In this document: positions 1 through 64,000 of the stretch, piece by piece
How positions within the stretch are numbered: the stretch's first letter is position 1
Layout of the letters: the number at the start of each line of letters is the position of its first letter
Assembly: GCA_964244255.1 (NCBI GenBank)
Contig: CAXTIC010000016.1
Location: 7,695 to 71,694 of the forward strand
Direction: 5' to 3'
DNA: 64,000 nt
DNA from: an uncultured Lichenihabitans sp.
GTDB taxonomy: Bacteria; Pseudomonadota; Alphaproteobacteria; Rhizobiales; Beijerinckiaceae
Translations under genes and position numbers: made by a program
The notes under the pieces: generated by a model
The model's input: the letters and a program-made list of their open reading frames with translations, nothing else
What the model was told of the DNA's origin: nothing
The model's database searches: none

Positions 1-412
1 CGCCGACGCCGGATCGAAATCGGGCTGCTGCCTTGTCGCTCGTAACAGCGGCAGTTAGCGGCTGAGCGTCCGCGTCAACGGAGCATCCAGGCAGGCGTGG
101 TCATCTTAACGCGCCGACATCGGCATGGCGGACGGGGTCAGGCGATCGACGCACTCACGTCCGCTGCTTGCACAAAGGCTCGCGCGAGCGCCCACATGAA
201 GCGAACCCGTCCCGTCTTGGCCCGTCTCGACCAGCCGCAATGCATCCGGGCACGGAAGAGAAGTTTCTCAGCCAGAGACGGCGCGGCTAACGAAGCCGCA
301 AGTCTCCTGACGGAAATCTCTCGACGAACGGGGTGACTTGAATTCCGCTAACCTTCTGATATGTCGCGGCTTGCCGAATACACTGCGGAATAGCCGGTAC
401 TTATACGTTGGG

Positions 413-488
413 TGGTGGAGCTGAGCGGAATCGAACCGCTGGCCTCTGCAGTGCGATTGCAGCGCTCTCCCATCTGAGCTACAGCCCC
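413..488 (-). tRNA. tRNA-Ala (anticodon CGC)
   Basis: 76-nt cloverleaf on the minus strand: GGGGCTGTAGCTCAGATGGGAGAGCGCTGCAATCGCACTGCAGAGGCCAGCGGTTCGATTCCGCTCAGCTCCACCA. It has the G3:U70 Ala identity pair, a GGTTCGATTCC T-arm, an encoded CCA and anticodon loop AUCGCAC. Confidence 0.9.
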
Positions 489-724
489 GTTGCGTGCCCC
501 TGTTATGCGGGGTGGCGGCTTGTGTCAACGGCGCGTCGCGGGCTCGGCCGGGGCCGCGCGCGCGGCCGTCGCGGGGGGCGCGCGAAAGGACCCGCGGGCG
601 GGTTCGGGCGATCGGCGGGGCCCGGCTCTCAGGTGCGGCCGATGTGGGGCACCTGCGCGGCGGACGGCTTTTTCCGACCCTGCGGCGGCTTAGAAGGGCT
701 CATCGACCAAAAAGGCTCCACCCC

Positions 725-1156
725 ATGCGTGTTCCCCTGCCCGTCCTCGCCGTCCTCGCCCTCCTCGCGACCGCGACCCCCACGCTCGCCCGGGCCGACT
801 TCCGGCTCTGCAACAACACCGCGAGCCGGGTCTCGGTGGCGTTGGCCTACACCAACGGGCAGGCCTGGTTGTCGGAAGGCTGGTGGAACCTGAAGTCCAA
901 CGCCTGCGAAACGCTGCTGCGCGGCGCGCTTGCGGCGCAGTTCTATTACGTCTACGGCATGGACGAGAGCGGCGGCGAGTGGAAGGGCAAGGCGTTCATG
1001 TGCACGCATGACCGCGAGTTCCGCATCGAGGGCCGCGGGGACTGCTTCGTCCGAGGCTATGACCGGACCGGCTTTTTCGAGGTCGACACCGGCAAGGACG
1101 CCAAGAACTGGACCGTGCAGCTGACCGACCCGGCCAAGCCCGGGCCCGCCCACTGA
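725..1156 (+). CDS. DUF1036 family secreted protein
   Basis: ORF 494..1156 trimmed to ATG 725. Signal peptide MRVPLPVLAVLALLATATPTLARA is followed by DFRLCNNT...EGWWNL...FYYVYG, which I recognise as DUF1036. It sits directly upstream of pyk, as is common in Alphaproteobacteria. Confidence 0.8.
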   Translation: MRVPLPVLAVLALLATATPTLARADFRLCNNTASRVSVALAYTNGQAWLSEGWWNLKSNACETLLRGALAAQFYYVYGMDESGGEWKGKAFMCTHDREFRIEGRGDCFVRGYDRTGFFEVDTGKDAKNWTVQLTDPAKPGPAH

Positions 1157-1252
1157 GCCGCCGCACACTCGCGGCCGCGTTGACGAAGCCCGCATGAAGC
1201 CCCGGCGGCGGACCACCCCGGGTCCGCTCCGCGCGCGAAGAAGGATATCGGC

Positions 1253-2683
1253 ATGAGACGGATGCGCCGGGTGAAGATACTCGCGACGCTCGGCCCCGCT
1301 TCGCAGGACCGCGCCGTGCTGGCCAAGCTGTTCGAGGCCGGCGCCGACGTGTTCCGCATCAACATGAGCCACGCGAGCCACGACGCGATGCGCGAGCGCA
1401 TCCGCACGATCCGCTCGCTCGAAGCCGAGTATCAGCGCCCCATCGGCATCCTCGTCGACCTGCAAGGCCCCAAGCTCCGGGTCGGCCAGTTCGCCGACGG
1501 CGGGGTCGATCTCGTCAAGGGCGACACGATCGTGCTCGACGGCGATCCCACCCCGGGCAACGCCGCGCGGGTGCAACTGCCGCACCCGGAGATCCTGCGC
1601 GCGCTGCGGCCCGGGCACGTCGTCCTGATCGACGACGGCAAGGTACGGCTGCACATCGTCGAAGCGAGCCCCGAACGGGCCAGCGCGGTCGTCGACATCC
1701 CCGGCCGGATCTCGAACCGCAAGGGCGTGAGCTTGCCCGACACCGAAATCCCGGTTTCGGCCATGACGGCCAAGGACCGTTCCGACCTCGACGCGGCGCT
1801 GAACGAGGGCGTCGACTGGATCGCGGTCAGCTTCGTGCAGCGCGCCGACGACGTGGCGGAGGTCAAGAAGATCGCGCGCGGCCGGGCGCTCGTGCTGGCC
1901 AAGATCGAAAAGCCGCAGGCGATCGCGCGGCTCGACGAGATCATGGACATTTCCGACGCCTTGATGGTCGCGCGCGGCGACCTCGGCGTGGAAATGCCGC
2001 TCGAAAAGGTGCCGGGTTTGCAGAAGCGGATCACCAGGAACGCGCGCCGGCTCGGCAAGCCGGTGGTCGTGGCGACGCAGATGCTCGAATCGATGATCTC
2101 GTCGCCGGTGCCGACGCGGGCCGAGGTGTCGGATGTCGCCACCGCGGTGTTCGAGGGTGCCGACGCCGTGATGCTGTCGGCCGAGAGCGCCTCCGGCCAG
2201 TTCCCGGTCGAGGCCGTGGCGACGATGAACCGCATCGCCGAGGAGGTCGAGCGCGACCCGCTCCACCCGGTCATCATCGCGTCGCAGCGCGCACAGTCCG
2301 AGCCCACGGGCGCTGACGCGATCGCCTATGCGGCGCGCGACATCGCCGAAACGCTCGACCTCAAGACCATCGTGGCCTGGACCTCGTCGGGCTCGACCGG
2401 CATCCGCATCGCGCGCGAGCGGCCGCGCATCCCCGTCCTGGCGCTGACGCCCTCGACCGACACCGCGCGACGGCTAGCCCTCGTGTGGGGCGTGCACGCG
2501 CTCGTCACCGCGGACGCGAAGGATGTCGACGACATGGCCGAGCGGGCGTGCCGCAACTCCTTCACCGAAGGCTTCGCGGCGGTCGGCGAGCGCATCCTCG
2601 TCGTGGCGGGCGTGCCGTTCGGTTCGCCCGGCGCCACCAACATGGTACGCATCGCCTTCATCGGGCCGCAGGGCGGCGCCTGA
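1253..2683 (+). CDS. pyk: pyruvate kinase
   Basis: 476-aa ORF with KILATLGPAS, FRINMSHASH and MVARGDLGVEMP motifs and a C-terminal regulatory domain. Confidence 0.95.
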   Translation: MRRMRRVKILATLGPASQDRAVLAKLFEAGADVFRINMSHASHDAMRERIRTIRSLEAEYQRPIGILVDLQGPKLRVGQFADGGVDLVKGDTIVLDGDPTPGNAARVQLPHPEILRALRPGHVVLIDDGKVRLHIVEASPERASAVVDIPGRISNRKGVSLPDTEIPVSAMTAKDRSDLDAALNEGVDWIAVSFVQRADDVAEVKKIARGRALVLAKIEKPQAIARLDEIMDISDALMVARGDLGVEMPLEKVPGLQKRITRNARRLGKPVVVATQMLESMISSPVPTRAEVSDVATAVFEGADAVMLSAESASGQFPVEAVATMNRIAEEVERDPLHPVIIASQRAQSEPTGADAIAYAARDIAETLDLKTIVAWTSSGSTGIRIARERPRIPVLALTPSTDTARRLALVWGVHALVTADAKDVDDMAERACRNSFTEGFAAVGERILVVAGVPFGSPGATNMVRIAFIGPQGGA

Positions 2684-3130
2684 GCGTCACGGCCAATCGC
2701 GGTTCGCCCAAGCACGAGAACCGGCCGGCCGCAGGCCCGAAAGCACCTTGTGTGCGGAATGGACGCCCGCGACGGCGCGCGGCGGTCTCGCAAACGATGT
2801 TCACGCCCGGGACGGGCGCGCGACACCGGCGTCCGTTCCCTTCGAGAACACCAGCGCGGATGGTCAGACCGGCCGGAGCTTCGCCTTCCGTCTTGGTGTC
2901 GCGTTCGGGGTCCGGCCCACGGGTGACGGTACGGGGCACGGCTACCCGGCCCCTTGGCAGACCGTTCCGCCGCGGATCAAGGACGCGCTGTTCGACGACA
3001 GCCTCGTCAGCCATCGGCCGGTCAAGACCTTTCCGAGGTTCGAGGAACGCGATCTGAATTGGGCGCCGCACGCTTCCTCGCCGCACGGCAGCCATCGGCG
3101 CTCCGGAAAGCCCCCGCGACGTCGCTTTCG

Positions 3131-3147
3131 CTTCACGTTTCTTCACG
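3131..3147. promoter_or_regulatory. tandem direct repeat CTTCACG-N3-CTTCACG, a candidate OmpR-family response-regulator site
   Basis: gCTTCACGtttCTTCACGct gives a 10-bp centre-to-centre spacing. It lies about 80 nt upstream of the LTXXQ gene ATG at 3226. Confidence 0.25.
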
Positions 3148-3225
3148 CTCCGCCGGATCGCGCGAAACGTGCGCCCGCTATCGCTGCCCATACCGGACCT
3201 GTCCGGCGACTCTGACGGCGAGGCA

Positions 3226-3819
3226 ATGATGAGCAACACTGAAGGATACGACGGACGTGCGGCGCAGGCCGCCACGGGAGCGAGCGCGGCGGCACGCCTG
3301 CGCGCCCCGCTCCTTGCCGCTTGCGCCCTGATCGGGGGCGCGATCGGCGGAACGGGCGGCTATGCCCTCGCGGCCGGGCCCTGGCACCACGGCTTCAATC
3401 TCGAGCGCGTCCAGTCCGTCGTGGCGCGCGCCTTGGACGGCGTCGGGGCGACCACGGCACAGGAAGCGAAGGTCCACGACATCGTGGCGTCGACCCTCGC
3501 GGATTTCGGGCAGAATGCCGAGGCCCGGCAGGCCGCGGGCAAGCAGATGCTGGCCCTCCTGCGCGCGCCCGTCATCGACCGGTCCGCCGTCGAACGGCTG
3601 CGCGCGGATCAGATCGCGACCTTCGACGAGCGGTCGAAGACGGTGGTGGCCGCGCTTCTCGACGCGGCCGACCAGTTGACCGCCGCGCAGCGGGGCAAGC
3701 TCGCCGATCGGGTGCAGGCGATGATGCAGCGTCGCCACGACATGAACCTCGACGACGGTCCGAACGCGGGCGGGCGCGGCTTCCCGCCCATGCCGGACCG
3801 CGAGCCCGAAAAGGACTGA
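3226..3819 (+). CDS. Spy/CpxP-family (LTXXQ) periplasmic stress protein
   Basis: ORF 3169..3819 trimmed to ATG 3226, which follows GGCGAGG. It has a hydrophobic N-terminal segment LLAACALIGGAIGG, an LTAAQ motif and a helical Ala/Arg/Gln-rich body. It lies upstream of a two-component pair. Confidence 0.7.
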   Translation: MMSNTEGYDGRAAQAATGASAAARLRAPLLAACALIGGAIGGTGGYALAAGPWHHGFNLERVQSVVARALDGVGATTAQEAKVHDIVASTLADFGQNAEARQAAGKQMLALLRAPVIDRSAVERLRADQIATFDERSKTVVAALLDAADQLTAAQRGKLADRVQAMMQRRHDMNLDDGPNAGGRGFPPMPDREPEKD

Positions 3820-4216
3820 GGCCGAGGCGACGCGATTTAGCGGCGCCGCGACCTCCGCGCCGCACCAATCCCCTCCCGGACCCGGCGATACCGGCCATGA
3901 ACGGTCCTGCGACCGTCGGTGACGGACGTCTCGCCAAACATGCGTCCGTATCTTACGCCGGCAACCGGATGGCACGGATTGTGGGATGTACGACCGCGCC
4001 GGCGCCAAGCGGGACCGCCACCGCTACGCGCGGATTCCGTTCCACGCGACGCGACCCGGCTCGGCGCGACCCCTTCGGGGGCGCGGCGGGCCGGCCTTCG
4101 CGGACCGCCGCTGGACATTCGTACCGGGATGAGGAAAAGGCCCGGGACTCGTTACGCCACCATCGGACACCGCCTTTGGCGTCCATGCCGCGGCGGTCGA
4201 CGCGAAAGGTGATCGG

Positions 4217-4918
4217 GTGACGGAGCGGATCCTCGTCATCGACGACGACCGTCGGCTCGCCGGCATGGTCGCGGACTACCTGTCCGCGGCGGGCTTCTCG
4301 GTCGAACGGCGATTCAGTGCCCTCGAGGGCCTGGAGGCGCTCGCGCGCTCGTCTTTCGATGCCGTGATCCTCGATGTGATGCTGCCCGACCGCGACGGCT
4401 TCGAGGTTTGCCGGCGAATCCGATCCGGTTCCGAAGTTCCTGTGCTGATGCTGACCGCGCGGGGCGAGGACACGGACCGCATCGTCGGGCTCGAGATCGG
4501 GGCGGACGACTACCTGCCGAAGCCGTTCAACCCGCGTGAACTGCTGGCCCGCCTGCGGGCCATCCTTCGGCGACGCAGGACGCTCGCGCCATCCGAAGGC
4601 GACGCTCTGAGGTTCGGGCGGCTCGTCATCGACCGGGATTCGCGCATGGTGCGGGTCGACGGCGACGCGAAAAGCCTGACGAGCTACCAGTTCGATCTCC
4701 TCGTCGCGCTCGCCGAGAATGCCGGCCGGGTGCTCACCCGGGAAAGGCTGCTCGACCTCGTCAAAGGAGAGGAACTGGAGGCCTTCGACCGATCGATCGA
4801 CGTCCACGTTTCGCGTCTGCGCTCGGCCATCGAGGACGACCCCCGACAGCCGCGGCGGATCATCACCGTGCGCGGCAGCGGCTACGTCTTTGCCAAAAAG
4901 CAGGATTTCGAGCCGTGA
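4217..4918 (+). CDS. OmpR/PhoB-family response regulator
   Basis: GTG start. The receiver domain shows ILVIDDD...DAVILDVMLPDRDG...KPF. The winged-helix C-terminus shows LTSYQFDLL...VRGSGYVF. Confidence 0.9.
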   Translation: MTERILVIDDDRRLAGMVADYLSAAGFSVERRFSALEGLEALARSSFDAVILDVMLPDRDGFEVCRRIRSGSEVPVLMLTARGEDTDRIVGLEIGADDYLPKPFNPRELLARLRAILRRRRTLAPSEGDALRFGRLVIDRDSRMVRVDGDAKSLTSYQFDLLVALAENAGRVLTRERLLDLVKGEELEAFDRSIDVHVSRLRSAIEDDPRQPRRIITVRGSGYVFAKKQDFEP

Positions 4919-6234
4919 GGGTGATCCGCCGGCGGTTGTTCTGGAAAATCTATCTGACCTTGCTGTCGAGCCTGGTCGTCGTAACCGTGACGATGGGCGG
5001 CCTCTGGTGGCTCCTGGGCGAAGCGCCGCACGACTACCGGAACGCGCTGCGCATCGACCTCACGGACAGGCTCCTCAGCGCGGGGACCTCGGGCGACGCC
5101 GTCGCCGACGCCGTGCGGCGGCTCGGCAGCGACCTCGGCGCCGACGTCACGCTTTACGGAAGCGACGGCGCACGGTTGGCCGCACGAGGCGTGCCGATCG
5201 AAGAGGGCTCGGACGCGGGCCTCCGGCGCTCCCCCTCCATGCGCGTGGATCTTCCCGACGGGCGGACCCTGCTGGTGCGCTTCGAGCTTCCTCCAGGTCG
5301 ACGCGCGATGGCGATCTTCAGCGCCATGCTGATCGCCGCGGGCGGCGTCGGCTTGGCCGCCTTTCCCATCACGGCGCGGCTGACGCGTCGTCTTGAAGGC
5401 TTGCGCGCGGGCATGGAGCGCTGGGGGCGGGGCGACACCTGGGCACGCGTCGACGGCCGTGGGAGCGACGAGGTCGCCTCCGTCGCGGGCACATTCAACG
5501 CCGCGGCCGAACGCATCACGGCCCTGCTCGCCTCGCAGCGGGCGCTGCTCGCGAACGCCAGCCACGAACTGCGCTCGCCCCTGGCGCGGCTCCGAATCGC
5601 GGTCGATCTCTGGCAGGCGCGGCCCGACCAGGCGGGGCGCGAGGAAATCGTCCGCAACCTCTTCGAACTCGACGAGCTGGTCGACGAGATCCTGTTGTCG
5701 AGCCGCCTCGAGCATGCGGGCGCGACGGTAGGCCGGATCGAGCCCGTGGACCTGCTCGGTCTCGCCGCGGAGGAAGCGGTGCGCGTCGGCGCGTGCCTGG
5801 AAGGGGAGCCGGTCGAGGTCGACGGCAACGAGATTCTCTTTCGGCGCCTCATCCGCAACCTCCTCGAGAACGGCGTCAAGCATGGCCGGCCGCCGGTCCG
5901 CATCGGCGTGCTCGCGCGAAACCGCGAGGCTCGCATCATCGTCACGGATGAGGGTGACGGCATTCCGCCGGACGAGCGCGAGCGGGTGTTCGAGCCTTTC
6001 TACCGGCCGGCGGGGCGCGGCGAGGCCTCCGGAGGCTGGGGGCTCGGCCTGTCCCTGGTCCGACAGATCGCGTCCCGCCACGGCGGCCGCGTCACGTGCG
6101 ACGGGAAGGAAGCTTCGACCGGCAGCCTGTTTGTCGTCTCGCTCCCGACGAACGGGAAGCGGCGGGGCGACGACGCGGCCCAGCCCGGCATCGCGGCGCC
6201 GGGCACGATGCCGCCCCGGACGAACGCGGGATGA
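4915..6234 (+). CDS. sensor histidine kinase (HAMP-HisKA-HATPase)
   Basis: GTGA start/stop overlap with the regulator. It has two TM segments, an H-box NASHELRSPL, an N-box LLENGVKH and a G-box GWGLGLSLV. Confidence 0.9.
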   Translation: MRVIRRRLFWKIYLTLLSSLVVVTVTMGGLWWLLGEAPHDYRNALRIDLTDRLLSAGTSGDAVADAVRRLGSDLGADVTLYGSDGARLAARGVPIEEGSDAGLRRSPSMRVDLPDGRTLLVRFELPPGRRAMAIFSAMLIAAGGVGLAAFPITARLTRRLEGLRAGMERWGRGDTWARVDGRGSDEVASVAGTFNAAAERITALLASQRALLANASHELRSPLARLRIAVDLWQARPDQAGREEIVRNLFELDELVDEILLSSRLEHAGATVGRIEPVDLLGLAAEEAVRVGACLEGEPVEVDGNEILFRRLIRNLLENGVKHGRPPVRIGVLARNREARIIVTDEGDGIPPDERERVFEPFYRPAGRGEASGGWGLGLSLVRQIASRHGGRVTCDGKEASTGSLFVVSLPTNGKRRGDDAAQPGIAAPGTMPPRTNAG

Positions 6235-6331
6235 CGTCCGATCTTCAAGAATCTTCACATGCGACCGGCGCTGCGGAAACGTGACCGGATTAGCGTGGTC
6301 GCGATGCACCCGTCAAAAGGGAGAGTTCCCG

Positions 6332-6493
6332 ATGAATATGCACGATCCGAGCTTTATTTTCGGACTGGCAATGCTGGTGATCTCGGTTCTGGTGATCCTG
6401 TTCGACAGCATGGCACAGCCGGGGGAGCGGCTCAACGGCCGATCCGCTCGCCCCGTGGGCAAGCGGGTAAAGGCCATCCGTGGGGCACCGTAG
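6332..6493 (+). CDS. possible 53-aa single-TM small protein
   Basis: ATG 6332 is preceded by AAAGGGAGAG. The peptide MNMHDPSFIFGLAMLVISVLVILFDS... has one clear TM helix and a basic tail. It is the tail of track ORF 5882..6493. There is no homology support. Confidence 0.3.
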   Translation: MNMHDPSFIFGLAMLVISVLVILFDSMAQPGERLNGRSARPVGKRVKAIRGAP

Positions 6494-6512
6494 CCTTGCC
6501 GAGGTCGGAACC

Positions 6513-8576
6513 TCAGGCGTGGAACTTGAAGTCGCTGGCGGTGAGCGACGCCGTGCTCACGTTGTCGAGCGTGATGGTATTGTGGGCGCCGACCTGGATC
6601 ACGGCGTTGCCGTTCACGTCCTTGGTGTTGTTCAACACCTCGGCGGCGCTCGTGAATTGGGCGGTCGAAAGGCTGAGCAGATCGTGCCCGGGCCCGTTGC
6701 CGGCGATGAAGTCGGTGATCGTGTCCTGCCCGAAGTGACGCTGGAACACGAAGCTTTCGTTCTTTCCGTTTCCCGTCATCGTATCGTCGAATACGCTAGC
6801 GAGCTTCAGCGAGTTGGCAAAACCCGTTACCGTATGGGACCCGTCGTTGTTGTATACCGTTTCCGACTTCTCGACGCTGAAGTCGGAGGAATAGGTGTCC
6901 GACTTGTAATAGAAGCTTTTGTCGTTGAAATACGTGCCAGAATCATAGTTGAGGAGCACGGTCCCATTGGGTTGCGGCAGGCTGTAGTCGTTGAGGTACA
7001 CGGCGCCTTTGGCGGCGGTGAAAGTCTCCCCGGCGAAACTGCCGTCCGGATTGAGATCCTGTTCGTAGCTGGTGTAGGGCTGGCCATGGATGCCGGTCTG
7101 CAGCCCGAAGGAGGCGGGCGTTTGTTGCGACACGTTGCCGGCGGCGTCGGTGGCCGTCGCGGTCAGGTTCTGCTGCCCGGTCGTAAGGTGGGCCTGGGCC
7201 AGCGTCCAGGTTCCGTTGGGGTGCACGACGGCGGCCCCGAGGTCGGTCCCGTTGTCGTAGACCTCGACGCCCGTGACCTGACCGGACGCGTCCGCTACCG
7301 TCCCGGTCAGTTTCGCCGTGTGGGCGTTGTGGAAGGTGACCCCCGGCGTGAAGGCGACGGTCGGGGGCACGATGTCCACCGTGTCGCGCACCACCGCTTC
7401 GGCGCCGAGCGGGCCCGCGAGGTTCGCGGCATACGTGCTGAAGGCGACGCGGGAATCGCCGGCCGAAAACGCCTGCTCCGACGGATAGTTGATGTAGCTG
7501 CCCGCATTGCCCGCGGCGCCCGACGCGTCCTTGGACAGGAGCGTGAGCGCCCCGGTTTGCAGGTTCTTGACATAGACCTGCGACAGGCCGGCCGTGGCCG
7601 CCGGGTCGAGGTTCGTCGCGGTGCTCTCGAACAGCGCGAAACGGCCATCGGCGGACAGGATGGGCGCGTCGCTGACGCCGTTGGCGATGGTGCCGTCGGC
7701 CTTGGCCGATATCAGCGTCAAGCCGCCCGTCGCCAGGTTCTTCAGATAGGCTTCGGAATTCCCGCCGGTCGCTCCCGCGACGAGGTTCGACGCGGTGCTG
7801 TCGAAGGCGACGAGCGTCCCATCCGCCGATGTCGAGCCGTTGTAGCTCCCCGCGTTGGCGATCGTCCCGCCGCTCGTTTGCGAGACGATCGACAAGGCGC
7901 CGGACTGAATGTTCTTCGCGTATATCTCGGCGAGCCCGCTCGCCGATCCGAGATCCGTGGCAAGCGACCCGAACACGACGACATTGCCGTCCGCCGAGAT
8001 CGAGTACGAGTAGGAATCGCCGTTCGCCTGCGTGCCGGTCGCGGTTTGCGAGGCGAGCGTGAAGGCGCCGGTGGCGAGGTTCTTGACGTAGATTTCCTTG
8101 AAGGCCCCCGACGCCCCGAGACCGAGGTTGGTCGCGTTGCTGTCGAACGCCACGATGGCGCCGTTGGCCGACAGGGCGGCGTATTCGCTCTGGCCGTCGG
8201 CGACCGTCCCGGCGCCCGTCTGCGACACCAGGGTGAGGCCGCCGGTCGAAAGGTTCTTGACGTAAACCTCGTCGTTGCCGGCCGTGGCCCCGGCGACCAG
8301 GTTCGACGCATAGCTGTCGAACCCGACGCTGCTGCCGTCCGCCGAGAGTGTCGGATAGTAGGCGAGCTGGTTCCCCGTCACTCCGGCACTGGACTGCGAC
8401 ACCGGCGTCAGGACCGAGTTCGACTCGTTCTTGACGTAAGCCTGAGAGAACCCGCTGACCGGATCGAGGCTCACGAACGAAACGAGATTGCCGTCGGCGC
8501 TGATCGATGCGTCGTAGCTCTGGGTATTGACCACGCCCGCGTTGCTTTGCGACGCGATATCGAAGGTGCCCGCCAT
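6513..8576 (-). CDS. secreted seven-repeat beta-propeller / Ig-like protein with a T1SS-type C-terminal domain
   Basis: ORF 6513..8672 trimmed to the internal ATG (MAGTFDIASQ). It has seven repeats of the (I/L)SADGxxVxF...YVKNLxTGxLTLVS type. An Ig-like segment follows (TGTVADASGQVTGVEVYDNGTDLG...ATATDAAGNVS). The C-terminus DTITDFIAGNGPGHDLLSLS...ITLDNVSTASLTASDFKFHA is typical of type I secretion substrates. There is no N-terminal signal peptide. Confidence 0.8.
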   Translation of the reverse strand: MAGTFDIASQSNAGVVNTQSYDASISADGNLVSFVSLDPVSGFSQAYVKNESNSVLTPVSQSSAGVTGNQLAYYPTLSADGSSVGFDSYASNLVAGATAGNDEVYVKNLSTGGLTLVSQTGAGTVADGQSEYAALSANGAIVAFDSNATNLGLGASGAFKEIYVKNLATGAFTLASQTATGTQANGDSYSYSISADGNVVVFGSLATDLGSASGLAEIYAKNIQSGALSIVSQTSGGTIANAGSYNGSTSADGTLVAFDSTASNLVAGATGGNSEAYLKNLATGGLTLISAKADGTIANGVSDAPILSADGRFALFESTATNLDPAATAGLSQVYVKNLQTGALTLLSKDASGAAGNAGSYINYPSEQAFSAGDSRVAFSTYAANLAGPLGAEAVVRDTVDIVPPTVAFTPGVTFHNAHTAKLTGTVADASGQVTGVEVYDNGTDLGAAVVHPNGTWTLAQAHLTTGQQNLTATATDAAGNVSQQTPASFGLQTGIHGQPYTSYEQDLNPDGSFAGETFTAAKGAVYLNDYSLPQPNGTVLLNYDSGTYFNDKSFYYKSDTYSSDFSVEKSETVYNNDGSHTVTGFANSLKLASVFDDTMTGNGKNESFVFQRHFGQDTITDFIAGNGPGHDLLSLSTAQFTSAAEVLNNTKDVNGNAVIQVGAHNTITLDNVSTASLTASDFKFHA
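7391..8546 (-). repeat. seven tandem coding repeats (about 52-63 codons each) forming the propeller blades
   Basis: SADG/SANG/SAGD cores occur at residues 26, 78, 136, 194, 250, 308 and 371 of the trimmed protein. Each is followed by a xYVKNLxTG strand motif. Confidence 0.6.
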
Positions 8577-8849
8577 CGTATGTCTCCCTGGGGTAGGGTC
8601 CGATCCCGTGTCGAACCCGATTGCAACCGAAGTTCGTTCAGCGCCGGCATCAAAGCACCCAGATGCGCGCAAACCCGTAACTTCCGCGGGCGATTTTTCC
8701 TAAACATGCTCCCTTTGCACAAGTTTTAGGCGCGATGCCGGTGGCGCGCAAGGGATTGTTCGGTCGTGTCCGGCGCGGGGACGCGGGACCCGACAACGAG
8801 CTCCGGCGACGCGGATGCGGACCGTGGGCGGCAGGTCGGACCAGCGACC

Positions 8850-8866
8850 TTTATAAGGTTCTTATA
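8850..8866 (+). promoter_or_regulatory. candidate KdpE operator (TTTATA-N5-CTTATA)
   Basis: TTTATAAGGTTCTTATA sits in the AT-richer stretch upstream of the kdp operon. It has the same half-site and spacing architecture as the E. coli kdpFABC KdpE site as I recall it (TTTATA-N5-TTTACA). Confidence 0.4.
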
Positions 8867-9008
8867 GCCGTTCCGGCTTTCCCGGCTCGCATTCCTATGC
8901 CGGCTTTGCGATCAAGCGTGCCACAGTGATGCGATCAGATGTTCGGCCGGGTCAGCACCCATGCCGATACAACTGGCCGACCGAATGTCCTCCGGAGCCG
9001 CGCGGGCC

Positions 9009-9092
9009 ATGCTTGACATCATCTTCGTCCTCGGCGGGATCGCTTTCTTCGCGATCTCGGTCGCCTATACGATTCTCTGCAATAATCTCTGA
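9009..9092 (+). CDS. possible 27-aa hydrophobic micropeptide upstream of kdpF
   Basis: ATG 9009 to TGA 9090-9092 encodes MLDIIFVLGGIAFFAISVAYTILCNNL, with GGAG 11 nt upstream. Its stop overlaps the GAGGAG Shine-Dalgarno of kdpF. It is too short to appear in the ORF track. Confidence 0.35.
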   Translation: MLDIIFVLGGIAFFAISVAYTILCNNL

Positions 9093-9102
9093 GGAGATCG
9101 CG

Positions 9103-9192
9103 ATGATATTCGATTACGTTATCGGCGGGCTCGTGACCATCGGCCTGCTCGTCTACCTCACCTACGCCCTCGTCCGCCCAGAGCGGTTCTGA
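9103..9192 (+). CDS. kdpF: K+-transporting ATPase subunit F
   Basis: 29-aa [29 protein letters not shown] with the canonical YL.YAL.RPE.F ending. A GAGGAG SD precedes it and it lies immediately upstream of kdpA. Confidence 0.85.
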
Positions 9193-9202
9193 AAGTTTCG
9201 CC

Positions 9203-10918
9203 ATGACCGTCAACGGCTGGATCCAGATCGCGCTTTATTGCGTCGTCGTCCTCGCTCTCGTGAAACCGTTCGGGTCCTACTTGACCCGGGTGTTTTCGGG
9301 CGAGCGGACCTTCATGTCACCCGTGCTGCGCCCGATCGAGCGCGGCCTCTACGCCGCGGCGGGCATCGATGAGCGCCACGAGCAGAGCTGGATTGCCTAT
9401 CTCATCGCGATGATCTTCCTGCACGTCGGCGGGTTCCTGATCCTCTACGCGGTCCTGCGGCTCCAGGACATGCTGCCGTTCAACCCGGCCGGCCAGGGCC
9501 CGGTCGCGGCGGACCTTGCCTTCAACACATCGGTCAGTTTCATCACCAATACGAACTGGCAGAACTATGGGGGCGAGAGCACGCTTTCGTACTTGTCCCA
9601 GATGCTGGGGCTGACGAACCAGAACTTCCTCTCGGCCGCCACCGGCATCGCACTCGCGGTGGCGTTGATCCGCGGTTTCGCGCGGGCTTCGGCGCAGACC
9701 GTCGGCTCGTTCTGGGTCGACCTCACCCGCTGCACGCTCTACGTGCTGCTGCCGCTCTGCATCCCCTACACGCTGTTCCTGGTTTGGACGGGGATGCCGC
9801 AAACCTTGGGCGCCTACGTCGACGCGAACACCCTCGAGGGCGCCAAGCAGAGCATCGCGCTGGGGCCGGTGGCGAGCCAGGTCGCGATCAAGATGCTCGG
9901 CACCAACGGGGGCGGCTTCTTCAACGCCAACGCGGCGCACCCGTTCGAGAACCCGACCGCGCTCTGCAACTTCGTCCAGATGATCTCGATCTTCGCGATC
10001 GGCGCCGCGCTCACCAACGTCTTCGGGCGCATGGTGGGCGATCAGCGGCAGGGCTGGGCGCTCCTCGCCGCCATGGGCGTGCTGTTCATCGCCGGCGTCG
10101 CCGTGGTCTACGGGGCCGAGTCCTCCGGCAACCCGCTCCTTCACGCCCTCGGGCTCGAAGGGGGCAACATGGAAGGCAAGGAGGTCCGCTTCGGCATGGC
10201 CGCCTCGTCGCTGTTCGTGGTCATCACCACGTCGGCATCCTGCGGCGCCGTCAACGCCATGCACGACTCGCTGACCGCGCTTGGCGGCATGATCCCGCTC
10301 ATCAACATGCAGCTCGGCGAAGTCATCGTCGGCGGCGTCGGCGCCGGCCTCTACGGCATGCTGATCTTCGTCGTCGTGGCGATCTTCGTCGCGGGGCTGA
10401 TGGTCGGGCGCACGCCCGAATACCTCGGCAAGAAGATCGAGGCCAAGGAGGTCAAGATGGCCATGCTCGGCATCCTGATCCTGCCCTTGATGATGCTCGG
10501 CTTCACGGCCCTGGCGGTGGTGCTGCCTTCGGCGGTGTCCGCCACCAACAACCCCGGCCCGCACGGCTATTCGGAAATTCTCTACGCCTACACGTCCGCC
10601 GCAGCGAACAACGGTTCGGCCTTCGGCGGGCTGTCAGCCAACACGCTGTTCTACAACACGACGCTCGCGATCGGCATGCTCGTCGGGCGCTTCTTCGTCC
10701 ACATCCCGGCGCTGGCCATCGCGGGTTCGCTGGCGGCGAAGAAAAGGGTGCCGACCTCGGCCGGCACGTTCCCCACGCACGGCGCGCTGTTCGTCGGCCT
10801 GCTCGTCGGCGTGATCCTCATCATCGGCGGCTTGACCTTCTTCCCGGCGCTGGCGCTCGGTCCGATCGTCGAACACCTCGCCGGCGCGGCGGGCCAGACC
10901 TTCGCGTCGAGCCCCTGA
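9203..10918 (+). CDS. kdpA: K+-transporting ATPase subunit A
   Basis: 571-aa polytopic ORF with an MTVNGWIQI... start and [10 protein letters not shown] and GTNGGGFFN selectivity-filter motifs. Confidence 0.97.
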
Positions 10919-11004
10919 CCCGGCCGTTTCCCGCCGTTGCTTCGGAGTGAGCGCCGCCGGCGCTCACTGATCCCGTCCTCTCCCGTTCGTATTCGGAGCC
11001 AGAC

Positions 11005-13116
11005 ATGGCTAAGGCTCAATCCAGCATCCTCGACACCCGCATCCTCGGTCCGGCGGTAGGGGAGGCGTTCAAAAAGCTCGATCCCCGGCTCATGATCAAG
11101 AACCCGGTCATGTTCGTGCTCGAAGTCGTGGCGACGCTGACCACGGTCCTGCTGATCCGCGACGCCGTCACGGGCGGGGCGCTTCTCGGCTTCTCGTTCC
11201 AGATCGTGCTCTGGCTGTGGTTCACCTTGTTGTTCGCGAACTTCGCCGAAGCGGTGGCCGAGGGACGCGGCAAAGCGCAGGCGGAGAGCCTGCGCCGCAC
11301 CCGCACGGAAACGCAGGCGAAGGTTCTGACCGGCCCGTCCGCGGCGATCGGCGGTCCTCGCACCGGCTTCAAGATGCTGCCCGGCGCCAACCTCAAGGTC
11401 GGCGACGTGGTGCTGGTCGAGGCCGGCGACATCATTCCGTCGGACGGCGAGGTGATCGAGGGTGTGGCGTCGGTCAACGAGGCCGCGATCACGGGTGAGA
11501 GCGCGCCGGTGATCCGCGAGTCGGGCGGCGACCGTTCGGCCGTGACGGGCGGCACACAGGTCCTGTCGGATTGGTTCCGCGTGCGCATCACGGCGGCCGC
11601 GGGCTCGACCTTCATCGACCGCATGATCGCCCTCGTGGAGGGCGCCGAACGGCAGAAGACGCCGAACGAGATCGCGCTGAACATCCTGCTCGCCGGGCTG
11701 ACCATCATCTTCGTGTTCGCGGTGGCCTCGATCCCGAGCTTCGCCGCCTACGCGGGCGGCTCGATCTCGATCATCGTTCTGGTCGCGCTTTTCGTCACCC
11801 TGATCCCGACGACCATCGGGGCGCTGCTCTCGGCCATCGGCATCGCCGGCATGGACCGGCTGGTGCGCTTCAACGTGCTGGCGATGTCGGGCCGCGCCGT
11901 GGAGGCGGCGGGCGACGTCGACACGCTGCTGCTGGACAAGACGGGCACCATCACGCTCGGCAACCGTCAAGCGACGGAGTTCCGGCCCGTGCGCGGCGTG
12001 TCGGAGCAGGAGCTCGCGGACGCGGCCCAGCTCGCCTCGCTGGCCGACGAAACGCCGGAAGGGCGTTCCATCGTGGTCCTGGCCAAGGAGAAATACGGCA
12101 TCCGTGCCCGCGACATGGTGAGCCTGGCGGCGACGTTCGTGCCGTTCACGGCGCAATCGCGCATGAGCGGCGTCGATGTCGAGGGGTCCTCGATCCGCAA
12201 GGGCGCGGTCGACTCCATCCTGGCCCACGTTCAGGCCGCCCCCGCGGCGGCGATGCGCGGCGGCCCGGCGGTCGCCCTGAAGTCCTCCGCGGCCGGGGAC
12301 TCGGTCCGTGAGATCCAGACCATCGGCGAGGCGATCGGCAAAGCGGGCGGGACGCCGCTCGCGGTGGCCCGCGACGGTCGCCTGCTCGGCGTCATCTACC
12401 TCAAGGACATCGTCAAGGGCGGCATCCGTGAGCGCTTCGGCGAATTGCGCCGCATGGGCATCCGCACCGTCATGATCACCGGCGACAACCCGATGACCGC
12501 GGCCGCGATCGCGGCCGAGGCGGGGGTCGACGACTTCCTCGCTCAAGCGACCCCGGAGGACAAGCTCGCGCTGATCCGCGCCGAACAGGCGAAGGGCAAG
12601 CTCGTCGCCATGTGCGGCGACGGCACGAACGACGCGCCGGCCCTCGCCCAGGCCGACGTCGGCGTGGCCATGAACACCGGCACGGTGGCGGCGCGCGAGG
12701 CCGGCAACATGGTCGACCTCGACTCGGACCCGACGAAGCTCATCGAGATCGTGGAAATCGGGAAGCAGTTGCTGATGACGCGCGGCGCCCTCACCACCTT
12801 CTCGATCGCCAACGACGTGGCCAAATATTTCGCGATCATCCCAGCCATGTTCGTCGCCTTCTACCCACAGCTGCAGGCGCTCAACGTCATGCGCCTCGCC
12901 TCGCCGCAGAGCGCGATCCTGTCCGCGATCATCTTCAACGCGCTCATCATCATCGCCTTGATCCCGCTCGCCTTGAAGGGGGTCAAGTTCCGGGCCATCG
13001 GCGCCGGTCCGCTGTTGACCCGCAACCTGCTCATCTACGGCCTCGGCGGCATCATCGTGCCCTTCATCGGCATCAAGGCCATCGACCTCGTCGTTTCGAC
13101 GCTTCACCTCGCCTGA
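11005..13116 (+). CDS. kdpB: K+-transporting P-type ATPase subunit B
   Basis: 703 aa with the DKTGTIT phosphorylation motif, TGDN and [10 protein letters not shown]. Confidence 0.97.
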
Positions 13117-13129
13117 TCGGACCCGTCCC

Positions 13130-13738
13130 ATGCTCGGCCACCTTCGCCCCGCCCTCGTCCTCCTGATCGCGTTGACGCTGATCACGGGCGTCGTCTACCC
13201 GCTCGCCATGACCGGCATCGCCGGCGTGCTGTTTCCCCGCCAGGCGCAGGGAAGCCTGGTTCTGAACAAGGATGGGCAGCCCATCGGCTCGGAGCTCATC
13301 GGACAGGTTTTCACGGGGGACCGCTACTTCCACGGTCGTCCGTCGGCTACGTCCGGCACCGACCCGAACGACGCGACGAAGACGGTGTCGGCGCCGTATA
13401 ACGCCGCGAATTCGGGCGGCTCCAACCTGGGGCCGACCAACGCCGCGCTCATCGACCGGATCAAGGGCGACATTGCCAAGCTGAAGGCCGAAAATCCAGG
13501 CGCGCCCGTCCCCCAGGATCTCGTGACGACATCCGCGTCGGGCCTCGACCCGCACATTTCTCCCGAGGCCGCCCTATTCCAGGTGCCGCGCGTCGCGAAA
13601 GCGCGTAACCTCCCGGCGGAGCGCGTGCAGTCCCTCGTCGACGACCATGTCGAAGGCCGCACGCTCGGGCTGTTCGGGGAACCGCGCGTCAACGTCCTGG
13701 CACTCAACCTCGCGCTCGACGCGCTCGGGGCGAAGTAG
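13130..13738 (+). CDS. kdpC: K+-transporting ATPase subunit C
   Basis: 202 aa with an N-terminal TM helix and SGLDPHISP and NVLALNLAL motifs. Confidence 0.95.
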
Positions 13739-13794
13739 CGGCCGGGTAGCCGCATCGGCGGCCCGCGGATGGTCCGGCCGTTGAAAGGTGACCC

Positions 13795-16518
13795 ATGGCC
13801 GACAACCGGCGCGATCGCGAGAAACGACCGTCGCCGGACGCCCTGCTGGCCGAGGTCGAGCGCGAGGGGGGCCATCGCGGCCGCCTCAAGATCTTCCTCG
13901 GCGCCGCGCCGGGGGTCGGCAAAACCTACGAGATGCTGACCACGGCGCGCGCCAAGTCGCGCGAGGGGATCGATGTCGTGGTGGGCGTGGTGGAAACGCA
14001 CGGACGCGCGGAAACGGATGCGCTCGTCGAGGGGCTGGAAGTGCTTCCCCGACGCCGGGTCGCCTACAAGGGCAGCACGCTCGCCGAGATGGACCTCGAC
14101 GCGCTGATCGCCAGGCATCCCCGCATCGCGCTCGTCGACGAACTCGCGCACACCAACGCGCCAGGCAGTCGCCACCCAAAGCGCTATGGGGACGTCGAGG
14201 AACTGCTCGGCCACGGCATCGACGTCTACACCACGTTGAACATCCAGCACGTCGAAAGCTTGAACGACGTCGTCGCGCAGATCACACGCGTGCGCGTGCG
14301 CGAGACCGTGCCGGATTCGATCCTCGACCGGGCCGACGACATCGAGGTCATCGACATCGCGCCCGACGACCTCCTTCAGCGCCTGAAAGAGGGCAAGGTC
14401 TACGTGCCCCACCAGGCCCAGCGTGCCCTGGGGCATTTCTTCTCGCAGGGCAACCTGACGGCGTTGCGCGAACTGGCCCTGCGCCGCACGGCGCAACGCG
14501 TCGACGACCAGCTCCTCACCCACATGCAGGCCCATGCCATCGCGGGGCCTTGGGCGGCGGGCGAGCGGGTGATCGTCTGCATCGGCGAGGACCCGCGCTG
14601 TGCGGGCCTGGTGCGCTACGCCAAGCGCCTCGCCGACCGCCTGCACGCCCCCTGGATCGCGCTGTCGATCGAGGGGCGTCGAAGCCTGCAGATGTCGGAC
14701 GTGGCGCGGGACCGCATCGCCGACACGCTGCGCCTCGCCGACCGTCTCGGCGGCGAGGCGGTCACCGTCCCGGCCGCCAGCCGGCGCATCGCCGACGACA
14801 TCATCGCCTACGCCCGCGAGAACAACGCCACGCAGATCGTCACCGGCAAGTCCGATCGCTCGCAGCTGTTCGAGGTGGTGCACGGGTCGGTGGTGCACGA
14901 CCTCGTGCGCCGGTCCGGCAACATCACCGTCCACGTCATCGCGGGCGACGCGGTCGAGGGCGCCGAGCCCGTGCCGAAGAAAACGGTCCGGGCGGCGCCG
15001 GACGGACGCCCCGTCGACGCCGTGCCCTATGTCGCCGCCGCCGTGGCGGTCGCCATCGCGCTCGGCGTCGCCCAAGTGGTGCAGCGGTTCTTCGCCGTAC
15101 AAACCGTCGAGGTCGTGTTCCTGACAGCGGTGGTGGCGGTGGCGGTCCGCTTCGGACTCTACCCATCGCTGGCCGCCGTGGTCGCCAGCTCGCTCTGCTT
15201 CAACTTCTTTTTCCTGCCGCCCCTCTACGCCTTCACGATCGCGGATCCGAGCAACATCACGGCCCTGTTCTTCTTCACGGTGGTGGCGGTGCTCGTGTCG
15301 AACCTCGCCTCCCGGACCCGCATCGAGGCCGTCATCGCCCAGGGACGCGCCCGCGCCACGGAGGCGCTCTACGGGTTCAGCCGCAAGCTCGCCAGCTGCC
15401 GCAGCCTCGACGATGTGCTTTGGGCGACCGTCTTCCAGATCGCCTCGATGTTGAAGCTGCGGGCCGTGCTCCTGTTGCCGGACGCGGGCCGCATCGCGGT
15501 GAAAGCCGGCTATCCGCCCGAGGACACGCTCGATGACGCCGACATCGCGGCCGCCAAATGGGCCTTCGACAACAATCGCCCGGCTGGCCGCGGCGCCGAC
15601 ACGCTGCCCGGGGCCAAGCGCCTGTTCCTGCCGATGCGCACGGGACGCGGCACGATCGGCATCGTCGGCATCGACGGCGACAAGCCGGGGCCGCTGCTCA
15701 CCCCCGAAAACCGGAGGCTGCTCGATGCGCTCTCCGACCAGGGCGCGCTCGCGATCGAGCGCGTCCGCCTCGTCGAGGACCTCGACGACGCGGCGCGGGC
15801 GGCCGAAACCGACCGGCTGCGGCAGGCGCTGTTGACCTCCATCTCGCACGATCTCAAGACGCCGCTCGCTTCCGTGCTCGGCGCCGCCACCACGCTACGC
15901 GACATCGGGGGCTCACTCGACGCCGCCGAAAGCGCGGAACTGCTCGGGACCGTGATCGAGGAGGCCGAGCGGCTCAACCGCTTCATCGCCAACCTGCTCG
16001 ACATGACGCGGCTCGAAGCGGGCGCCGTCGTGCCATCGCTCGGCCCCCAGGATGTCGGCGAGATCGTCGGGACGACGCTCCGCCGCGTCGCGCCGATGCT
16101 CGGCACGCGCCGGATCGAACTCGCCATCGACCCCGAACTGCCTCCCGCCGCGGTCGACGCCGTGCTCCTGGAACAGGCCGTGTTCAACGTTCTCGACAAC
16201 GCCGCCAAATACACCCCGGAGGGGACCACGATCCGCGTCGAAGGATGGAGGGATCGCGACGTCATCACCCTCGGCATCCTCGACGAGGGTGAGGGCGTGC
16301 CGGCGGAAGACATCGAGCGCGTGTTCGACAAGTTCCATCGCGCCCGCAAGGGCGACCACGTCCGCGCCGGTACCGGCCTCGGTTTGGCCATCGCGCGGGG
16401 GTTCCTCGAGGCCATGGGGGGCACCATCACGGTCGCCGACCGCCCCGACCGAAGGGGCGCCGCCTTCACCCTGACCCTGCCGATCGCCGGCGAAAAACCG
16501 GCCCGGAGCGCCGCATGA
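13795..16518 (+). CDS. kdpD: osmosensitive K+ channel sensor histidine kinase KdpD
   Basis: 907 aa. The N-terminal KdpD domain carries the P-loop GAAPGVGKT, followed by Usp, four TM helices, GAF, an H-box SISHDLKTPL and an HATPase domain. Confidence 0.95.
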   Translation: MADNRRDREKRPSPDALLAEVEREGGHRGRLKIFLGAAPGVGKTYEMLTTARAKSREGIDVVVGVVETHGRAETDALVEGLEVLPRRRVAYKGSTLAEMDLDALIARHPRIALVDELAHTNAPGSRHPKRYGDVEELLGHGIDVYTTLNIQHVESLNDVVAQITRVRVRETVPDSILDRADDIEVIDIAPDDLLQRLKEGKVYVPHQAQRALGHFFSQGNLTALRELALRRTAQRVDDQLLTHMQAHAIAGPWAAGERVIVCIGEDPRCAGLVRYAKRLADRLHAPWIALSIEGRRSLQMSDVARDRIADTLRLADRLGGEAVTVPAASRRIADDIIAYARENNATQIVTGKSDRSQLFEVVHGSVVHDLVRRSGNITVHVIAGDAVEGAEPVPKKTVRAAPDGRPVDAVPYVAAAVAVAIALGVAQVVQRFFAVQTVEVVFLTAVVAVAVRFGLYPSLAAVVASSLCFNFFFLPPLYAFTIADPSNITALFFFTVVAVLVSNLASRTRIEAVIAQGRARATEALYGFSRKLASCRSLDDVLWATVFQIASMLKLRAVLLLPDAGRIAVKAGYPPEDTLDDADIAAAKWAFDNNRPAGRGADTLPGAKRLFLPMRTGRGTIGIVGIDGDKPGPLLTPENRRLLDALSDQGALAIERVRLVEDLDDAARAAETDRLRQALLTSISHDLKTPLASVLGAATTLRDIGGSLDAAESAELLGTVIEEAERLNRFIANLLDMTRLEAGAVVPSLGPQDVGEIVGTTLRRVAPMLGTRRIELAIDPELPPAAVDAVLLEQAVFNVLDNAAKYTPEGTTIRVEGWRDRDVITLGILDEGEGVPAEDIERVFDKFHRARKGDHVRAGTGLGLAIARGFLEAMGGTITVADRPDRRGAAFTLTLPIAGEKPARSAA

Positions 16519-17207
16519 GCGCCAACCCGATCCGCATCCTGGTCGTCGACGACGAGCCGCCGATCCGCAGGCTGCTGCGCACCGGCCTCACGGCGCAGGG
16601 CTTCCAGGTGTTGGAGGCGCCCGACGGCCACGCCGCGCTCGACCTGTTCGACCGCGAAAAGGTGGACCTCGTCATCCTCGACCTCGGTCTTCCCGACATC
16701 GGCGGCCACGATCTTCTGCGCAGCCTGCGGCAGCGGAACGCCGCCGTTCCCATCGTCGTCCTGTCGAGCCGCGGCGACGAAACCGGGAAGGTCGAGGCGC
16801 TCGACGGCGGCGCCGACGATTACGTGACGAAGCCCTTCGGAATGAACGAGCTTCTGGCGCGGCTGCGGACCGCGTTGCGCCATCAGTTGGCCGTCGCGGG
16901 CGAGACGCCGGTGTTCCGCGTCGACGACCTGTCGGTCGACCTCGTGCGACGCCTCGTCAAGGTCGGCGACCGCGACGTCAAGCTTTCGCCGAAGGAATAC
17001 GATGTCCTGCGCGAACTGGTGCACCACGCCGGCAAGGTCCTCACGCACGCCCACCTCCTGCGCACCGTGTGGGGATCGGCGGCGGACCCGCAACACCTGC
17101 GCGTCTACATCCGCCAGATCCGGCAGAAGCTGGAGCCCGACCCCGAGCGGCCCCATTTCATCCTCACGGAGACCGGCGTCGGCTACCGGCTCCGGGCGCC
17201 CGCCTGA
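16515..17207 (+). CDS. kdpE: response regulator KdpE
   Basis: ATGA overlap with kdpD. It is an OmpR-family receiver plus winged helix (ILVVDDE...LVILDLGLPD...TETGVGYR). Confidence 0.95.
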   Translation: MSANPIRILVVDDEPPIRRLLRTGLTAQGFQVLEAPDGHAALDLFDREKVDLVILDLGLPDIGGHDLLRSLRQRNAAVPIVVLSSRGDETGKVEALDGGADDYVTKPFGMNELLARLRTALRHQLAVAGETPVFRVDDLSVDLVRRLVKVGDRDVKLSPKEYDVLRELVHHAGKVLTHAHLLRTVWGSAADPQHLRVYIRQIRQKLEPDPERPHFILTETGVGYRLRAPA

Positions 17208-17246
17208 CCCGCGTTCCCGGTCGCAACGGTTGACTGAACGACTGCC

Positions 17247-17711
17247 ATGCTGATCTCCGACCTCCTCGCCCCGGCCGACGTGCTGTTCGACCTCCGCGCG
17301 CGCGACAAAGACCGCGTCCTGCAGGCGATGGCGCGCCGCGCCGCGGACGCGCTCGGGATCGACGGCGACACCGTGATCGACGCGCTGCGACGGCGCGAGG
17401 CCTTGGGCTCGACCGGCATCGGCGGGGGCATCGCCCTGCCGCACGCCCGCCTTTCCGCCGTGACCGCGCCGTATGGCGTGCTGGCGCGCCTGCGCACCCC
17501 CATCGCGTTCGAGTCCGTGGACGATCGCCCCGTCGACCTCGTGTTCCTGCTGCTGCTGCCGGTCGACCCGCTGGCCGAACCCGTGAACGCCCTTGCCTGC
17601 GCGGCACGCCGGCTGCGCGATCGCGACGTGGTCGCGAACCTTCGCCGAGCGGCGTCCGCCGCCGACCTGTATCCGGCGATCGCCGGCGCGGCGGGCGTGG
17701 CGGTCCCATAA
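17247..17711 (+). CDS. ptsN: PTS EIIA-Ntr (PtsN) family protein
   Basis: 154 aa with GSTGIGGGIALPHARL carrying the phosphorylatable His. It has an EIIA-fructose/Ntr fold signature and starts 40 nt after kdpE. Confidence 0.8.
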   Translation: MLISDLLAPADVLFDLRARDKDRVLQAMARRAADALGIDGDTVIDALRRREALGSTGIGGGIALPHARLSAVTAPYGVLARLRTPIAFESVDDRPVDLVFLLLLPVDPLAEPVNALACAARRLRDRDVVANLRRAASAADLYPAIAGAAGVAVP

Positions 17712-17850
17712 GGGCGCCGAACCCGGCATCGTCGACGCCGCGCCCGGGTCGGGACCTCGAGCGGAACCTTGCCGGCGCATGACGCGGTCCGCCCTCCGAC
17801 CCCGCGGGGCGCTACACCTCAGCTGCAAGTCCTGGTGGCCGTTTGCGAGG

Positions 17851-18252
17851 TCAAGCGGCACCGCCCTTGTCGATGGCGCCGATCAGGTCGGCAAGCGCGG
17901 ATGCGCAACCCGACGCCTGTGGCTTGGGAGAACGCAACTGCCCGAGCACGCGGTCGATCGCCTTGTCGACGACCCGCCATCGGGCCGGATCGTTCGGCTT
18001 CATCGTGTCCTCGGCCTTGTCCCAGGCCGTCTCGAGGTCGGTGCCGCGCCTCTGAGCGCCCGCGATGTCACCCTTGTTGACCAGCGCCAGGGTGTCCGCG
18101 GCGATGGTCTTGTAGGAGGAAAGGTCGCCCAGTCCGATGGCGGCGACGTGCGCCGATGATGCCCGGACCGAGGACGCGGCAGCCAACGGCTGCCCCGTGG
18201 CTGGGATGAGGAGCAGGGACACGACCGCAAGGGTGTTCGACAAGGTCTTCAT
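17851..18252 (-). CDS. hypothetical secreted helical protein
   Basis: ORF 17851..18336 trimmed to MKTLSNTLAVVSLLLIPATGQPLAA (signal peptide). The mature part is about 110 aa and helical. No family recognised. Confidence 0.55.
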   Translation of the reverse strand: MKTLSNTLAVVSLLLIPATGQPLAAASSVRASSAHVAAIGLGDLSSYKTIAADTLALVNKGDIAGAQRRGTDLETAWDKAEDTMKPNDPARWRVVDKAIDRVLGQLRSPKPQASGCASALADLIGAIDKGGAA

Positions 18253-18359
18253 GAAGGAGTCCTCCGCAACGAAGCGCGGTCTATCGGCCGCACGGCGGTA
18301 GCTAGCGGCCGCGAATGAGCCCAGACTTATGGTCAATCCTTTTTCGGCTTCATGCTGGG

Positions 18360-18691
18360 ACGGTTGCCTTCCGCCGAGACGCTCTCCGCCTTGAGGTCGA
18401 TACCCGCATCGCCTGTAACAGCTGCCGCAACCGGCACTGCCCCAAGTTCCAGGGGGCGGCGGCCCGCGAGTGGCTGGCTGCGCGTGAGGCCGACCTGCCG
18501 CCGGTCGGCTACTTCCCCGTGGTCTTCACCCAGCCGGCCGAGGTTGCCGACACCGCTTTCCACAACAAGGCGTGGCGTACGACCTGCTGTTCCGGACGGC
18601 GTCGGAGACCATGCTCACCATCGCGGCCGAGTCCAAGCATCTCGGCGCCAAGATCGGCATCATCGCCGTGCTCCACACCGACCCCGCGTGA
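18360..18691 (+). pseudogene. IS91-family (Y2/HUH) transposase N-terminal fragment, frameshifted and truncated
   Basis: One frame reads CNSCRNRHCPKFQ...WLAAREADLPPVGYFPVVFTQPAEVA..FHNKA. A second frame continues AYDLLFRTASETMLTIAAESKHLGAKIGIIAVLHTDPA*. Both match the conserved N-terminal third of IS91 transposases, and the rest of the gene is missing. Confidence 0.7.
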
Positions 18692-18693
18692 GA

Positions 18694-19875
18694 TCATGCG
18701 GAGCCCCGACAGGCCTCCGACACCCAGTCTAGCCGTGCCTTCGGGATCAGGCCGTAGTTGTAGAAGTTGATGCTGTCGACGCCGGCCCGGCGGGCGGCGG
18801 CGGCGCGAGCCGCAAGGTCTGCCGCGCCCGTCATCTCGGGGTAGAAAACCCTGAAGGCCGTGCCGAGGATCTTGTCAGGACCCAGGGCGGCCCGGCCAGA
18901 GCGGACGAGGCCGGCGACCTGATCGGGCCTCATGTCGTAGGCGCACAGGATAATCCCATCCAGGGCTTTCGCGGCGGCCACGATGTCACAGCCACCCAGC
19001 CAGCCATCCTTGAGGTCGATGAGGACGAGCTTGGTCGCGGGATCCGTCTCTTCGCGCATGGCCTGCAGTAAGGTCGTGACCGGCTCGAAGCGCCAGCGGA
19101 CGTATTCGTGCACCTCGGGATGGCGCGCGAAGACATCGAGGGCGCTTTCGGGAAAGTCGGGCCAGCGCGGCGCCGGAACGGCCCGTTCGCAGGCCTCCGC
19201 GATCCAGCGCCGCACGGTGACGCGTGCCTTCTCCCCATCCACTCCGGCCTTGGCGGCGCGCGCGAGGCAAGCCGGGCAGAAGCACAGCGAAAGCAGGAAA
19301 TCGTCCTCGGCCAGCAGGCCGACGCCGTCCTTCTCGTGATGGAACCCATGCGCGAAGCCCATGAAAGAGGGGCTTTCGAGCTCGATGACATCGGGCCTGT
19401 AGGTGGCGCTGAGGTCGGCGACCAGCGCCGTCACATAGGCACGCGCGTCGGGATGGGACGGGCAGAGGCTGAAATAGTTCGGATCACCGAAGGCGTTCCG
19501 GGTGACGGCTTCGGGATGCAGGAGGCCGAGCCGCGTGTTGTGCAGACACACGGTCCAGGCTGCGACGCGAAGGTCGCCCGCGTCGCGTCGGCGGACGAGG
19601 TCGCCCAGCACGTCCCCGCCCTCGCGTATCACCGGCGCGACGCTTGGCTTGATCCGTGACCCCGCCCAGCGGTCGGGGGTCGGCTCGAAATAGATCGTGC
19701 CGTCCTCCGGGTAGTAGGATTTGCGAACCGGGCTGCGCGGCTGCAGGAAACGGCCGGCATGGTAGGAGCTCGCCAGGCTGATGGTGTCGAGTCCCGCCTC
19801 CCGCAGTTCGGCCACGACCCGATCGGCCGAGAGGTCCTGGACGTCCCACGGATAGACCCACATCGAAGCGTGCAT
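18694..19875 (-). CDS. hypothetical protein, possibly a glycoside-hydrolase-like TIM barrel
   Basis: Composite ORF 18694..20952 trimmed to ATG 19875 (MHASMWVYPWDV), which is preceded by AGGAGG. It is 393 aa. Alternating hydrophobic strand/helix periodicity and a Cys cluster (LCFCPAC) are visible. Family not confidently recognised. Confidence 0.7.
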   Translation of the reverse strand: MHASMWVYPWDVQDLSADRVVAELREAGLDTISLASSYHAGRFLQPRSPVRKSYYPEDGTIYFEPTPDRWAGSRIKPSVAPVIREGGDVLGDLVRRRDAGDLRVAAWTVCLHNTRLGLLHPEAVTRNAFGDPNYFSLCPSHPDARAYVTALVADLSATYRPDVIELESPSFMGFAHGFHHEKDGVGLLAEDDFLLSLCFCPACLARAAKAGVDGEKARVTVRRWIAEACERAVPAPRWPDFPESALDVFARHPEVHEYVRWRFEPVTTLLQAMREETDPATKLVLIDLKDGWLGGCDIVAAAKALDGIILCAYDMRPDQVAGLVRSGRAALGPDKILGTAFRVFYPEMTGAADLAARAAAARRAGVDSINFYNYGLIPKARLDWVSEACRGSA

Positions 19876-19889
19876 TGGCGTTGCCTCCT

Positions 19890-20903
19890 TCAGAGGGCGA
19901 TAGGTTCCGCGACCTGGATCAGGCAATCGCCGGCTTCCGACATGGTGTGCAGCCGGTGTGAGATGACGATGCCGCCCTCGGCGAAGCGGAGTGGCTCCTC
20001 GACCAGGTCGAGGCGCTCGAGGTCGTGGTACCATCCGGCAAGGTCTCCGGCCGCCACGCGCACGCCGAGGTCCACGGCCGGCTCGAACCAGCCATGGCGG
20101 GTGGCGTGGATGGCCTGGCTGTGACGAGCGAGGGAGAGGAGTTGCATCGGACCCGGCGGCGCGATCGGATGGTCGCCGAGCACGGGGCGGTCGACCATCC
20201 CGAGGCCGAGGAGCAGGCCATCGATCGCCCGGGCCGTCGCACTCATGGTGTGAGGGGTCGCGGTTCCGCCGCCGCCGAACTCGCCGCTGAGCCCGATCAC
20301 GCCGGCGCGCCGCGCCGCTCCCATCGAGGTCGGAGCCTGGCGCCCGTTCTCGGCGATGAAGCCGAAAGGCAGCCCGAGGCTGCGCAGGAGAGTGAGCGCC
20401 CGTGCCTGCCGCGCCGGGTCGTCCTGGGTTTCGATAAGGCCGCATGGCAGGTGCGCCATGGAGGTGCCGCCCGCATGCAGGTCGAACACGATGTCGTGGC
20501 GCGGAAACAGGTCCTGCTCCAGCGCATGAGCGATGCGGCTCGTGGCGGTGCCGCCGGAATCGCCCGGAAAGGCGCGGTTGAGGTTGCCGCCATCGATGGG
20601 CGAGCACCGCTTGCCGGCCCGCACGGCCGGCGCGTTGGCCATTGGCAAGATCGTGAGCGTGCCGTGCAGGGCGCGCGGCTCGAGCCGCCGGCAGAGCCGC
20701 GCCAGGCAAAGCTCGCCCTCGTACTCGTCGCCGTGATTGCCGGCCAGGACAAGGACGCGGGGACCCGTCCCGTTGCGCAGGACGCAGACCGGAACCTGGA
20801 CGTGAAAATAAGGGGAACGGTCGACCGAGACCGGCACGCTCAGCTGGCCGAAGCGCTTGCCGTCGGACGCGAAATCGAGCGTGTGCGAAACCCCGGAATG
20901 CAT
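19890..20903 (-). CDS. succinylglutamate desuccinylase/aspartoacylase (AstE/AspA, M14-like) family deacylase
   Basis: 337 aa. LVLAGNHGDEYEG (Zn His/Glu), NLNRAFPG and DLHAGG motifs are typical of the family, which includes DoeB-like N-acyl-amino-acid deacylases. Confidence 0.85.
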   Translation of the reverse strand: MHSGVSHTLDFASDGKRFGQLSVPVSVDRSPYFHVQVPVCVLRNGTGPRVLVLAGNHGDEYEGELCLARLCRRLEPRALHGTLTILPMANAPAVRAGKRCSPIDGGNLNRAFPGDSGGTATSRIAHALEQDLFPRHDIVFDLHAGGTSMAHLPCGLIETQDDPARQARALTLLRSLGLPFGFIAENGRQAPTSMGAARRAGVIGLSGEFGGGGTATPHTMSATARAIDGLLLGLGMVDRPVLGDHPIAPPGPMQLLSLARHSQAIHATRHGWFEPAVDLGVRVAAGDLAGWYHDLERLDLVEEPLRFAEGGIVISHRLHTMSEAGDCLIQVAEPIAL

Positions 20904-20972
20904 GGCTCGGTCCTTGAAGACGAAGGGTCCATGGTCCGCCCGAGCGGGCCATGGAGGTGGCGGGGCAGCCGA

Positions 20973-21320
20973 TCAGAGCAGCGCGACCGCCGTCATCTCG
21001 ACCCGGAGGTCGGGATCAGCGAGGCGGGCTTCCACGCAGGCGCGAGCGGCCGGGTGCGCCTTGTCGATCCAGGCATCGTAGACCGCGTTCATGGCGTCGA
21101 AATCGGCGATGTTGGGTAGGAAGACGTTGACGGCCACGAGGTTGGATTTGCTTGTGCCGGCTTCGGCCAGCAAAGCGTCGATCTTGGCCAGCACGTCGCG
21201 GGTCTGGTCCTCGATCCCCGCCTTGCGGACGTCGGCGACCTGTCCGGCGACATGAAACAGCCCGCCGGCCGCGACGCCCTGCGACATGCGGGTACCGACC
21301 TGAAAACGCTTGATCATCAT
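20973..21320 (-). CDS. RidA/YjgF family reactive enamine/imine deaminase
   Basis: About 115 aa after trimming to MMIKRF. GQV...QTRDVLAKIDALL...VNVFL...ARACVE is a typical RidA pattern. Confidence 0.9.
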   Translation of the reverse strand: MMIKRFQVGTRMSQGVAAGGLFHVAGQVADVRKAGIEDQTRDVLAKIDALLAEAGTSKSNLVAVNVFLPNIADFDAMNAVYDAWIDKAHPAARACVEARLADPDLRVEMTAVALL

Positions 21321-21350
21321 TCTTCCTTTGGGTTCGGGCCGCACGGGCGC

Positions 21351-22646
21351 TCAGCCGAAGAAGGTGGGATAGGCACCCGTGACGCGCCCGGCGCCGTTCA
21401 CGCCGAACAGCACCCGATACAGGTGCAGGCATGTGCACGGATGCGAAATGCCGAATTCCACGACATCGCCGACGTGAAGATCAGCCCCGGGCGGGACCGT
21501 CAAGAAGGCGTGCTGGTCATTGAGCTTGGCGGTCAGCAACGGCTCCGGGGCCTGTGACAGCGGCCGGCCGCCCCGGAATACCCGGAGTGGGGTCGGCAGG
21601 TCCTGGTCGTAGGACACGTCGCGCATGCCCATGCCGCAGATCGCCTGACCGTCTTCCGGACGCGAGAGGACCTCGGCCCACAGCCGGAGAACGGGTCGAA
21701 ACGAGTCGGACATCGGCACCACCGCGTCGTCGAGCCGGAAGCCGCCACGCTCATCGACCGCCCGGAAGGCGCGCTCGTAGACGCCGTGGTCATTGAAGAA
21801 GATGGCTCCGCTGCGCAGCACCAGCGTCGCGCTGCCGTCGGCCGCGACGGTCGGGGCAAGCCGGGCCACGACCCGATCGAAGAACACCGAGCCGCCAGCC
21901 GTGAACAGCAAGGGCCGGAAGGGGCCGACCACCCCGCGCGCGCGGTGGAACAAGGCCGCCGCGAGGTCGAGCAGGCCATCGATCACGACGAGGCTGCGCC
22001 CGGGCGTCGGTTGCGCGGCCGCGCCCTCATAGGTCGCGACACCCGCCAGGATCAGGCCGGGCGCGCGCTCGGCGGCCTCGAGAAGGGCCGTGGCCCCGTC
22101 GATGTCGCGGGCCCCGGCACGGGCGGCCCCGACCTCCACAAGCACGCGCAGAGGCGGCGCGTCGTTCCCCGCCCAGGCGCCGGCCAACGCGTCGAGGGCG
22201 GCGGCGGAGTCCACGAAGACGTAAAGTTCGGCCCGGGGCCATGCCTTGCACAGCACCGCCAGGCGGCCAGCGCCCCCGGCCCCGCCGACCTCGTTGGCGA
22301 GGATCAGGCGGTTCAGCCCCGCGCGCAGCATCACGGCCGCCTGGCGGATGTCCGCCACCGTGGTACCCCAGGCGCCGGCCTCGACCAGCCGGGCCGCGAG
22401 GGCGGGCGCCATGGGGGTCTTGGCGTGGGGCGCCATGGCGACGCCCTGCTGCCGGGCGTAACGCAGCATCTGGGCGATGTTGCTGTCGAAGCCCGTCTCG
22501 TCCAGCGTCAGCACCGGCAGGCTCATGCGCCCCTCGGCCGGATGCCAGCCCTGCCGCCCGACCTCGTCGATCGACAGATCGTCCGTGCCGGGCGGCACGC
22601 CGCGAATGCGGTCGTCGAGGCGGAATGCGGATGGCGAAGCTGTCAT
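21351..22646 (-). CDS. DSD1/alanine-racemase-N-fold PLP-dependent amino acid deaminase or aldolase
   Basis: Trimmed to MTASPSAF. It has the PHAKT PLP-lysine motif (MAPHAKTPMAP) and a C-terminal D-serine-dehydratase-like domain (HVGDVVEFGISHPCT). Confidence 0.8.
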   Translation of the reverse strand: MTASPSAFRLDDRIRGVPPGTDDLSIDEVGRQGWHPAEGRMSLPVLTLDETGFDSNIAQMLRYARQQGVAMAPHAKTPMAPALAARLVEAGAWGTTVADIRQAAVMLRAGLNRLILANEVGGAGGAGRLAVLCKAWPRAELYVFVDSAAALDALAGAWAGNDAPPLRVLVEVGAARAGARDIDGATALLEAAERAPGLILAGVATYEGAAAQPTPGRSLVVIDGLLDLAAALFHRARGVVGPFRPLLFTAGGSVFFDRVVARLAPTVAADGSATLVLRSGAIFFNDHGVYERAFRAVDERGGFRLDDAVVPMSDSFRPVLRLWAEVLSRPEDGQAICGMGMRDVSYDQDLPTPLRVFRGGRPLSQAPEPLLTAKLNDQHAFLTVPPGADLHVGDVVEFGISHPCTCLHLYRVLFGVNGAGRVTGAYPTFFG

Positions 22647-22729
22647 GATGCGATGCCGAATGAGGGGTGTCTGCGGCCGGGCGTCGTGGCAGAAGGTGGC
22701 CATCGTGGTTGCCCCGAGGCGAACGGCCC

Positions 22730-23731
22730 GTGTCCGAGCTCTATCAAGGTTCCATCATCGATGCCCACCATCACCTTTGGGACCTCACGCTCGGGCGGCA
22801 TCCATGGCTGCGCCCCGAGGCCGGCGCGCGGGGCGGACTGAGCGACCTCGGGCCCCTGCAGCGCAGCTATCTGCCGGCGGATTACGCTCGCGATGCGACC
22901 CGGCATGCGATCGTGGCGACCGTGCATGTCGAGGCGGGCTGGTTGGCGTCCGACGCCCTGGGGGAAACACGCTGGCTCGACACGCTGAACAAGACGGGGG
23001 GGATCGCGGCGCGCTACGTGGCTCACGTGCCCCTCGCCAGCGAGGCCGCTCCGGCGATGATCGATCGACAGGCCGCCCATCCGCGCGTGGTCGGCCTGCG
23101 CGACATCCTGAGCTGGCACGAGGACCCCGCACGGCGCTTCGCGGCACGCGGCGACCTGATGGGCGATCCCGTCTGGCGCGCGAACCTGAAGCGGCTGGCG
23201 GCTCTCGACCTCACCTTCGACCTCATGGTGTTCGCCCACCAGCTGCCCGAGGCGGCACGCCTGGTCGCGGACTTCCCGGATCAGATCTTCGTCCTCAACC
23301 ACTGCGGCAGCCCGATCGACCGCACGGCGGAGGGCATGCGGGGGTGGCGCGAAGGGCTCGCGGCGCTTGCCGCCCATCCCAATGTGCGGATCAAGGTGTC
23401 GGACCTCGTGGCCTATGATCACGACTGGACGCTGGACAGCCTCGCGGCCGTGATACGCCACTGCATCGCGTGCTTCGGTCCGAGCCGGGCGATGTTCGCG
23501 AGCGACTTCCCGGTCGCGGGCCTGCATGCCGGATTCGACGAGGTGTGGCAGAGCTTCAAGCTCATCACCGCAGACTTGTCCCCGAGCGACCAGCGGGCGT
23601 TGTTCTTCACCACCGCGGCGCGGACCTATGGCTTGCACGATGAGCTCTCAACGCCGCTTGGCTTCGCGTCCCGACAGGAGCAGGAGCCCCAGGATCAGGG
23701 TGCCGAACAGGATGCTCCGCCAGCCCGGTGA
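22730..23731 (+). CDS. amidohydrolase_2 family metal-dependent hydrolase (lactonase/decarboxylase-like)
   Basis: GTG 22730 is proposed as the start (VSELYQGSIIDAHHHLWD, HxH metal motif). ...NHCGSP...SDFPV follows. It is divergent from the PLP-enzyme operon. Its 3' end overlaps the convergent permease gene by 84 nt. Confidence 0.75.
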   Translation: MSELYQGSIIDAHHHLWDLTLGRHPWLRPEAGARGGLSDLGPLQRSYLPADYARDATRHAIVATVHVEAGWLASDALGETRWLDTLNKTGGIAARYVAHVPLASEAAPAMIDRQAAHPRVVGLRDILSWHEDPARRFAARGDLMGDPVWRANLKRLAALDLTFDLMVFAHQLPEAARLVADFPDQIFVLNHCGSPIDRTAEGMRGWREGLAALAAHPNVRIKVSDLVAYDHDWTLDSLAAVIRHCIACFGPSRAMFASDFPVAGLHAGFDEVWQSFKLITADLSPSDQRALFFTTAARTYGLHDELSTPLGFASRQEQEPQDQGAEQDAPPAR

Positions 23732-24640
23732 GGCGTTCACCACCGTTATCAGCCCCGTGATGGTGACCAGCAGCACCGCTCCGGGGATCGTTCCGGCATA
23801 GCCTCCGAGGCCTCCCAGGATCGAGGTGCCGCCAAGCACCACGGCGGCGATGGAGGTGAGCACGTAGGGGTCGCCGATGCCCACATAGCCCTGACCGTTC
23901 ATGCCGAGCGCCAGGACGCCGCCGAGCCCTGCGGTGAGGCCGCTGGCCGCGTAAAGCGTCAATGTCGTGGCGGGCACGTCGACGCCCGAAAGCGCGGTGG
24001 CGAGCGGGTTGGCGCCGAGCGCGTGGACGCGCGCGCCGAATCGCGTGCGGCGCAACACCAGCACGGTGACGATCCCGACGACGGCCCAGAGCAGGATGCC
24101 GGCCGGCACGCCCACGGGGCGGGCGTTGCCAAGCACCTGGACCGCCTCGTTGTGGACCGAAACGGCGCTGCCGCCGGCGAGCAGGATGAGGGCACCCTGC
24201 AGGAAGGTCGCCATGGCCAGCGTCATGATCATGGGATGCACGCGCAGGTAGACGACCCCCACCCCATTGGCGAGGCCGATGCAGCCCGCCGCCGCCAGGA
24301 TGCCCAGCACCGCCCCGATTCCACTCGGATCGCCCGCCGTCGGGAGCAGCGGCAGGCCCACCGCGCTGACCGTGACGATGGTGCCGACCGACAGGTCGAT
24401 GCCGCCCCCGATCATGACGATGGTCTGTCCCGCAGCCACGATGCCGATCACGGCGGCGAGTTCGACGAGGTAGCGCAGGTGCCCCCAACTGCCGAAGCCC
24501 CGGCTGACGGAGCTCGCCACCGCCCAGACCGCGACGACGATCAGCAGCGTCAGCATGGCGCGATGCCTGAGCGCGCGGCCGGTCCCGGTCGGGCCGGAGG
24601 GGCGCATCGCCGCGCCCGGTTGGTTGATCTCCCCCCTCAT
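23648..24640 (-). CDS. sugar-type ABC transporter permease
   Basis: Composite ORF trimmed to ATG 24640 (MRGEINQPGAAMRPSG), with an ATGA overlap on the upstream permease stop. It is polytopic and carries a GGIDLSVG motif. Confidence 0.9.
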   Translation of the reverse strand: MRGEINQPGAAMRPSGPTGTGRALRHRAMLTLLIVVAVWAVASSVSRGFGSWGHLRYLVELAAVIGIVAAGQTIVMIGGGIDLSVGTIVTVSAVGLPLLPTAGDPSGIGAVLGILAAAGCIGLANGVGVVYLRVHPMIMTLAMATFLQGALILLAGGSAVSVHNEAVQVLGNARPVGVPAGILLWAVVGIVTVLVLRRTRFGARVHALGANPLATALSGVDVPATTLTLYAASGLTAGLGGVLALGMNGQGYVGIGDPYVLTSIAAVVLGGTSILGGLGGYAGTIPGAVLLVTITGLITVVNASPGWRSILFGTLILGLLLLSGREAKRR

Positions 24641-25617
24641 GCCGCGCTCCGGCGGCCGCGCAGCCGGCCCGCCGCCTGGGGCAGCGCCACCGCGCCGACG
24701 ATGATGAGACCTTGGGCGATATATTGAGCGACCGGCGGCAGGCCGAGAAAGAACATGACGTTGATCATCACCGTGAGCAGCAGGCTGCCCAGCACCGCGC
24801 CGCGCATGGTGCCATGGCCGCCGAGGAAGCCCACCCCGCCCAGCACCGCCGCGGCGATCGAGTTCAGCGTGAAGGCCTGCCCAATCACGGGATCCCCCGA
24901 ACCGGTCTGGGCCGCGACGAAGAAGCCCGCGCCGACCGCGAGCATGCTGCTGATCGCATAGGCCGCGATCAGGGCCGCGTCGACGGGGGCGCCCGAGCGG
25001 TAGGCCCCCACGGGGTTCTCGCCGGCTGCATAGAGGGTCAGGCCGAGCGGCGTCGCGCCGTAGACCTTCCAGGCCAGCATGGTGATGACCAGGAGCCCAA
25101 AGGCGGTCGGGCTCGTGCCCGCAAGGAGGTCGGACAGCCAGGACGGCACGGATCCGCCCGGTCGGGGCAGCACAAGCAGCGCGACGCCGCCGACGATAAA
25201 GGAACTCGCCAGCGTCACGATGATGGCGGGCAGGCGCAGCCGCACCGCGATCAGCCCCGTGAGGGCGCCGACCAGGAGGCCGCTGGCGGCAACGGCCAGC
25301 AGGCCGCCCGCGACGCCGAGCGGGCCCGCCATCGTGGTGGCGGCCACGACAGCGCCGAGGCTGACGGTGGCGCCCATCGACAGGCTGATGCCGCCCGCCA
25401 GCATCAGCATGGCCTGGGCCATGGCGGTGAGGGCGAGGGGAAACCAGGTCTGGGTGAATTTGGCGAAGCCCGCCACGCTGAGCAGGCCGGGAAACAGGCT
25501 CGCATAGACGGCCAGAAAGGCGACGACCACGAGCGCGAGGCCGAGTACGCCACGGTTCCGCCTGGTCTGGACGGCCCAATAGAGATGCCGGGGCTCCGGC
25601 GCCGACGTCGCGCTCAT
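24637..25617 (-). CDS. sugar-type ABC transporter permease
   Basis: 326-aa polytopic protein with a GGISLSMG motif. Start/stop overlap with the ATPase gene. Confidence 0.9.
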   Translation of the reverse strand: MSATSAPEPRHLYWAVQTRRNRGVLGLALVVVAFLAVYASLFPGLLSVAGFAKFTQTWFPLALTAMAQAMLMLAGGISLSMGATVSLGAVVAATTMAGPLGVAGGLLAVAASGLLVGALTGLIAVRLRLPAIIVTLASSFIVGGVALLVLPRPGGSVPSWLSDLLAGTSPTAFGLLVITMLAWKVYGATPLGLTLYAAGENPVGAYRSGAPVDAALIAAYAISSMLAVGAGFFVAAQTGSGDPVIGQAFTLNSIAAAVLGGVGFLGGHGTMRGAVLGSLLLTVMINVMFFLGLPPVAQYIAQGLIIVGAVALPQAAGRLRGRRSAA

Positions 25618-27113
25618 GCGGCCTGCCTGTGCGGATCTGCCGCCATGGCGAGCGCCACGATACGCTCCTCGGTGATGTCAGCCCGCTCGAGCACGGCCAC
25701 GATCCTCCCCTCCCGCATGACCGCCACGCGGTCGCACAGATGGACGAGTTCGGATGTATCCGAGCTGGCGAGCAGCACAGCCCGGCCTTCCGCCGCGAAA
25801 CCGCGCAACATGGCGTAGATGTCCCGCTTGGTTTCGATGTCAACCCCGCGCGTCGGATCGTTGAGCAGCAGGATCCCGGGGTCGAGCGGCATCCATTTGG
25901 CGAGCGCCACCTTCTGCTGGTTGCCGCCCGACAGGGCCTGGACGGGCCGTCCGAGATCGCCCTTCACGTTCAGCTGTGCGGCGAGGCGCTCTGTGCCGCG
26001 GGTCTCCGGCTTGAACCGCCGCCACCGCCAGCCCGGCCCCCGCGCCAGCCCCGGCAACAGCAGGTTGTCGGCGATGGAATGGGTCAGGTGGACGCCCTCG
26101 CGCTTGCGGTCGGCCGGGATGTAGGCGAGGCCACGGGCATTGGCGGCCGTGATGCCCTTCGGCAAGCCCTCGTGGTTTCCCATGCGCGCTTCCCGCGCGG
26201 CCGCCGGAATGGCCCCATAGAGGCCCAGCAGCAGATCGTCCTGCCCCTGGCCCACGAGGCCGCCGAGCCCCAGAACCTCGCCCGCCCGCAAATCGAGGTC
26301 GACCTCGGCGACACGGCCCGCCGAAAAGCCCCGGACCTCGATCGCCGGCTCGAGGTCGGCCCGCCGCTGCCAGGAGGGGAACAGATCGCCAGGATCGCGG
26401 CCGACCATGAGGCGCACGAGCCCGGCCGCGTCGACCCCGGCCAGCGAACAATCCGCCGTGCGCGCGCCGTCCTTCAGCACCGTCACGTAGTCGCAGATCT
26501 CCATGACCTCGGCGAGGCGGTGGGAGATGTAGAGGATGGCCGTGCCGCTCCGCTTCAGCGCCGCCACGAGGCCGATCAGCGTGCGGGTTTCGTGGGCCGA
26601 GAGCGAGGAGGTCGGCTCGTCCAGGATGAGGACGCGAGGGCGGCGATGGAGCGCCTTGGCGATCTCTACGAGCTGCCGCCGCCCGAGCGACAGTTCGCCC
26701 ACCGGTCGCGCGACGTCCTCGGGGAGCCCCACCTGCCGGCACAAGGCGGCGGCCTGCCGGCCGAGGGCCCGATAGTCGATGAGGCCGAAGCGGCGCGGAT
26801 AGGCCCCGAACCCGATGTTTTCGGCGATCGACAGATGGGTGGTGAGGCTCAGTTCCTGCTGCACCACCGCGACCCCGTGGCGCCGGGCCGTGGCGGGCGT
26901 CAGCGTGACGGGTCGGCCGTCCACCGTCACGGTTCCCCCATCGGGCGCCAGCGCGCCCGACAGGATGTTGATGAGCGTCGACTTGCCGGCGCCGTTCTCC
27001 CCGAGCAGCGCGTGCACGCGGCCCGGCTCGAGCGCGATCGAGACCCCCTTCAGCACGGGATTGCCGAAGAAGGCCTTGCGAACGTCCCGGGCTTCGAGAA
27101 CGGGCGACGGCAT
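25614..27113 (-). CDS. sugar ABC transporter ATP-binding protein (tandem NBD, RbsA/MglA-like)
   Basis: 499 aa. It has Walker A GENGAGKST, signature LSLGRRQ/LSGGNQQ and two nucleotide-binding domains. Confidence 0.95.
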   Translation of the reverse strand: MPSPVLEARDVRKAFFGNPVLKGVSIALEPGRVHALLGENGAGKSTLINILSGALAPDGGTVTVDGRPVTLTPATARRHGVAVVQQELSLTTHLSIAENIGFGAYPRRFGLIDYRALGRQAAALCRQVGLPEDVARPVGELSLGRRQLVEIAKALHRRPRVLILDEPTSSLSAHETRTLIGLVAALKRSGTAILYISHRLAEVMEICDYVTVLKDGARTADCSLAGVDAAGLVRLMVGRDPGDLFPSWQRRADLEPAIEVRGFSAGRVAEVDLDLRAGEVLGLGGLVGQGQDDLLLGLYGAIPAAAREARMGNHEGLPKGITAANARGLAYIPADRKREGVHLTHSIADNLLLPGLARGPGWRWRRFKPETRGTERLAAQLNVKGDLGRPVQALSGGNQQKVALAKWMPLDPGILLLNDPTRGVDIETKRDIYAMLRGFAAEGRAVLLASSDTSELVHLCDRVAVMREGRIVAVLERADITEERIVALAMAADPHRQAA

Positions 27114-27124
27114 CGCCGGCCCGT

Positions 27125-28165
27125 TTACTTCTGGCTGACGAGCTTGGCGAACATGGCCTGGTCGTAGGGCGAGTAGATGTAGCCGTCGGAAGGGAAGTCC
27201 TTAGCCCGCGCGATGTAGCTCGCGATGTTGCTGTCGTCGATGACGGGCAGCGGCACCTTCACATAGGCCGGCACGTCCTTGCCCTGCAGGACCTCCACGG
27301 CCGTGTAGGCGGCCAGCGCGCCCAGCCAGTTCGGCTGCATGGTGGCCCAGCCCTTCAGGCCCTTGTCCTTCCAAAGCTGGAGGAACTGACCGTAGTTCTC
27401 GCCCGTCATAGGCACCAGATCGCGCCCCTGCTTGTCCATCGCCAGCACGGCCCCGGCCGACAGCGCGCCGCCGAGCGACAGCACGCCGTCGATCTGCGTG
27501 TTGCCGAAGAGCAGGTTGGTCATCGCTTCCTGAGCGGGCGCGACGTTGTATTGCGTGTTGGTCTCGGTGAGGACCTTGATGTCGGGATGCGCCTTGAGAA
27601 CAGGTTCGGCCCCCTTGCGCCGGTCGTCGCTGACCGAGATGCCGGCCGGGCCGTTCATGACGATGATCTTACCCTTGCCGTCCAGCTGCTTGACCATCCA
27701 TTCGGCGGCCTGCCGGCCCCACTCGATCTGGTCGGTGTTGATCTTGGCCGTGAGGTCGTCGGTGTCGACGAGACTATCGAAGTTGAGCACCGCGATGCCT
27801 TTCGAGCACGCGTCCGCGATCACGCGGTTGAGCGCGGTGGCGGAGCCCGCGTCGATCAGGATCGCATCGACCTTGGCGTCGATCATCGATTGGATCTGCT
27901 GAATCTGCGTGTTGGCGTTGCCTTGCGCATCCGTGATCATCAGCTTGGAGACGAGCCCCTTCTTCTTGAGCTCGTCGACCTCCTGGCTGATCGTGTCGGT
28001 CGTCTGCTTCATCCAGGTCGGGACCGAATAGATGTTGGCCCAACCGAGCGTGAAGGGTGGCTTGTGCTCGCCCTTGATACATTTGGCGGCCGCTTGAGCG
28101 GACACCGATCCCATCAGCAAGGTGACGCAGGCCATGCCGGCCGCGAGAACTGGAAACTTGGACAT
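27125..28165 (-). CDS. periplasmic sugar-binding protein (ribose-binding-protein fold)
   Basis: 346 aa with signal peptide MSKFPVLAAGMACVTLLMGSVSAQAA and a Peripla_BP_4-like pattern. First gene of the transporter operon. Confidence 0.9.
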   Translation of the reverse strand: MSKFPVLAAGMACVTLLMGSVSAQAAAKCIKGEHKPPFTLGWANIYSVPTWMKQTTDTISQEVDELKKKGLVSKLMITDAQGNANTQIQQIQSMIDAKVDAILIDAGSATALNRVIADACSKGIAVLNFDSLVDTDDLTAKINTDQIEWGRQAAEWMVKQLDGKGKIIVMNGPAGISVSDDRRKGAEPVLKAHPDIKVLTETNTQYNVAPAQEAMTNLLFGNTQIDGVLSLGGALSAGAVLAMDKQGRDLVPMTGENYGQFLQLWKDKGLKGWATMQPNWLGALAAYTAVEVLQGKDVPAYVKVPLPVIDDSNIASYIARAKDFPSDGYIYSPYDQAMFAKLVSQK

Positions 28166-28254
28166 CTGGATCCCTCACTCAGCGCACGAACGGTCGAACC
28201 CTCCCGGCGGGCGGCACGCAGCTTGCCGCCGAGTCAGCGTGCCCGACCAATTTG

Positions 28255-28288
28255 TCCGATATATCAGACTATGATTTGAAATATCGGA
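28255..28288. promoter_or_regulatory. perfect 8-bp inverted repeat TCCGATAT-N18-ATATCGGA, a candidate operator
   Basis: It lies in the AT-rich divergent intergenic region between the binding-protein gene (start 28165) and the IclR gene. Confidence 0.3.
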
Positions 28289-28356
28289 TAATCGAGGCTA
28301 GACTCGCATTCAGGCGCCTGCAAGAAGAATTGCGGATGCGTGGGATCGAGACCTCG

Positions 28357-29166
28357 ATGGGCGATGTGCAGCAATCAAAGGCCGACGACGTTGCCGTGAC
28401 GGGGCCGCCCCAGCGAGGAGCTGACCGTCAGCGGGGGGTCGATCGGGTCATCGGACTGTTGGAGTTGTTGCTCCGGCAACGACAGCCGATGAGCGCGGGC
28501 GACATCGCCCGCTCGCTCGGGGCGCCACGCTCCACTGTTTACGAGCTCGTCAACCGCCTGCTCGAAGCGCAGATGCTCGAGCCGGCCGGTGCCGAGGGAA
28601 AAGTCTTCTTCGGCCGATCCATGCACCTGTTCGGCGCCGCCTACCTCCAGGCCGACGCCGGAATGCGCCGCATGGGCGAGGCGCTCGACGCCCTGTCGGC
28701 CGAGACTGGCGCCACGGTCCAGTGCTGCGCCCTGCGGGGCGACAAATATGTCGTGCTCGATTGCCGCGACGGCACGGGCGCGTTCCGCATCACGAGCGAG
28801 GTCGGCGCGGAGGTGCCGCTGCCATGGACGGCTTCCGGCCGCGTGCTGCTCGGGCATCTGTGCGACGACACCATCCGCGAGGTCGTCCCAAAGCAAGACT
28901 TCGTCCTGCCCGATGGCCGATCATTGCCGGTGGAGCAGTTCCTCGACGATGTCGCGCGCGCGCGGCGCGACGGCTTCTCGCAGACCACGGGGCTGGCCAG
29001 CAGCTACACCTGGTGCCAGGCCGTGCCCGTGCGCGGGCGCGGCGGCGTGCCGGATTTCACGCTGTGTTTCGTGCTGCCCATCGACGGCGCGGAAGCGCAA
29101 CGGAACCGCTGCCTGTCGCTTCTCGTCGACAAGGCCCGACAGCTCAGCCACGCGTCGGGCGACTGA
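28357..29166 (+). CDS. IclR-family transcriptional regulator
   Basis: wHTH VDRVIGLLELLL...MSAGDIARSLGAPRSTVYELVNRL plus a C-terminal effector domain. The start is uncertain (ATG 28336 or 28357). The track start TTG 28252 lies in AT-rich operator-like DNA. Confidence 0.85.
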   Translation: MGDVQQSKADDVAVTGPPQRGADRQRGVDRVIGLLELLLRQRQPMSAGDIARSLGAPRSTVYELVNRLLEAQMLEPAGAEGKVFFGRSMHLFGAAYLQADAGMRRMGEALDALSAETGATVQCCALRGDKYVVLDCRDGTGAFRITSEVGAEVPLPWTASGRVLLGHLCDDTIREVVPKQDFVLPDGRSLPVEQFLDDVARARRDGFSQTTGLASSYTWCQAVPVRGRGGVPDFTLCFVLPIDGAEAQRNRCLSLLVDKARQLSHASGD

Positions 29167-29209
29167 CGCCGCCCCCACCCATTCTCTCCTGACCCCGTCC
29201 CACCAGATC

Positions 29210-30706
29210 ATGCGCATCTTCACGGCTTCCTTTGCCACCGAAACCAACACGTCGTCCCCGGTGCCGACCGACCGTGCGAGCTTCGAGGCCGCGTTCTACG
29301 CCGCGCCCGGCGCCCACCCGGACACGCCGACGCTGTGCTCCTCGCCCATGGTGGCGCTGCGCCGCAGGGCCGCCGCCGACGGCATCGACCTGGTGGAGGG
29401 CACCGCGACCTGGGCCGAACCCGGCGGCCTGCTGCAGCGCGCGGCCTATGAAGAACTGCGGGACGAGATCCTCGCCCAGCTCGGAGCGGCCCTGCCGGTC
29501 GATGCCGTGGTGCTGGGCCTGCACGGCGCCATGGTGGCCCAAGGCTACGACGACTGCGAAGGGGATTTCCTGGAGCGCATCCGCGCGATGGTCGGCCCCA
29601 GCGTACTGATCGCGGCGGAACTCGACCCGCATAGCCACCTCACGGCGAAGCGCGTGGCCAACGCCGACGTTCTGGCGGCCTTCCTGGAGTTCCCCCATAC
29701 GGATTTCTACGAGCGCGGCGAGCATGTCGTCGACCTCGCGATCCGGACGCTTCGGGGCGAGATCAAGCCTGTCATCTCGACCTTCGATTGCCGCATGATC
29801 GACATCTATCCCACGAGCCGCGAGCCGATCCGCTCCTTTGTGGACAAGCTCAAGGCCATGCAGGGGCGGGATGGCGTGCTGTCCGCCTCGTTGATCCACG
29901 GCTTCATGGCGGGAGATGTCCCCGAGATGGGAACCCAGATCCTGTTGGTCACCGACAACGCCGCCGCCAAGGGAGCGGCGCTTGCCGAGACGCTCGGCAG
30001 GGAAGTGTTCGCGATGCGCGGCAAGACGGCCATGCCGATGGTGTCGACGGCCGCCGGTCTCGACCGCGCCACGGCCCTCGTGGCGCAGCGCCCGGGTAAG
30101 CCGGTCGTGATCGCCGACGTATGGGATAACCCGGGCGGTGGCGTCGCGGGGGACGGCACGCTCGTCTTGCGCGAGATCCTGGCGCGCCGTATGACCGATG
30201 TCGCGGTGGCGACGATCTGGGACCCGGTCGCCGTGAGCTTCTGCCGGGCCGCCGGGGACGGCGCGTGCATCGTGCTGCGTTTCGGCGGCAAGGCCGGGCC
30301 GGATGGGGGCGCCCCCATCGACGCCTCGGTCGAGGTTGTGCGGGCCGTGGACGAAGGCTGGCAGAGTTTCGGGGCGAGCCGCGTGACCCTCGGTCCGGCG
30401 GCGCTGGTGCGGATCGAGGGCACAAGCGTGCATGTGATCCTCAACACCAACCGGGCGCAGACCTTCGAGCCCGACATCTTTTCCAATCTCGGCCTCGACC
30501 CGCTCGCCCAGGACATCCTGCTGCTCAAGTCGACCAATCATTTTTATGCCGGCTTCGCCCCGGTCGCGGCCGAGATCATCTATGTCGACGCCGGCGCGCC
30601 ATACCCGTCGAACCCGAGAGTCACCGACTATCGCCGGATGACGCGGTCGATCTGGCCCCGTGTCAGCGATCCACACGGCTTCCTGTCGCAATCAGCCGAA
30701 GTTTGA
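29210..30706 (+). CDS. M81 family metallopeptidase (MlrC/microcystinase C-like, DUF1485)
   Basis: Composite ORF trimmed to ATG 29210. MRIFTASFATETNTSSP..., LGLHGAM and ELDPHSHLT motifs are characteristic of MlrC-like proteins. Confidence 0.85.
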   Translation: MRIFTASFATETNTSSPVPTDRASFEAAFYAAPGAHPDTPTLCSSPMVALRRRAAADGIDLVEGTATWAEPGGLLQRAAYEELRDEILAQLGAALPVDAVVLGLHGAMVAQGYDDCEGDFLERIRAMVGPSVLIAAELDPHSHLTAKRVANADVLAAFLEFPHTDFYERGEHVVDLAIRTLRGEIKPVISTFDCRMIDIYPTSREPIRSFVDKLKAMQGRDGVLSASLIHGFMAGDVPEMGTQILLVTDNAAAKGAALAETLGREVFAMRGKTAMPMVSTAAGLDRATALVAQRPGKPVVIADVWDNPGGGVAGDGTLVLREILARRMTDVAVATIWDPVAVSFCRAAGDGACIVLRFGGKAGPDGGAPIDASVEVVRAVDEGWQSFGASRVTLGPAALVRIEGTSVHVILNTNRAQTFEPDIFSNLGLDPLAQDILLLKSTNHFYAGFAPVAAEIIYVDAGAPYPSNPRVTDYRRMTRSIWPRVSDPHGFLSQSAEV

Positions 30707-31149
30707 AGGAGCGGAAAGGCGAAATGCCCCCTCGGCGTGTTTGACGACCCGATCGGACACGCGGCGCGCTTGCAGCGAAGGCCGAACCGACCACGCACTA
30801 CGGTGCCCGTGGCTTCGGGCCGGCTCGCGACCGTGCTCGACGCTCCGCCATCGCATGTCTTCGACAGCCATGCTCTTTGGCCACAGACGACGCACCTGCC
30901 TCTGCGCGTACGGCTCCCGATCGACGCCCTAGCGGCGGCGTTGCCGGAAGCGAAGACCCAGCGATCCTGGCAGGTCGCGTCTACCCGGCCCAGCTTTGAA
31001 GAAAGTATGAAGCGGCGCTGACCTGCTTCGCTGCGCCGGAGCGCGCTGAGACCCCCTTCGCAACAAGGCACCCGCGCGCAGGCAGCCTGACGCGCGTGGC
31101 CACGCCTCGCAAAATCACGGGTCCATATCGCTTAAGACTATAAAATGCT

Positions 31150-31225
<76 letters not shown>

Positions 31226-31573
31226 ATGTTGCCCCCATGGTCGGCGCTTGGGAACGCCGACCTCGCGCCGTTGCGCGCCGGGGAGGCGGCTGTATAGCGG
31301 CAGCGTGGCCGTATCACAAGGCCGCGGCGGCTTCGATGCCGGAATCTTTCAAACTCCGAGCGCCGTCGCGGCGGCGATCGGGGCCAAGCCAGGCCATGAG
31401 GGGCCCATGACGCGGACTGCCGCGGCAGGTGCCCGCACCGCCGGCCGACGTGGAGGACGCCGTGGCGGCTCGGGGTTCGCCGGGCCTTCGCAGGCGCGCC
31501 CGCCATACGGTTCGGGCGGCACGCAGGTCGGCGCGATCGTCTCGCGCCGTGGCCGCCGGAACCGCCTTCGCGC

Positions 31574-31948
31574 TCAGCGCTCCTCGTCGTCCTCGATCTC
31601 GCCGTCGATCAGGTCGGCGACATCGTCGTCCCCGGCGCCCTCCTCTTCCTCGAGAAAGGTGTCGTCGGCGGGCGCGTCCTCGACCTCGAGTTCGTCGGCG
31701 ACCGCCTCGACCTTGTCGCCCGGTTCCGCGTCCTCCAGGGACACGAGCTCGACCGCCGCCGTATCCGGCTCGAGTTCGACCTCGTCGCGCACCACCGCGG
31801 GCGCGGGGCGCGGGGACGCCCGGGCGACCGCCAGCGCCTGGAAGACCGTGCCGCACTTGGGGCAGACGATCGGGTCCCGGTTGAGATCGAAAAATCTGGT
31901 GCCGCAATTCTGGCACTGGTGCTTGGCGCCAAGTTCAGGTTTCGCCAC
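31574..31948 (-). CDS. TIGR02300 (FYDLN_acid) family zinc-ribbon protein
   Basis: MAKPELGAKHQCQNCGTRFFDLNRDPIVCPKCG is followed by a long acidic tail. It is conserved next to aroA in Alphaproteobacteria. Confidence 0.85.
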   Translation of the reverse strand: MAKPELGAKHQCQNCGTRFFDLNRDPIVCPKCGTVFQALAVARASPRPAPAVVRDEVELEPDTAAVELVSLEDAEPGDKVEAVADELEVEDAPADDTFLEEEEGAGDDDVADLIDGEIEDDEER

Positions 31949-32132
31949 GGCATATCCTCGGTCGACCGTCGCGGATGGCGCGATCGACCCTGTTCATGAG
32001 CGGAGCGACCCGTTAATGCGGGCTTGTGGTCGGCGTCAATGGGCAATCGGTGCGGGAGGCGGGTCATAATGACAGGCCGCACGGGTCCGTGTTAGTTGCC
32101 CGCCCGATCGTGACCCCTGTTCGGAGCCGTCC

Positions 32133-33485
32133 TTGTCGCACCCACGCCCGGCCCACGTCGCTTCCGGAGGCGCCAGCGCCACCCCGTCCGGGCCGTTGCG
32201 GGGGCGGCTGCGGCCGCCGGGGGACAAGTCGATCTCGCACCGCGCCTTCATCTTCGGCCTGCTTTGCCGCGGTCGGACATCCATCGCCGGCGTGCTCGAA
32301 GGCGAGGATGTGCTGCGGACGGCGGAGGCGTGCCGGGCGCTCGGGGCCGAGGTGACGCGGCATGCCGAAGGGCGCTGGAGCGTGGACGGCGTGGGGCTCG
32401 GCGGCTTGCGCGAACCCGGCGCCGTGCTCGATTTCGGCAACGCGGGGACCGGCAGCCGGCTCATGATGGGCGTCGTCGGGGGCGGCGGCGTCACCGCCAC
32501 GTTCGACGGCGACGCGTCGCTGCGCAAGCGCCCGATGCGTCGCATCCTCGACCCGATCGAGCGCATGGGCGCGACGGTCGCGGCCGCCGCCGCCGGCGGC
32601 CGCTGCCCGATCACGATCGCGGGTACGGCCGCGCCGCGCGCCATCGCGTACGAAACGCCGGTCCCGTCCGCGCAGATCAAGTCCGCCGTGCTGTTCGCCG
32701 GGCTCGGGGCCGAGGGCACCACGGTCGTGCTGGAGCGTGAGGCCTCGCGCGACCATACCGAGAGGATGCTCGCGCATTTCGGCGCGAGCGTCGCCGTCGA
32801 GCCCTGGGGCGGGACCGGCCGCCGCGTGTCGCTGGTCGGCCGGCCCGACCTCCGCGCCGCAGCCGTGTCGGTGCCGGCCGACCCGTCGTCGGCGGCGTTC
32901 GCGATCGTCGCGGCCCTCGTGGTGCCCGGGTCCGACATCGTGGTCCAGGGCGTCATGATGAACCCGTTGAGGACGGGGCTGATCGCCACGCTGCGTGACA
33001 TGGGGGCCGACATCGTCGAACGCGACCGTCGGGACGAGGGGGGCGAGGTGGTGGCCGATCTGCGCGTCCGCGCGTCGGCGCTCCGCGGCGTCGACGTCGC
33101 CGCCGCGCGCGCGCCTTCCATGATCGACGAATATCCCGTGCTCGCCGTGGCCTCGGCCTTCGCGAGCGGGGCGACCCGCATGCGGGGCCTGGGCGAATTG
33201 CGGGTCAAGGAATCCGACCGGCTCGCGGCGGTCGCGGCCGGGCTCGCGGCGGCGGGGGTCGCATACGCGATCGAGGGGGACGACCTCGTGGTCGAGGGGC
33301 GGGACGGGGCGGTCCCGGGCGGCGGGCGCGTCTCGACCCACCTCGACCACCGCATCGCCATGAGCTTCCTCGTGCTCGGCCTCGCCTGCGCGAAGGGCAT
33401 GGCGGTCGACGACGACGCCATGATCGCGACGAGCTACCCGGCGTTCAAGGCCGACCTCGGCGCGCTCGGCGCCACCTTTTCCTGA
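32133..33485 (+). CDS. aroA: 3-phosphoshikimate 1-carboxyvinyltransferase (class II EPSP synthase)
   Basis: TTG start. It has [23 protein letters not shown] and RVKESDRL motifs. The N-terminus MSH... is as in rhizobial class II enzymes. Confidence 0.95.
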
Positions 33486-33492
33486 GAGCGGC

Positions 33493-34143
33493 GTGATCAT
33501 CGCCATCGACGGGCCGGCCGCCTCGGGCAAGGGCACGCTCGCGCGCAAGCTCGCCGCCCATTTCGGGTTGCCGCACCTCGATACCGGGCTGCTCTACCGG
33601 GCGACAGCCCGCGCGCTGATGGAGGCCGGCGAGAAGCTCGACCACGTCGGCGCCGCGGTGGCGGCCGCCCGCGGGCTCGCGCTGACGGACTTCGACGAGG
33701 AGCTGCTGCGCGGCCGCGCCATGGGGGAGGCCGCCTCGGTGGTGGCCGCGATCCCGGCCGTGCGGGACACGCTCGTCGCCGCGCAGCGCAACTTCGCGGC
33801 GCGCACGGGGGGCGCGGTGCTCGACGGCCGCGACATCGGCACCGTGATCTGCCCCGCCGCGCCGGTGAAGATCTACGTCACCGCGAGCCCGCACACGCGC
33901 GCCCAGCGCCGCGCGCTCGAACTCGCGCGGCGCGGCGAACCTGCCGACTTCGCCGCCATCCTCGACGACATCCGCAAGCGCGACGCGCGCGATACGTCCC
34001 GTTCGGTCGCGCCCCTGCGGCCGGCCGACGACGCGATGCCGCTCGACACGACGGCGCTCGACGCGGACAAGTCCTTCCGGGCGGCGCTCGACCTCGTGCG
34101 CGCGCGGATGCCGGACGCCGTTTTGCTCGGGGCGTCGCGGTGA
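33493..34143 (+). CDS. cmk: cytidylate kinase
   Basis: GTG start. It has [14 protein letters not shown] and LDGRDIGTV motifs. Confidence 0.95.
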
Positions 34144-34166
34144 GCCCTCCCCGAAGTTCGGCAAGC

Positions 34167-34964
34167 TCACGTCCCGAGCCCCGCCATCAAGGCCCTGATC
34201 CGGTCGCCGAAGCGCGCCGCCGAACCGTCGACGACCTCGTTGCGGTCGTAGGCGTCGAAATCGCCCCACGTCCGGGTGAACGGACCGAGCTGCCCGCGCG
34301 CGAGGCGCCGCGCCCAATGGGTTCTCGATCGCGTGAAGTAGTGGTGCACGTTCCACGGCGAGGCGGGTGGCACGACGGCGAGCTTTCCGGGGCTCGCCCA
34401 CACCACCGGCCCACCGTCGGGCAGGACCGTATCGCCGTCGACGACGAAGCGGTGGGCGTTGACGCAGGCCCGCACCGCCCCCGGCCGGACGAGATCCTTG
34501 ACGTGCCGATTGGGCTCGAACTCGAGGGGCGCCCGCCGCGTGAAGCTCTCGATCACGAGACCGGCCGGGGCCTCCGCGTGGCCCGACGAACCGAAGATCC
34601 TCCACGGCACCGCGACCGCCGCGACATCGGGCGACTGGGCGCCGATGAGGGCCCGCACGGAAGCGCCATCCCGCCCCACCAGGAACTCGTCCGCGTCGAG
34701 GAACCCGACCCAGTCGAACTCCGCCTTGAGCTCGGCGCAGGCCGCGAGATACACGGCTTCCTGGGTGCGCGGGCCGGTTCGCCCCGTCGCGAACACGCGG
34801 ATGTCCGCCAAGGGGGCGGCCGACGCGGCACGCCGCACGGTGTCGTCGGTCGATCCATGGTCGATCACGACCACGGCGTCGAACCCGACGAGGTGATGGA
34901 ACAATATCCATTCGAGGATGCCGTCGGCCTCGTCGCGCACCATCGCGCACACCGCGCACTTCAC
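34167..34964 (-). CDS. glycosyltransferase (GT2/GT92-like fold)
   Basis: 265 aa. VCAMVRDEADGILEWILFHHLVGFDAVVVIDHGSTDDT...FLDADEF has the Rossmann-like GT-A signature with a DxD motif. Confidence 0.75.
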   Translation of the reverse strand: MKCAVCAMVRDEADGILEWILFHHLVGFDAVVVIDHGSTDDTVRRAASAAPLADIRVFATGRTGPRTQEAVYLAACAELKAEFDWVGFLDADEFLVGRDGASVRALIGAQSPDVAAVAVPWRIFGSSGHAEAPAGLVIESFTRRAPLEFEPNRHVKDLVRPGAVRACVNAHRFVVDGDTVLPDGGPVVWASPGKLAVVPPASPWNVHHYFTRSRTHWARRLARGQLGPFTRTWGDFDAYDRNEVVDGSAARFGDRIRALMAGLGT

Positions 34965-35034
34965 CGCCGGTCAGACCCGTTCCGGAGCGGGCCGGCGTTT
35001 GCGCGCCAGCCCGCGCGACCGTGGCGCCCCCGCG

Positions 35035-36279
35035 TCATCGGGGATAGGCGTCGCCGGACGCCGGGCCGTGCTTGACCGCGCCGATCAGCTTCAGCGTGTT
35101 CTGCACGCAGACGTTCCGGTCGTAGCGCGCCCTCGCGACCCGGCGCGCCCGTTCCCGCATGGGGGCGAAGGCCTCGCCGTTCCCCAAGACCTCGATGATC
35201 CGCCCCGCCAAGGCGTCCGAGTCGAAGAAGTCCACCAGGATGCCGCTGTCCGCGTCCACGGCCTCGCGGACGGGCGCCGTGTCGGAGGCGATCACGGCAC
35301 ACCCCACCGCCATGGCCTCGATCAGCGACCACGACAGCACGAAGGGGTAGGTCAGGTAGACGTGCGCCGCGGAGACTTGCAGGACTTTCAAATATTCCGC
35401 ATAGGGCACCTTGTCCAGGAAGTGGACGCGATCGACGTCGAGCCTGTCCTTGACCTCCTCGAAGAAGATGCTCTTCCACGAGGCGCCGGCAGGCGGCGGC
35501 GCCCCATAGGAGACGTGGTCGCCGCCGATGATCACGACCTGGGCCTCGCGGCGCTCCTCGAGAACGCGCGGCAGGGAGCGCATGAAGGTGTGGTACCCGC
35601 GCAGGGGCTCGAGGTTGCGGCACACGAACGTGACGACCTCGTCCCCACGCTTGAGGACGCCGCCTTTCCGGAGGCGCACGCTGGCGTCGGGGTCGGGTCT
35701 CGCCTTGTCGACATCGATGCCTTCGTGGCAGACCTTGATCTTGCGCTGGAACTCGACCGGGAAGGTCGAACGCTGCCAGCGCGTGGGCGACAGCCCGATG
35801 TCGCTTTCCGCCAAGGCCAGCAGCGTACACGCGTTTCGCGCCTGTAGGCCGACGATGCCGTCGAGGCTGAGCGAGCCGGCTTCCGGGTCGAAGTTCACGT
35901 CGAGCCCCTCGTGCTTGTAGAAGAACTCGCAATAGGTGACGAGCTTGGAACCGGGGAACAGGCCCCGCAGCGGCAGGTTCTCGCCCCAGCCGCAATGCAC
36001 CATGACGATGTCGGGTACGAAGCCGTTCGCCCGGATCTGCGTCGCGAGATACAGGACCTGCTCGGCCCGGCGGCATTCGAGATCGAAGCGCCGGGCGAAA
36101 GGGTGCGTGTTCGAAACGTCGGGGGGATGGAAGGTATAGCGGTACAGCGCGACCTTCGGCACTGGCCGGGCGCTTTGCGAGCCGATGGCGACCGCTTCGT
36201 TGGCCGGATCCTCGGCGAGCGCGGATGCGAGATTGTGAAACTGCGCCGGGAAGTTCTGATGGACGAACAGGACACGCAT
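35035..36279 (-). CDS. GT4-family (GT-B fold) glycosyltransferase
   Basis: 414 aa. It has an MRVLFVHQNFP N-terminus and a C-terminal sugar-donor motif FVLSWSLIEAMAVGCAVIASD. Confidence 0.85.
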   Translation of the reverse strand: MRVLFVHQNFPAQFHNLASALAEDPANEAVAIGSQSARPVPKVALYRYTFHPPDVSNTHPFARRFDLECRRAEQVLYLATQIRANGFVPDIVMVHCGWGENLPLRGLFPGSKLVTYCEFFYKHEGLDVNFDPEAGSLSLDGIVGLQARNACTLLALAESDIGLSPTRWQRSTFPVEFQRKIKVCHEGIDVDKARPDPDASVRLRKGGVLKRGDEVVTFVCRNLEPLRGYHTFMRSLPRVLEERREAQVVIIGGDHVSYGAPPPAGASWKSIFFEEVKDRLDVDRVHFLDKVPYAEYLKVLQVSAAHVYLTYPFVLSWSLIEAMAVGCAVIASDTAPVREAVDADSGILVDFFDSDALAGRIIEVLGNGEAFAPMRERARRVARARYDRNVCVQNTLKLIGAVKHGPASGDAYPR

Positions 36280-36283
36280 CCGT

Positions 36284-36961
36284 TCATCCGCTCTCGGCCG
36301 CGGTCATGAGCTCTTGCCGCAGCAGGAATCCCGCCGCCGTCGGATCAAGGAACGCCCGCAGGGCGGCCTTGTCGGCGTCAGGCATCAGCAGCAGCGCCCA
36401 AAGGTCGAAGCAACTGCCCGGGCCGACGAGCACTTCCGCGAACCCCGCCTGCAGTGCCACGGTGCCGAGGTGATCGGCGGTGAAGCCGCAATTGTGGGCC
36501 ATGAACACGCTGCCCGAGGCGATCGATCTGCCGTGGCCGAAGAGCATGTCCTGCACCGTGATGGGCCCGGCGGGTGCGTCATAGGCCTTGTACGCGAGGC
36601 CATGGGCGACGAGGAGCTTGCCCACCGCGACGAGGTCCGGGCAGGTGATCAGCGCGAAGCCGTCCGGTTTGAGGATGCGCCGGAACTCCCGCAGCGAAGG
36701 GAGAACCTCGTGGGCATGCAGGTGCTCGATGTTGTGGGACGACCAGATGGCGTCGAAGAACGCGTCGTCGAAGAACGCGCGCATGTCGTTCACCGAGCCG
36801 ACGTGGTCCGGGTCCGTGCGCGGGTCGATATCGAGCGCGACCTCGCGCCACTGGTCCGGCACGAAGCCGTTGAACAGGCGTTTCGGGCTTCGCGGGCCCG
36901 CGCCCGCGTTGAGAACCGTCTTGATCGTCGCGACGGCGTTGGTTCCGGCGGTTGCACTCAT
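36284..36961 (-). CDS. class I SAM-dependent methyltransferase
   Basis: Composite ORF trimmed to ATG 36961 (MSATAGTN). It has motif I VLNAGAGP and a post-I acidic residue, plus RILKPDGFALITCPD. Its start lies 4 nt after the stop of the upstream GT4 gene. Confidence 0.85.
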   Translation of the reverse strand: MSATAGTNAVATIKTVLNAGAGPRSPKRLFNGFVPDQWREVALDIDPRTDPDHVGSVNDMRAFFDDAFFDAIWSSHNIEHLHAHEVLPSLREFRRILKPDGFALITCPDLVAVGKLLVAHGLAYKAYDAPAGPITVQDMLFGHGRSIASGSVFMAHNCGFTADHLGTVALQAGFAEVLVGPGSCFDLWALLLMPDADKAALRAFLDPTAAGFLLRQELMTAAESG

Positions 36962-37040
36962 GGCGGCCCCTGCCAGGTTCGATCTGTTCCCACGCGACCA
37001 ACGCTCCAATCTCGATCCCGATCGTTTCGGGTGTTGCCCG

Positions 37041-39404
37041 CTACGCGCCGGGCGGAACCGGCGTGGCGGTCGGCTGATGTCGCTGGCGCGCCGGCATCGG
37101 GCGCGGCGGCCACGCCAGGCCCGAATACGGCAACCCGTCGAGGGACAGCAACGGGCTGTAGAAAGGGTCGGCGCCCAAGACGTCGCCCCAGCGGTTCCGC
37201 AGGTTCGCGAGTTCCCGCGCGGCTCTCGCCTTGGCGTCGGGCCGGGCGTCCCGCCCCCGGCTCGATGCTTCCCGATGGACCAGCCGGGCGAAGGGCGTGA
37301 AGACGACACGGTAACGGTTGGCGCGCAGCTTGAGGCAATAGTCGACGTCGTTGAAGTTGATCGGAAAGCGGACCGCGTCGAACCCCCCATGCGCGCGAAA
37401 GACGCGCCGGCGCGTCAAAAGGCAAGCCGCCGTCACGGCGCTGCACTCATGCGCGACATCGAGCAGGTCGGCATATCCCGGGTCTCCCTCGATGCGATCC
37501 TGGAACGCTTCGACGGCCGCGAAGTCGGGGCCGAGCGCGATCCCGCCGTGCTGGACCACGCCGCTCGGCCACGACAGCAGCGCCCCGACGGCGCCGACAT
37601 CCGGCTCGGCCGAGCGGCCGAGCATCTCGTTCAGCCATCCGCTCTCGCGAGCCTCGACGTCGTTGTTAAGAAACAGCAGGAAATCGCCGCTGGCGAGGGC
37701 GGCCGCTTCGTTGTTGAGGGCGGCATAGTTGAAATGGCCCTTCGCGGGCAGGACCCGCACGTCCGGGCCGGCGACCCGGTCGAGATAGGCGAGAAGCTCG
37801 GGATCGGAGGAGCCGTTGTCGACGACGATCACCTCGCGGTCGATATCGGCCAACGTGTCGCGGAGCGAGTCGAGGCAGGGTTCGAGCAGATCGAGCCGGT
37901 TCCGGGTCGGGATGATGATGGACACCCGCCCGCGCGGGCGCAACCGCGCGATGCGCACGGCGGGGAGGAGTTTTCCGCGCCCCGCCGTGAGACGCGCCGG
38001 CATGCCCTTCGCCCGCAGGTGGGTGTCGGCCGCCCGGATCAGGGCGGGACTCAGGTCCTGGTGCGCCAGCGCGGGCAGTTGCGCGAGGACTCCCGGGACG
38101 TGGACGGGGAGTTCCTCCTCCCCCGGGGCACGGTCCAGTTGCGCGTTGAACAGGCGGAAAAGGCTGTCCGCCCCCTCGGCGAGCGCCCGCAGCACAATTT
38201 CGCGGCGCATCGCGAAAAAGTACGCGCAATAACCCTGCTCGAGGCAGCGTTCGCAATCGAAGGCGCTGAAGAAGATGGGCCAGGGCTGCCGGCCCACCGT
38301 AGCGGCCACGTCGGCATAGGCGGACATCGCCCGCGGAAACCGGAACAGGGCGTCGTCGAGCGACGCCAGGGCGCCCGCGGCGAGCCGCGTCCCCGCGAGG
38401 GCGAAGACGATCGTGGAACAAACGCCCGCGTCGGCTTCCAGAAATCGGCCGAGGTCGCGCGGGTCGAACGTGCCCGGCGCGCCGCCGTCCGAAAGCGAGG
38501 CCGCGACCCAGTCGCAGCCGACCTGGGCGTCGAGGCTGTCGTGCGACCGCTCGACGTCGGCATGCCCGATCAGGACCGTCGCCACGATGCCGCGGGCCCG
38601 GTCGTCGGGCGTGCCCATCGGGAAGCGCGCGGCCCACTCGGGGAACTGCGCCATCGGCAGCGACTGGGGAAGGAGCCGGTCGATGAAGCGGGCGCGCAGC
38701 GTTTCGGATTCGAGTTCGGCGTGACCGCCGATGAACGCCGCGAGCCCGTCGGGAAAGGCGATCACCAGGCAGGGGCTGCCGTCCACCGTCCCGCCATCGC
38801 TCGCCACGAGGTCGACCTGCCGAACGCGACCGTCGGCGAACCGCTCCGGAAGGTCGAGGGTGAACGAGGGCGTCACGTACCAGGCGTTGCCGTGGTCCAC
38901 GTGGGTCCAGCCCGTCGCTCCGGTCTCGGCCACGACCTCACCGTCGACGAGGGCCTTCACCCGCGTTTTGCCCTCGCGGTCGCCGCGCGCGAGGGCGCCG
39001 GAAAACCGCAGTCCCCCGAGCCAGCGGACGGACGCGGCGGGCTCCGGCGGAGCGGCGGGCGGAAGGCGATCCAACCGGATCGGCACGCCAACGGGCTCGC
39101 CCGTGTTGGCGAGCCGAACGTCCAGGACGGCCGCATTGGCGAACAGGCTCTGGGCGAAGACGAAAACGAAGCCGAAGCAGCCATCGCCCAATCCCGCCGT
39201 CTGCAGGTCGTGGATGTACACGTCCGCACGGGCAAGACCGATCGGCAGCCCGTCCGCCATGAGCTCGACGACGAAACGGGTGTTCGGAGCGGCCGGGTCG
39301 AACACGTGCCCGCGCACCGCGTTGCCGGACGACAGCGACGCCGCGGCACGCAGGCCACGCTCGGGGGCGATCGCGGCGGGGACGGGGGCGGCGTCGTCCC
39401 TCAT
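37041..39404 (-). CDS. large multidomain protein with a C-terminal GT2 glycosyltransferase domain
   Basis: Trimmed to ATG 39404 (MRDDAAPVP), with an ATGA overlap on the upstream stop. It is 787 aa. The GT2 core is VSIIIPTRNRLDLLEPCLDSL...VIVVDNGSSD...LFLNNDVE...QHGG. About 500 N-terminal residues have no domain I can name. Confidence 0.85.
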   Translation of the reverse strand: MRDDAAPVPAAIAPERGLRAAASLSSGNAVRGHVFDPAAPNTRFVVELMADGLPIGLARADVYIHDLQTAGLGDGCFGFVFVFAQSLFANAAVLDVRLANTGEPVGVPIRLDRLPPAAPPEPAASVRWLGGLRFSGALARGDREGKTRVKALVDGEVVAETGATGWTHVDHGNAWYVTPSFTLDLPERFADGRVRQVDLVASDGGTVDGSPCLVIAFPDGLAAFIGGHAELESETLRARFIDRLLPQSLPMAQFPEWAARFPMGTPDDRARGIVATVLIGHADVERSHDSLDAQVGCDWVAASLSDGGAPGTFDPRDLGRFLEADAGVCSTIVFALAGTRLAAGALASLDDALFRFPRAMSAYADVAATVGRQPWPIFFSAFDCERCLEQGYCAYFFAMRREIVLRALAEGADSLFRLFNAQLDRAPGEEELPVHVPGVLAQLPALAHQDLSPALIRAADTHLRAKGMPARLTAGRGKLLPAVRIARLRPRGRVSIIIPTRNRLDLLEPCLDSLRDTLADIDREVIVVDNGSSDPELLAYLDRVAGPDVRVLPAKGHFNYAALNNEAAALASGDFLLFLNNDVEARESGWLNEMLGRSAEPDVGAVGALLSWPSGVVQHGGIALGPDFAAVEAFQDRIEGDPGYADLLDVAHECSAVTAACLLTRRRVFRAHGGFDAVRFPINFNDVDYCLKLRANRYRVVFTPFARLVHREASSRGRDARPDAKARAARELANLRNRWGDVLGADPFYSPLLSLDGLPYSGLAWPPRPMPARQRHQPTATPVPPGA

Positions 39405-41992
39405 GGCGCGCACCAAGCCGCCACGGCCGTCGCCACCTCGTCGTCGCGCGAGCCCGGGTCGAGCGCGAGATCGCCCGGATCCGCTTCGAGCAGGCCGCCC
39501 GACCAATCGAAATAAGCCTTCGCGAGCCCCGTTGCGCGCGCGATCTCGTCCAGGAACCCGAACAGCCGGGCACGATAGGGCAGCAACAGCGCGTCGACCC
39601 CGTACTGTGCGACAATGGCGGGATACTCGTCCTCGGCCACGACCCCGCTGACGAACGTCGCGCCCGACGCCATCAGCCGAAGGTCGTCGAGGGTCTCGCC
39701 GACGACGACGATCGACGCGACGGCCCGGGCGCCGTTCCGCCCGGCGATCCGCAGCAGCAGGCGGTCGACATCCGGGGTGGGGAGCGGCACGAGAACGCCG
39801 ATGCGGGCCTTGATGCGGGCCTCTGGTCGCGCGGCTGGAAGGGCTTTCTGGGCGAGCGGACGCGCCCGCGCGCCCGTCGCGCGCCGGACGCGGGGCAAGG
39901 CGTCGCAACAGGCCCGAGCCATGCGGTCGGCCGCGATCAAGCGCGATCCCGGGACCAGCCCCGGAGGCGCCGGGCCGGCCGACGGCGGCGCGCTCACGCG
40001 GTCGGCGACCTTGAGCGCGTCGCGGTCCGCCACGAGGTCATAGGCGGGCGCCGGGCATTCCAACAGGGTCGCGAGGAGCGCGGAAGGCGTCGCGGCACGC
40101 TCGGCAAGCTCGATCCAGCTCACGTCGAGCGCGCCGAGGTAGTCGCGAAGCGCCGCGCTGCCGTCCGCCGCCAGGGGGAAGGCGAGGGTCTGAGGTGCAT
40201 CGCCCAACGGCGACCTCACCACGACCTCGGTGCCCCGCGTGGCGTCGCGGCGCCACGACACCGCGAGTACGCGCGCTCCGGCCGCGGCGAGTTCCCGCGC
40301 GCGCCGCGCCAACGCCGGCCCGAGGCGCTCGGCACGGCCCACGACGAGACACACCGCTCCGCGCGGGGATAGGCGTCTCTCGATCGCTATACGCGCCTCG
40401 CGAAGCGGATCAGCTTCGAGAAACGTCGCGCAAGCGAGCGTGTAGGCGGGAAAGCGCGCTTCGAGCACGGGGTAATTGCGCGCCACCCATTCCCGTTTCT
40501 CCCCCAGGAACGAACGCCCGCTCGCGTGAGCCACGAACAGGCCGGTCGCGGCCACATTGCGGAAACCCTTTTCCCGGGCGCGCAGGCAGAACTCCACGTC
40601 CTCGTAATAGCCGCGACCGTAAGCCAGGCTCAGCGGCCCGACGGCGTCGAGACAGGCGCGCGTGACGTAGAGGCAGAAGCCGATGCCGTTGACGAGGTCG
40701 ACCGCCCCGTATCCGTTGGCCGCGAAGGCGGCGGCGTCGACGGCGGCCGCGCGGGCGGGGTCGGGAAAAGGGTTGGGGACGTTGGGGCGCGGGAAGCTCG
40801 TGAACTGGCTGTCGTTCGAGAAAGGCAACACCGTGCCGACGCCGCCGACACCGCCGTGGGCCACGGCGGTGAGGCGGTCGATCGCACCGGCGGGAAGGAT
40901 GGCATCGGAATTGAGCAACAGCACGTCGCCCGTGGGACAGAGCGCGAGCGCCTTGTTCACCGAAGCGGCAAAGCCGTGGTTGACGCGGTTGTAGAGCAGA
41001 TCGGCACCTTCGGCACGGCAATAACGTTCGACGTGATCGGCGATGCGCGCGTCAGGCGTATCGTCGTTCACCACGACGACGCGCAGCGCGCATGCGGTGA
41101 GCTGGGCCTTCAAGGCGTCCAGGCAAGCCCGCGTCGCTTCGAAATCCCCGTAGACCGGAACGATCACGTTGACGACGGTGGCCGCCGCACCGCCCCGTAA
41201 GGCGGGCCGTTCCCCTTCCGCCGGCGCCCGGTCGTCAGGGCCGGGCGGGCGTGGGTCCTCCGAATCCGACGGCGGGAACCACCCGTCGGGCGACCCGCCG
41301 CGGCGGGTTCCGGCCTCGGTTTGCGGATAAAGACCCAGCGACGTAGCCGAAGCGCCGTCGACCCGCGCCTCGAGCGTCAAAGCGAGCGCGGCCGGATACC
41401 GGCGCTCGAACCTGGCCGCACCACCCAGGATCGAAGACAGCGGGTGATCCGGATCGCGCACGACGTCGAACCGATCGACGCGCGCTTCGGAGCGGACGGA
41501 GAGTTCGACGGCGCCGCTTCCCTTCCAGGCGACCCAGCCCGAGACGCGCGGGCCGTTTCTCGACGCGTGCAAGACGATGCCCTCGCCGGATCGACCGAGA
41601 TGGTCGATCGCGGCACGCAGGCTGTCGTCGGGCGCGCGGGGGTTTCCCACGAGCGCGCGCGCGGCCGCGAGTCGCGTGGCGATGCTCGCTCCGCGTTCCA
41701 GAGCGGCGCGGTTGACGAAGGGATCGTCCGCATCCAGGTCGAGGGCCGTTTCAAGGTCCCGCGCGGCGGCATCCCCGTGGCCGAGCGCGTGCAACGCCAG
41801 CGCGCGCAGCAGATGGTGCCAGGCCCGGGCCACGATCGGCAAGCGGCAACGACGGTCGGCGAACGCGAAGCCCGCGACGAAGTCGCCTTCGCTTAAGCAA
41901 CGCCTCGACGCGGTCGCGAGCGCGCCCGCGTGGCCATCCTTCGTGAACAACGCGCCGTCCCACGTCGCACGCGGGCCGATGTCTCCTGCCAT
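39401..41992 (-). CDS. large multidomain protein with a central GT2 glycosyltransferase domain
   Basis: 863 aa. The central GT2 core is VNVIVPVYGDFEATRACLDAL...VVVVNDDTPD...LLLNSDA...YYEDVEF. The N-terminal ~280 aa and C-terminal ~340 aa are unassigned. Confidence 0.85.
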   Translation of the reverse strand: MAGDIGPRATWDGALFTKDGHAGALATASRRCLSEGDFVAGFAFADRRCRLPIVARAWHHLLRALALHALGHGDAAARDLETALDLDADDPFVNRAALERGASIATRLAAARALVGNPRAPDDSLRAAIDHLGRSGEGIVLHASRNGPRVSGWVAWKGSGAVELSVRSEARVDRFDVVRDPDHPLSSILGGAARFERRYPAALALTLEARVDGASATSLGLYPQTEAGTRRGGSPDGWFPPSDSEDPRPPGPDDRAPAEGERPALRGGAAATVVNVIVPVYGDFEATRACLDALKAQLTACALRVVVVNDDTPDARIADHVERYCRAEGADLLYNRVNHGFAASVNKALALCPTGDVLLLNSDAILPAGAIDRLTAVAHGGVGGVGTVLPFSNDSQFTSFPRPNVPNPFPDPARAAAVDAAAFAANGYGAVDLVNGIGFCLYVTRACLDAVGPLSLAYGRGYYEDVEFCLRAREKGFRNVAATGLFVAHASGRSFLGEKREWVARNYPVLEARFPAYTLACATFLEADPLREARIAIERRLSPRGAVCLVVGRAERLGPALARRARELAAAGARVLAVSWRRDATRGTEVVVRSPLGDAPQTLAFPLAADGSAALRDYLGALDVSWIELAERAATPSALLATLLECPAPAYDLVADRDALKVADRVSAPPSAGPAPPGLVPGSRLIAADRMARACCDALPRVRRATGARARPLAQKALPAARPEARIKARIGVLVPLPTPDVDRLLLRIAGRNGARAVASIVVVGETLDDLRLMASGATFVSGVVAEDEYPAIVAQYGVDALLLPYRARLFGFLDEIARATGLAKAYFDWSGGLLEADPGDLALDPGSRDDEVATAVAAWCAP

Positions 41993-42126
41993 CCGACCTC
42001 AACGCCTGCCGCCGACGCACCGAAGCGAATCGCGGGCCCTGCCGCGAATCCTGCGCCCCGCCCGGCCGGCGACCAAACATGGTCCCAAGCCGCCTCGAAG
42101 GAAGTCCCCGCGGTGGGACGCGGAGG

Positions 42127-43212
42127 TCAGAAGAGGTGCGGGGTATTGGTCTTGTCGTCGCTGAAGACGATGTTGACGTTGTGGACGTTGATCGCCGGAC
42201 CGCCCGGCCCGAAGGTGATCGTGGTCGAGTTGTCCGCGTTCACCTGCGTCGTCGATCCAGCCTGCGCCTGGTTGATCTTGACCGTACCGACATGCGCCGG
42301 ATCCCCGCCGAAAATGGTGTCTATGCCGAAGTAGCCGTGGCCGTTGGCGTCGTCGCCGAGGTTGAGGGTCTGCACGCCGGGCGAGTTCTGGCCCGTGCCG
42401 ACCACGATCGTCTGGCCCTGGCCGAGCGCCGCACCCGAGAAGATCGTATCCTTGCCGAGCCCCGTGGTGATCGTATCGTTGCCCTGGGCGTGGATCTCGT
42501 TCCTGTTGCTGGCGAAGATGTCGGTGGTCCCGCCGCCGAAGATCGTTTCCGGGCCGCGGCCGCCGTCGATGGTGTCGAAGCCATGGCCGGCGGTGATGGT
42601 GGCGTTGGCGTTGCCGTAAACGAGGTTGCCGCCTTGGTGGAGGATGATGTTTTCGCCGCCCGCGCCCGCGAATACCGTATCGTGCGCCGCCGTGTCGTTG
42701 CCGGCCAGGATCGTGTCCTGCCCCGTGCCCCCCGCGATATTGCTGCTGCCGTTGCCGACGAGGGTATCGTTCCCGGTTCCGCCCCACAGAACGTTCGATC
42801 CGTGACCGCTGGCCGCGACGAAGGAATTGCCGCTGCCAGCGTCGACGGTGCTGGTATCGCCGCCCGCGATGGCCTTCAAAACGACCTTGGCGTCGCCGTT
42901 CCCCAACGCCACGTAGGCGCCGCCGGTCGGCTGGACATAGAGCGGGACCTGGTTGCCCGTCACCGGGTCGACGGCGGCGTTGCCGCCGATGACGACGACA
43001 TTCGTGCCGGCCGTCAGGGTGACGACCTGGTGTCCGGTCGCGCTCGTCGTGCCCGTCGCGTCGCTCGCCGTGACGGTTATGCTGCCTCCGCCCGTCGCGC
43101 CGAGCAGGCCGACGGATTGCAGGCTGCTCACCAGGTCGAGGGATGACAGCCCGGGCGCGTTGAGGTTGTCCAATATCGTCGCGAGATCGGCCGCACTGCT
43201 AATGTCGGTCAT
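42127..43212 (-). CDS. RTX-like calcium-binding repeat protein (probable T1SS substrate)
   Basis: 361 aa, Gly/Thr/Asn/Asp-rich, with no Cys and no signal peptide. It has nonapeptide-like repeats WGGTGNDTL, AGGTGQDTI, GGRGPETIFGGG and TGLGKDTIF, and an acidic/hydrophobic C-terminus. The SD AAGAGGTG is good. Confidence 0.85.
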   Translation of the reverse strand: MTDISSAADLATILDNLNAPGLSSLDLVSSLQSVGLLGATGGGSITVTASDATGTTSATGHQVVTLTAGTNVVVIGGNAAVDPVTGNQVPLYVQPTGGAYVALGNGDAKVVLKAIAGGDTSTVDAGSGNSFVAASGHGSNVLWGGTGNDTLVGNGSSNIAGGTGQDTILAGNDTAAHDTVFAGAGGENIILHQGGNLVYGNANATITAGHGFDTIDGGRGPETIFGGGTTDIFASNRNEIHAQGNDTITTGLGKDTIFSGAALGQGQTIVVGTGQNSPGVQTLNLGDDANGHGYFGIDTIFGGDPAHVGTVKINQAQAGSTTQVNADNSTTITFGPGGPAINVHNVNIVFSDDKTNTPHLF

Positions 43213-43242
43213 ATAACACCTCTTTTGGCCGAATCTGGGCGG

Positions 43243-44217
43243 TCATGATCGCGCTGCCCGAAATACGCGCACACGCGGAGCTTTTCCAAGGATCGAAGCG
43301 TCGTCCGAGCTCGTCGACGCGGCTTTCACGTGGAGCCGGAGTCCGACGAGGGCATCGAACCCGCCGGGACCGACGAGATCGACCGATCGCCCGCTCTGAA
43401 CCACGACCGGAGAACCCAGGAACAGGGCCTCGCCATGGATGGCGAACCGGTCGGCGGCGCGACCGACAAGGCGAAAGCGCAAGCCGGTCAGAGGCCTGGC
43501 CTGCCCGCGCGTACCCGCGAAGGCACCGGAGCCAAGCCAGGGCGACCAGCGGCCGTCCCTGCCGTTCGCGAATTGGGTCTCGATGTCGAGGTCGCCGTTG
43601 AGGATGCGAAGCTCGACCCCTTCGATGGGTGCCGGCTGGCTCGGGCCGCCCGCCCAATCGCCGCCCGCGATCAGCACGTCGCCGCGTCGCGCGATATGGG
43701 CGATGAAATCGACCTCGGCGGTGGGCTCGCTCGATGACCGCGCGGCGCCAGCCTCGGGCCCAACGGCCGGCAGGAGCCGCACCGCCGCCGTCCGAGGCTG
43801 ATCCGCCGCGTGCGGCTCGTCATCCCACGGTGCCCGCGCGAAGGGCGCATGCGACGGCGCCGCGACCCGCTCTCCCGTGGCCAGAAGCTCGAGATTGAAC
43901 TGCGCGTCGAGACTTCCGAACGTTTCGCGCGGCTGGATGGTGATGTCCAGGGTGCCGGCACCGTTCGACACGACGACGAGCGCGCACCCGGGCGCGGACA
44001 GCTCGCCCTGCGCGCAACCGGGGGCCGGCACCAGCACCACGCTTCCCGCACTCGCGCGAACCCTCGCCATCGGCGCACCCCGCCCCGCATTGCTCGAAAC
44101 GTAGCGGAGCGCGTAGAGCCCCTGTTCGACGGCGCAGGTTGATGTGCTTGAGGAGCTGGACACGATCGCTGAAATTTCCCGACGCTCGGATGGAACTTCC
44201 TCGCAGCGGCTGGTCAT
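43243..44217 (-). CDS. hypothetical protein
   Basis: ORF 43243..44319 trimmed to ATG 44217, because the upstream 34 codons are AT-rich promoter-like DNA. It is about 324 aa. Its stop lies 30 nt before the RTX-like gene start. No family recognised. Confidence 0.55.
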   Translation of the reverse strand: MTSRCEEVPSERREISAIVSSSSSTSTCAVEQGLYALRYVSSNAGRGAPMARVRASAGSVVLVPAPGCAQGELSAPGCALVVVSNGAGTLDITIQPRETFGSLDAQFNLELLATGERVAAPSHAPFARAPWDDEPHAADQPRTAAVRLLPAVGPEAGAARSSSEPTAEVDFIAHIARRGDVLIAGGDWAGGPSQPAPIEGVELRILNGDLDIETQFANGRDGRWSPWLGSGAFAGTRGQARPLTGLRFRLVGRAADRFAIHGEALFLGSPVVVQSGRSVDLVGPGGFDALVGLRLHVKAASTSSDDASILGKAPRVRVFRAARS

Positions 44218-44444
44218 ACCAACCGAAGGTTCCAAGCGCAATGCGAAACGCCGGGCAGGTTGCACATTATTGCGGCAATGCGGCTTTTTCTTATCTTTTT
44301 GTAAACGAATCTTGTTCACGCGCTAGGAGAAGGGCCACGCGCCCGGCGGCGGAACGCGCCGGCTTTGCGCGAGCGGTTCGCCCCGCGGAGCCGCCGGGAC
44401 TTGACAGCGTGGGGCGAAGCCGCCCGCGCACCGGGACCGCGGCG

Positions 44445-46472
44445 CTAGCGCTGGGGGGAGGGGAGCTGCCCGATCCGCGACACTTCCCGCTCCGCCGCCT
44501 CGATGCGGGCCAGCACGGGCGCGGTCTTCGCGGTATCCCGCCGGGCCGCCGCCTCGCCCCAGAAGCGCGAACGGCCGAGGTCGCGACCGACGACGAGACC
44601 TTCGCGGTAGAACTCCGCGAGCGTCAGTTGCGCCTCGATCATGCCCTGCTCGCCTGCCTTCTCGTACCAATGCAACGCCGCCGGCGTATTCTGCTCGGCA
44701 CCTTGGCCCTTGAACAGCATCACGGCCAGGTTGAACTGCGCCACCATGTGGCCGGCCCGCGCCGCCCGCTCGTACCAGGCGATGGCGGTGCCCAGGTCCT
44801 TCGGGACGCCCTGCCCCAAACAGTGCATGACGGCGAGCTGGAACTGCGCCGCCGGATAGTCCGCCTCGGCCGCCTTCCGGAACCAGGCGGCGGCCGCGAC
44901 GGGATCGGCCGACGAGACCCGGCCCTCGAGGAGGAGACCGCCCATGATCATCGTGGCCTCGAGGTCGCCGGCCTCGGCGGCGACCCGATACCATTGCACC
45001 GCGAGCCCCTTGTTCTCGTCGGAGGGATCGCGCTTGAGGTAGATCTGGCCGAGCTGCTTGAGGGCCGGCGCGTAGCCGGTCTCGGCGGCCTGGCGCAGCA
45101 ATTCCTCGGAGCGCGTCGGATCGTGGTCGGTGCCGTGGCCGGAGAGATGCAACATCGCGAGCGTCGTCTTCGCCTCGGCGTCGCCCGCGTCCGCCGCGCT
45201 TTGCAGCAAGCCTTGGGCCTTGGCGAGGTCCACGGGTATGCCGCGGCCCGCGAGAGCCATCAGCCCGAGCTTGGACTGGGCCGCCGCGATGCCTTGCTCG
45301 GCCGCCTTGTCGAACCAACGCGCCGCTGCCGCGAAATCCTGCGCGGCCCCGATCCCGTCGTGGTAGAACACCGCGATGTTGAACGCCGCCGTCGCGTGCC
45401 CCTGCTCGGCCGCGCGCAGGAACCATTTGGCGGCCTCCCGCATCACACGCGGCACGCCCTCGCCCCGCGCGTGCAGCGTTCCCAGCATGAACTGCGCCCG
45501 CGCATCGCCGGCTTCGGCGGCACGGCGGTACCATGCCGCGGCCTCGTTGAGGTTCGGGGCCACGCCCTGCCCGCGGCCGTAGAATTCCGCCAGGCTGACG
45601 ATGGCCGGGAGGTGGCCGGCCTTCGCGGCCGCGCGGAGGCGCGTTTCCACCACCAAAGGGTCCTTGGTCAGCCCCGCGGCACCCCGCCCATGCATCAGGG
45701 CGAGCTGGTGGAGGGCCGCCGCGACCTTGTTGCCTTCGGCCGCTTCCTCGAGAAGCCGGGCTGCCTCGATCTCGCCCTCGGCGCCGCGTCCGAGCAGGAT
45801 CATGGCGATCTCGTATTTGGCGACGGGCTCCCCCTGATCGGCCGCCCTGCGGTACCATCGTTCGGCGACGAGGGCGTCCCGCGGAACGCCGAGGCCGTAA
45901 TTGTGGATGGCGCCGAGCCCGAGTTCGGCGCGCGCGACGCCCCGTTCCGCCGATTTCTCGTACCAGGACCGCGCGCTAGCGGGATCCCGCTCACAGCCGA
46001 CGCCCTGGATGAAGAACTGCCCCAGCATCGCCATGGCGCCGCCATGCCCGTTGCGCGCGGCGGCCACCGCCCAATGATGGGCGCGCGACATGTCCTTGGC
46101 GACGCTCACGCCGGCCGGAAACAGCAACAAGCGGTTTCGTTCCGCCGCGTCGGGGTTTTCTTCGGTCGCGGCGGCGTACCACCGCGCCGTCGGGGTCATC
46201 AGGTGCTCGTCGCCGGTGAGATAGAGCAGGCACAACTGGTATTGAGCTTCGGTGTGGCCGAGCGCGGCCGCCTTCTCGAACCAGCTCACCGCCTGCGGCA
46301 TGTTGTAGACGACGCCCTGCCCGCGCAGGTAGAGTTCGCCGAGTTTGAACTGCGCCTCGGCGTCGTCGAATAGGCTCGCGCGCTTCCAAAGGCGGTAGGC
46401 CTTGCCGAAGTCCTCCAAAGCGAAGGCTACGTTGCCGCGCTCGCGCAGGGCGACTTTTTTCCGTCCGAACAT
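44445..46472 (-). CDS. Sel1-like repeat (SLR/TPR-family) protein
   Basis: 675 aa with about 16 units of the pattern A.......G.G...D...A..W(Y/F)..AA..G. There is no signal peptide or TM segment. Confidence 0.9.
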   Translation of the reverse strand: MFGRKKVALRERGNVAFALEDFGKAYRLWKRASLFDDAEAQFKLGELYLRGQGVVYNMPQAVSWFEKAAALGHTEAQYQLCLLYLTGDEHLMTPTARWYAAATEENPDAAERNRLLLFPAGVSVAKDMSRAHHWAVAAARNGHGGAMAMLGQFFIQGVGCERDPASARSWYEKSAERGVARAELGLGAIHNYGLGVPRDALVAERWYRRAADQGEPVAKYEIAMILLGRGAEGEIEAARLLEEAAEGNKVAAALHQLALMHGRGAAGLTKDPLVVETRLRAAAKAGHLPAIVSLAEFYGRGQGVAPNLNEAAAWYRRAAEAGDARAQFMLGTLHARGEGVPRVMREAAKWFLRAAEQGHATAAFNIAVFYHDGIGAAQDFAAAARWFDKAAEQGIAAAQSKLGLMALAGRGIPVDLAKAQGLLQSAADAGDAEAKTTLAMLHLSGHGTDHDPTRSEELLRQAAETGYAPALKQLGQIYLKRDPSDENKGLAVQWYRVAAEAGDLEATMIMGGLLLEGRVSSADPVAAAAWFRKAAEADYPAAQFQLAVMHCLGQGVPKDLGTAIAWYERAARAGHMVAQFNLAVMLFKGQGAEQNTPAALHWYEKAGEQGMIEAQLTLAEFYREGLVVGRDLGRSRFWGEAAARRDTAKTAPVLARIEAAEREVSRIGQLPSPQR

Positions 46473-46509
46473 GACGGGTGGGTGCTCCGAAATGGCGATG
46501 CGGGACCGC

Positions 46510-47880
46510 TCACCGCTCCCGCATGGACTCGCCGACCGCGCCGATGGCGCCCCCTATCACGTATGAGAAGAGGGACCGCGTTCCGACGTTGACGTCGGCG
46601 TGGAGCGTCATGCCCGGGATCAGGCGGAAGTGCTCGGGGACGCCGGTGAAATGGAACGCGTCGATCTTGACCCGCGCCTTGTAATAGGCCTCGACGGGCT
46701 TGCCGTCATCGGAGGTCGTGAACGAGCCTTCGCTGATCCATCGCAGCGTGCCTTCCGCCATGCCGTGCTCGGTCGAATTGAAGGCATCGATCTTGATCAG
46801 GCAATGATCGCCGGGACGCACGAACCCGATGTCGCTCGACCTCAGATGCACCTCGGCCTCCATCGGCGCGCGGGTCGGGACGAGCGTCATCAGTTCGTCC
46901 CCCGCCTTCAGCACCGACCCGACCGACAGTTTCGACATGCTCAGTACCACCGACGGCTCGGGCGCGACGAGCCGCACCAGGTCCTGGTGCTTGGTGGCCT
47001 TCTTGAGACTGCCCACCGCCGCGTCGCGTTCGTTCTCAGCCTTGACGAGGTCTTGGCTGCTTTGCGTGAACCATTGCTGGACGAACGCCTCCTTGTCGGC
47101 CGAAATCGACGACAATTGATGCTGCGACTCGATCAGGCTGTTGTGTCCGTTCTCCATCGTGCGCAGCATTTCGAGCCGGGCGTCATTGGCCTGAAGCAGG
47201 TTGAGCAGGCTGCTCGACCCGCTCTTGTAAAGCGTGTCGCGCATGTTCTCGATCTGATGCGAGATTTTCTCGCGCGCCTCGTAGCGTTCGGCGTCGGCCC
47301 GCAGCTTGGCGAGGGTGGCCTCCGTCGTTTTCATCTTTTCGTCGAAGCTGCGAAGCTGCGCCGCGAACTCGCTCGCGCGCTGATCGAACAGGGCCTTCTG
47401 CAGGCCGATGTAGGGAACCTCCTCGACCGGCACGTCGCCCGGAAACACGAGCGGGACCTTGTTCTGCTCGGCCTTGAGCCGCGTGATCTGCGCGTCGAGC
47501 CCGGCGATCTGCCGCGTGAGCTGCCCCACGTCGGCGGCCGCGAAGGTCGAGTCGAGGGTCGCCAGGAGCTGACCCTTGTCGACCTGCTGCCCTTCCTTGA
47601 CGTCGATGCTCTTGATGATCGACGGATCGAGCGCCTGGAACGTGCTGACCGATTCGGTCGACACGACCTTGCCTTGCTGACTGCCGACCATGCGGTCCAC
47701 CCGCACGAACGGCGTCATCGCGATGAGGGAGAAGAACAACCCAGCGAGCAGGATCACCGCCCATTGGGCGGTGGCGGGCTCGGGTGCTTCCCGGATGGCG
47801 TCGGACTCCGACTGCCATTGCCGGATGGTCTGGAGCGCGTTGGCGGAGCTAGGCGACACTCTGGGAACCTCGGTAGGCAA
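46510..47880 (-). CDS. HlyD-family type I secretion membrane fusion protein
   Basis: 456 aa with one N-terminal TM helix (WAVILLAGLFFSLIAMTPFV), long coiled-coil segments and a C-terminal beta-barrel motif (PGMTLHADVNVGTRSLFSY). Confidence 0.92.
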   Translation of the reverse strand: MPTEVPRVSPSSANALQTIRQWQSESDAIREAPEPATAQWAVILLAGLFFSLIAMTPFVRVDRMVGSQQGKVVSTESVSTFQALDPSIIKSIDVKEGQQVDKGQLLATLDSTFAAADVGQLTRQIAGLDAQITRLKAEQNKVPLVFPGDVPVEEVPYIGLQKALFDQRASEFAAQLRSFDEKMKTTEATLAKLRADAERYEAREKISHQIENMRDTLYKSGSSSLLNLLQANDARLEMLRTMENGHNSLIESQHQLSSISADKEAFVQQWFTQSSQDLVKAENERDAAVGSLKKATKHQDLVRLVAPEPSVVLSMSKLSVGSVLKAGDELMTLVPTRAPMEAEVHLRSSDIGFVRPGDHCLIKIDAFNSTEHGMAEGTLRWISEGSFTTSDDGKPVEAYYKARVKIDAFHFTGVPEHFRLIPGMTLHADVNVGTRSLFSYVIGGAIGAVGESMRER

Positions 47881-50089
47881 GTTTCGGGCGCGCGGGCTGG
47901 CTCGTCGTCATGTGCTGATTCTGCTGATGCCACAACCCGCTGTAGATGTCGCAACGCTCCAGCAGTTCCTCGTGCTTGCCGATATCGTGGACCTCGCCCT
48001 GATCGAGCACAAGGATCGCGTCGGCGTTCACGAGCGACGACAAGCGGTGTGAGATGACGATCATCGTGCGCCCGGCCGCGATCCGCTGCAGGTTGGCGTT
48101 GACGATCGCCTCGCTTTCCGCGTCGAGCGCGCTGGTGGCCTCGTCGAGGATCAGGATGCGCGGGTTGGTGATCAGTGCGCGCGCGATGGCGAGCCGCTGA
48201 CGCTGGCCGCCCGACAGGTTCGGCGACCCCTCGTAGATGAACGTTTCGTAGCCGCGCGGCAGCTTATCGATGAACTCCTCGGCTCCGGCCAGCCGGGCGG
48301 CGAAAACCATCTCCTCGAACGAGGCGTCGCTCTTGGCCGCCGTGATGTTCTCTCGAATCGTGCCGCTGAACAGGAAGTTTTCCTGGAGCACCACCCCGAG
48401 GCTCGACCTGAGATAGTCGATATCGTATTCGCGCACGTCGATCCCGTCGACCTTGATCAGCCCCTGGTAATCAGAATGCAAGCGCTGCAACAGCCGCGTC
48501 ACGGTCGTCTTTCCCGAACCGCTGCGGCCCATGACGCCCAGTGTCGTCCCTTTCGGGATCTCGAACGTGACCGAACGCAACGCCGGCTGCAGAGCGCCTT
48601 TATACTTGAATCGCACCTTGGAGAATTCGACATAACCGTTGACGGGCTTGCGCACACCATGCCCGGTCCGCCCTTCTTCGGGCGGCAGGTTGACGAGGCT
48701 CGCCACGACGCCGACCGCCAACCGCGCTTCGTCGATCTGCTGCAACATGTGCGACATCTGGATCAATGGTGCCGATATTCGTTGAGTCAAAAGAATAAAT
48801 ACAAACAATGTTCCAACATAGATAGGGTCGTTGCTGGTGATCGCGAAGTACACGCCCAACCCGTAGGTGCCACTCACCATCAAGCGTTCGAGCGGCGCCA
48901 CCACGGTCTGCAGAACGTTGCTGACTTTCGACGCTTCCATCTGAGCGAGCGCGACGCGTGAGGTGAGCACGTCCCATTCATGGCGCTGCTTGGAATCGAG
49001 TGCCAGGGACTTGATCGTTCGGATGCCGTGGATGTTCTGCGACAGGAACGCCCCCCGATTCGCTTCCGCGGTCTCGACCTTGCTCGACCGTACCCTGTAG
49101 ATCGGAAGCATGATCGCGATCCACCCGAAGATCAGAGCGCACATCACCAGCACGAATGTCGTAAGTACCAAACTTAAGTAAAACATCACAGGCAGAAAAA
49201 ACAGCAATACGCCGCTGTCCAGCACAGTACCAAACAATTGCCCCATGAGGAACGAGCGAATGCGGCTGAGCTGGCCCATCTTATACGTGATAAGACCAAC
49301 GGGCGTGCTTTCGAAAAAGTCCACGGGCAGATTGAGCACCTTGTCGAACATGTAGGTCGACAGCTTGATGTCCATGCGCGTCGTGAGGCGCGACAACAGG
49401 AAGCGGCGCAGGGCACCGAACGCCGTCTCGAAGGAGATCAGGATCAGCATTCCGAGACAAAGCACCACGAAGGTGTTTATGGCGTGAGTCGGAAGCACGC
49501 GTTCCGCCAACAAGCGCATGAACATGATCGGCGCCAGGGCCAGCAGGCTCATGCTCAGAGCGCTGATCGCGATGCCGCGCGCGAGCCGCCGCTCGCGCAC
49601 GATCAAACCCAGGATGAAGGCAGGACCGAACGGCTGGTCCTCGTCCGAGACTGCGTAGTCGCGCTGGATCAACACGATCTCGCCGGTCCAAACCTCGGCG
49701 AGCTGGTTATGATCGAGCACCAGGAGCGCGTCGGGGTCGGCGCTCGGGTCCTGCAGGACGACCCGCGGCAGGTTGTGGTCCACCTCGGTGCGCAACAGCA
49801 CCATGCAGGAGCCGTTCTTGAAGCGTATGATCGCCGGCAGCGCCTTCTTGAGTTGCGCCAGGCCGTTGACGTCAAGCCGGAGCGCCCTGCCCTTGAGGCC
49901 GGCCCCTTCGGCGCAGCGCAGCAGTTGCGCCGTCGTCACCTCGTCCCCGGACAAGCGGTTGTCGCGAACCAGTTGCGAGGCGCTCAGGTGAAACCCATGC
50001 CGCCGGGCGATGACGACCAGGCATTGCAGGCCGGACGGTGCGGCGTCGTCGGTCGACGCACCGGCTTGCACCAAGGTCGAACTCTTCAT
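47849..50089 (-). CDS. type I secretion ABC transporter (HlyB-like) with an N-terminal C39-like domain
   Basis: Trimmed to ATG 50089 (MKSSTLVQ). A ~130-aa C39-like domain comes first, and in my by-eye alignment the catalytic Cys position reads Ser (PSGLQC versus DCG). A six-helix TMD follows. The NBD has Walker A GRSGSGKTT, signature LSGGQRQR and Walker B ILILDEATS. There is a 32-nt overlap with hlyD. Confidence 0.92.
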   Translation of the reverse strand: MKSSTLVQAGASTDDAAPSGLQCLVVIARRHGFHLSASQLVRDNRLSGDEVTTAQLLRCAEGAGLKGRALRLDVNGLAQLKKALPAIIRFKNGSCMVLLRTEVDHNLPRVVLQDPSADPDALLVLDHNQLAEVWTGEIVLIQRDYAVSDEDQPFGPAFILGLIVRERRLARGIAISALSMSLLALAPIMFMRLLAERVLPTHAINTFVVLCLGMLILISFETAFGALRRFLLSRLTTRMDIKLSTYMFDKVLNLPVDFFESTPVGLITYKMGQLSRIRSFLMGQLFGTVLDSGVLLFFLPVMFYLSLVLTTFVLVMCALIFGWIAIMLPIYRVRSSKVETAEANRGAFLSQNIHGIRTIKSLALDSKQRHEWDVLTSRVALAQMEASKVSNVLQTVVAPLERLMVSGTYGLGVYFAITSNDPIYVGTLFVFILLTQRISAPLIQMSHMLQQIDEARLAVGVVASLVNLPPEEGRTGHGVRKPVNGYVEFSKVRFKYKGALQPALRSVTFEIPKGTTLGVMGRSGSGKTTVTRLLQRLHSDYQGLIKVDGIDVREYDIDYLRSSLGVVLQENFLFSGTIRENITAAKSDASFEEMVFAARLAGAEEFIDKLPRGYETFIYEGSPNLSGGQRQRLAIARALITNPRILILDEATSALDAESEAIVNANLQRIAAGRTMIVISHRLSSLVNADAILVLDQGEVHDIGKHEELLERCDIYSGLWHQQNQHMTTSQPARPKLAYRGSQSVA

Positions 50090-50411
50090 CCCGTTTTCCC
50101 GGCCCCGCAAAGCTCACCGGCGGGCATCGGAGCGCCGGATCGCCAGGGCGTGATACCGCAAAAGCGGCTTTTTCGCAAGCTTGGCAATAGGGTGTTCTAA
50201 GGCGCACGTGGTTTCGTAAATGACGAAGCCCGTCCATCGCCGCGCACGGAAGTATCCACGGATCATTGTAAAAGACTTACCTCAATGCGGAAATCCGCGC
50301 ATCGGCGGCGGCGTCCGGCGGGTTGCGATTCGCCCCCGGCCGCGCTAGCGACGCACGGGGCGTGAGCCGGCCCGCGGCCGGCCGCGAATACTTACGCGGG
50401 ACGGCCAAGCG

Positions 50412-50894
50412 ATGGCGGGACACGACAGCGACGTTCGCCCGCTCACGATTTTCGTCGATGCCGATGCCTGTCCGGTCAAGGCCGAGGTGTATCGGGTCGC
50501 CGAGCGTCACGCCTGCCGTGTGTTCGTCGTGGCAAACAGCGTGCTGGCCGTGCCGCGCGCACCCTTCATCGAGCGGGTGCTCGTGCCCGGGGACCCCGAC
50601 GCGGCCGACGATTGGATCGCCGCGCACGTCCACGCGGGCGACATCGTGATCAGCGCGGACATTCCCTTGGCGAGCCGTTGCGTGAAGGCCGGCGCCGTCG
50701 TTCTCGCGCCCGATGGCCGCCCGTTCACCGCCTCTTCGGTCGGCATGGCGCTGGCCACGCGCAATTTGATGGACCAGCTGCGCGAGGCCGGGGAAACGAC
50801 GCGCGGACCGAAGCCCTTCGCGCCGCGGGACAGATCCGCGTTCTTGGGCGCGCTCGACCGCGAGATCGTGCGCTCGCGCCGGCGCGCCCGGTGA
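50412..50894 (+). CDS. YaiI/YqxD (UPF0178, DUF188) family protein
   Basis: 160 aa. [11 protein letters not shown]...VVANS...DAADDWI...[12 protein letters not shown] is the family pattern. Confidence 0.85.
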
Positions 50895-50920
50895 GCGGGG
50901 CGGGGCCACCGGGCGGAGCC

Positions 50921-51889
50921 TCAGTCCCCGCACACCATTTGGAACAGCGCCGTCCGCAGCGGCGGCCCGTAGTCCGACTGCCGGAAATAGGCGGCCTGCG
51001 GCAGCGGGTCGACGTCGGGCGCGATCTCGTTGTTGCGCGGCAGCGGGTGCAGGACGCGCGCTTCGGGGCGCAGGCGGCGGGCGGTCGCACCGTCGAGCAC
51101 GAAGCGGTCCTTCACGCGGTCGAACAGGCCCTCGTCCGTGAACCATTCCTTCTGCGGGCGCGTCATGTAGACCACGTCCACCTTCGGGAGGAGGTCGTCC
51201 CAGTCGACGGTTTCCGTGAAGGGCACGCCGCGGCCGGCCAGATAGGCCTTGATGTCGTCGCGCACGCGCAGTTCCGGCACGGACACGAAGTGCAGCCGCG
51301 TGCCCGGGTATTGCGCGATCAGGTAGGCGAGCGAGCGCACGGTGCGGCTGAAGCGGCAATCGCCCACGAAGGCGATCTCGACCCCCTCGACGCGGCCCAC
51401 CTCGCGCTCGATCGTGTAAAGGTCGAGCGCGGCCTGGGTCGGATGCTGCTCGGCGCCGCAGCCGGCGTTGAACACCGGCACCGGAAAGCCGGCGCGCGCC
51501 ATGCCGTGCGACACGAGCGCGGCGGCGTCGTCGCGCGGGTGCCGCAACACGAGCGCGCGGGGGCCGTAGCCCGCGACCACGCGGGCGGTGTCCTCCAGGA
51601 CCTCGCCCTTGGCGGCGGATGAGAAGCGCCCCGCGTCCTCCGTGTAGATAACGTCGGCGCCGAGGCGCATCGCCGCCAGCTGGAACGACATGCGGGTTCG
51701 CGTGCTGGGCTGGTAGAACAGCATCACCACCACCCGGCCCCGAAAGATGCGCTCGGGCGCCCCGGTAAGCAGCCGGGTCGTCCGTTCGGCCAGTTCGGCG
51801 AACACGTCGGGGGTGAACTGTTGGGCCTCCAGGATCGAGCGCCCCCTGAGCGGCGCCGCGGCGCACCGCGCCGTCGCGCGCCCGGTCAC
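50921..51889 (-). CDS. pyrB: aspartate carbamoyltransferase-like catalytic chain
   Basis: GTG 51889 (GTGA overlap with the upstream stop). It has the carbamoyl-phosphate motif FYQPSTRTRMSF, SSAAKGEVLEDT, HPTQ, GDCRFSRTVRS, MTRPQKEWF and VLHPLPR. Confidence 0.85.
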   Translation of the reverse strand: MTGRATARCAAAPLRGRSILEAQQFTPDVFAELAERTTRLLTGAPERIFRGRVVVMLFYQPSTRTRMSFQLAAMRLGADVIYTEDAGRFSSAAKGEVLEDTARVVAGYGPRALVLRHPRDDAAALVSHGMARAGFPVPVFNAGCGAEQHPTQAALDLYTIEREVGRVEGVEIAFVGDCRFSRTVRSLAYLIAQYPGTRLHFVSVPELRVRDDIKAYLAGRGVPFTETVDWDDLLPKVDVVYMTRPQKEWFTDEGLFDRVKDRFVLDGATARRLRPEARVLHPLPRNNEIAPDVDPLPQAAYFRQSDYGPPLRTALFQMVCGD

Positions 51890-52650
51890 GATGCCGCCCG
51901 CATGGCCCGTGCCAGCCGCGGCCAATCGCGTTTCGGCGACCACGCGACGTTGTTCGCCGCGACGTCGTCGGCGACGCACGGATCCGATTGGTCGTACTGC
52001 CCGAAAACATGCCGAACGACGGACACGACCGGCAGGTCGAGCCCGGGCCGCGGCACGTACGCGGTGTCCACGAGGGCCGACCGGTTGAGGATGCACAGGA
52101 CGCCGGCCACGCGCGCCCCCCGTGCCTCGATCAGCGCGACGAGTTGGGCCGTCGTGCTGAAATTGTTGCACACGTCCTCGACGATGAACCAGCTCTGCCC
52201 CGGCGCGGGCTCGTGCCGGTCGAACACGAGTTCGGTCGCCTCGCGTGACGCCGCGCCCGCCGCCGCGACGATCCTTTTCTCCGGGTAGATGTAGTCGCGC
52301 CCGGCATCGAGCGCGAGCTGGTAGGCGAAGGCCTTGCCGCCTTCGGGCGCCCCGCAATACCCGGCCGCCGCGTCGAGCGTCGGGCCGAGGTGCCGGCCGC
52401 GCATGGCGTCGGAGAGGCGACGCGAGAAGGCGCGCAGCAAGCTGGGGTGCCGCTCCGCCCGTGCCACGTTGACGTAAACCTCGCCCACGTACTGGCGGCC
52501 GTCCGCGTCGCGGCCGGCGTAGCCGACGAGCGGACCGAGACGCTTCCCCGCCGCGTCCTTCGGGGTTTCGTAGAAGGCCCCGCACGCCTTCAGCCAGTCG
52601 AGCGGAGCGTCGCGATCGGCGCCGTCGCCGATCCGTTCCCAAGGCCGCAT
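51886..52650 (-). CDS. type I phosphoribosyltransferase (orotate PRTase-like)
   Basis: Trimmed to ATG 52650 (MRPWERIG). It has the PRPP-binding loop SWFIVEDVCNNFSTTAQL and lies between pyrF and the ATCase-like gene. Confidence 0.75.
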   Translation of the reverse strand: MRPWERIGDGADRDAPLDWLKACGAFYETPKDAAGKRLGPLVGYAGRDADGRQYVGEVYVNVARAERHPSLLRAFSRRLSDAMRGRHLGPTLDAAAGYCGAPEGGKAFAYQLALDAGRDYIYPEKRIVAAAGAASREATELVFDRHEPAPGQSWFIVEDVCNNFSTTAQLVALIEARGARVAGVLCILNRSALVDTAYVPRPGLDLPVVSVVRHVFGQYDQSDPCVADDVAANNVAWSPKRDWPRLARAMRAAS

Positions 52651-52660
52651 GGACGAGCCC

Positions 52661-53509
52661 CTACCTGTAGGCGTTGACGGCGTCGCCGAGCCGCCGCGTT
52701 TCGGCGCGGGCCGCGGACGCGAAGTCCTCGCCCGACGACGCGTAAAGGATGGCACGGGACGCCGCGATGATCATGCCGCGCCCCCGCGCGTCGCGCCCCG
52801 CCGCGACCGTGGCGCGCAGGTCGCCGCCCTGGGCGCCGATGCCCGGGATCAGCAGCGGCATGTCGCCGGCCAGCGCGCGCACGCGGGCGAGTTCGCCCGG
52901 CACCGTCGCTCCGACGACGAGGCCGCAATTGTCGTTGCCGTTCCAGCCGGCGGCGACCGTGCGCGCCACGGCCTCGTAGAGCCGCTCCGGGCCGGCGCCG
53001 ACGGCGAGATCCTGGAACTCGCCGCCCCCCGGGTTCGAGGTTCGGCACAGCACGAAGACGCCCTTGTCGCGCCGCGCGAGGAACGGAGCCAGCGCGGCGC
53101 CGCCGAAATAGGGCTGGACCGTGACGGCGTCGGCGCCGAGATCGTCGAAGGCGTGCCGGACGTAGCCTTCGTTGGTCGAGCCGATGTCGCCGCGCTTGGC
53201 GTCGTAGATGACGGGGATGTCGGGGCCGATCTCCCGGACGCGGGCCATCAGGCGGGCGAGGACCGCCGCGCCCGCCGCGCCGAGCGCTTCGAAGAAGGCC
53301 GCGTTGGGCTTGAACGCGCAGGCGAGGTCATGGGTGGCCTCGACGATCGCCGAACAGAAGTCCAGGACGGACTCGGCCCGCGCCTCGGCGCCGTCCCCGG
53401 CCTTGAGGTGCCGCGGCAGCCGCTCCCAATCGGGATCGAGGCCGACGCAGAGGAAGCGCCCCATGTCCCAGCGCGCCTCGACGAGGTCACGGAAGACGGG
53501 GCGCGTCAT
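52661..53509 (-). CDS. pyrF: orotidine 5'-phosphate decarboxylase (long, type 2 form)
   Basis: 282 aa with LCVGLDP, FKPNAAFFE, IYDAKRGDIGST and VTVQPYFG motifs. Confidence 0.9.
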   Translation of the reverse strand: MTRPVFRDLVEARWDMGRFLCVGLDPDWERLPRHLKAGDGAEARAESVLDFCSAIVEATHDLACAFKPNAAFFEALGAAGAAVLARLMARVREIGPDIPVIYDAKRGDIGSTNEGYVRHAFDDLGADAVTVQPYFGGAALAPFLARRDKGVFVLCRTSNPGGGEFQDLAVGAGPERLYEAVARTVAAGWNGNDNCGLVVGATVPGELARVRALAGDMPLLIPGIGAQGGDLRATVAAGRDARGRGMIIAASRAILYASSGEDFASAARAETRRLGDAVNAYR

Positions 53510-53525
53510 GCGGGAACGCCACGGG

Positions 53526-54611
53526 TCATGGCAGCACCCGCCAGGCGAGCACCTCGCCCGCCATCATCGGCACGAGGCCGTCTCCGAGGGCCGGGACGGC
53601 GACCTCCTCGGGCACCCGCCAAGGCTCCCGCACGAGCGTCACGGTCCCGGCATTCAGGGGGAAGCCGTAGAACCGCGCCCCGTGCTCGGCCACGAACGGT
53701 TCGAGCTTGTCGAGGGCGTCATGCTCGGCGAAGAACGCCGCGAGCAGCGGCAGCGCCGCCAGGGTGTTCCAAACCCCGCAGGCCGAGGCCGCCGCCTCCT
53801 TGTCGCGCTTGAGGTGGGCCGCGTCGTCGCCTCCGTAGTAGAAGCGCGGGTGGCCGGACAGCAGCGCCTCATGCAGCGCGGCGCGATCGGCCCGACGCTT
53901 CGGCTGCGGCTTGCACCCGCAATGGACCCGCATGAGGCCGCGGCTCGCGGAACTGTAGCCCAGCACGTCGTCGAGCGTGGTGAGGAGGTGGTGCACCGTG
54001 ACGCTGGCGCCGACGGTCTCGCCCTGCGCCGCCACCCAGTCGACGGCCGCCCGGCTCGTGATGTGTTCGAGGCTGACGCGAAGGCGCGGAAACCGGCGGA
54101 TCACGTCGTCGAGGATGTCGAGGAACGCCGCCTCCTTGTCGAGCCCCTCGACGGCCTCGTCCGGGTGCTCGCCGTGGAACTGCACCACCATGCCGCAGGC
54201 CTCGGCCGAGGCGAGCGCCGGCGCGATCTTCGCATAGTCGCGCACGCCGTTGCCCGAATGCGTCGTCACCATGAACGGATAGACCTTGCCGACGCGCACG
54301 CCGAGGTCGGCCGCCTCGCGAACCGTACCGGCCGTCGTCGCCTCGGTGATCTGGATCGTCGGCACGGGGTCGAGGGTCGTGACCGGATCGACCGCGCGGG
54401 CGCGGGCCAGGATGCGGTCGCGGTAGCCGAGCGCGTCACGGCCCGTCAGCACGGCCGGGACGATGTTGGGCTCGGCCAAGATGCGCGCGCGCCATCCCGC
54501 CCGGATGAACACGGGCACGAGCGCGTCGAGCAGGGCGCCGTCCCGGAAATGGGCGTGCCAATTGTCGGGCGTCCGGATCGCGAGACGCCGGGGCTCCCCG
54601 TCGTTTCTCAC
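53526..54611 (-). CDS. pyrC: dihydroorotase-like amidohydrolase (homodimeric PyrC type)
   Basis: GTG 54611 (GTGA overlap with the upstream stop). It has the metal ligands PDNWHAHFRDG, a carboxylated-Lys context VGKVYP, and FHGE, LEHITS and GGDDAAH. Confidence 0.85.
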   Translation of the reverse strand: MRNDGEPRRLAIRTPDNWHAHFRDGALLDALVPVFIRAGWRARILAEPNIVPAVLTGRDALGYRDRILARARAVDPVTTLDPVPTIQITEATTAGTVREAADLGVRVGKVYPFMVTTHSGNGVRDYAKIAPALASAEACGMVVQFHGEHPDEAVEGLDKEAAFLDILDDVIRRFPRLRVSLEHITSRAAVDWVAAQGETVGASVTVHHLLTTLDDVLGYSSASRGLMRVHCGCKPQPKRRADRAALHEALLSGHPRFYYGGDDAAHLKRDKEAAASACGVWNTLAALPLLAAFFAEHDALDKLEPFVAEHGARFYGFPLNAGTVTLVREPWRVPEEVAVPALGDGLVPMMAGEVLAWRVLP

Positions 54612-55531
54612 GCGGCCCGGCTTTCGGGCGCGGGCGCGGTCCCGAGGGCACGCGCGCCGACCCGCTCCCGCACGTCGCGCCGCGCGATGGCGGTCGGCGC
54701 CCAGGGGGTGCGCAGGTGGATGGCGCCGTAGCTCACCGCCTCGGCCCCGAAGGCGCGCACGCGGGCGAGGTCGTCGAACGCCATGATGGAGGGCGCGATC
54801 ACCGGCAGCGTCCGGTCGGCCGCGACAGCCGAGGCCGCCCGCCAGTTCGCGGCTTGCGCGGGCTTTCCCGATACCCCGCCGCCGCCGCCCCCGACCGCGC
54901 TCTCGAGGCGCCACAACGGGCTGCGGCGACCGGGGAACACCCGCTCCCACGGCACGCTGTTGAAGGCCACCGCTTCCGCCGTGCCGACGAGGGCACGCGC
55001 GATGGCCCGGCAGTCCTGCGCGGCCGAAAGTTTCACGATCAGCGGGTGGCGGGACGCGGCCTTCACGGCGCGGAGCGCGCCGACGACCGCCTCCGTTTCG
55101 GGCAGCCCGTGGCCGGCGTTGGGGCAGGACGGGTTCACTTCGAGGCCGACGAGGGCGAACGGTTCGAGCAGGCGCGCCATGGCGACGAGGTCGTCGTCTG
55201 CGCCGAAAATAGAAGCGACGACCGGCACGCGAGGGGTGTCGAGCCCGGGTCCGACCTCACGGCACCACCAGTCGATCCCCGGATTGGTGAGCCCGACCTT
55301 GTTGACCGCGCCGCCCGGCAGAAGGCGCACGCAGCCCCATGGGGCGTGCCAGCGCAGGTTGCCGCGGCGGGGATGGCGGGTCAGCGTCTTCAGCACGACG
55401 GTGAACAGATCCGGCCGGATCAGCCGCGCCGCCACCATCGGCCGTTCCCACGGCCAGCCCCGCCCGTCGAAGGCGAGCGACCCGCTGGCGACGACGTGGT
55501 CGAGGACGTGGCCGTTCGATAAGGCGATCAT
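54608..55531 (-). CDS. pyrD: dihydroorotate dehydrogenase family flavoenzyme (soluble class 1-like, Cys base)
   Basis: 307 aa with no N-terminal membrane helix. It has KTLT...GN, VNKVGLTNPG, EVNPSCPN (catalytic Cys context) and a GGGGVSGKP FMN-phosphate loop. Confidence 0.8.
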   Translation of the reverse strand: MIALSNGHVLDHVVASGSLAFDGRGWPWERPMVAARLIRPDLFTVVLKTLTRHPRRGNLRWHAPWGCVRLLPGGAVNKVGLTNPGIDWWCREVGPGLDTPRVPVVASIFGADDDLVAMARLLEPFALVGLEVNPSCPNAGHGLPETEAVVGALRAVKAASRHPLIVKLSAAQDCRAIARALVGTAEAVAFNSVPWERVFPGRRSPLWRLESAVGGGGGGVSGKPAQAANWRAASAVAADRTLPVIAPSIMAFDDLARVRAFGAEAVSYGAIHLRTPWAPTAIARRDVRERVGARALGTAPAPESRAA

Positions 55532-55656
55532 GGCAGGTCCGGGGATTGCGCGCGAGCGGGCTCGGTATAACCCTCCCCGGGCCGCTTGGGAATGCGCCGT
55601 CGGGCTTCCGCCACGGGTCGGTCCGGTACGCGGCTTAGGCTCCAGACTCAGTCATA

Positions 55657-56914
55657 GTACATCGTTTCCATGGATCGACTCCTATAACGTCGCCTCGGCG
55701 ATTTTGTATGTGCAGTGATGGATGAGCGGGTCGCGGTCGATGTCTTCGAGGTAGGCGAGGATGCGGGCTTTGAGTTCGGCTTTGGATGCCACTCGGATGT
55801 GACGGAGCATCGAGCGCGCCATCCTGGAGAAGAAGCCCTCGACGAGGTTGAGCCAGGAGCCGTGCTGGGGGTGAACACGAAGGAGAACCGGCCCTCGGGC
55901 TGGCTTTCGATCCATGCCTTGGTCTCCTTGGAGAGGTGCGCCGAGTGGTTGTCGAGGATCGCCTCGATGGCGGTCTCGGCCGGGTAGGCGGCATCGGGCT
56001 TCTTGAGGAAGCCGACAAATTCGCGCGACCGGTGGCGGTCCTCGACGCTGGCATGCACTTGACCGGTCAGCAGGTCGATCCCGGCCAGCAGGCTCAGCGT
56101 GCCATGGCGCTTGTATTCGTGGTCGCGTGCGAACGCCGCGGGCGACCCTGGTCGCGGCGGCAGATCGGGTGCGGTGTTGCCGATCGCCTGGATGCCGGGC
56201 TTCTCGTCATACGAGATGATGGCACCAGGGGGGTCCGGCTGCTCACTCTCGCGCAGCAGGGCGACCTCGCGATAAACGCACAGCACGTCGGCCATCTTCG
56301 CCTCGAACGCCTCGTCGCGCCGTTCGAGACAGTGGCGCACCTTGTGCGGCTTGACCTCCTGGCGCGCGAGTATCTTGCAGACCGTGCCCTGCACGATGGT
56401 CGCCAGGCACGGATGCCCGGCCGCCTGCGCGTGCTCCCGCGCGTGACGCGCCAGCAGGCGCGTCGTCCACAATTCGTGTGGATACCCCAGGTCTTTCGCT
56501 TTCTGGCACGCGAGCGACACCAGCCAGGCGCGCGCCTCCGGCGTGATCACAGGCGCCTTCCCGGGTCGCGGGCTGTCGTCGAGGGCCGCCATGACGCCCA
56601 GCTGTTCGGCACGACGCACGCATCGCCGAACCGTGTGGCGCGTCACCCCGATCTGCTCGCCCACCGCAACGGAAGACGGATTGGCATGATAGGCCAGAAG
56701 CATGCGCGCCCGCTCAACCCGGACTGCCGCCTCGGTGCGCGATCGAGCGATCGCCTCCAATCGGGCCAACTCATCCGACCCGATCGAAAACTCCACAACC
56801 CGCCGGGGTGCCGCCATCATGCCCATCCGCCACATTGACCCCCAGACCGCTTACAACACGCCCCCCGACCAAGGGAATCCCATTTCGCGGATCACCTCCA
56901 TGGAATCGATGTAC
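55657..56914. mobile_element. IS630-family insertion sequence (about 1.26 kb) with TA target-site duplication
   Basis: The terminal inverted repeats are GTACATCGTTTCCATGGA (55657-55674) and TCCATGGAATCGATGTAC (56897-56914), matching at 17/18 positions. Each is flanked by TA (55655-55656 and 56915-56916). Confidence 0.8.
55682..56835 (-). pseudogene. IS630-family DDE transposase, frameshifted near the C-terminus
   Basis: ORF 55648..56835 carries the HTH and DDE regions (YDEKPGIQA...LDNHSAH). The conserved end HGSWLNLVEGFFSRMAR...KAELKARI lies in another frame (ORF 55682..55915). The shift is at a C5 run near 55868-55872 (ttcaccccc/agcacggc). Confidence 0.8.
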
Positions 56915-56980
56915 TAGCATCGCCGCATCGAGCGGGTCGATGTCCGGCGAACCCGGTGACGCGCCGACCCGGACCCTCCC

Positions 56981-57766
56981 ATGCCCCGTTTCGCCGCCAA
57001 CCTGTCGATGATGTTCACCGAATGGCCGTTCCTCGACCGCTTCGCCGCGGCCGCGGACGCGGGCTTCGAGGCGGTCGAGTTCCTGTTCCCCTACGAACAC
57101 GCGGCCGAGGCGATCGGCGCGCGGCTCGCCGCGCACCGGCTGGAACAGGCGCTGTTCAACCTGCCGCCGGGCGACTGGGACGCGGGCGAGCGCGGCATCG
57201 CGGCCCTGCCCGGCCGCCGCGACGCGTTGGCGCGCTCCGTCGAGACCGCGCTGCGCTACGCCGAGGCGACCGGCGCCCGCGCGCTGCACCTCATGGCCGG
57301 CATCGCGCCGGCCGACGATCCGGCCCACCAGGCGGCTTACGCGGCCGCGCTCGATCTCGCGTGCGGACGGGCGGGACCCGCGGGCGTCGCCATCGTGATC
57401 GAACCGATCAACCGGCGCGACATGCCGGGCTATTTCCTGAACGACTTCGACCGCGCCGCGGCCCTCATCCGCCAACTCGGGCTGCCGAACCTCAAGCTGC
57501 AGTTCGATATCTACCACCGTCAGATCCTGCACGGCGACGTGACGCGCGGGCTCGAAGCGGCGCTGGACGTGATCGGCCACGTGCAGGTCGCCTCGGTACC
57601 AAAGCGCAACGAGCCCGGCACGGGCGAACTCGACGACGCGCGCGTGTTCGCCTCGCTCGACCGGATCGGCTACGACGGTTTCGTCGGCTGCGAATACCGT
57701 CCCGCCGGCGCGACGCTCGAGGGCCTCGGCTGGTTCGCGCCCTACCGCAGGGCGCGGACCGGCTGA
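56981..57766 (+). CDS. hyi: hydroxypyruvate isomerase family (Hyi/OtnI-like) TIM-barrel protein
   Basis: 261 aa. MPRFAANLSMMFTEWPFLDRFAAAADAGFEAVEFLFPY plus IEPIN and QFDIYH motifs. Confidence 0.9.
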   Translation: MPRFAANLSMMFTEWPFLDRFAAAADAGFEAVEFLFPYEHAAEAIGARLAAHRLEQALFNLPPGDWDAGERGIAALPGRRDALARSVETALRYAEATGARALHLMAGIAPADDPAHQAAYAAALDLACGRAGPAGVAIVIEPINRRDMPGYFLNDFDRAAALIRQLGLPNLKLQFDIYHRQILHGDVTRGLEAALDVIGHVQVASVPKRNEPGTGELDDARVFASLDRIGYDGFVGCEYRPAGATLEGLGWFAPYRRARTG

Positions 57767-57788
57767 TGCGGACGACGCGTCGCGACCC

Positions 57789-58751
57789 TCACAGCCCGAG
57801 GCTGGCGCGGACGGGTCGAGGCCAGTCGCGCGCCTCGATGCCGTGCGTCGCGAACAGCGCCACCGCGAGACGGTCCATGCCGAAGGCCACGCAGCCCGTG
57901 TGGACGCGGGCGCCGGCCGCGTCGCGCAGGTCCCACGCCTCGCCGAAATGATCGCGGTGGTTGTTGAAACTCATGCAGGCGGTGGGCGCGTCGGCGGAGC
58001 GGACCGGCACCAGGAGCTCGAATTTCAGCGCGTCGCGGACCTGCATCGCGGCCATCATCTGCCCCGTGCGGCCGAAGAACGGGTCGCTGGCCTGCTCGAC
58101 CGTGTGGGGCAGGCCGAGGGCGTCCGCCATGCCCCCGGCGCGACCGAGCCAGCGCGCGCGGAACGCCGCGACGTCCTCCGGCGCACCGATGCTTACGAAC
58201 TCCCGCATGCGGAAGGATTGGAACCGGTCGATGTCGCGCGATGGTTCGCGGCGGAAACAATCACTGGCGATGTCGAAAGCGAGGCCGCCCTCCGGGACCG
58301 GCCCTCTCCCGGCCACGATCGGGTACACGGGGTAGCATGCCGCCGGCGTCAGCACGAGGTCGCTCGATCGCAGCGACGCGGTCCAGTCGCCGCCGGCGTC
58401 GTGGCGCCCCACCGCGGCGCGGATGTCGTCCTCGGTACCGGCGAGCGCGCACACGCAGCCGAGGAGGTTGGGGAAACTCTTGAGGTAGCCCGAGCGCTCG
58501 AGCGTCCGGCGGCTCATCACCGGGGGGAAGCGCAGCACCTCCGTACCGTGCTCGCGGTGGCGCGTGATGAAGGCCGCGAGGCTGTCCACGACGGCCTCAT
58601 AGGCGCCGGTGCGTCCATACACGCCGTCGACCCCCGTCGGGTGGAACAGCGCCTCGATGGCGGCCGCCCCCAGCGGATGGCGGTCGTCGGTCGCGTCTCG
58701 CGCCCGCACGGGTGCGTTCATCGCCAAGGCTCCCAGATGTAATCGCGACAC
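57789..58751 (-). CDS. amino acid--[acyl-carrier-protein] ligase (truncated class II, methanogen-type SerRS homologue)
   Basis: 320 aa. It has a class II aaRS catalytic core without a tRNA-binding arm (RFPPVMS.. LERSGYLKSFP, FRMREFV, GMDRL). The candidate Zn triad is Cys139/Glu184/Cys287 (TPAACYP, REF, HTGCVAF). It starts 4 nt after the ACAD-like stop. Confidence 0.75.
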   Translation of the reverse strand: MSRLHLGALAMNAPVRARDATDDRHPLGAAAIEALFHPTGVDGVYGRTGAYEAVVDSLAAFITRHREHGTEVLRFPPVMSRRTLERSGYLKSFPNLLGCVCALAGTEDDIRAAVGRHDAGGDWTASLRSSDLVLTPAACYPVYPIVAGRGPVPEGGLAFDIASDCFRREPSRDIDRFQSFRMREFVSIGAPEDVAAFRARWLGRAGGMADALGLPHTVEQASDPFFGRTGQMMAAMQVRDALKFELLVPVRSADAPTACMSFNNHRDHFGEAWDLRDAAGARVHTGCVAFGMDRLAVALFATHGIEARDWPRPVRASLGL

Positions 58752-58755
58752 ACCT

Positions 58756-59988
58756 TCAGTCCACCAGCGAGTCCGGCACGCCGGCCATCAGCGCCGACAG
58801 GCCGAGGCTCGCCAGGATCCGGTCGTTGTTGATCATCAGCGGCGAGGACAGGACATCGCGCAGCAGCCGCCCCATGCTGGCCTCGCCGTCGTTGCGGTAG
58901 CCCGACAGCCCGCACGCCCGCAGGCAGGCGAGGACGGTGGCGACCGCCAGTTCCGAGCTCTCGACCTTGAGCAGCGTCATGTTGGTCTGGAACTCCAACG
59001 AGCCGAGCGCGGCCTCGTCACCGAGCGCCCGCTCGTAGCGCCGCGCCGCCGCCGCCACGAGGTCGCGCAACGACCGCAGCGAGGCCTGCGCCCGGGTCAG
59101 GTGGGACGCGCCGGGCGGCAATTGCCCCTTGTTGCGCCGGGCCGCGACCCGGGTGAAGGCCTGAGCGCGGGCGACGGCCGCGGCGGCGATGCCGGCCCAG
59201 GCGCCGGACCAGAACACGTGGGCGCTCGGCGTCATGGTGTGCGCGTGGATCTTGTCGTAGGGCACGGGCAGGATCTGCGCGCGCTCCGCATCCGCCGTGA
59301 GCTTGAAGCCCGTGCTGCAGGTGCCGCGCATGCCGAGCGTGTCCCAGCTTTGCCCGCGCTCGAGCGTGTAATCGCCGCGCAGGAGAACCACCAGGACCTG
59401 GTCCGAATGCGCGGCGTCGGCCTCGCGGCGGGCGGTCGTGACGATGCCGTCCGCTTCCGCGCCGTAGGAGATGACGGTCGCGTCGCGGTCGAGCGTGATG
59501 CGATGGCCCGCGTGACCGACGGCCGCGTCGCTCGCGCGGACGTTGCCGCCGTTGTGGCCTTCCGTCGTCGAGGACGCGAGCAGCCATTGCTCGGCGCAGA
59601 GCCGACGCAGCATGCGGGCGTGCCACGCGCTGTCGACGCCGTGGCGGCAGACGCAGGCAACCTTGATCTGATGCATCGCGAAGATCATCGCGGTGGCCGA
59701 ACACGCACGCCCCAGCCGATAGCATACGTCGGCCACCTCCGAAGGGCCGGCGCCCTCTCCGCCGAGGTCGCGCGGCACCGCGAGGCCCATGAGGCGCTTG
59801 TCTTTGAGGAGGGCGACCGCTTCCCGTGGAAAGCGCGCCTCGCGGTCCACCGCGTCGGCGTGGGCGGCGGCGACGCTTGCGACCGCATCGGCGCGGACCC
59901 GGACGCCCTCGACGGCGACTTGCGGCGGCGACGGCGCGACGCGGTCGGTCGCGAACGCCTGCCTGCTTCGAACCTCGACGCTCGCCAT
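58756..59988 (-). CDS. acyl-CoA dehydrogenase-family flavoprotein
   Basis: 410 aa with the three-domain ACAD pattern (..LMGLAVPRDLGGEG.., SSTTEGHNGGNV, DTLGMRGTCSTGF, C-terminal helical domain). Confidence 0.85.
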   Translation of the reverse strand: MASVEVRSRQAFATDRVAPSPPQVAVEGVRVRADAVASVAAAHADAVDREARFPREAVALLKDKRLMGLAVPRDLGGEGAGPSEVADVCYRLGRACSATAMIFAMHQIKVACVCRHGVDSAWHARMLRRLCAEQWLLASSTTEGHNGGNVRASDAAVGHAGHRITLDRDATVISYGAEADGIVTTARREADAAHSDQVLVVLLRGDYTLERGQSWDTLGMRGTCSTGFKLTADAERAQILPVPYDKIHAHTMTPSAHVFWSGAWAGIAAAAVARAQAFTRVAARRNKGQLPPGASHLTRAQASLRSLRDLVAAAARRYERALGDEAALGSLEFQTNMTLLKVESSELAVATVLACLRACGLSGYRNDGEASMGRLLRDVLSSPLMINNDRILASLGLSALMAGVPDSLVD

Positions 59989-60054
59989 ACTATGCCCCCG
60001 TTCGCCTCACCGTCCCGGCTTTCCTTTGAAATACGGTGAACCCCGTCGTCTGCG

Positions 60055-60185
60055 AGGAATGAAAGTCGATAAAGGTAAATTTACAATGCGAGTAATTCAT
60101 AGTTAATTATGTGTTAAATCATAGACAGAAACATCACTGTCGTCCATTAAGGTGAATGTCTGAAATTATCACTAAAACGTTGCAT
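60055..60185. promoter_or_regulatory. strongly AT-rich divergent control region with direct repeats AAWTCATAG spaced 22 bp apart
   Basis: ...gaaagtcgataaaggtaaatttacaatgcgagtAATTCATAGttaattatgtgttAAATCATAGacagaaac... It lies between the ACAD-like gene (minus) and the ACP gene (plus) and contrasts sharply with the GC-rich flanks. Confidence 0.4.
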
Positions 60186-60268
60186 TGCCGGAGCGGTCGC
60201 GCGAAGGAAACGTAGCAATCGGACCTGCGAACCATGCTGCGCGGGGCCGCCTTACCGCAGGTCCTTCG

Positions 60269-60553
60269 ATGCCGCAAAACCCCGACCCACGCCGCCTGGA
60301 CAAGGTCACGACCCTCGTCACCGGCATCCTCGCGAAATACCCGTCGTCCGGCCGGGTCGACCCCGATGGCGACCTCGCGCGTGTCGGCATGTCCTCGATC
60401 GACATGGTCGAGCTGATGCTCGCCGTCGAAGCCGAATTCGACCTCACCATTCCGCCCGGGGACATCACGCTCGCCAACTTCAGCTCCATCCGGTCCGTTG
60501 AGGCGCTCGTGGGACGGCTGCGACCGCGCGCGGAGGATGCGGCGGCGGCCTGA
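60269..60553 (+). CDS. acyl/peptidyl carrier protein
   Basis: ORF 60185..60553 trimmed to ATG 60269. It is 94 aa. The phosphopantetheine-attachment context is LARVGMSSIDMVELMLAVEAEF. Confidence 0.8.
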   Translation: MPQNPDPRRLDKVTTLVTGILAKYPSSGRVDPDGDLARVGMSSIDMVELMLAVEAEFDLTIPPGDITLANFSSIRSVEALVGRLRPRAEDAAAA

Positions 60554-60576
60554 CCGCGCTGAAAGTCCCGCCCGCC

Positions 60577-62142
60577 ATGGCGATCGAGATCCGGGTCGAT
60601 CGACGCCGCTTGCGGCGATGGCATGTCGTTCTGCGGGATCGGCTCGCGCACGGACTGCGCGGCAGCGCGGTCCGGCTGCGCGCGGTCGACGGCGAGGGTG
60701 CGCCGCCGCCGGCCTTGACCGCCCTGCTCGCGCTCGAACGTATGGTCCTGCACGGCGCACGCCCCGCCCTCTGCGACCGTCTCGACCCGGCGGCGGCCGC
60801 GCCCGATGGGACGACCGAGACCGCCACGCTGGTGATCGATTGTTCCGGCGCCGCGGACACGTCCCTCCCGGACGAGGGCGTCGCCTGCTTGCGGCCGCTG
60901 TTCGACGGCGTCCCCGGCGAGGGTGCGATGATGGGGACCCTCATGGCCGGGTCGACGCCCGGGATCGCCATCGAGGACTGCCGCTCGGGTGCGGTCCTCG
61001 CCACCGCGCGCCCCTCCGGGGAAGCCGCGAAGGGGCTCACGGGCGGCGTCGAGGCCGTCACGTCCCGCACGATGGCTCTGATCGAACGGGTCGTGGTCCG
61101 GCCCGGCCCGCCCCTCCTCCCCGCCTGGCCGTCGCTCCGCGCGCGGCCGCGACGCGTCTCGTTGGCCCGGTTGGCCGGGAGGAGCCTCGCGCATGCGGCG
61201 GTGCGCGCCATCTACCGCCTGTGCTTCAACGCACCCCATTGGCGGATCGGGTGGCGCTTCGTGGAGGGGCCGGGCGCGATCGAGCGCGGCACGCTCGCCG
61301 GCCCGCGCTGGAACAGCCTCGCCGATCCCGGCAGGAGCTTCTTCGCCGATCCGTTCCCCATGGTGCGGGACGGGCGCTGCTTCGTGTTCTGCGAACATCT
61401 CGATCACCGCGCCGGCAAGGGCGTGATCGCGGCGATCGAATGGGGGCCGTCGGGCCCGAAGGGCGGACCGGAGGTCGTCCTCGAAGAACCTTGGCACCTG
61501 TCCTACCCGTTCCTGATCGCGCACGAGGGCGCGCTGTGGATGGTGCCGGAAAGCGCGCTGACGGGCGAGGTGGCGCTCTACCGCTGCGTCGCCTTCCCCC
61601 ACCGCTGGGAGCGGGTCTCGACCTTGGTGGCCGGCGCCGAGGTCTCGGACGCGACGGTCTTCCGCCACGACGGCCGGTTCTGGATGATGTCCGCGACGCG
61701 CCGAGGCTACGGCGGCTATTCCGACACGCTCGCCATCCATCATGCGGCCGACCTTCTCGGGCCGTGGGAGGAGCACGAGGCGCGGCCGGTTCTCATCGAC
61801 GCCCTGGCGGCGCGGCCCGGCGGCGCCGTCGTCCGCCACGACGGCGCGCTCTGGCGACCGATCCAGGATTGCACCGAGGGCTACGGCAAGGCGCTGAGTG
61901 TCGCCCGGATCGACCGCCTCGACACGAAGACCTTCGCGCAGACGATCGTTCACCGCCTGGAGCCCGGCCGCTCCTGGCCCGGCACGCGCTTGCACACGCT
62001 GAACCGTTGCGGCCGGCTCGAATGTATCGACGGGTCGGCCCTGGTGCCGCGCCTGCCCGCCTTGCGTCCGGCCTTCGCGCCCCGCGATCCGGCCGGGGAC
62101 CCCGCCGCCCCGACAGCCGCCGAGACGCACCGGGCGGGCTGA
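60577..62142 (+). CDS. two-domain protein with an uncharacterised N-terminal domain and a C-terminal beta-propeller of the GH43-like / bacterial GINT1-like type
   Basis: 521 aa. The C-terminal half has HWRIGW, FFADPF, LSYPFL..EGALWMVPE, FRHDGRFWMM and RPIQDC motifs, which I associate with proteins annotated as the glucosamine inositolphosphorylceramide transferase family. The N-terminal ~200 aa is possibly formyltransferase-like. It starts 23 nt after the ACP gene. Confidence 0.6.
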   Translation: MAIEIRVDRRRLRRWHVVLRDRLAHGLRGSAVRLRAVDGEGAPPPALTALLALERMVLHGARPALCDRLDPAAAAPDGTTETATLVIDCSGAADTSLPDEGVACLRPLFDGVPGEGAMMGTLMAGSTPGIAIEDCRSGAVLATARPSGEAAKGLTGGVEAVTSRTMALIERVVVRPGPPLLPAWPSLRARPRRVSLARLAGRSLAHAAVRAIYRLCFNAPHWRIGWRFVEGPGAIERGTLAGPRWNSLADPGRSFFADPFPMVRDGRCFVFCEHLDHRAGKGVIAAIEWGPSGPKGGPEVVLEEPWHLSYPFLIAHEGALWMVPESALTGEVALYRCVAFPHRWERVSTLVAGAEVSDATVFRHDGRFWMMSATRRGYGGYSDTLAIHHAADLLGPWEEHEARPVLIDALAARPGGAVVRHDGALWRPIQDCTEGYGKALSVARIDRLDTKTFAQTIVHRLEPGRSWPGTRLHTLNRCGRLECIDGSALVPRLPALRPAFAPRDPAGDPAAPTAAETHRAG

Positions 62143-62505
62143 CGCGGGGCCGCCGCAAACGTCCGTCGATCCGCCTGCCCCCCGCGCCGCGTAGGCCATG
62201 AAATGTCGCCGGGGGTTCAAGAGCGTCGACGGGCGGACCGTGACGGGACGCCACGGCGCTCGCCGCGATGCCGAAGCGGCGGCGGCCCGCCGTCGCGCCG
62301 ACGATCGTCAGCGTCGAGGCCAGGCGCCGCATGGCGCGTCTGTAGCCGTCGACGATCGGGCGGCGCGTGGCCAGACTCCGGCGTCACTTTGCCCACCCTC
62401 GGCGGCCTTCGGCTGCGGTCGGGAGCGACCGCGCCGTCGCGACGGGCCCGGCAAGCCTCGTCAGCGGAGGCGGAGCCGTCAAGCCTCTGACCGAGTTTGT
62501 TAGCC

Positions 62506-62548
62506 CCAAGTTGGAATGTCCCCTTTGTGCGAAGTTGGAATGTCCCTT
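62506..62548 (+). repeat. left terminal repeat pair of the IS
   Basis: CCAAGTTGGAATGTCCCCT (62506-62524) and CGAAGTTGGAATGTCCCTT (62530-62548). Confidence 0.7.
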
Positions 62549-62576
62549 GTGACGGCTTGGCTGTTTCGAGGGGACG

Positions 62577-63838
62577 ATGCGCGAAGAGGTTTTGGGGATG
62601 AGCGCGTCGGAGCGCGATCGTGCGGTGTTGGTTCGGCGTCACATCGATGAGGGTCTGAGCCAGCGCGAGGCCTCGGAGCGGCTTGGCATCGGGGTGCGGC
62701 AGTTCAAACGTTTGGTACAGGATTGGCGGCGCGAGGGTGATCCTGGCCTGATGTCTCGACAGCGCGGACGTCCGTCGAACAACCGACTGGCGGGGGATCG
62801 TCGGGCCGAGATCGCAGCCCTTTTGCAAGGCAAATACGAGGGCTTCGGCCCGACGCTGGCGGCCGAGAAGCTCGCCGCCGTCGAGGGGATCACGGTGTCG
62901 GCCGAGACGCTGCGCCAGATGCAGATCGGCCTCGGCCTGTGGCGACCCAAGAAGCGCCGGGTGAACCGGCTCTTCCAACTGCGCGAACGCCGGCCGCGGT
63001 TCGGCGAACTGATCCAGATCGACGGCAGCCCGCACGCCTGGTTCGAGGGACGCGGCCCGCGCTGCGCACTGATCGTGTTCATCGACGACGCCACGGGGCG
63101 CCTGACGTCCCTGCGGTTTGCGCCCGTGGAAAGCACGCGGGCCTATCTCGAGGCGCTACGCGACCACGTGCTGGCCAACGGCCGTCCGCTGGCTTTCTAC
63201 TCGGACCGGCACGGCATCTTCCGGGTCAACGCCAAGGACGCGGCGGGCGGCGACGGCAAGACCGAGTTCGGCCGGGTCGTGGCACGGCTCGACATCGCCT
63301 CCATCCAGGCCTCACGCCACAGGCCAAGGGCCGCGTGGAACGCGCCAACCAGACGCTGCAGGATCGGCTCGTCAAGGAGCTTCGGCTGATGGAGGTCTCG
63401 TCCATCGACGCCGCCAATGCCGTCCTGCCGCAGTTCGTGGCGGCCTGGAACGAGAAGTTCGCCGTCGAACCGCGCCAGGATGCTGATGCGCATCGTCCCT
63501 GGGACGATACGCCGGACGCCCTCGACGATAGACTGGCGCGACGCGACGGGCGGACGCTGTCGAAAGCTCTGACGTTCAGATCAGATGGCACGATCTATTG
63601 TGTAAAGACCAAAGACGCAGGCATCGCCTTGCGGGGCGCCAAGGTCGAACTGCGTCATCGGCTCGATGGCACCATGACGGTCCACTACAAGGATCGCACC
63701 CTCCCCGTCACGCCGGCCCGAACCTACCCGGTGCCCGACCCCGCCGAAGACGAAAAGACCATCGATCTGCGCATCGACCACATCGTGGCGGCCCAGCGCA
63801 CCGCCGCCCTCACCATGCTGGAGGTCGGGCATGGATAA
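62577..63838 (+). pseudogene. ISNCY-like rve-domain transposase, frameshifted
   Basis: ORF 62577..63389 carries the HTH and the first half of the catalytic core (LIQIDGSPHAWF...FIDDATG...YSDRHGIFRVN). The continuation TPQAKGRVERANQTLQDRLVKELRL... is in ORF 62939..63838. The frames switch near 63320-63335. Confidence 0.7.
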
Positions 63839-63917
63839 CGCCGGCTCCCTACGGCGCTGTGGGAGGGCGCGCGTCGCCGGCGTTACCCACACCCTCGCGT
63901 CCCGCCCAGAACCAGAC

Positions 63918-63962
63918 AGGGGACATCCCAACTTGGGAGAACTAGGGGACATTCCTACTTCG
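63918..63962 (-). repeat. right terminal repeat pair of the IS (inverted)
   Basis: Reverse complements CCAAGTTGGGATGTCCCCT (63918-63936) and CGAAGTAGGAATGTCCCCT (63944-63962). Confidence 0.7.
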
Positions 63963-64000
63963 CGTGTCCGGGGTTCAGAGACATGTGAGACGGGTTGCGT

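Follow-up and report, generated by a model that had tools for sequence, protein, structure and literature searches.

The ten co-directional genes at positions 34167-50089 on the minus strand of the window, i.e., the whole stretch of 64,000 nucleotides that was analyzed, can with moderate confidence be regarded as a variant of the alphaproteobacterial EPS II (galactoglucan)-type, T1SS-coupled glycan pathway. The block combines genes for glycosyltransferases (GTs) and a methyltransferase with a protein-type T1SS, lacks classical glycan export genes, and has a linkage that is conserved in related bacteria. In part of its genes and in their order it resembles the exp (EPS II) cluster of Sinorhizobium meliloti, which is its nearest experimentally characterized relative and provides the analogy for the proposed pathway.

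All ten CDSs were confirmed, with coding-type GC3 values of 0.80-0.90, and searches with Pfam and NCBIfam models gave domain calls in agreement with those of the initial annotation. The genes and the two copies of an 18-nt motif are located as follows:

34167..34964, minus strand: small GT2, accessory member (Pfam Glyco_tranf_2_4)
35035..36279, minus strand: ExpC/WgcA-like GT4 (Pfam Glyco_trans_4_3 and Glycos_transf_1)
36284..36862, minus strand: small class I SAM methyltransferase (Methyltransf_11)
37041..39404, minus strand: GT2B, a 787-aa GT2 extended N-terminally by 490 aa (Pfam GT2, residues 495-740)
39401..41992, minus strand: GT2A, an 863-aa multidomain glycosyltransferase (Pfam GT2 at residues 274-496)
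42127..43212, minus strand: small RTX-like Ca-binding protein, presumed T1SS cargo (HemolysinCabind, 27 bits vs. a 23-bit cutoff)
43243..44217, minus strand: "hyp", two all-beta domains, C-terminal half ChW-like, RVRVFR tail conserved (weak Pfam ChW match and alignment)
44273..44290, minus strand: motif copy 1 (GAAAAAGCCGCATTGCCG), 18 nt, 56-73 nt upstream of hyp
44445..46472, minus strand: Sel1-repeat protein, about 10 repeats (Pfam Sel1, 332 bits)
46510..47880, minus strand: HlyD-family T1SS membrane-fusion protein (MFP; TIGR01843, 292 bits, over the 209-bit cutoff)
47849..50089, minus strand: HlyB-type T1SS ABC exporter whose N-terminal C39-like domain (CLD) is non-catalytic (Pfam Peptidase_C39, ABC_membrane and ABC_tran)
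50157..50174, minus strand: motif copy 2 (GAAAAAGCCGCTTTTGCG), 18 nt, 68-85 nt upstream of hlyB

The four tight junctions described initially are all borne out by the sequence: there is a 32-nt overlap between hlyB and hlyD, a spacing of 30 nt with an AGAGG ribosome-binding site separates hyp from the RTX-like gene, GT2A is coupled to GT2B by an ATGA overlap, and only 4 nt lie between the stop codon of the methyltransferase gene and the start codon of the GT4 gene (TGA-ACGG-ATG). The GT4 and small GT2 genes are 70 nt apart. The large gaps of 227 nt (44218-44444) and 134 nt (41993-42126) exist as described, and the block comprises at least two transcription units; these gaps are not the only sizeable ones, however, as 178 nt (36863-37040) separate GT2B from the methyltransferase gene, for which homologues back a start at 36862. 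The GC content of the T1SS genes is 0.61-0.65 compared to about 0.70. The 18-nt motif that precedes the T1SS unit as well as the hyp-RTX unit is possibly a common operator or promoter element; it has two matches in the window versus 0.04 expected, a statistic that is indicative only because the pattern was built from those same two sites. The host of the block is a lichen-associated alphaproteobacterium, and the only public run containing the DNA of the block is a lichen metagenome.

The best NCBIfam model for the ABC exporter is TIGR01846 (type_I_sec_HlyB), which matches over the full length with 548 bits, under its 725-bit cutoff. The C39 domain is degenerate, with the catalytic Cys replaced by Ser ("PSGL") and the His missing, and this is the same in all family members aligned. 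In HlyB, the C39-like domain binds the unfolded RTX substrate. Identities to related loci amount to 61-68% for the ABC exporter and 51-66% for HlyD, which has a single N-terminal TM segment at residues 35-62. In relatives, the Sel1 gene always follows directly after the HlyD gene (41-49% identity) and is the third gene of a conserved ABC-HlyD-Sel1 trio. No signal peptide, TM or other hydrophobic segment was found in the Sel1 protein, and the NCBIfam search gave a weak match to the AlgK model. The window ORFs that were scanned include no tolC gene. The degenerate C39-like ABC exporter, the HlyD adaptor and the acidic, Cys-free cargo with Gly/Asp repeats and without an N-terminal signal resemble the HlyBD-TolC system of Escherichia coli, whereas the window has no HlyC acyltransferase or toxin domain, an extra Sel1 gene, and a cargo that is small and barely canonical.

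This presumed cargo has 361 aa, a mass of 35 kDa, a pI of 4.3, no Cys, and no signal peptide. Its HemolysinCabind match is above the cutoff; only two strict GGxGxD units are present, and the others are degenerate. The protein contains 12% Thr and six NxS/T sequons. Members of its family, found in 44 of about 83 loci, range from 256 to 611 aa and have a conserved "MATYxL" N-terminus, a conserved "TxITFxdGQxL..V.I.F.Dg" C-terminus, and a conserved N-terminal segment of about 60 aa that is separate from the repeats and the C-terminal signal. The neighboring hyp protein has 353 homologous cluster representatives at E<=1e-30; its AF2 model (pLDDT 82) had no significant match in the PDB. Of 83 loci, 74 carry the hyp gene, mostly right before GT2A, and no other gene is as closely tied to GT2A.

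Of the GT fusions proposed for structure prediction, GT2A has an AF2 model (pLDDT 86) that consists of a TPR-like helical domain, a beta-sandwich, a GT-A domain and two Rossmann-like domains; a Foldseek search returned generic GT-A matches only. GT2A has more than 650 full-length homologues, and 482 related stretches occur in GTDB species genomes. GT2B, which adjoins GT2A in most cases, is present in 73 of 83 loci, the GT4 in 72, and orthologues of the methyltransferase in 30 (49-63% identity). Homologues of the small GT2 (33-36% identity) are found 8-10 kb from GT2B in loci of the Bradyrhizobium/Nitrobacter type. No likeness to known bacterial protein glycosyltransferases was found beyond the generic GT-A fold: a match to GmaR is weak (E 0.003), and matches to ppGalNAc-T are mixed in with matches to polysaccharide synthases.

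A genome scan anchored on GT2A yielded 80 loci, all of them in Hyphomicrobiales, with Rhodoblastus, Bradyrhizobium, Nitrobacter, Rhodopseudomonas, Rhodoplanes, Methylobacterium, Mesorhizobium and Lichenihabitans among the carriers. The parts of the module co-occur in several gene orders, and an adjacent ABC-MFP pair is present in at least 22 of 83 loci. Two unrelated T1SS lineages are found beside the GT module and the RTX-like gene, namely the CLD-ABC/HlyD/Sel1 trio (56-68% identity) and a PrtD-type ABC/MFP pair (24-26% identity to HlyB) that is accompanied by two SapC proteins. More than 20 loci have adjacent dTDP-rhamnose genes, which in one of them (L001) sit immediately upstream of the T1SS; loci of relatives also contain pyruvyl transferases and giant GTs of the WbsX type. 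On the Bradyrhizobium ottawaense plasmid pBoOM27, the module is scattered across about 47 kb, where GT4, hyp, GT2A, GT2B, rfbBCDA, Sel1, HlyD, ABC, methyltransferase and RTX-like genes (the latter with a family HMM E of 5e-68) were found, the small GT2 being the sole part not found. The methyltransferase gene of this plasmid lies between the RTX-like and ABC genes, and its product is 51% identical to that of the window. The T1SS and RTX-like genes of pBoOM27 fall beyond the ±10 kb flanks. Three loci (L001, L022 and L044) have the T1SS trio together with GT genes and no RTX-like gene in range. A further apparent exception, L084, had its RTX-like gene just past the fetched flank, and the same cause may apply to the other trio loci. 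As the clustering is repeated in dozens of other species, it is not due to chance, and there is strong support for the earlier proposal of a single system made up of the GT/methyltransferase set, the RTX-like cargo, the T1SS and the Sel1 protein.

The block had been described as lacking a priming transferase, Wzx/Wzy, Wzm/Wzt, OPX and nucleotide-sugar genes. None of these was found among the ten genes, and the same is true for the other scanned ORFs of the window, i.e., those outside about 18.3-19.9, 23.7-24.6 and 55.5-57.0 kb. The block also has no ABC-2 export or lipid-carrier priming genes, and rml, pyruvyl-transferase, DUF6212 and MarR (WggR-like) genes were not found in the scanned ORFs of the window. 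In none of the roughly 80 loci is the module flanked by a conserved Wzm/Wzt, Wzx/Wzy, WaaL or priming GT.

A Wzx/Wzy-free arrangement of GTs, a T1SS and a small RTX-like protein is known from the exp cluster (L085) on pSymB of S. meliloti and was overlooked in the initial annotation. The exp genes, which direct the synthesis of EPS II, are also named wg (wgdAB, expD1D2; wgeA-H, expE1-8; wgcA, expC; wga, expA including rml-like genes). On one strand, exp has the order ABC (ExpD1), MFP (ExpD2), ExpE1, ExpE2, ExpE3 and ExpE4, with ExpC and rmlACBD nearby, and it shares with the window the order ABC, MFP, RTX-like protein, N-extended GT2, methyltransferase-like protein and GT4. The T1SS is the sole exporter in both, and a Pfam scan of exp revealed no Wzx/Wzy/Wzm/Wzt/PCP/OPX genes and no priming GT. 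ExpC and the GT4 of the window have 42% identity over 406 aa, i.e., over the full length (E 2e-98; family HMM E 6e-119) and, judged by sequence, are the only clear ortholog pair, the other enzymes being alike at the domain level. The HMM of the RTX-like family matches ExpE1 (E 4e-34) in the repeats only, and ExpE1 lacks the conserved N-terminal segment of this family. The GT2B HMM matches the GT2 domain of ExpE2 (E 9e-26), and both proteins have the N-extended layout, while similarity between the methyltransferase and ExpE3 is weak. ExpD1 and ExpD2 correspond to the ABC and HlyD proteins more weakly than ExpC does to GT4, and the CLD-type HlyB of the window contrasts with the PrtD-type ExpD1, which has no N-terminal domain (26% identity). 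Exp counterparts of GT2A, hyp and Sel1 were not found. Conversely, the scanned ORFs of the window lack the pyruvyl transferases, DUF6212 (ExpA1) and WggR-type regulator of exp as well as its rml genes, which many related loci possess. The product of exp is a free polysaccharide that requires ExpE1 and its T1SS (PMC1403797, PMC2912261); ExpE1 (WgeA) is secreted via ExpD1/D2 and TolC, and loss of this secretion abolishes galactoglucan production (PMC1403797; PMC2912261; PMC3233446).

Among other explanations, a chance juxtaposition of an unrelated T1SS operon with a GT cassette of the O-antigen type would fit the presence of at least two transcription units and the lower GC content of the T1SS genes, but it is extremely unlikely: the linkage recurs in many genera, several gene orders and two T1SS lineages, the 18-nt motif is common to the T1SS and hyp-RTX upstream regions, and the co-occurrence data largely refute such an adjacency. 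S-layer-style anchoring, which had been raised as an alternative, is viable though unlikely. The GTs and the methyltransferase would build a cell-surface glycan, e.g., an O-antigen of the methylated rhamnan type, with unlinked genes responsible for its priming and export, and the RTX-like protein would dock to it via its N-terminal domain. The distinct N-terminal segment of the RTX-like family is consistent with this, as is the combination of rml genes with a methyltransferase, which is typical of O-antigen loci. Caulobacter RsaA/RsaDE and Campylobacter fetus SapA/sapCDEF likewise comprise a Ca-binding repeat protein with a dedicated T1SS beside glycan-synthesis genes. Some extra support comes from Rhodoplanes-type loci, in which two proteins of the SapC family, presumably part of the S-layer secretion operon sapCDEF of C. 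fetus according to its Pfam description, are encoded beside the pump of the RTX-like protein. Conserved multi-TM proteins near some Bradyrhizobium loci, GT-C-like or UbiA-like by sequence reading only, would also fit. RsaA, the precedent for such docking, is anchored to smooth LPS, and its attachment requires O-antigen genes (PMC3034196). However, none of the roughly 80 loci has a conserved O-antigen export, ligation or priming gene beside the module, the cargo proteins are small for S-layer proteins (35 kDa in the window vs. about 100 kDa for RsaA), and exp yields released EPS and not O-antigen. The window further differs from the S-layer systems in the CLD of its ABC exporter, its Sel1 partner, the lack of SapC among the ten genes, and the lack of linked O-antigen export or ligation genes; a lattice is not indicated for this block.

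The initial annotation had preferred a modification of the cargo in the cytoplasm, in which the RTX-like protein would receive glycosyl or methyl groups from GT2A, GT2B, GT4 and/or the methyltransferase, the Sel1 and TPR-like domains would keep it unfolded, and the T1SS would export it. This gained no specific support, since the GT matches are generic GT-A and the exp relative makes free polysaccharide, and it is quite improbable; we agree that glycosylation of such a cargo is not an established paradigm. The T1SS channel is narrow, and a bulky cargo glycan would have to pass it together with the unfolded chain. In favor of cargo modification are the TPR-like domain of GT2A and the cytoplasmic Sel1 protein as protein-binding modules, the absence of lipid-carrier machinery from every locus, the Thr content and sequons of the cargo, and the position of the methyltransferase gene between cargo and ABC genes on the Bradyrhizobium plasmid. 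TPR-like and Sel1 modules, being typical of protein-directed enzymes too, also speak against the EPS II-type reading. Glycosylated RTX-type proteins exist with the cyanobacterial surface proteins SwmA and oscillin (PMC3034196), which are much larger and resemble the cargo by type, with no homology claimed; the text consulted does not define the enzymes that glycosylate them. Nevertheless, four GTs with rml genes and the pyruvyl transferases and WbsX-type GTs of relatives suit polymer synthesis better, and L001, L022 and L044 have the trio and GTs without an RTX-like gene in range. The latter loci, which also have rml, would fit an export of the glycan or a glycolipid by the trio itself, with the RTX-like protein as a second substrate or extracellular helper. 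Sphingan (gellan/welan/WL gum) clusters similarly contain the HlyB/HlyD-type genes atrB/atrD among polysaccharide GTs and rmlACBD. A priming GT, a Wzx/Wzy-type polymerase and flippase, and PCP/OPX export are encoded in these clusters as well; they are not known to have an RTX-like cargo, Sel1 or hyp-type gene, and the likeness is one of gene content. AtrB and AtrD influence polymer yield and have been suggested to take part in exporting the polysaccharide (PMC9197254), a role in polymerization has been proposed for wgdA/wgdB (PMC3233446), and Sel1/TPR scaffolds such as AlgK, to which the Sel1 protein has a weak match, serve polysaccharide export. Glycan export by the trio is nonetheless very doubtful: the ABC exporter is a full-length HlyB type with a C39-like domain, HlyD exceeds the T1SS family cutoff, the Sel1 protein without a signal peptide is therefore no AlgK-like periplasmic scaffold, and the exception L084 dissolved.

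In the EPS II-type pathway preferred here, GT2A, GT2B, the ExpC-like GT4 and the small GT2, which would be soluble and cytoplasmic, are proposed to synthesize an extracellular or surface glycan, probably a free or surface polysaccharide, from dTDP-activated sugars (rhamnose or dTDP-glucose), as suggested by relatives. The small methyltransferase would modify this glycan, possibly by capping the chain end. The CLD-type ABC exporter and HlyD, together with an unlinked TolC, would secrete the 35-kDa RTX-like protein, which would fold with Ca2+ outside the cell, and the signal-less Sel1 and the all-beta hyp proteins may act as cytoplasmic adaptors that link the pump with the GT complex and/or the cargo. 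Production or release of the polymer would then need the secreted RTX-like protein and its pump, as with ExpE1 and ExpD1/D2 in S. meliloti. Since the module is conserved in Hyphomicrobiales and matches exp in part, its product is most likely a secreted sugar polymer and not a sugar-coated toxin.

As proposed in the initial annotation, ten consecutive minus-strand genes occupy window positions 34167-50089 (the block), a gene set that was fixed by a GC3-based ORF filter together with Pfam and NCBIfam scans.

Genes of the block, with the evidence for each assignment
47849-50089, minus strand: HlyB-type ABC exporter with a Peptidase_C39-like N-terminal domain (Pfam, NCBIfam)
46510-47880, minus strand: HlyD adaptor (TIGR01843, above cutoff)
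44445-46472, minus strand: Sel1-repeat protein with ten repeats (Pfam)
43243-44217, minus strand: Hyp, a protein of unknown function (weak ChW match)
42127-43212, minus strand: RTX-like protein of 361 aa, the presumed T1SS cargo (HemolysinCabind)
39401-41992, minus strand: GT2A, a giant GT2 enzyme (Pfam)
37041-39404, minus strand: GT2B, a second giant GT2 enzyme (Pfam)
36284-36862, minus strand: small SAM methyltransferase (Pfam)
35035-36279, minus strand: GT4 of the Glyco_trans_4_3 type (Pfam)
34167-34964, minus strand: small GT2 (Pfam)

The tight junctions described for this array are all present in the sequence, namely the 32-nt overlap of hlyB and hlyD, the 30-nt spacer between the hyp and RTX-like genes, the ATGA overlap of the GT2A and GT2B genes, and the 4 nt that separate the methyltransferase and GT4 genes. 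The two larger gaps (134 and 227 nt) were also found, but they are not the only ones, as further gaps of 178 nt between the GT2B and methyltransferase genes and of 70 nt before the last GT2 gene exist. For GT4, the frame 35035-36279 was taken; an overlapping frame in the ORF list (34961-36076) was dropped as a non-coding, Arg/Pro/Gly-rich translation. The block is flanked by housekeeping genes, with aroA and cmk on one side and yaiI and pyrF on the other. The G+C content of the window is about 70%, and the only public run containing this DNA is a lichen metagenome. A sigma-70 promoter scan found no promoter, and the number of terminator-like matches (18 versus 11.4 ± 3.3 in shuffles, about 2 sd higher) is to be read with the fact that nearly all of them lie within coding sequence. 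An 18-nt motif, GAAAAAGCCGCWTTKSCG, is common to 44273-44290 and 50157-50174 on the minus strand, 56-85 nt upstream of the hyp and hlyB starts; its support is circular, the pattern having been taken from these same two sites. In Sinorhizobium meliloti, WggR palindromes precede expD1 and expE1, and the placement of the motif is reminiscent of them.

The absence of classical polysaccharide genes from the block, already remarked upon in the initial annotation, was borne out by Pfam: no domains of a priming glycosyltransferase, Wzx/Wzy, Wzm/Wzt, a membrane-embedded synthase or PCP/OPX proteins occur among the ten genes. Moreover, no priming, flippase, polymerase, ABC-2, OPX or nucleotide-sugar genes were detected in the block or among the other scanned ORFs of the window, a scan that covered all but three stretches (about 18.3-19.9, 23.7-24.6 and 55.5-57.0 kb). 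The glycosyltransferases of the block have no credible multi-TM region.

The exporter of the block is a protein-type T1SS. Pfam places the Peptidase_C39 domain at residues 19-143 of the ABC protein, which aligns over its full length with TIGR01846 (548 bits, under the 725-bit cutoff). In an alignment of the window protein with 14 homologues, every sequence has Ser or Thr at the position of the catalytic Cys ('PSGL') and lacks the His. As both residues are missing across the subfamily, this is a non-catalytic C39-like domain (CLD) as in RTX exporters and not a bacteriocin peptidase. HlyD exceeds the TIGR01843 cutoff (292 versus 209 bits) and has one hydrophobic segment, while HlyB has the expected set; none was found in the Sel1 protein, Hyp, the RTX-like protein or GT2A. 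No OEP/TolC domain was detected among the scanned window ORFs, with the same three stretches lying outside the scan. The tolC gene is commonly unlinked to T1SS genes, so this absence is compatible with a working T1SS. A literature search on Sel1 proteins, T1SS and glycosyltransferases retrieved no report of a T1SS subfamily with a Sel1 partner; the Sel1 protein encoded here would be a previously unnoticed third partner of such a subfamily.

The RTX-like protein (35.3 kDa, pI 4.3) is acidic, contains no Cys but 18% Gly and 12% Thr, and its N-terminus is not hydrophobic. Its HemolysinCabind match scores 27 bits against a Pfam cutoff of 23 bits, with only two strict GGxGxD units. A homologue search with this protein returned only the window's own copy and generic RTX-repeat matches, and its family was recovered solely by synteny and HMM from neighboring ORFs. 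Within this family, both an N-terminal 'MATYxL' and a C-terminal 'TxITFxdGQxL..V.I.F.Dg' motif are conserved.

The AlphaFold2 model of GT2A (pLDDT 86) predicts a TPR-like helical domain, a beta-sandwich, a GT-A domain and two Rossmann-like domains. Foldseek retrieved only generic GT-A folds for this model, polypeptide GalNAc-transferases being mixed with polysaccharide synthases; thus, a protein or a glycan acceptor cannot be read from the fold. A PDB sequence search with GT2A gave no match, and the one with GT2B gave marginal matches to the GT2 domain only (chondroitin synthase, GmaR, GpgS). Hyp is modeled (pLDDT 82) as two all-beta domains with a disordered linker between them, and Foldseek found no PDB match to this model at E≤0.001. 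In the uncharacterized family of Hyp, for which 353 cluster representatives were counted at E≤1e-30, H..RGD, W..GP and IEG are invariant and a C-terminal RVRVFR tail is conserved. As deposited, the Hyp gene (275 aa, P0139; region 43243-44319) begins at an internal ATG. Upstream of it, the conserved 'GLYxLRY...' sequence runs at least 25 codons further, which places the true start at or before 44217.

Further features were observed elsewhere in the window. A 719-aa protein encoded at 6513-8672 on the minus strand, in a lower-GC stretch, has PD40/TolB-like beta-propeller-type repeats by sequence reading, an Ig-like domain (Big_13/Big_6), no obvious signal peptide and a C-terminal segment like a T1SS target domain (...DTITDF..G.D.L.LS...DFKFHA). 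This protein is a possible second substrate of a T1SS, encoded 35 kb from the pump. At 57789-62142, a class II aminoacyl-tRNA-synthetase-like protein adjoins an acyl-CoA-dehydrogenase-like protein, followed further on by a protein of 521 aa that contains a GINT1_N-type domain and matches GH43 weakly; these genes may be a small cluster of their own for the modification of glycans or lipids. The complete operon kdpABC-kdpDE for potassium uptake is located at 9203-17207, an IS630-type HTH transposase fragment at 62577-63389, and tRNA-Ala genes at 413-488 and 31150-31225.

GT2A has hundreds of full-length homologues, and the first three contexts inspected (Methylocapsa sp. S129, a Methylobacteriaceae MAG and a 5.97-Mb genome) show the same gene arrangement. 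Compared with the window, protein identities are 61-68% for HlyB, 51-66% for HlyD, 53-55% for GT4, 41-49% for the Sel1 protein, 41-46% for GT2B, 37-39% for GT2A, 30-41% for Hyp and 25-32% for the RTX-like protein. When the GT2A alignment was scanned against one genome per GTDB species, 482 related stretches were obtained; the best 80 of these, which were taken as loci, are nearly all labeled as Hyphomicrobiales or unclassified alphaproteobacteria. Gene counts by tblastn, clustering and HMMs over 83 loci, including these best 80 of 482, revealed a conserved core in the order hyp, GT2A, GT2B, plus GT4. Hyp is encoded in 74, GT2B in 73 and GT4 in 72 of the 83 loci, members of the RTX-like family in 44 and the methyltransferase in 30. 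An adjacent ABC/MFP pair is present in at least 22 of the 83 loci, a count that is too low because several loci stop at contig edges.

The module comes with T1SS genes of two different lineages, either the trio of C39-like ABC exporter, HlyD and Sel1 protein or a PrtD-type ABC/MFP pair. The latter directly follows the RTX-like gene in Rhodoplanes-type loci (L051, L058, L069, L070 and L082, for example L082:17830-19484), where it is accompanied by two paralogous SapC-family genes; SapC genes are confined to these PrtD-type relatives. Genes for dTDP-rhamnose (rml) occur in more than 20 (23-26) related loci, in locus L001 directly upstream of the T1SS genes, and pyruvyl transferases in three, including a Bradyrhizobium ottawaense plasmid. 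The 40 gene clusters that occur most often in the related loci include no Wzm/Wzt, Wzx/Wzy, PCP/OPX or priming-GT families; a few small clusters excepted, they were identified by Pfam (a subset) or sequence inspection. Loci of Bradyrhizobium and Nitrobacter at first seemed to be without cargo and T1SS, an idea that was rejected once the B. ottawaense plasmid locus had been extended: 14-22 kb downstream of GT2B it encodes Sel1, HlyD and ABC proteins, an orthologous methyltransferase with 51% identity and a bona fide member of the RTX-like family (family HMM, E 5e-68).

Several relatives carry additional genes. Giant fusions of about 1300 aa adjoin the Sel1 gene at L003:19837-22547 (WbsX, GT4 and GT2 by precomputed Pfam) and at L084:32319-36281; the latter is annotated as GH99-like only, its GT4 and GT2 parts were read by eye, and it has N-terminal 'FDxxFY..xYPDV' repeats. 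On the Bradyrhizobium plasmid, a pyruvyl transferase lies near a giant fusion gene. In the Bradyrhizobium chromosomal loci L031-L057, genes near GT4 (clusters c18, c23 and c26 and a ParA-like one), judged by sequence reading alone, encode a LapG-like signal-peptide protein that resembles transglutaminase-like cysteine proteinases, together with a ParA-like ATPase, a UbiA-like prenyltransferase and a GT-C-like protein with several TM segments.

The initial annotation had raised the possibility that homologous GT blocks in other genomes always sit with Wzm/Wzt-type genes and never with a T1SS. As T1SS genes recur beside the GT module in the relatives, the association of both stands, and a merely coincidental adjacency of GT cassette and T1SS is highly improbable. 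The comparison shows a broad Hyphomicrobiales family with a core of Hyp, two giant GT2s and an ExpC-like GT4, usually joined by an RTX-like protein and a T1SS, in which the accessory parts are interchangeable: CLD-ABC/HlyD/Sel1 or PrtD-type pump with SapC, rml genes, methyltransferase and pyruvyl transferases. No description of this module was found in the literature, including searches on T1SS and glycosyltransferases in Bradyrhizobium.

The closest precedent is the exp/wg cluster for EPS II (galactoglucan), which was taken from pSymB of S. meliloti 1021 (950-1000 kb); gene names were assigned by position and published descriptions, the record being without annotation. On one strand, this cluster encodes ExpD1 (ABC), ExpD2 (MFP), ExpE1, ExpE2, ExpE3 and ExpE4, with ExpC and rmlACBD nearby, and the window has the same order of ABC, MFP, (Sel1, Hyp), RTX-like protein, GT2, GT2, methyltransferase and GT4. 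The window GT4 is a full-length homologue of ExpC/WgcA, to which it has 42% identity over 406/414 aa (E 2e-98); the family HMM gives E 6e-119. Other similarities are partial. ExpE1 matches the RTX-like family HMM with E 4e-34, limited to the repeats at HMM positions 150-361, and the RTX-like protein itself with 37% identity over 108 aa, but it does not have the N-terminal segment of the family. ExpE2 is a 754-aa GT2 with a C-terminal catalytic domain like that of GT2B (hhalign probability 99%, E 3e-18, GT2 domain only), whereas the N-terminal extensions are not detectably related; a short beta-domain motif from the GT2B N-terminus is repeated in a neighboring exp ORF. ExpE3 is weakly similar to the window methyltransferase (E 1e-5 over 58 aa).

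The window ABC protein and HlyD share 26% and 24% identity with ExpD1 and ExpD2, respectively, and the CLD is absent from ExpD1. ExpD1/ExpD2 form a PrtD/PrtE-type T1SS, a type to which the window pump does not belong, whereas the PrtD-type ABC proteins of the Rhodoplanes-type relatives are about 35-36% identical to ExpD1. The exp cluster has no counterpart to Hyp (no hhalign match of the Hyp profile to any exp-cluster ORF), Sel1 or the non-catalytic parts of GT2A. Conversely, the dTDP-sugar genes (ExpA7-10), pyruvyl transferases, DUF6212 protein (ExpA1) and MarR regulator WggR of exp are absent from the scanned ORFs of the window. A Pfam scan of the exp cluster detected no classical polysaccharide export or priming genes. 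The EPS II product is a polymer of Glc-Gal disaccharide repeats. The Ca-binding protein ExpE1 (WgeA) is secreted via ExpD1/D2 and TolC, and loss of its secretion abolishes galactoglucan formation (PMC1403797, PMC3233446, PMC2912261).

On balance, there is about an even chance that the block is a new architectural variant of an EPS II-type, T1SS-coupled glycan pathway. In this pathway, the soluble glycosyltransferases would assemble an extracellular or surface glycan from dTDP-activated sugar donors, as the relatives suggest, and the methyltransferase would modify it. The dedicated T1SS would export the RTX-like protein, which would be required for production or release of the polymer, with Sel1 and Hyp possibly serving as cytoplasmic adaptors. 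An S-layer-like arrangement, in which the RTX-like protein is attached to a surface glycan as RsaA is anchored to smooth LPS (PMC3034196), is rather unlikely. The conserved N-terminus of the cargo and the SapC genes of relatives are in line with it. However, S-layer T1SS (RsaADE, SapA-sapCDEF) export large, lattice-forming cargo instead of a 361-aa protein and use an ABC protein without the N-terminal domain, and the SapC accessory gene of the Sap system is not among the ten window genes.

Glycosylation of the RTX-like cargo in the cytoplasm, as put forward in the initial annotation, appears improbable. The TPR and Sel1 modules and the missing lipid-carrier genes would agree with it, and glycosylated RTX proteins are known with SwmA and oscillin (PMC3034196), but no finding supports it specifically, and it fits the number and kinds of enzymes and the exp precedent less well. 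Unlike dedicated protein-glycosylation systems (HMW1C GT41, TibC/BAHT heptosyltransferases), the block has no GT41 or heptosyltransferase domains; glycocin systems (SunS and SunT) combine an active C39 peptidase ABC with a double-glycine leader, whereas the window C39 domain is non-catalytic. The sole hint at any dedicated system of this kind, the FlmG/GmaR flagellin glycosyltransferases included, is the GmaR match to GT2B at E 0.003. Direct glycan export by the ABC-HlyD-Sel1 trio is quite improbable for a pump of the protein type; HlyB/HlyD-type atrB/atrD genes do lie inside sphingan clusters, which also contain rml genes (PMC9197254). A further reading combines these alternatives, the glycan being primed on protein and the conjugate leaving via the T1SS. 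The RTX-like protein would then be a covalent primer or carrier on which the glycosyltransferases build the chain in the cytoplasm, the T1SS would thread out the proteoglycan, and Sel1 and Hyp would hold the conjugate export-competent; taken as a whole, this is a long shot.

The relation to EPS II places the exp arrangement as one member of a far larger, uncharacterized Hyphomicrobiales family that reaches lichen, soil, methylotroph, phototroph, nitrifier and rhizobial lineages. Two questions about S. meliloti galactoglucan date back to about 2000 (Moreira et al. 2000): how it is made and exported without classical machinery, and why its production cannot do without an RTX-like protein secreted by a T1SS. 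If true, protein priming would explain both how EPS II-type loci function without lipid carrier, flippase and ABC-2 exporter and why the polymer is lost when ExpE1 secretion fails; it would represent a further route of bacterial polysaccharide export, with glycosylated T1SS cargo as its first step. For such mechanistic work, the family offers comparative leverage and several culturable hosts. Should the product be a methylated surface glycan of the rhamnose type, it may be relevant to association with lichens and plants.

Follow-up and report, generated by a model that had tools for sequence, protein, structure and literature searches.

The five minus-strand genes at positions 50,921-55,531 of a 64,000-nt stretch of DNA from an uncultured Lichenihabitans sp. 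(the window) raise the question of whether they form a pathway to UMP, a pathway to some other pyrimidine, or the cargo of a mobile element. In line with an initial annotation, their products are unusual for Alphaproteobacteria, with a soluble class-1-like dihydroorotate dehydrogenase (DHOD) that has a Cys base, a long 'sub2' OMP decarboxylase (ODCase), and a highly divergent putative orotate phosphoribosyltransferase (OPRT). The region contains five intact ORFs with no internal stops, in the transcription order DHOD-like, dihydroorotase (DHOase), ODCase, divergent OPRT-like phosphoribosyltransferase (PRTase), and aspartate carbamoyltransferase (ATCase), i.e., D-C-F-E-B. GTGA overlaps join DHOD to DHOase (54,608-54,611) and PRTase to ATCase (51,886-51,889), and the gaps elsewhere are 16 and 10 nt. 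Order, overlaps and gaps are all as first described, and every motif quoted at that time was located in the translated ORFs. The operon had also been described as free of carA/carB, pyrI, pyrR, and pyrK; none of these genes was found in or adjoining it, and an Rfam search found no element, including the PyrR site. At the sequence level we consider it confirmed that these five genes form a genuine and compact operon, predicted to serve UMP synthesis. Two of the enzymes, the DHOD-like protein and the PRTase, appear to belong to poorly recognised subfamilies; their scores are far below every curated equivalog cut-off, and the NCBI records call them 'hypothetical protein.'

The DHOase gene (53,526-54,611, minus strand; 361 aa from an inferred GTG start) is predicted to encode a type II (E. 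coli-type, homodimeric) dihydroorotase. The protein contains the motifs HAH19, K109 (KVYP), HGE146, EHIT182, and DAAH263, and it matches 4LFY (E 2e-67) and E. coli 1J79 (E 5e-55) in the PDB. In the alignment to Burkholderia 4LFY the binuclear-metal ligands (HxH, the carboxylated Lys, His139, His177, and Asp250) and the substrate residues (Arg20, Asn44, and His254) are all aligned; the TIGR00856 score of 261 bits is slightly below the equivalog cut-off of 293. The next gene (52,661-53,509, minus strand; 282 aa) probably encodes a long-form (subfamily 2) OMP decarboxylase. It carries DAKRGDIGST at residue 103 (the D-K-x-x-D catalytic motif), passes the TIGR02127 equivalog cut-off (243 bits, cut-off 111), and has the ODCase domain of Leishmania UMP synthase as its top PDB match (3QW3, E 2e-57). 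The last gene (50,921-51,889, minus strand) would encode an ATCase catalytic chain without PyrI, of 322 aa from an inferred GTG start (340 aa in the database call). It matches both OTCace domains (PF02729 and PF00185), scores 258 bits against TIGR00670 (cut-off 237), and carries STRTR62, HPTQ149, RPQ244, and HPLP281. Its closest counterparts in the PDB are Arabidopsis PYRB 6YPO (E 9e-72) and M. jannaschii 2RGW. When aligned to Arabidopsis PYRB, STRTR, the K84 equivalent, HPTQ, the Arg of SRTVRS, RPQ, and HPLP are all matched, and among the alignable residues the aspartate-binding Arg167, Arg229, and Gln231 are retained.

The first gene (54,608-55,531, minus strand; 307 aa, ATG start; PF01180, 54.5 bits) appears to encode a soluble class-1-like DHOD with Cys136, within an NPSCPN motif at residue 133, as the predicted base and without a PyrK partner. 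It scores 84 bits against the NCBIfam class 1B PyrD profile (PRK07259, cut-off 269), and its best PDB sequence match is the PyrD subunit of L. lactis DHODB (1EP1, E 4e-18). The AF2 model (pLDDT 85) also finds DHODB as the top fold match (5UE9/1EP1, TM 0.72). Like the PyrDB subunit of the L. lactis PyrDB-PyrK heterotetramer, the operon DHOD has a TIM barrel, the N-x-S-C-P-N motif with the Cys base, and conserved Lys and Asn at the orotate and FMN site; unlike it, the operon protein has extra Trp-rich segments and no pyrK gene at the examined loci, and the two are only about 25% identical. K48, N77, N83, N133, C136, N138, K167, and N191 are invariant across the subfamily, as are numerous Trp residues. 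The alignment to L. lactis DHODB shows (G/A)-P-S-I in place of the Gly-rich loop (G-M-G-G) and G-A in place of the G-T motif, which suggests that this subfamily may bind its cofactor differently or use another redox partner. Class 1A was rejected on a PRK02506 score of 22.7 bits (cut-off 301) and because DHODB outranks the class 1A structures by sequence as well as by fold. Class 2 was rejected as well (PRK05286, 16 bits, cut-off 433), since the base is Cys136 rather than Ser and the protein begins at the barrel, without the N-terminal membrane/quinone domain. Nor does the protein have the partner expected of class 1B: by Pfam annotation no PyrK-like gene (FAD + 2Fe-2S, PF10418) is present in the window operon or at the family and CPR loci L017, L018, L021, L022, L025, and L106; a true PyrK-PyrD pair was recognised at a Dormibacteraeota control locus. 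These DHODs would represent a distinct subfamily, and one that is abundant in Patescibacteria.

The fourth gene (51,886-52,650, minus strand) encodes the PRTase, of 254 aa. No Pfam family, including PF00156, and no PDB entry matched it by sequence, and its TIGR01367 (pyrE_Therm) score is 28 bits (cut-off 150). The same profile is weakly matched by 36 of 37 members of the family. The PRPP motif is IVEDVCNNFSTT, in which the loop reads NNFSTT versus the T-A-G-T type loop of canonical OPRTs. The AF2 model (pLDDT 93.6) has H. pylori HP1257 (4PAW, TMt 0.76) and A. pernix OPRT (2YZK) as top folds, with APRTs scoring nearly as high as OPRT-type PRTs. In the PDB, 4PAW itself carries the name 'hypothetical protein.' With the Thermus/Helicobacter/Aeropyrum-type OPRTs (TIGR01367; 2YZK, 4PAW) the operon protein shares the type I PRT fold, the acidic pair in the PRPP motif and a gene position beside ODCase; it exceeds them in length by about 60 residues and has an N-terminal extension. 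Of 80 metagenome loci, 24 have the gene next to an ODCase gene, an arrangement also seen in CPR genomes. Because of the fold, the weak profile matches and this adjacency to ODCase, we infer that the product is a divergent type I phosphoribosyltransferase acting as an OPRT.

Clustered and translationally coupled de novo genes, a class-1-type Cys-base DHOD, and an ATCase without PyrI are also features of the Bacillus/Firmicutes pyr operon (pyrR-P-B-C-AA-AB-K-D-F-E). The window operon differs in its gene order (D-C-F-E-B), in having a type II DHOase instead of the long type I enzyme, in its long-form ODCase and in an OPRT of a different subfamily, and it has no permease gene. Membership of the Firmicutes type was rejected since PyrR with its RNA site, carAB, and pyrK are all absent from the cluster; a pur/pyrB-carAB-pyrK-pyrD cluster similar to that type is found in Dormibacteraeota. 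The closest relatives outside the family Lichenihabitantaceae are in named Patescibacteria (CPR, ultra-small bacteria), at 58-65% identity for DHOD, 50-58% for OPRT, 52% for DHOase, and 52-58% for ODCase. For ATCase no CPR relative stands out as close, and identity drops to about 50% across several phyla. The CPR homologues are found among housekeeping genes (TIM, PGK, RecJ, ThrRS, DnaE, MiaA, TopA, Pth, and GyrA). In CPR loci that share these subfamilies with the operon at 50-65% identity, the DHOD-DHOase and ODC-PRT pairs are adjacent, as in the operon; unlike the operon, the CPR loci seen have two to four genes with ATCase elsewhere, and the genes sometimes come from other lineages or occur as OPRT-ODC fusions. 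A near-complete de novo pyrimidine pathway has been reported in a Parcubacterium genome (PMC5220378). Among the loci seen, the complete five-gene operon occurs only in Lichenihabitantaceae and in one contig of 70% GC (L106), which has the same DHOD-DHOase-ODC-PRT-ATC order; locus L058 has DHOase-ODC-PRT-ATC-purF-purD-purN. The earlier proposal of a horizontally acquired route stands with regard to foreign ancestry, the nearest non-family relatives being these Patescibacteria and unclassified metagenomic bacteria; it is not supported with regard to recent mobilisation, as set out below.

The operon had been regarded as an IS-flanked accessory island. An IS630-family element (55,655-56,916, minus strand, the orientation of the operon; NF033545, 169 bits) does adjoin its upstream side, 123 bp from the DHOD ATG; no IS directly adjoins the other side. 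The 20-nt terminal inverted repeats (55,655-55,674 and 56,897-56,916) are intact and 95% complementary, and the transposase ORF is frameshifted near 55,870, with the conserved C-terminal part in another frame (stop at 55,682). The 123-bp leader that separates the DHOD start codon from the inverted repeat (55,532-55,654, minus strand) contains GGGTTATACC, which by eye resembles the GACCTGTTATCC box upstream of Lichenibacterium operons. A strict sigma-70 consensus scan of the leader gave no match, so the promoter is a putative one. On the other side, beyond the convergent yaiI (50,412-50,894), are type I secretion genes (HlyD, 46,510-47,880; C39-ABC, 47,849-50,110), in agreement with the initial annotation.

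Could the operon be recent, strain-specific cargo of the IS630 or of the secretion island? The adjacent IS, the lower GC of the secretion genes (61-65%), and window flanks that share nothing with those of relatives would all fit such an origin, and we nevertheless regard it as very improbable. There is a single abutting IS with a frameshifted transposase, no plasmid match was found, and the GC (about 73%) and GC3 (0.86-0.93) of the operon are like those of the rest of the window. The operon was present in all family loci recovered. The gene-neighbourhood comparison found the identical five-gene order in 14 complete Lichenihabitans/Lichenibacterium loci at 62-78% protein identity to the window, much like the divergence between the two genera; a further locus (L010) is 5'-truncated and holds the last four genes. 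In a neighbour-joining tree without support values, rooted on 1EP1, the window DHOD nests inside a 28-sequence family clade that is itself placed among CPR sequences. Within each genus the flanks keep their synteny; between genera they differ, and the operon has varied chromosomal settings. Both the level of identity and the DHOD nesting fit vertical descent with local rearrangement. All five genes have dN/dS of 0.08-0.41 in five pairs of relatives, a sign of strong purifying selection.

These same data bear on two other explanations. One is that the operon replaced the native pathway, i.e., that Lichenihabitantaceae have no other pyrimidine pathway and that the dispersed canonical pyrB, pyrC, class 2 pyrD, pyrE, and pyrF were lost after its acquisition; the operon, though unusual, would in that case serve a housekeeping role. 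Its ubiquity in the family, the purifying selection, ordinary chromosomal neighbours in Lichenihabitans (rpmB, SpoU methylase, and transaldolase), and an operon identity between the Lichenibacterium loci L005 and L017 (86-93%) that resembles that of flanking genes (81-91%) all speak for replacement, which we consider possible and the less probable course. Against it, two distinct Lichenibacterium-like species (L027 and L028) lack the operon DHOase and keep the other four genes intact, with dN/dS of 0.06-0.22 between the two species, so that another DHOase must exist there unless the gene has moved; moreover, the loss of five dispersed native genes is less parsimonious than their retention. The other explanation, close to proposals in the initial annotation, is a repurposed pathway that starts from an analogue of aspartate or orotate and leads to a non-canonical pyrimidine or a nucleoside natural product, or one that confers self-resistance to a pyrimidine antimetabolite. 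Lichens are rich in secondary metabolites, the operon is confined to one alphaproteobacterial family, and the strong divergence of DHOD and PRTase below curated cut-offs could be read in the same way. Yet the ATCase retains its binding residues for carbamoyl phosphate and for the two carboxylates of aspartate, DHOase and ODCase have canonical active sites, and these divergent forms of DHOD and OPRT are also present among the housekeeping genes of tiny CPR genomes, and next to purF-purD-purN in L058. A natural-product cluster was rejected since the window shares only the five genes with 17 family loci, the flanks being different; as no gene for tailoring, glycosyl transfer, export, or regulation is conserved beside the operon, such a role is unsupported, and we consider repurposing highly unlikely.

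The reading we prefer, with a probability of about 0.7, is that the operon is a functional, translationally coupled carbamoyl-phosphate-to-UMP module that was anciently transferred into the family. The data above show what the genes are, their catalytic motifs, the conservation of the operon, the purifying selection on it and where its relatives occur; the substrates, electron acceptor, and direction of transfer given here are proposals. ATCase would combine carbamoyl phosphate, supplied by the host's own carAB, with L-aspartate to form carbamoyl-aspartate, which the type II DHOase would cyclise to dihydroorotate. The soluble FMN-type DHOD would oxidise the latter to orotate with Cys136 as base; as it has neither a PyrK subunit nor a quinone-binding N-terminus, electrons must pass to a soluble acceptor, and our guess is fumarate or O2. 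The divergent OPRT would then join orotate with PRPP, and the long-form ODCase would yield UMP. The module, not of alphaproteobacterial descent, was probably gained as an operon by an ancestor of Lichenihabitantaceae, from a donor lineage whose surviving relatives are mostly Patescibacteria with some unclassified high-GC bacteria. Vertical inheritance would have followed, with a later IS630 insertion upstream of the operon in this genome.

On balance the module seems somewhat more likely to act in parallel with the canonical pyr genes than to replace them, and the variants without DHOase, in which selection persists, hint that it duplicates the usual alphaproteobacterial pyr genes. We concluded that the operon is a conserved trait of one lichen-associated alphaproteobacterial family, and its most interesting part is the predicted PyrK-less DHOD subfamily, listed as 'hypothetical' in NCBI records.

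The five minus-strand genes at 50921-55531 are most economically read as a genuine module that carries carbamoyl phosphate to UMP and is of non-alphaproteobacterial ancestry. In order of transcription they encode a DHOD-like protein (54608-55531, minus strand, 307 aa; PF01180, 54.5 bits), a DHOase (53526-54611, minus strand, 361 aa; TIGR00856, 261 bits with a cut-off of 293), an ODCase (52661-53509, minus strand, 282 aa; TIGR02127, 243 bits, cut-off 111), a PRTase taken to be an OPRT (51886-52650, minus strand, 254 aa; TIGR01367, 28 bits), and an ATCase (50921-51889, minus strand, 322 aa; TIGR00670, 258 bits, cut-off 237). This gene set was correctly described in the initial annotation: all ORFs are intact, GTGA start/stop overlaps occur at 54608-54611 and 51886-51889, every catalytic motif quoted there was located, and no pyrK, pyrR, pyrI, or carAB gene is found in or adjoining the operon. 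The two remaining junctions are indeed short gaps, of 16 nt and 10 nt. No Rfam element (the PyrR site included) was found, a megablast search of 50300-56900 returned no plasmid match, an exact-match search with the DHOD of the window found no identical record, and strict scans for sigma-70 promoters and terminators did not exceed the shuffled expectation.

Judged by their sequences, three of the five enzymes look canonical: the ATCase, the DHOase, and the ODCase. The ATCase matched Arabidopsis PYRB (E 9e-72 in a PDB sequence alignment) as well as E. coli PyrB, and it retains the carbamoyl-phosphate and aspartate residues that were checked (STRTR, the K84 equivalent, HPTQ, the Arg of SRTVRS, RPQ, and HPLP). 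The DHOase is of the homodimeric E. coli/Burkholderia type, and its metal ligands and substrate residues are complete in the alignment. The ODCase has the long form called "subfamily 2", and its nearest solved structure is that of the decarboxylase domain in Leishmania UMP synthase. The DHOD and the PRTase are the two divergent enzymes of the five. No Pfam match and no PDB match by sequence was obtained for the PRTase; its AF2 model (pLDDT 93.6) is a type I PRT nearest in structure to H. pylori HP1257 and Aeropyrum OPRT, and a Thermus-type OPRT model was weakly matched by 36 out of 37 family members.

In a PDB sequence search the DHOD came closest to L. lactis DHOD B, namely to its catalytic subunit PyrD (E 4e-18), and the AF2 model (pLDDT 85) matches the DHOD B fold with a TM score of 0.72 at 25% identity. 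The protein retains the Cys base and the conserved Lys/Asn of the orotate/FMN site, and it scores far under the cut-off of every curated DHOD equivalog. In the family alignment the Gly-rich G-M-G-G loop of DHOD B is replaced by (G/A)-P-S-I and the G-T motif by G-A, two segments which we take to be flavin-phosphate contacts, and eight tryptophan positions show no or almost no variation. The subfamily comprises at least 150 clusters (50% identity clustering, E <= 1e-30). Since the DHOD has neither a PyrK partner nor a quinone domain, fumarate or O2 would be the simplest guesses for its electron acceptor. An NDH-2-like gene (Pyr_redox_2 plus NDH2_C) lies on the same strand directly downstream of the ATCase gene in all seven Lichenibacterium-type loci (L004-L007, L017, L027, and L028) and was considered as a redox partner; neither the window nor the Lichenihabitans loci nor the metagenome contig L106 has it, and it was therefore placed outside the conserved unit.

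The initial annotation had placed the operon in an accessory, IS-flanked context; a recently mobilized accessory island was not borne out. In a species-representative genome set, every Lichenihabitans or Lichenibacterium locus recovered (both genera belong to Lichenihabitantaceae) has the order DHOD-DHOase-ODCase-PRTase-ATCase, at 62-78% identity, and the same five-gene order is present in L. dinghuense. Among relatives purifying selection acts on each of the five genes (dN/dS 0.08-0.41), the GC3 of the operon is host-like, and the window DHOD nests inside the family clade in the tree. On these grounds the operon is a long-standing trait, conserved in those members of the family that were recovered, and is not cargo of the adjoining IS. 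The flanks are syntenic across the Lichenibacterium group (GGT ... operon-NDH2-AI2E); those of Lichenihabitans differ from them, and those of the window differ from both. In L017 a MAPEG gene sits between the PRTase and ATCase genes. The DHOase matches of two MAGs are split across reading frames (L011, 10219-10224; L015, 10759-10774). An 885-aa database protein, P0376, was considered as a DHOD-DHOase-ODCase fusion and dropped because pairwise alignment revealed frameshifted junk between well-aligned segments; an error-prone assembly had led to neighboring genes being called as one. Errors in long-read assembly, not pseudogenes or gene fusions, probably account for the split DHOases and the P0376 patches.

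The IS630 element upstream of the first gene is present as claimed and ends 123 bp from the DHOD ATG. Its 20-nt terminal inverted repeats (55655-55674 and 56897-56916) are intact; the transposase gene (55682-56835, minus strand) is out of frame from about 55870, and the conserved C-terminal transposase sequence (HGSWLNLVEGFF...) runs on in another frame to a stop at 55682. The element could be a decayed copy, or it could use programmed frameshifting. Comparison of the upstream sequences of relatives found conserved short boxes ~45-80 nt ahead of the operon, which may be promoter elements. Upstream of the DHOD start, L001-L003, L008, L009, and L015 carry CTGGACCT ... and a CCTAAGA-like box, while L004-L007 and L017 carry a GACCTGTTATCC box. 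The window reads GGGTTATACC at 55575-55590, and of these boxes only a TTATnC-like one is left between the DHOD ATG and the end of the IS.

Elsewhere the window has the content of an ordinary chromosome, with genes for pyruvate kinase, kdpA, a kdpB-like P-type ATPase, kdpD, aroA-cmk, sugar ABC transport, and glycosyltransferases, and two minus-strand tRNA-Ala genes (413-488, anticodon CGC; 31150-31225, anticodon GGC). As the initial annotation had it, a type I secretion island lies on the other side of the operon: a convergent yaiI is followed by the secretion set at 42127-50110 (a C39-peptidase ABC exporter, HlyD, a 701-aa protein that carries nine or more Sel1 repeats, and an RTX-repeat protein). 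GC content is 61-65% at 46-51 kb versus about 70% elsewhere in the window. A small cluster at 56981-62142 is bounded by the IS630 (55655-56916) and a second IS630-like HTH ORF (62553-63389). It encodes xylose-isomerase-like TIM-barrel, acyl-CoA dehydrogenase-like, phosphopantetheine carrier, and GINT1_N-like proteins, and a truncated class II aaRS-like protein (320 aa, weak tRNA-synt_2b match) that resembles amino acid:carrier-protein ligases.

A foreign, non-alphaproteobacterial origin of the enzymes, also suggested earlier, was upheld by the relatives outside the family. The nearest named relatives are Patescibacteria (CPR) both for the DHOD (58-65% identity; 89 non-family sequences among the 120 best clusters listed) and for the OPRT (50-58% identity), and they include Paceibacterota, Taylor-, Kaiser-, Vogel-, and Staskawiczbacteria and one Saccharibacteria locus. 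In CPR genomes the genes form DHOD-DHOase and ODCase-PRTase pairs or four-gene clusters, next to genes for TIM, PGK, RecJ, ThrRS, DnaE, MiaA, TopA, Pth, and GyrA. These are housekeeping surroundings, in genomes too small to afford redundant genes, and they agree with the near-complete pyrimidine pathway reported for a Parcubacterium (PMC5220378). GCA_041666915.1 is an example of a complete CPR genome with the DHOD. The ATCase has no especially close relative outside the family, with ~50% identity across Dormibacteraeota, Paceibacterota, and Chloroflexi; Dormibacteraeota were rejected as the donor (51% ATCase match) because their ATCase belongs to a classical carAB-pyrK-pyrD cluster. The metagenome scan recovered the identical five-gene order in L106 (ENA ERZ25039504 contig_149833, 7088-11755, 70% GC), with 64/42/~52/54/48% identity to the window in the order DHOD-DHOase-ODCase-PRTase-ATCase, in a neighborhood of lptB-rpoN and rsfS-rlmH. 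The L106 ODCase and ATCase genes are each broken by apparent frameshifts, probably assembly errors. Another contig, L058 (JAESFL010000021.1, 3077-11127, 65% GC), joins pyrimidine and purine genes in one cluster that lacks the DHOD, and in it genes for an RraA-like protein, DHOase, ODCase, PRTase, and ATCase are directly followed by purF, purD, and purN on one strand.

The Lichenihabitantaceae ancestor would have acquired the module as one operon, which would have been maintained since. The chemistry is almost certainly that of the textbook orotate/UMP pathway, and the operon is therefore not a new kind of system. The initial annotation had also raised a repurposed pathway to a non-canonical pyrimidine or nucleoside natural product; this idea is unsupported because the ATCase is fitted for aspartate, the operon has no co-varying accessory genes, and the same unusual enzymes serve minimal genomes and adjoin purine genes. 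As to whether the operon runs beside the canonical, dispersed pyr genes or has displaced them, we favor the former at roughly 60:40. Two Lichenibacterium-like metagenome contigs (L027, 4185-9472; L028, 4185-7781) carry DHOD-ODCase-PRTase-ATCase with the DHOase cleanly missing, and between them the other four genes are under purifying selection (ω 0.06-0.22). Those genomes should therefore contain at least one other DHOase, which favors redundancy. L027 also has a 1.8-kb insertion between the PRTase and ATCase genes, containing a 316-aa ORF without a Pfam match. No KEGG entry for a pyr gene occurs in the supplements of a paper on lichen metagenomes (PMC11542873), and literature searches on Patescibacteria DHOD, Lichenihabitans pyrimidine, and HP1257 found nothing relevant.

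The DHOD and OPRT belong to large subfamilies mostly missed by annotation. NCBI records label their named relatives "hypothetical protein" and the OPRT lacks a Pfam match, so pyrimidine prototrophy may be called too rarely for CPR genomes. Of all parts of the operon, the orphan DHOD most deserves an experiment, since an enzyme with neither PyrK nor a quinone domain poses a concrete, testable electron-acceptor question. It is a tentative proposal, and as a whole rather unlikely, that this protein founds an undescribed class (stand-alone, class-1-derived, with a remodeled flavin-phosphate site, an invariant-tryptophan set, and an acceptor that is neither PyrK/NAD+ nor quinone) and that Lichenihabitantaceae captured the whole module as a respiration-independent, possibly inhibitor-insensitive second route to UMP. 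If true, such a class would account for the completion of pyrimidine synthesis in CPR bacteria that lack both quinones and PyrK. We concluded that this is a pyrimidine operon with under-recognized enzyme subfamilies and a cross-phylum history: it looks like a whole biosynthetic operon, apparently cleanly shared between Patescibacteria-like lineages and a free-living or lichen-associated alphaproteobacterial family, and long kept there.

Follow-up and report, generated by a model that had tools for sequence, protein, structure and literature searches.

The unit bll0957-bll0958-bsr0959 of Bradyrhizobium japonicum/diazoefficiens (PDB 3MEY, 3MF1, 3PZC, 4H2S-4H2Y) encodes the crystallised amino acid:[carrier protein] ligase 1, Bll0957, and a carrier protein that has also been characterised and crystallised. 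The reported acyl acceptors of Bll0957 are carrier proteins rather than tRNA, and in the literature such ligases load glycine or alanine onto the carrier protein of the same operon, with a biological role given as unknown. In Bradyrhizobium an ACAD-like gene, bll0958, annotated as an acyl-CoA dehydrogenase, lies directly upstream of the ligase gene, and the gene names suggest that the small carrier protein is encoded on the opposite strand. Many Bll0957-type loci (17 of 25 informative ones) carry a second module nearby, with genes for a PP-binding-like protein of 90 aa, an AMP-binding ligase, a FabG-like SDR, and a protein of 289 aa. The ligase, ACAD, and ACP genes recur together in ACP-ACAD-ligase-DUF1839(-GH2) operons on replicons of Burkholderia, Caballeronia, Mycetohabitans, Shinella, Azospirillum, and Rhizobium, where a papain-like DUF1839 protein, plausibly an off-loading enzyme, follows the ligase and is often followed in turn by GH2.

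We analysed a 64,000-nucleotide stretch of DNA (the window) that appears, from orthology of the encoded proteins, to hold a new copy of this already known unit. The four open reading frames described by the first-pass annotation, their spacing, the GMSSID motif, and the Cys139/Glu184/Cys287 triad were all verified against the ORF list and the residues themselves. As in Bradyrhizobium, the ACAD-like gene is directly upstream of the ligase gene; unlike the Bll0957-type loci with the second module, the window has a 521-aa gene after the ACP gene and no such module. The DUF1839-type operons differ in that all of their genes are co-directional and in their possession of DUF1839 and GH2, neither of which is present in the window.

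Features of the locus and its flanks (positions in the window)
Feature	Position	Strand	Remarks
IS630-family transposase gene (flank)	55648-56835	-	NF033545; C-terminal part in other frame, 55682-55915
2-oxo-tetronate isomerase, OtnI/Hyi family (flank)	56981-57766	+	NF043033
Amino acid:[carrier protein] ligase ORF	57789-58751	-	320 aa
ACAD-like flavoprotein ORF	58756-59988	-	410 aa
Divergent intergenic region, AT-rich	59989-60268		GC falls to 0.64
Carrier protein (ACP) ORF	60269-60553	+	94 aa, GMSSID
Two-domain 521-aa protein ORF	60577-62142	+	PF24793 GINT1_N
ISNCY-family transposase gene (flank)	62577-63838	+	NF033594, two frames

The ligase scored 449 bits against the NCBIfam model NF005479, 'amino acid--[acyl-carrier-protein] ligase' (cut-off, 357), and matched Bll0957 (PDB 3MEY/4H2S) with an E value of 4e-132 and 66% identity over 296 aa. 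The proteins are alike in length, and C139, E184, and C287 of the window ligase align with Cys131, Glu176, and Cys279 of Bll0957. These matches bear out the earlier description of a SerRS-like carrier-protein ligase that lacks a tRNA-binding domain and keeps the zinc triad of methanogen-type SerRS, and they identify the protein as the orthologue of Bll0957 and a genuine SerRS-derived ligase of this kind. Ligases of the DUF1839-type operons are 45 to 53% identical to it. The ORF list places the ACAD-like ORF 4 nt from the ligase ORF; however, ligase homologues begin at MNAP, which is Met11 of the window ORF, and the true gene therefore probably spans 57789-58721 (310 aa), with a 34-nt gap.

The ACAD-like protein is a divergent ACAD-fold flavoprotein orthologous to bll0958. 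It matched Pfam Acyl-CoA_dh_N at 1e-11 and the middle domain weakly, and its top NCBIfam matches were all far under their cut-offs, including RedW (3.7e-8) and PigA (1.2e-6), at 33 bits against a cut-off of 650. In place of the IYEGT-type motif it has 'S(S/A)P(L/I)MINNDRI', invariant in both clades, in which MINNDRI puts an Ile at the position of MCAD Glu376, so that the canonical catalytic glutamate is missing; the ACAD proteins of the DUF1839-type operons share the invariant MINNDRI. The prolyl-PCP dehydrogenases RedW and PigA and zwittermicin ZmaG/ZmaI likewise place an ACAD fold beside a loading enzyme and a carrier, but the scores and the absent Glu set the window protein apart from them. 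The carrier protein matched Pfam PP-binding (9e-9) and the PRK07081 ACP model (9e-12, below cut-off); its phosphopantetheine serine lies within GMSSID. In related loci its homologues, 53 to 63% identical, are divergently oriented from the ACAD-ligase pair.

The first-pass annotation had combined the ligase, the ACAD-like protein, the ACP, and the 521-aa propeller fusion into one pathway, with co-occurrence of the four genes named as a test. We scored adjacency at 80 ligase-anchored metagenome loci (654 kb) and at a second set of 80 built around the 521-aa family. The ACAD gene was immediately upstream of the ligase gene in 55 of 55 informative ligase-anchored loci and the ACP gene was present in 38 of 43, confirming the cluster of ligase, ACAD, and dedicated ACP as a tightly conserved unit; the trio also occurs in loci L081 to L083 and L173 to L175 and on plasmids. 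No homologue of the 521-aa gene was found in the 80 ligase-anchored loci, including the 23 informative ones in which the sequence extends 2 kb or more past the ACP gene. Conversely, the trio was present in 2 of the 80 loci anchored on 521-aa homologues, and the other 78 had no ligase within 8 kb. The 521-aa gene is thus outside the trio unit, and the four-gene pathway is not supported, since the genes fail to co-occur.

The two-domain architecture claimed for the 521-aa protein was upheld by its predicted structure. PF24793 GINT1_N matched residues 253 to 476 (2e-37), and Foldseek with the AlphaFold2 model (pLDDT 84) returned GH43, GH117, and GH159 proteins at an E value of 7e-8. The model shows a formyltransferase-like N-domain, a linker helix, and a five-bladed propeller of the GH43/GH117 type. 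The N-domain (residues ~1 to 175, pLDDT 86) had PurN, ArnA, sugar N-formyltransferases, and Fmt as its top 16 matches, with LgrA also among its matches; no invariant His, Asn, or Asp was found at the expected catalytic positions of this domain. The ORF is intact and every family-invariant residue is kept, and the gene is therefore no obvious pseudogene. The protein, predicted to be cytoplasmic, is a full-length member of a family (45 to 58% identity) that is normally paired with a GT4 glycosyltransferase in Wzx/Wzc-type exopolysaccharide (EPS) loci, as in Chelatococcus pCO-6, Bradyrhizobium, Rhodopseudomonas, and Methylocystis. Of 77 loci, 73 had GT4 immediately upstream, 62 contained a Wzx-like gene, and 16 contained WecG. 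The annotated Chelatococcus EPS locus contains a priming transferase, a WecG-family GT, GT4, Wzz/Etk, an export protein, and a flippase. In the window GT4 and the remaining locus are missing, and the ACP gene stands where GT4 would otherwise be.

Related loci form a decay series at the ACP gene, in which the EPS genes are lost piecemeal and the trio stays intact. In L035, from Lichenibacterium ramalinae, and in L025 the order is ACP, GT4, 521-aa gene, WecG, Wzx, all on the same strand, with the ACP gene ~40 to 95 nt upstream of the rest. L081 and L173 have ACP, WecG, and dapD, their WecG being 60 to 63% identical to its L035 counterpart; in L175, dapD follows ACP. In the window the order is ACP, 521-aa gene, ISNCY, with ISNCY at the position of WecG and Wzx in L035 and L025, and the window and L035 share the bases that immediately follow the ACP stop (TGACCGCGC). 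The closeness of the ACP and 521-aa genes, the same-strand layout in L035 and L025, and the intact 521-aa ORF were counted against a side-by-side reading of the two parts.

We consider it the best explanation, with a probability of about 0.7, that a known trio cassette and an unrelated 521-aa leftover of a polysaccharide locus lie side by side, their adjacency being inherited synteny. In one alphaproteobacterial lineage the EPS locus comes immediately after the ACP gene; in the window it would have decayed to a single gene, with GT4 lost and WecG/Wzx replaced by a broken ISNCY element. From the activity shown for the orthologue, we infer that the zinc-dependent, tRNA-independent ligase would use ATP to attach a small amino acid, likely glycine by orthology, as a thioester to the phosphopantetheine arm of the 94-aa carrier. 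The ACAD-fold flavoprotein, genetically locked to the ligase, may then modify the aminoacyl-S-carrier protein; oxidation at this step is a reasonable prediction. Glycine, the likely substrate, has no beta-carbon and cannot be alpha,beta-desaturated; together with the invariant Ile at the catalytic Glu position this makes oxidation of the C-alpha-N bond, giving an imino- or glyoxylyl-thioester, or else N-oxygenation, more likely than alpha,beta-desaturation, if still speculative. The off-loading enzyme would be encoded outside the window; clade-specific candidates elsewhere may be the DUF1839 protein or the second ACP/AMP-ligase/FabG-like module. DltA/DltC D-alanylation and glycine addition to lipid A by Vibrio AlmE/AlmF/AlmG follow the logic proposed for the trio, in which an amino acid and ATP give an aminoacyl-S-carrier that serves an envelope acceptor. 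Those systems use ANL-type adenylating enzymes and a dedicated membrane transferase, neither of which was found in the window, and have no flavoprotein step.

An unlikely alternative is a coupling specific to the Lichenihabitans/Lichenibacterium-like lineage, in which the trio feeds the neighbouring EPS locus: an (oxidised) glycyl group would pass from the ACP to a sugar, or to a lipid-linked repeat unit, that GT4, the 521-aa protein, and WecG assemble, and Wzx would flip the product, by analogy with D-alanylation of teichoic acids and glycine addition to Vibrio lipid A, the window being a reduced version. The ACP gene is indeed co-directional with and very near EPS genes in L035, L025, L081, L173, and the window, whose ACAD proteins are only ~67% identical. 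No terminator-like site was found between the ACP and 521-aa genes, and with 23 nt between them on one strand the two are probably co-transcribed here. Linked genes in the independent DUF1839 clade encode GH2 (following DUF1839 in Burkholderia, Caballeronia, Mycetohabitans, and Shinella), Acyl_transf_3, exosortase-type hydrolases, and, in Burkholderia, GT4 and a priming transferase situated nearby; this repeated joining to glycan-type genes makes a functional tie to glycans possible, and glycans have been proposed, in a published analysis of gene context, as the target of DUF1839. In Bradyrhizobium, loci of the 521-aa family contain a FemAB-like Acetyltransf_6 gene, a hint that the EPS may be aminoacylated. 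Against coupling stand the piecemeal loss of the EPS genes beside an intact trio and the near-complete separation of the two families described above; one ligase-anchored locus, L133, has a weak GT4-like match (26% identical). Moreover, the window has no recognisable acyl- or aminoacyl-transferase, and a distance of ~600 kb separates GT4-521aa-Wzx from the trio on one MAG contig.

Considerably less probable is the self-contained, NRPS-independent pathway of the first-pass annotation, in which the propeller fusion would be dedicated to transferring the product onto a lipid or glycan. Its tight spacing and divergent-operon layout are real, and the formyltransferase-like fold acts on an aminoacyl-S-carrier in some NRPS initiation modules. 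However, the four genes do not co-occur, and the 521-aa gene travels instead with GT4, the constant partner missing here; its N-domain lacks the catalytic residues, and its propeller is a glycoside hydrolase-type fold rather than a known acyltransferase fold. A role for the ligase in translation, as a seryl-tRNA synthetase of truncated or atypical form, is hardly credible. In favour of it are weak similarities to the class II core (Pfam tRNA-synt_2b, 21 bits, below cut-off) and to methanogen-type SerRS models (74 bits; cut-off, 611), the latter over the catalytic C-terminal part alone (positions ~303 to 504 of 518). Against it, the protein has no tRNA-binding domain at its N terminus, scores as a carrier-protein ligase equivalog, and is 66% identical to Bll0957, with its reported preference for carrier proteins over tRNA.

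In the intergenic region between the divergent pairs, an Rfam scan gave no match and no motif conserved across homologous loci was found; it holds the sole two sigma-70-like promoter matches in the 5.2 kb scanned, at 60059-60087 (+) and 60146-60118 (-). The flanking gene first named hyi does belong to the OtnI/Hyi family, but it passes as 2-oxo-tetronate isomerase (359 bits; cut-off, 325) and not as Hyi proper (311 bits; cut-off, 353); it is absent from homologous loci and lies outside the system. The IS630 and ISNCY elements said to bracket the cluster are both present, though each transposase gene is split over two reading frames and is therefore probably decayed: the IS630 gene matches positions 1 to 260 of the 299 in its model (1.3e-49), and the ISNCY gene matches positions 4 to 231 in ORF 62577-63389 and 232 to 363 in ORF 62939-63838.

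The four open reading frames (ORFs) grouped into one cluster by the first-pass annotation were located exactly where it had placed them, and the GMSSID motif of the 94-aa carrier protein (ACP) and the 23-nt gap separating its gene from that of a 521-aa protein were both present. The ligase passed the NF005479 equivalog model for amino acid--[acyl-carrier-protein] ligases (449 bits; cut-off, 357), and its best PDB match by far was Bll0957, the crystallised amino acid:[carrier protein] ligase 1 of Bradyrhizobium japonicum (E 4e-132, 66% identity over 296 residues). Alignment of the ligase (310 to 320 aa) to the 518-position methanogen-type SerRS models was confined to positions ~303 to 504, the catalytic C-terminal part, while residues 225 to 506 were covered in the alignment to PDB SerRS. 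The Zn triad C139/E184/C287 aligned to C131/E176/C279 of Bll0957. Model range and alignment thus confirm the earlier description of a SerRS-like class II aaRS catalytic core that stands alone, without a tRNA-binding domain, and carries this triad. Homologues start at Met11, suggesting that the real ligase is probably 310 aa. A dedicated, divergently transcribed carrier protein adjoins it (PP-binding, 9e-9). According to reviews, Bll0957-type ligases attach Gly or Ala to the phosphopantetheine arm of the carrier protein from their own operon and do not charge tRNA; the reviews give their biological role as unknown. ATP-dependent aminoacylation of the holo-carrier with a Gly/Ala preference and no tRNA charging, shown for orthologues, is a putative activity of the window ligase. 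A literature search returned no relevant later functional work on these ligases or on glycyl-S-carrier intermediates.

Coordinates of features in the window and in homologous loci (L-numbers)
Feature	Sequence	Position	Strand	Remarks
Ligase ORF	window	57789-58751	-	320 aa
ACAD-like ORF	window	58756-59988	-	410 aa; ends 4 nt before ligase ORF
Carrier protein ORF	window	ATG 60269	+	94 aa; GMSSID
521-aa ORF	window	60577-62142	+	starts 23 nt past 94-aa carrier ORF
IS630 transposase gene	window	55648-56835		frameshift-interrupted, two reading frames
ISNCY transposase gene	window	62577-63838		frameshift-interrupted, two reading frames
pyrD-like gene	window	within 50921-55531	-	84 bits vs cut-off 269
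pyrC-like gene	window	within 50921-55531	-	259 vs cut-off 293
pyrF	window	within 50921-55531	-	above cut-off
OPRT-like gene	window	within 50921-55531	-	very weak, 27 bits
pyrB	window	within 50921-55531	-	above cut-off
521-aa homologue without GT4	L001	6436-9548 (region)		beside DAO-type FAD oxidoreductase
Flavin reductase gene near ACP/ACAD pair	L084/L085	6945-10233 (region)		PF01613
Flavin reductase gene near ACP/ACAD pair	L174	6108-6623		PF01613
Second module	L082	11387-14664
Second module	L174	12357-15654
ACP-ACAD-ligase-DUF1839-GH2 operon	L169	5545-11483
ACP-ACAD-ligase-DUF1839-GH2 operon	L170	5357-11460
ACP-ACAD-ligase-DUF1839-GH2 operon	L172	5528-11300
ACP-ACAD-ligase-DUF1839-GH2 operon	L087	6509-12660
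Priestia aryabhattai plasmid gene set	L171	5088-13647

In a metagenome scan anchored on the ligase (80 loci, 654 kb), a homologue of the acyl-CoA dehydrogenase (ACAD)-like flavoprotein lay directly upstream of the ligase in all 55 loci with enough DNA, and the ACP was found in 38 of 43 informative loci. The trio of ligase, flavoprotein and ACP was also detected in long contigs and on plasmids or chromids of alpha- and betaproteobacteria and of a Priestia. In B. diazoefficiens, bll0958, which adjoins bll0957, is annotated as an acyl-CoA dehydrogenase (PMC10888616), so that the ligase/ACAD pair of the window reproduces the studied Bradyrhizobium locus. These counts bear out the trio as a unit; it is an already known one, of which the window holds a new copy, and the flavoprotein, which is without the usual dehydrogenase base, is an obligate partner of the ligase.

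The 521-aa protein had been proposed as a third pathway step, transferring the carrier-bound product. No homologue of it occurred in the 80 ligase-anchored loci, including the 23 in which 2 kb or more of sequence follows the ACP gene. When 80 genome loci were instead anchored on 521-aa homologues, the trio lay within 8 kb in two, L025 (Lichenihabitans) and L035 (Lichenibacterium ramalinae). The four genes therefore do not co-occur, an outcome that the first-pass annotation had named as refuting its model, and a role for the propeller fusion as third step is not supported. Full-length homologues with 45 to 58% identity are common in Bradyrhizobium, Rhodopseudomonas, Methylocystis, Methylocapsa, Roseiarcus, Lichenihabitans and Janthinobacterium. 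In 73 of 77 informative loci, a same-strand glycosyltransferase family 4 (GT4) gene ended within a few bases of the homologue's start; 62 loci had a Wzx-like flippase and 16 a WecG-family transferase. An annotated Chelatococcus plasmid locus combines a 521-aa homologue with genes for a priming glycosylphosphotransferase, a WecB/TagA/CpsF transferase, GT4, Wzz/Etk, a polysaccharide export protein and flippases, and plasmid homologues elsewhere also have GT4 genes alongside. One Lichenihabitans contig (L001) carries a homologue without GT4, beside a DAO-type FAD oxidoreductase, indicating that orphaned 521-aa genes occur outside the window too.

Comparison of gene orders suggests how the ACP and 521-aa genes came to be adjacent. 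L035 and L025 share the order ligase-ACAD diverging from ACP-GT4-521aa-WecG-Wzx. L081 and L173 have ACP-WecG-dapD, with WecG 60 to 63% identical to that of L035; L175 has ACP-dapD; and the window has ACP-521aa-ISNCY. In all of these the trio is intact, and the adjoining polysaccharide genes are lost stepwise. In one Lichenihabitans contig, GT4-521aa-Wzx lies about 600 kb from the trio plus WecG. The bases immediately 3' of the ACP stop are common to the window and L035, which is consistent with an L035-like arrangement having lost GT4. An in-frame GT4-to-521aa deletion was also considered from a two-codon resemblance (MA... versus MR...), which was too slight to count. We therefore read the window as the known trio beside the 521-aa gene, an orphan left from an exopolysaccharide (EPS) locus in decay.

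A looser link to glycans was weighed against this reading, namely that the trio decorates a glycan in this window's lineage. In the window the ACP and 521-aa genes are probably co-transcribed, and the polysaccharide operon of L035 and L025 begins with the ACP gene. Elsewhere, a separate ligase clade (45 to 53% identity) has the order ACP-ACAD-ligase-DUF1839, followed by GH2 in Burkholderia, Caballeronia, Mycetohabitans and Shinella. The Burkholderia ligase operon also has GT4 and a priming transferase nearby; an Acyl_transf_3 gene lies upstream in Mycetohabitans; and an exosortase-type double hydrolase lies downstream in both Mycetohabitans and Azospirillum. A published gene-context survey guessed that DUF1839, a papain-like C(T/S)H protein, acts on glycans. 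Set beside the stepwise loss of the polysaccharide genes, such decoration in this lineage seems unlikely. We hold it similarly doubtful, if anything slightly more so, that ligase cassettes in general are glycan-decoration modules, in which, in this window's lineage, the ACP would pass a glycyl-derived group to an EPS repeat unit built by the co-transcribed GT4/521-aa/WecG/Wzx genes, with DUF1839 and GH2 as the equivalent in other clades. If true, this would at last give these aaRS relics a biological role.

The sole Pfam match of the 521-aa protein was PF24793 (GINT1_N; residues 253 to 476, 129 bits against a gathering threshold of 27), and a search of the literature on bacterial GINT1_N proteins returned nothing relevant. 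An AlphaFold2 model (pLDDT 84) had an alpha/beta N-domain joined through a long linker helix to a beta-rich C-domain. Foldseek matched the C-domain to GH43/GH117/GH159 five-bladed propellers (E about 1e-7 [7e-8], target-normalised TM about 0.5), a likeness of fold only, as the GH43 model PF04616 was missed (20.8 bits; cut-off, 32.2). The N-domain had no Pfam match. When it was modelled alone (pLDDT 86), its 16 best structural matches were all formyltransferases (PurN, ArnA, sugar N-formyltransferases and Fmt), with borderline E values of 1e-3 and TM of 0.40 to 0.44. Across 17 homologues, no His, Asn or Asp of the N-domain was invariant, so the catalytic Asn-His-Asp set is not conserved and the domain is probably not a working formyltransferase. 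Formylation of glycyl-S-ACP by this domain, as in oxazolomycin and LgrA F domains, was set aside for the same reason.

The flavoprotein is only distantly related to other members of the ACAD superfamily. The Pfam N domain was detected above its cut-off (45 bits), the middle domain below (17.5 bits) and the C domain weakly, in homologues only; alignment to PDB ACADs was full length (best match, E 3e-13). All NCBIfam matches, among them dehydrogenases and ACAD-fold monooxygenases, fell far below cut-off, including the prolyl-PCP dehydrogenase (RedW/PigA) models (32.6 bits against 650 and 27.9 against 500). In acyl-CoA dehydrogenases, an IYEGT motif holds the catalytic Glu (the MCAD Glu376-type position). 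In both clades examined, an invariant MINNDRI stands in its place, with Ile at the Glu376-type position; the catalytic base is thus absent there, the alternative IVD-type position having been judged by eye. As glycine, moreover, lacks a beta-carbon, desaturation would be less plausible than amine oxidation or oxygenation. Several loci (L084/L085 and L174) have a flavin reductase gene a few genes away from the ACP/ACAD pair; no ligase was found within the 19-kb L084/L085 locus, where ACP and ACAD are present. This link, if real, would speak for the ACAD-like protein acting in a two-component monooxygenase.

What becomes of the aminoacyl-S-carrier protein that these SerRS relics make has been a question since 2010 and was still unknown according to a 2022 review. 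The window alone adds little, and comparison across loci sharpens the question. Near Bll0957-type trios, 17 of 25 informative ligase-anchored loci carried a second module, made up of an AMP-binding ligase of about 460 aa, a FabG-like SDR, a 90-aa PP-binding-like protein and a divergent 289-aa protein without a family match. The five-gene ACP-ACAD-ligase-DUF1839-GH2 operon is conserved on beta- and alphaproteobacterial replicons, its genes overlapping or closely spaced, and DUF1839, with its papain-like fold, is a candidate off-loading enzyme. Neither the second module nor DUF1839, the exosortase-type double hydrolase, WecG, GT4, flavin reductase, dapD or YidB was found in the window. A Priestia aryabhattai plasmid has the order acpS-ACP-ACAD-ligase-DMT-ATP-grasp-hydrolase-alaP-alr, with its own holo-ACP synthase before the trio and a DMT transporter, ATP-grasp ligase, hydrolase, alanine permease and alanine racemase after it, which hints at an alanine-derived small molecule. 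Off-loading partners thus vary by clade (DUF1839 with or without GH2, the second module, the Priestia ATP-grasp set and, in one lineage, EPS genes). This variety suggests that the trio is a portable cassette from which different pathways draw a carrier-bound building block.

The divergent intergenic region of the window (280 nt) is AT-rich against 72% GC surroundings. Scanning 5.2 kb gave two sigma-70-like promoter matches, both in this region and one per strand, and no terminator-like site between the ACP and 521-aa genes. An Rfam scan of 55000-64000 (E<=1) returned zero matches and hence no riboswitch in the region, and alignment with eight homologous loci revealed no conserved motif there. 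The cluster is bracketed by IS630 and ISNCY transposase genes, as first annotated; these belong to different families, which rules out a composite transposon. The gene beside IS630, named hyi in the first-pass annotation, is by curated cut-offs a 2-oxo-tetronate isomerase, not Hyi; ISNCY lies on the far side. Directly beside the broken IS630, pyrimidine-pathway-like genes form a compact run; several of them are too divergent to be the housekeeping copies.
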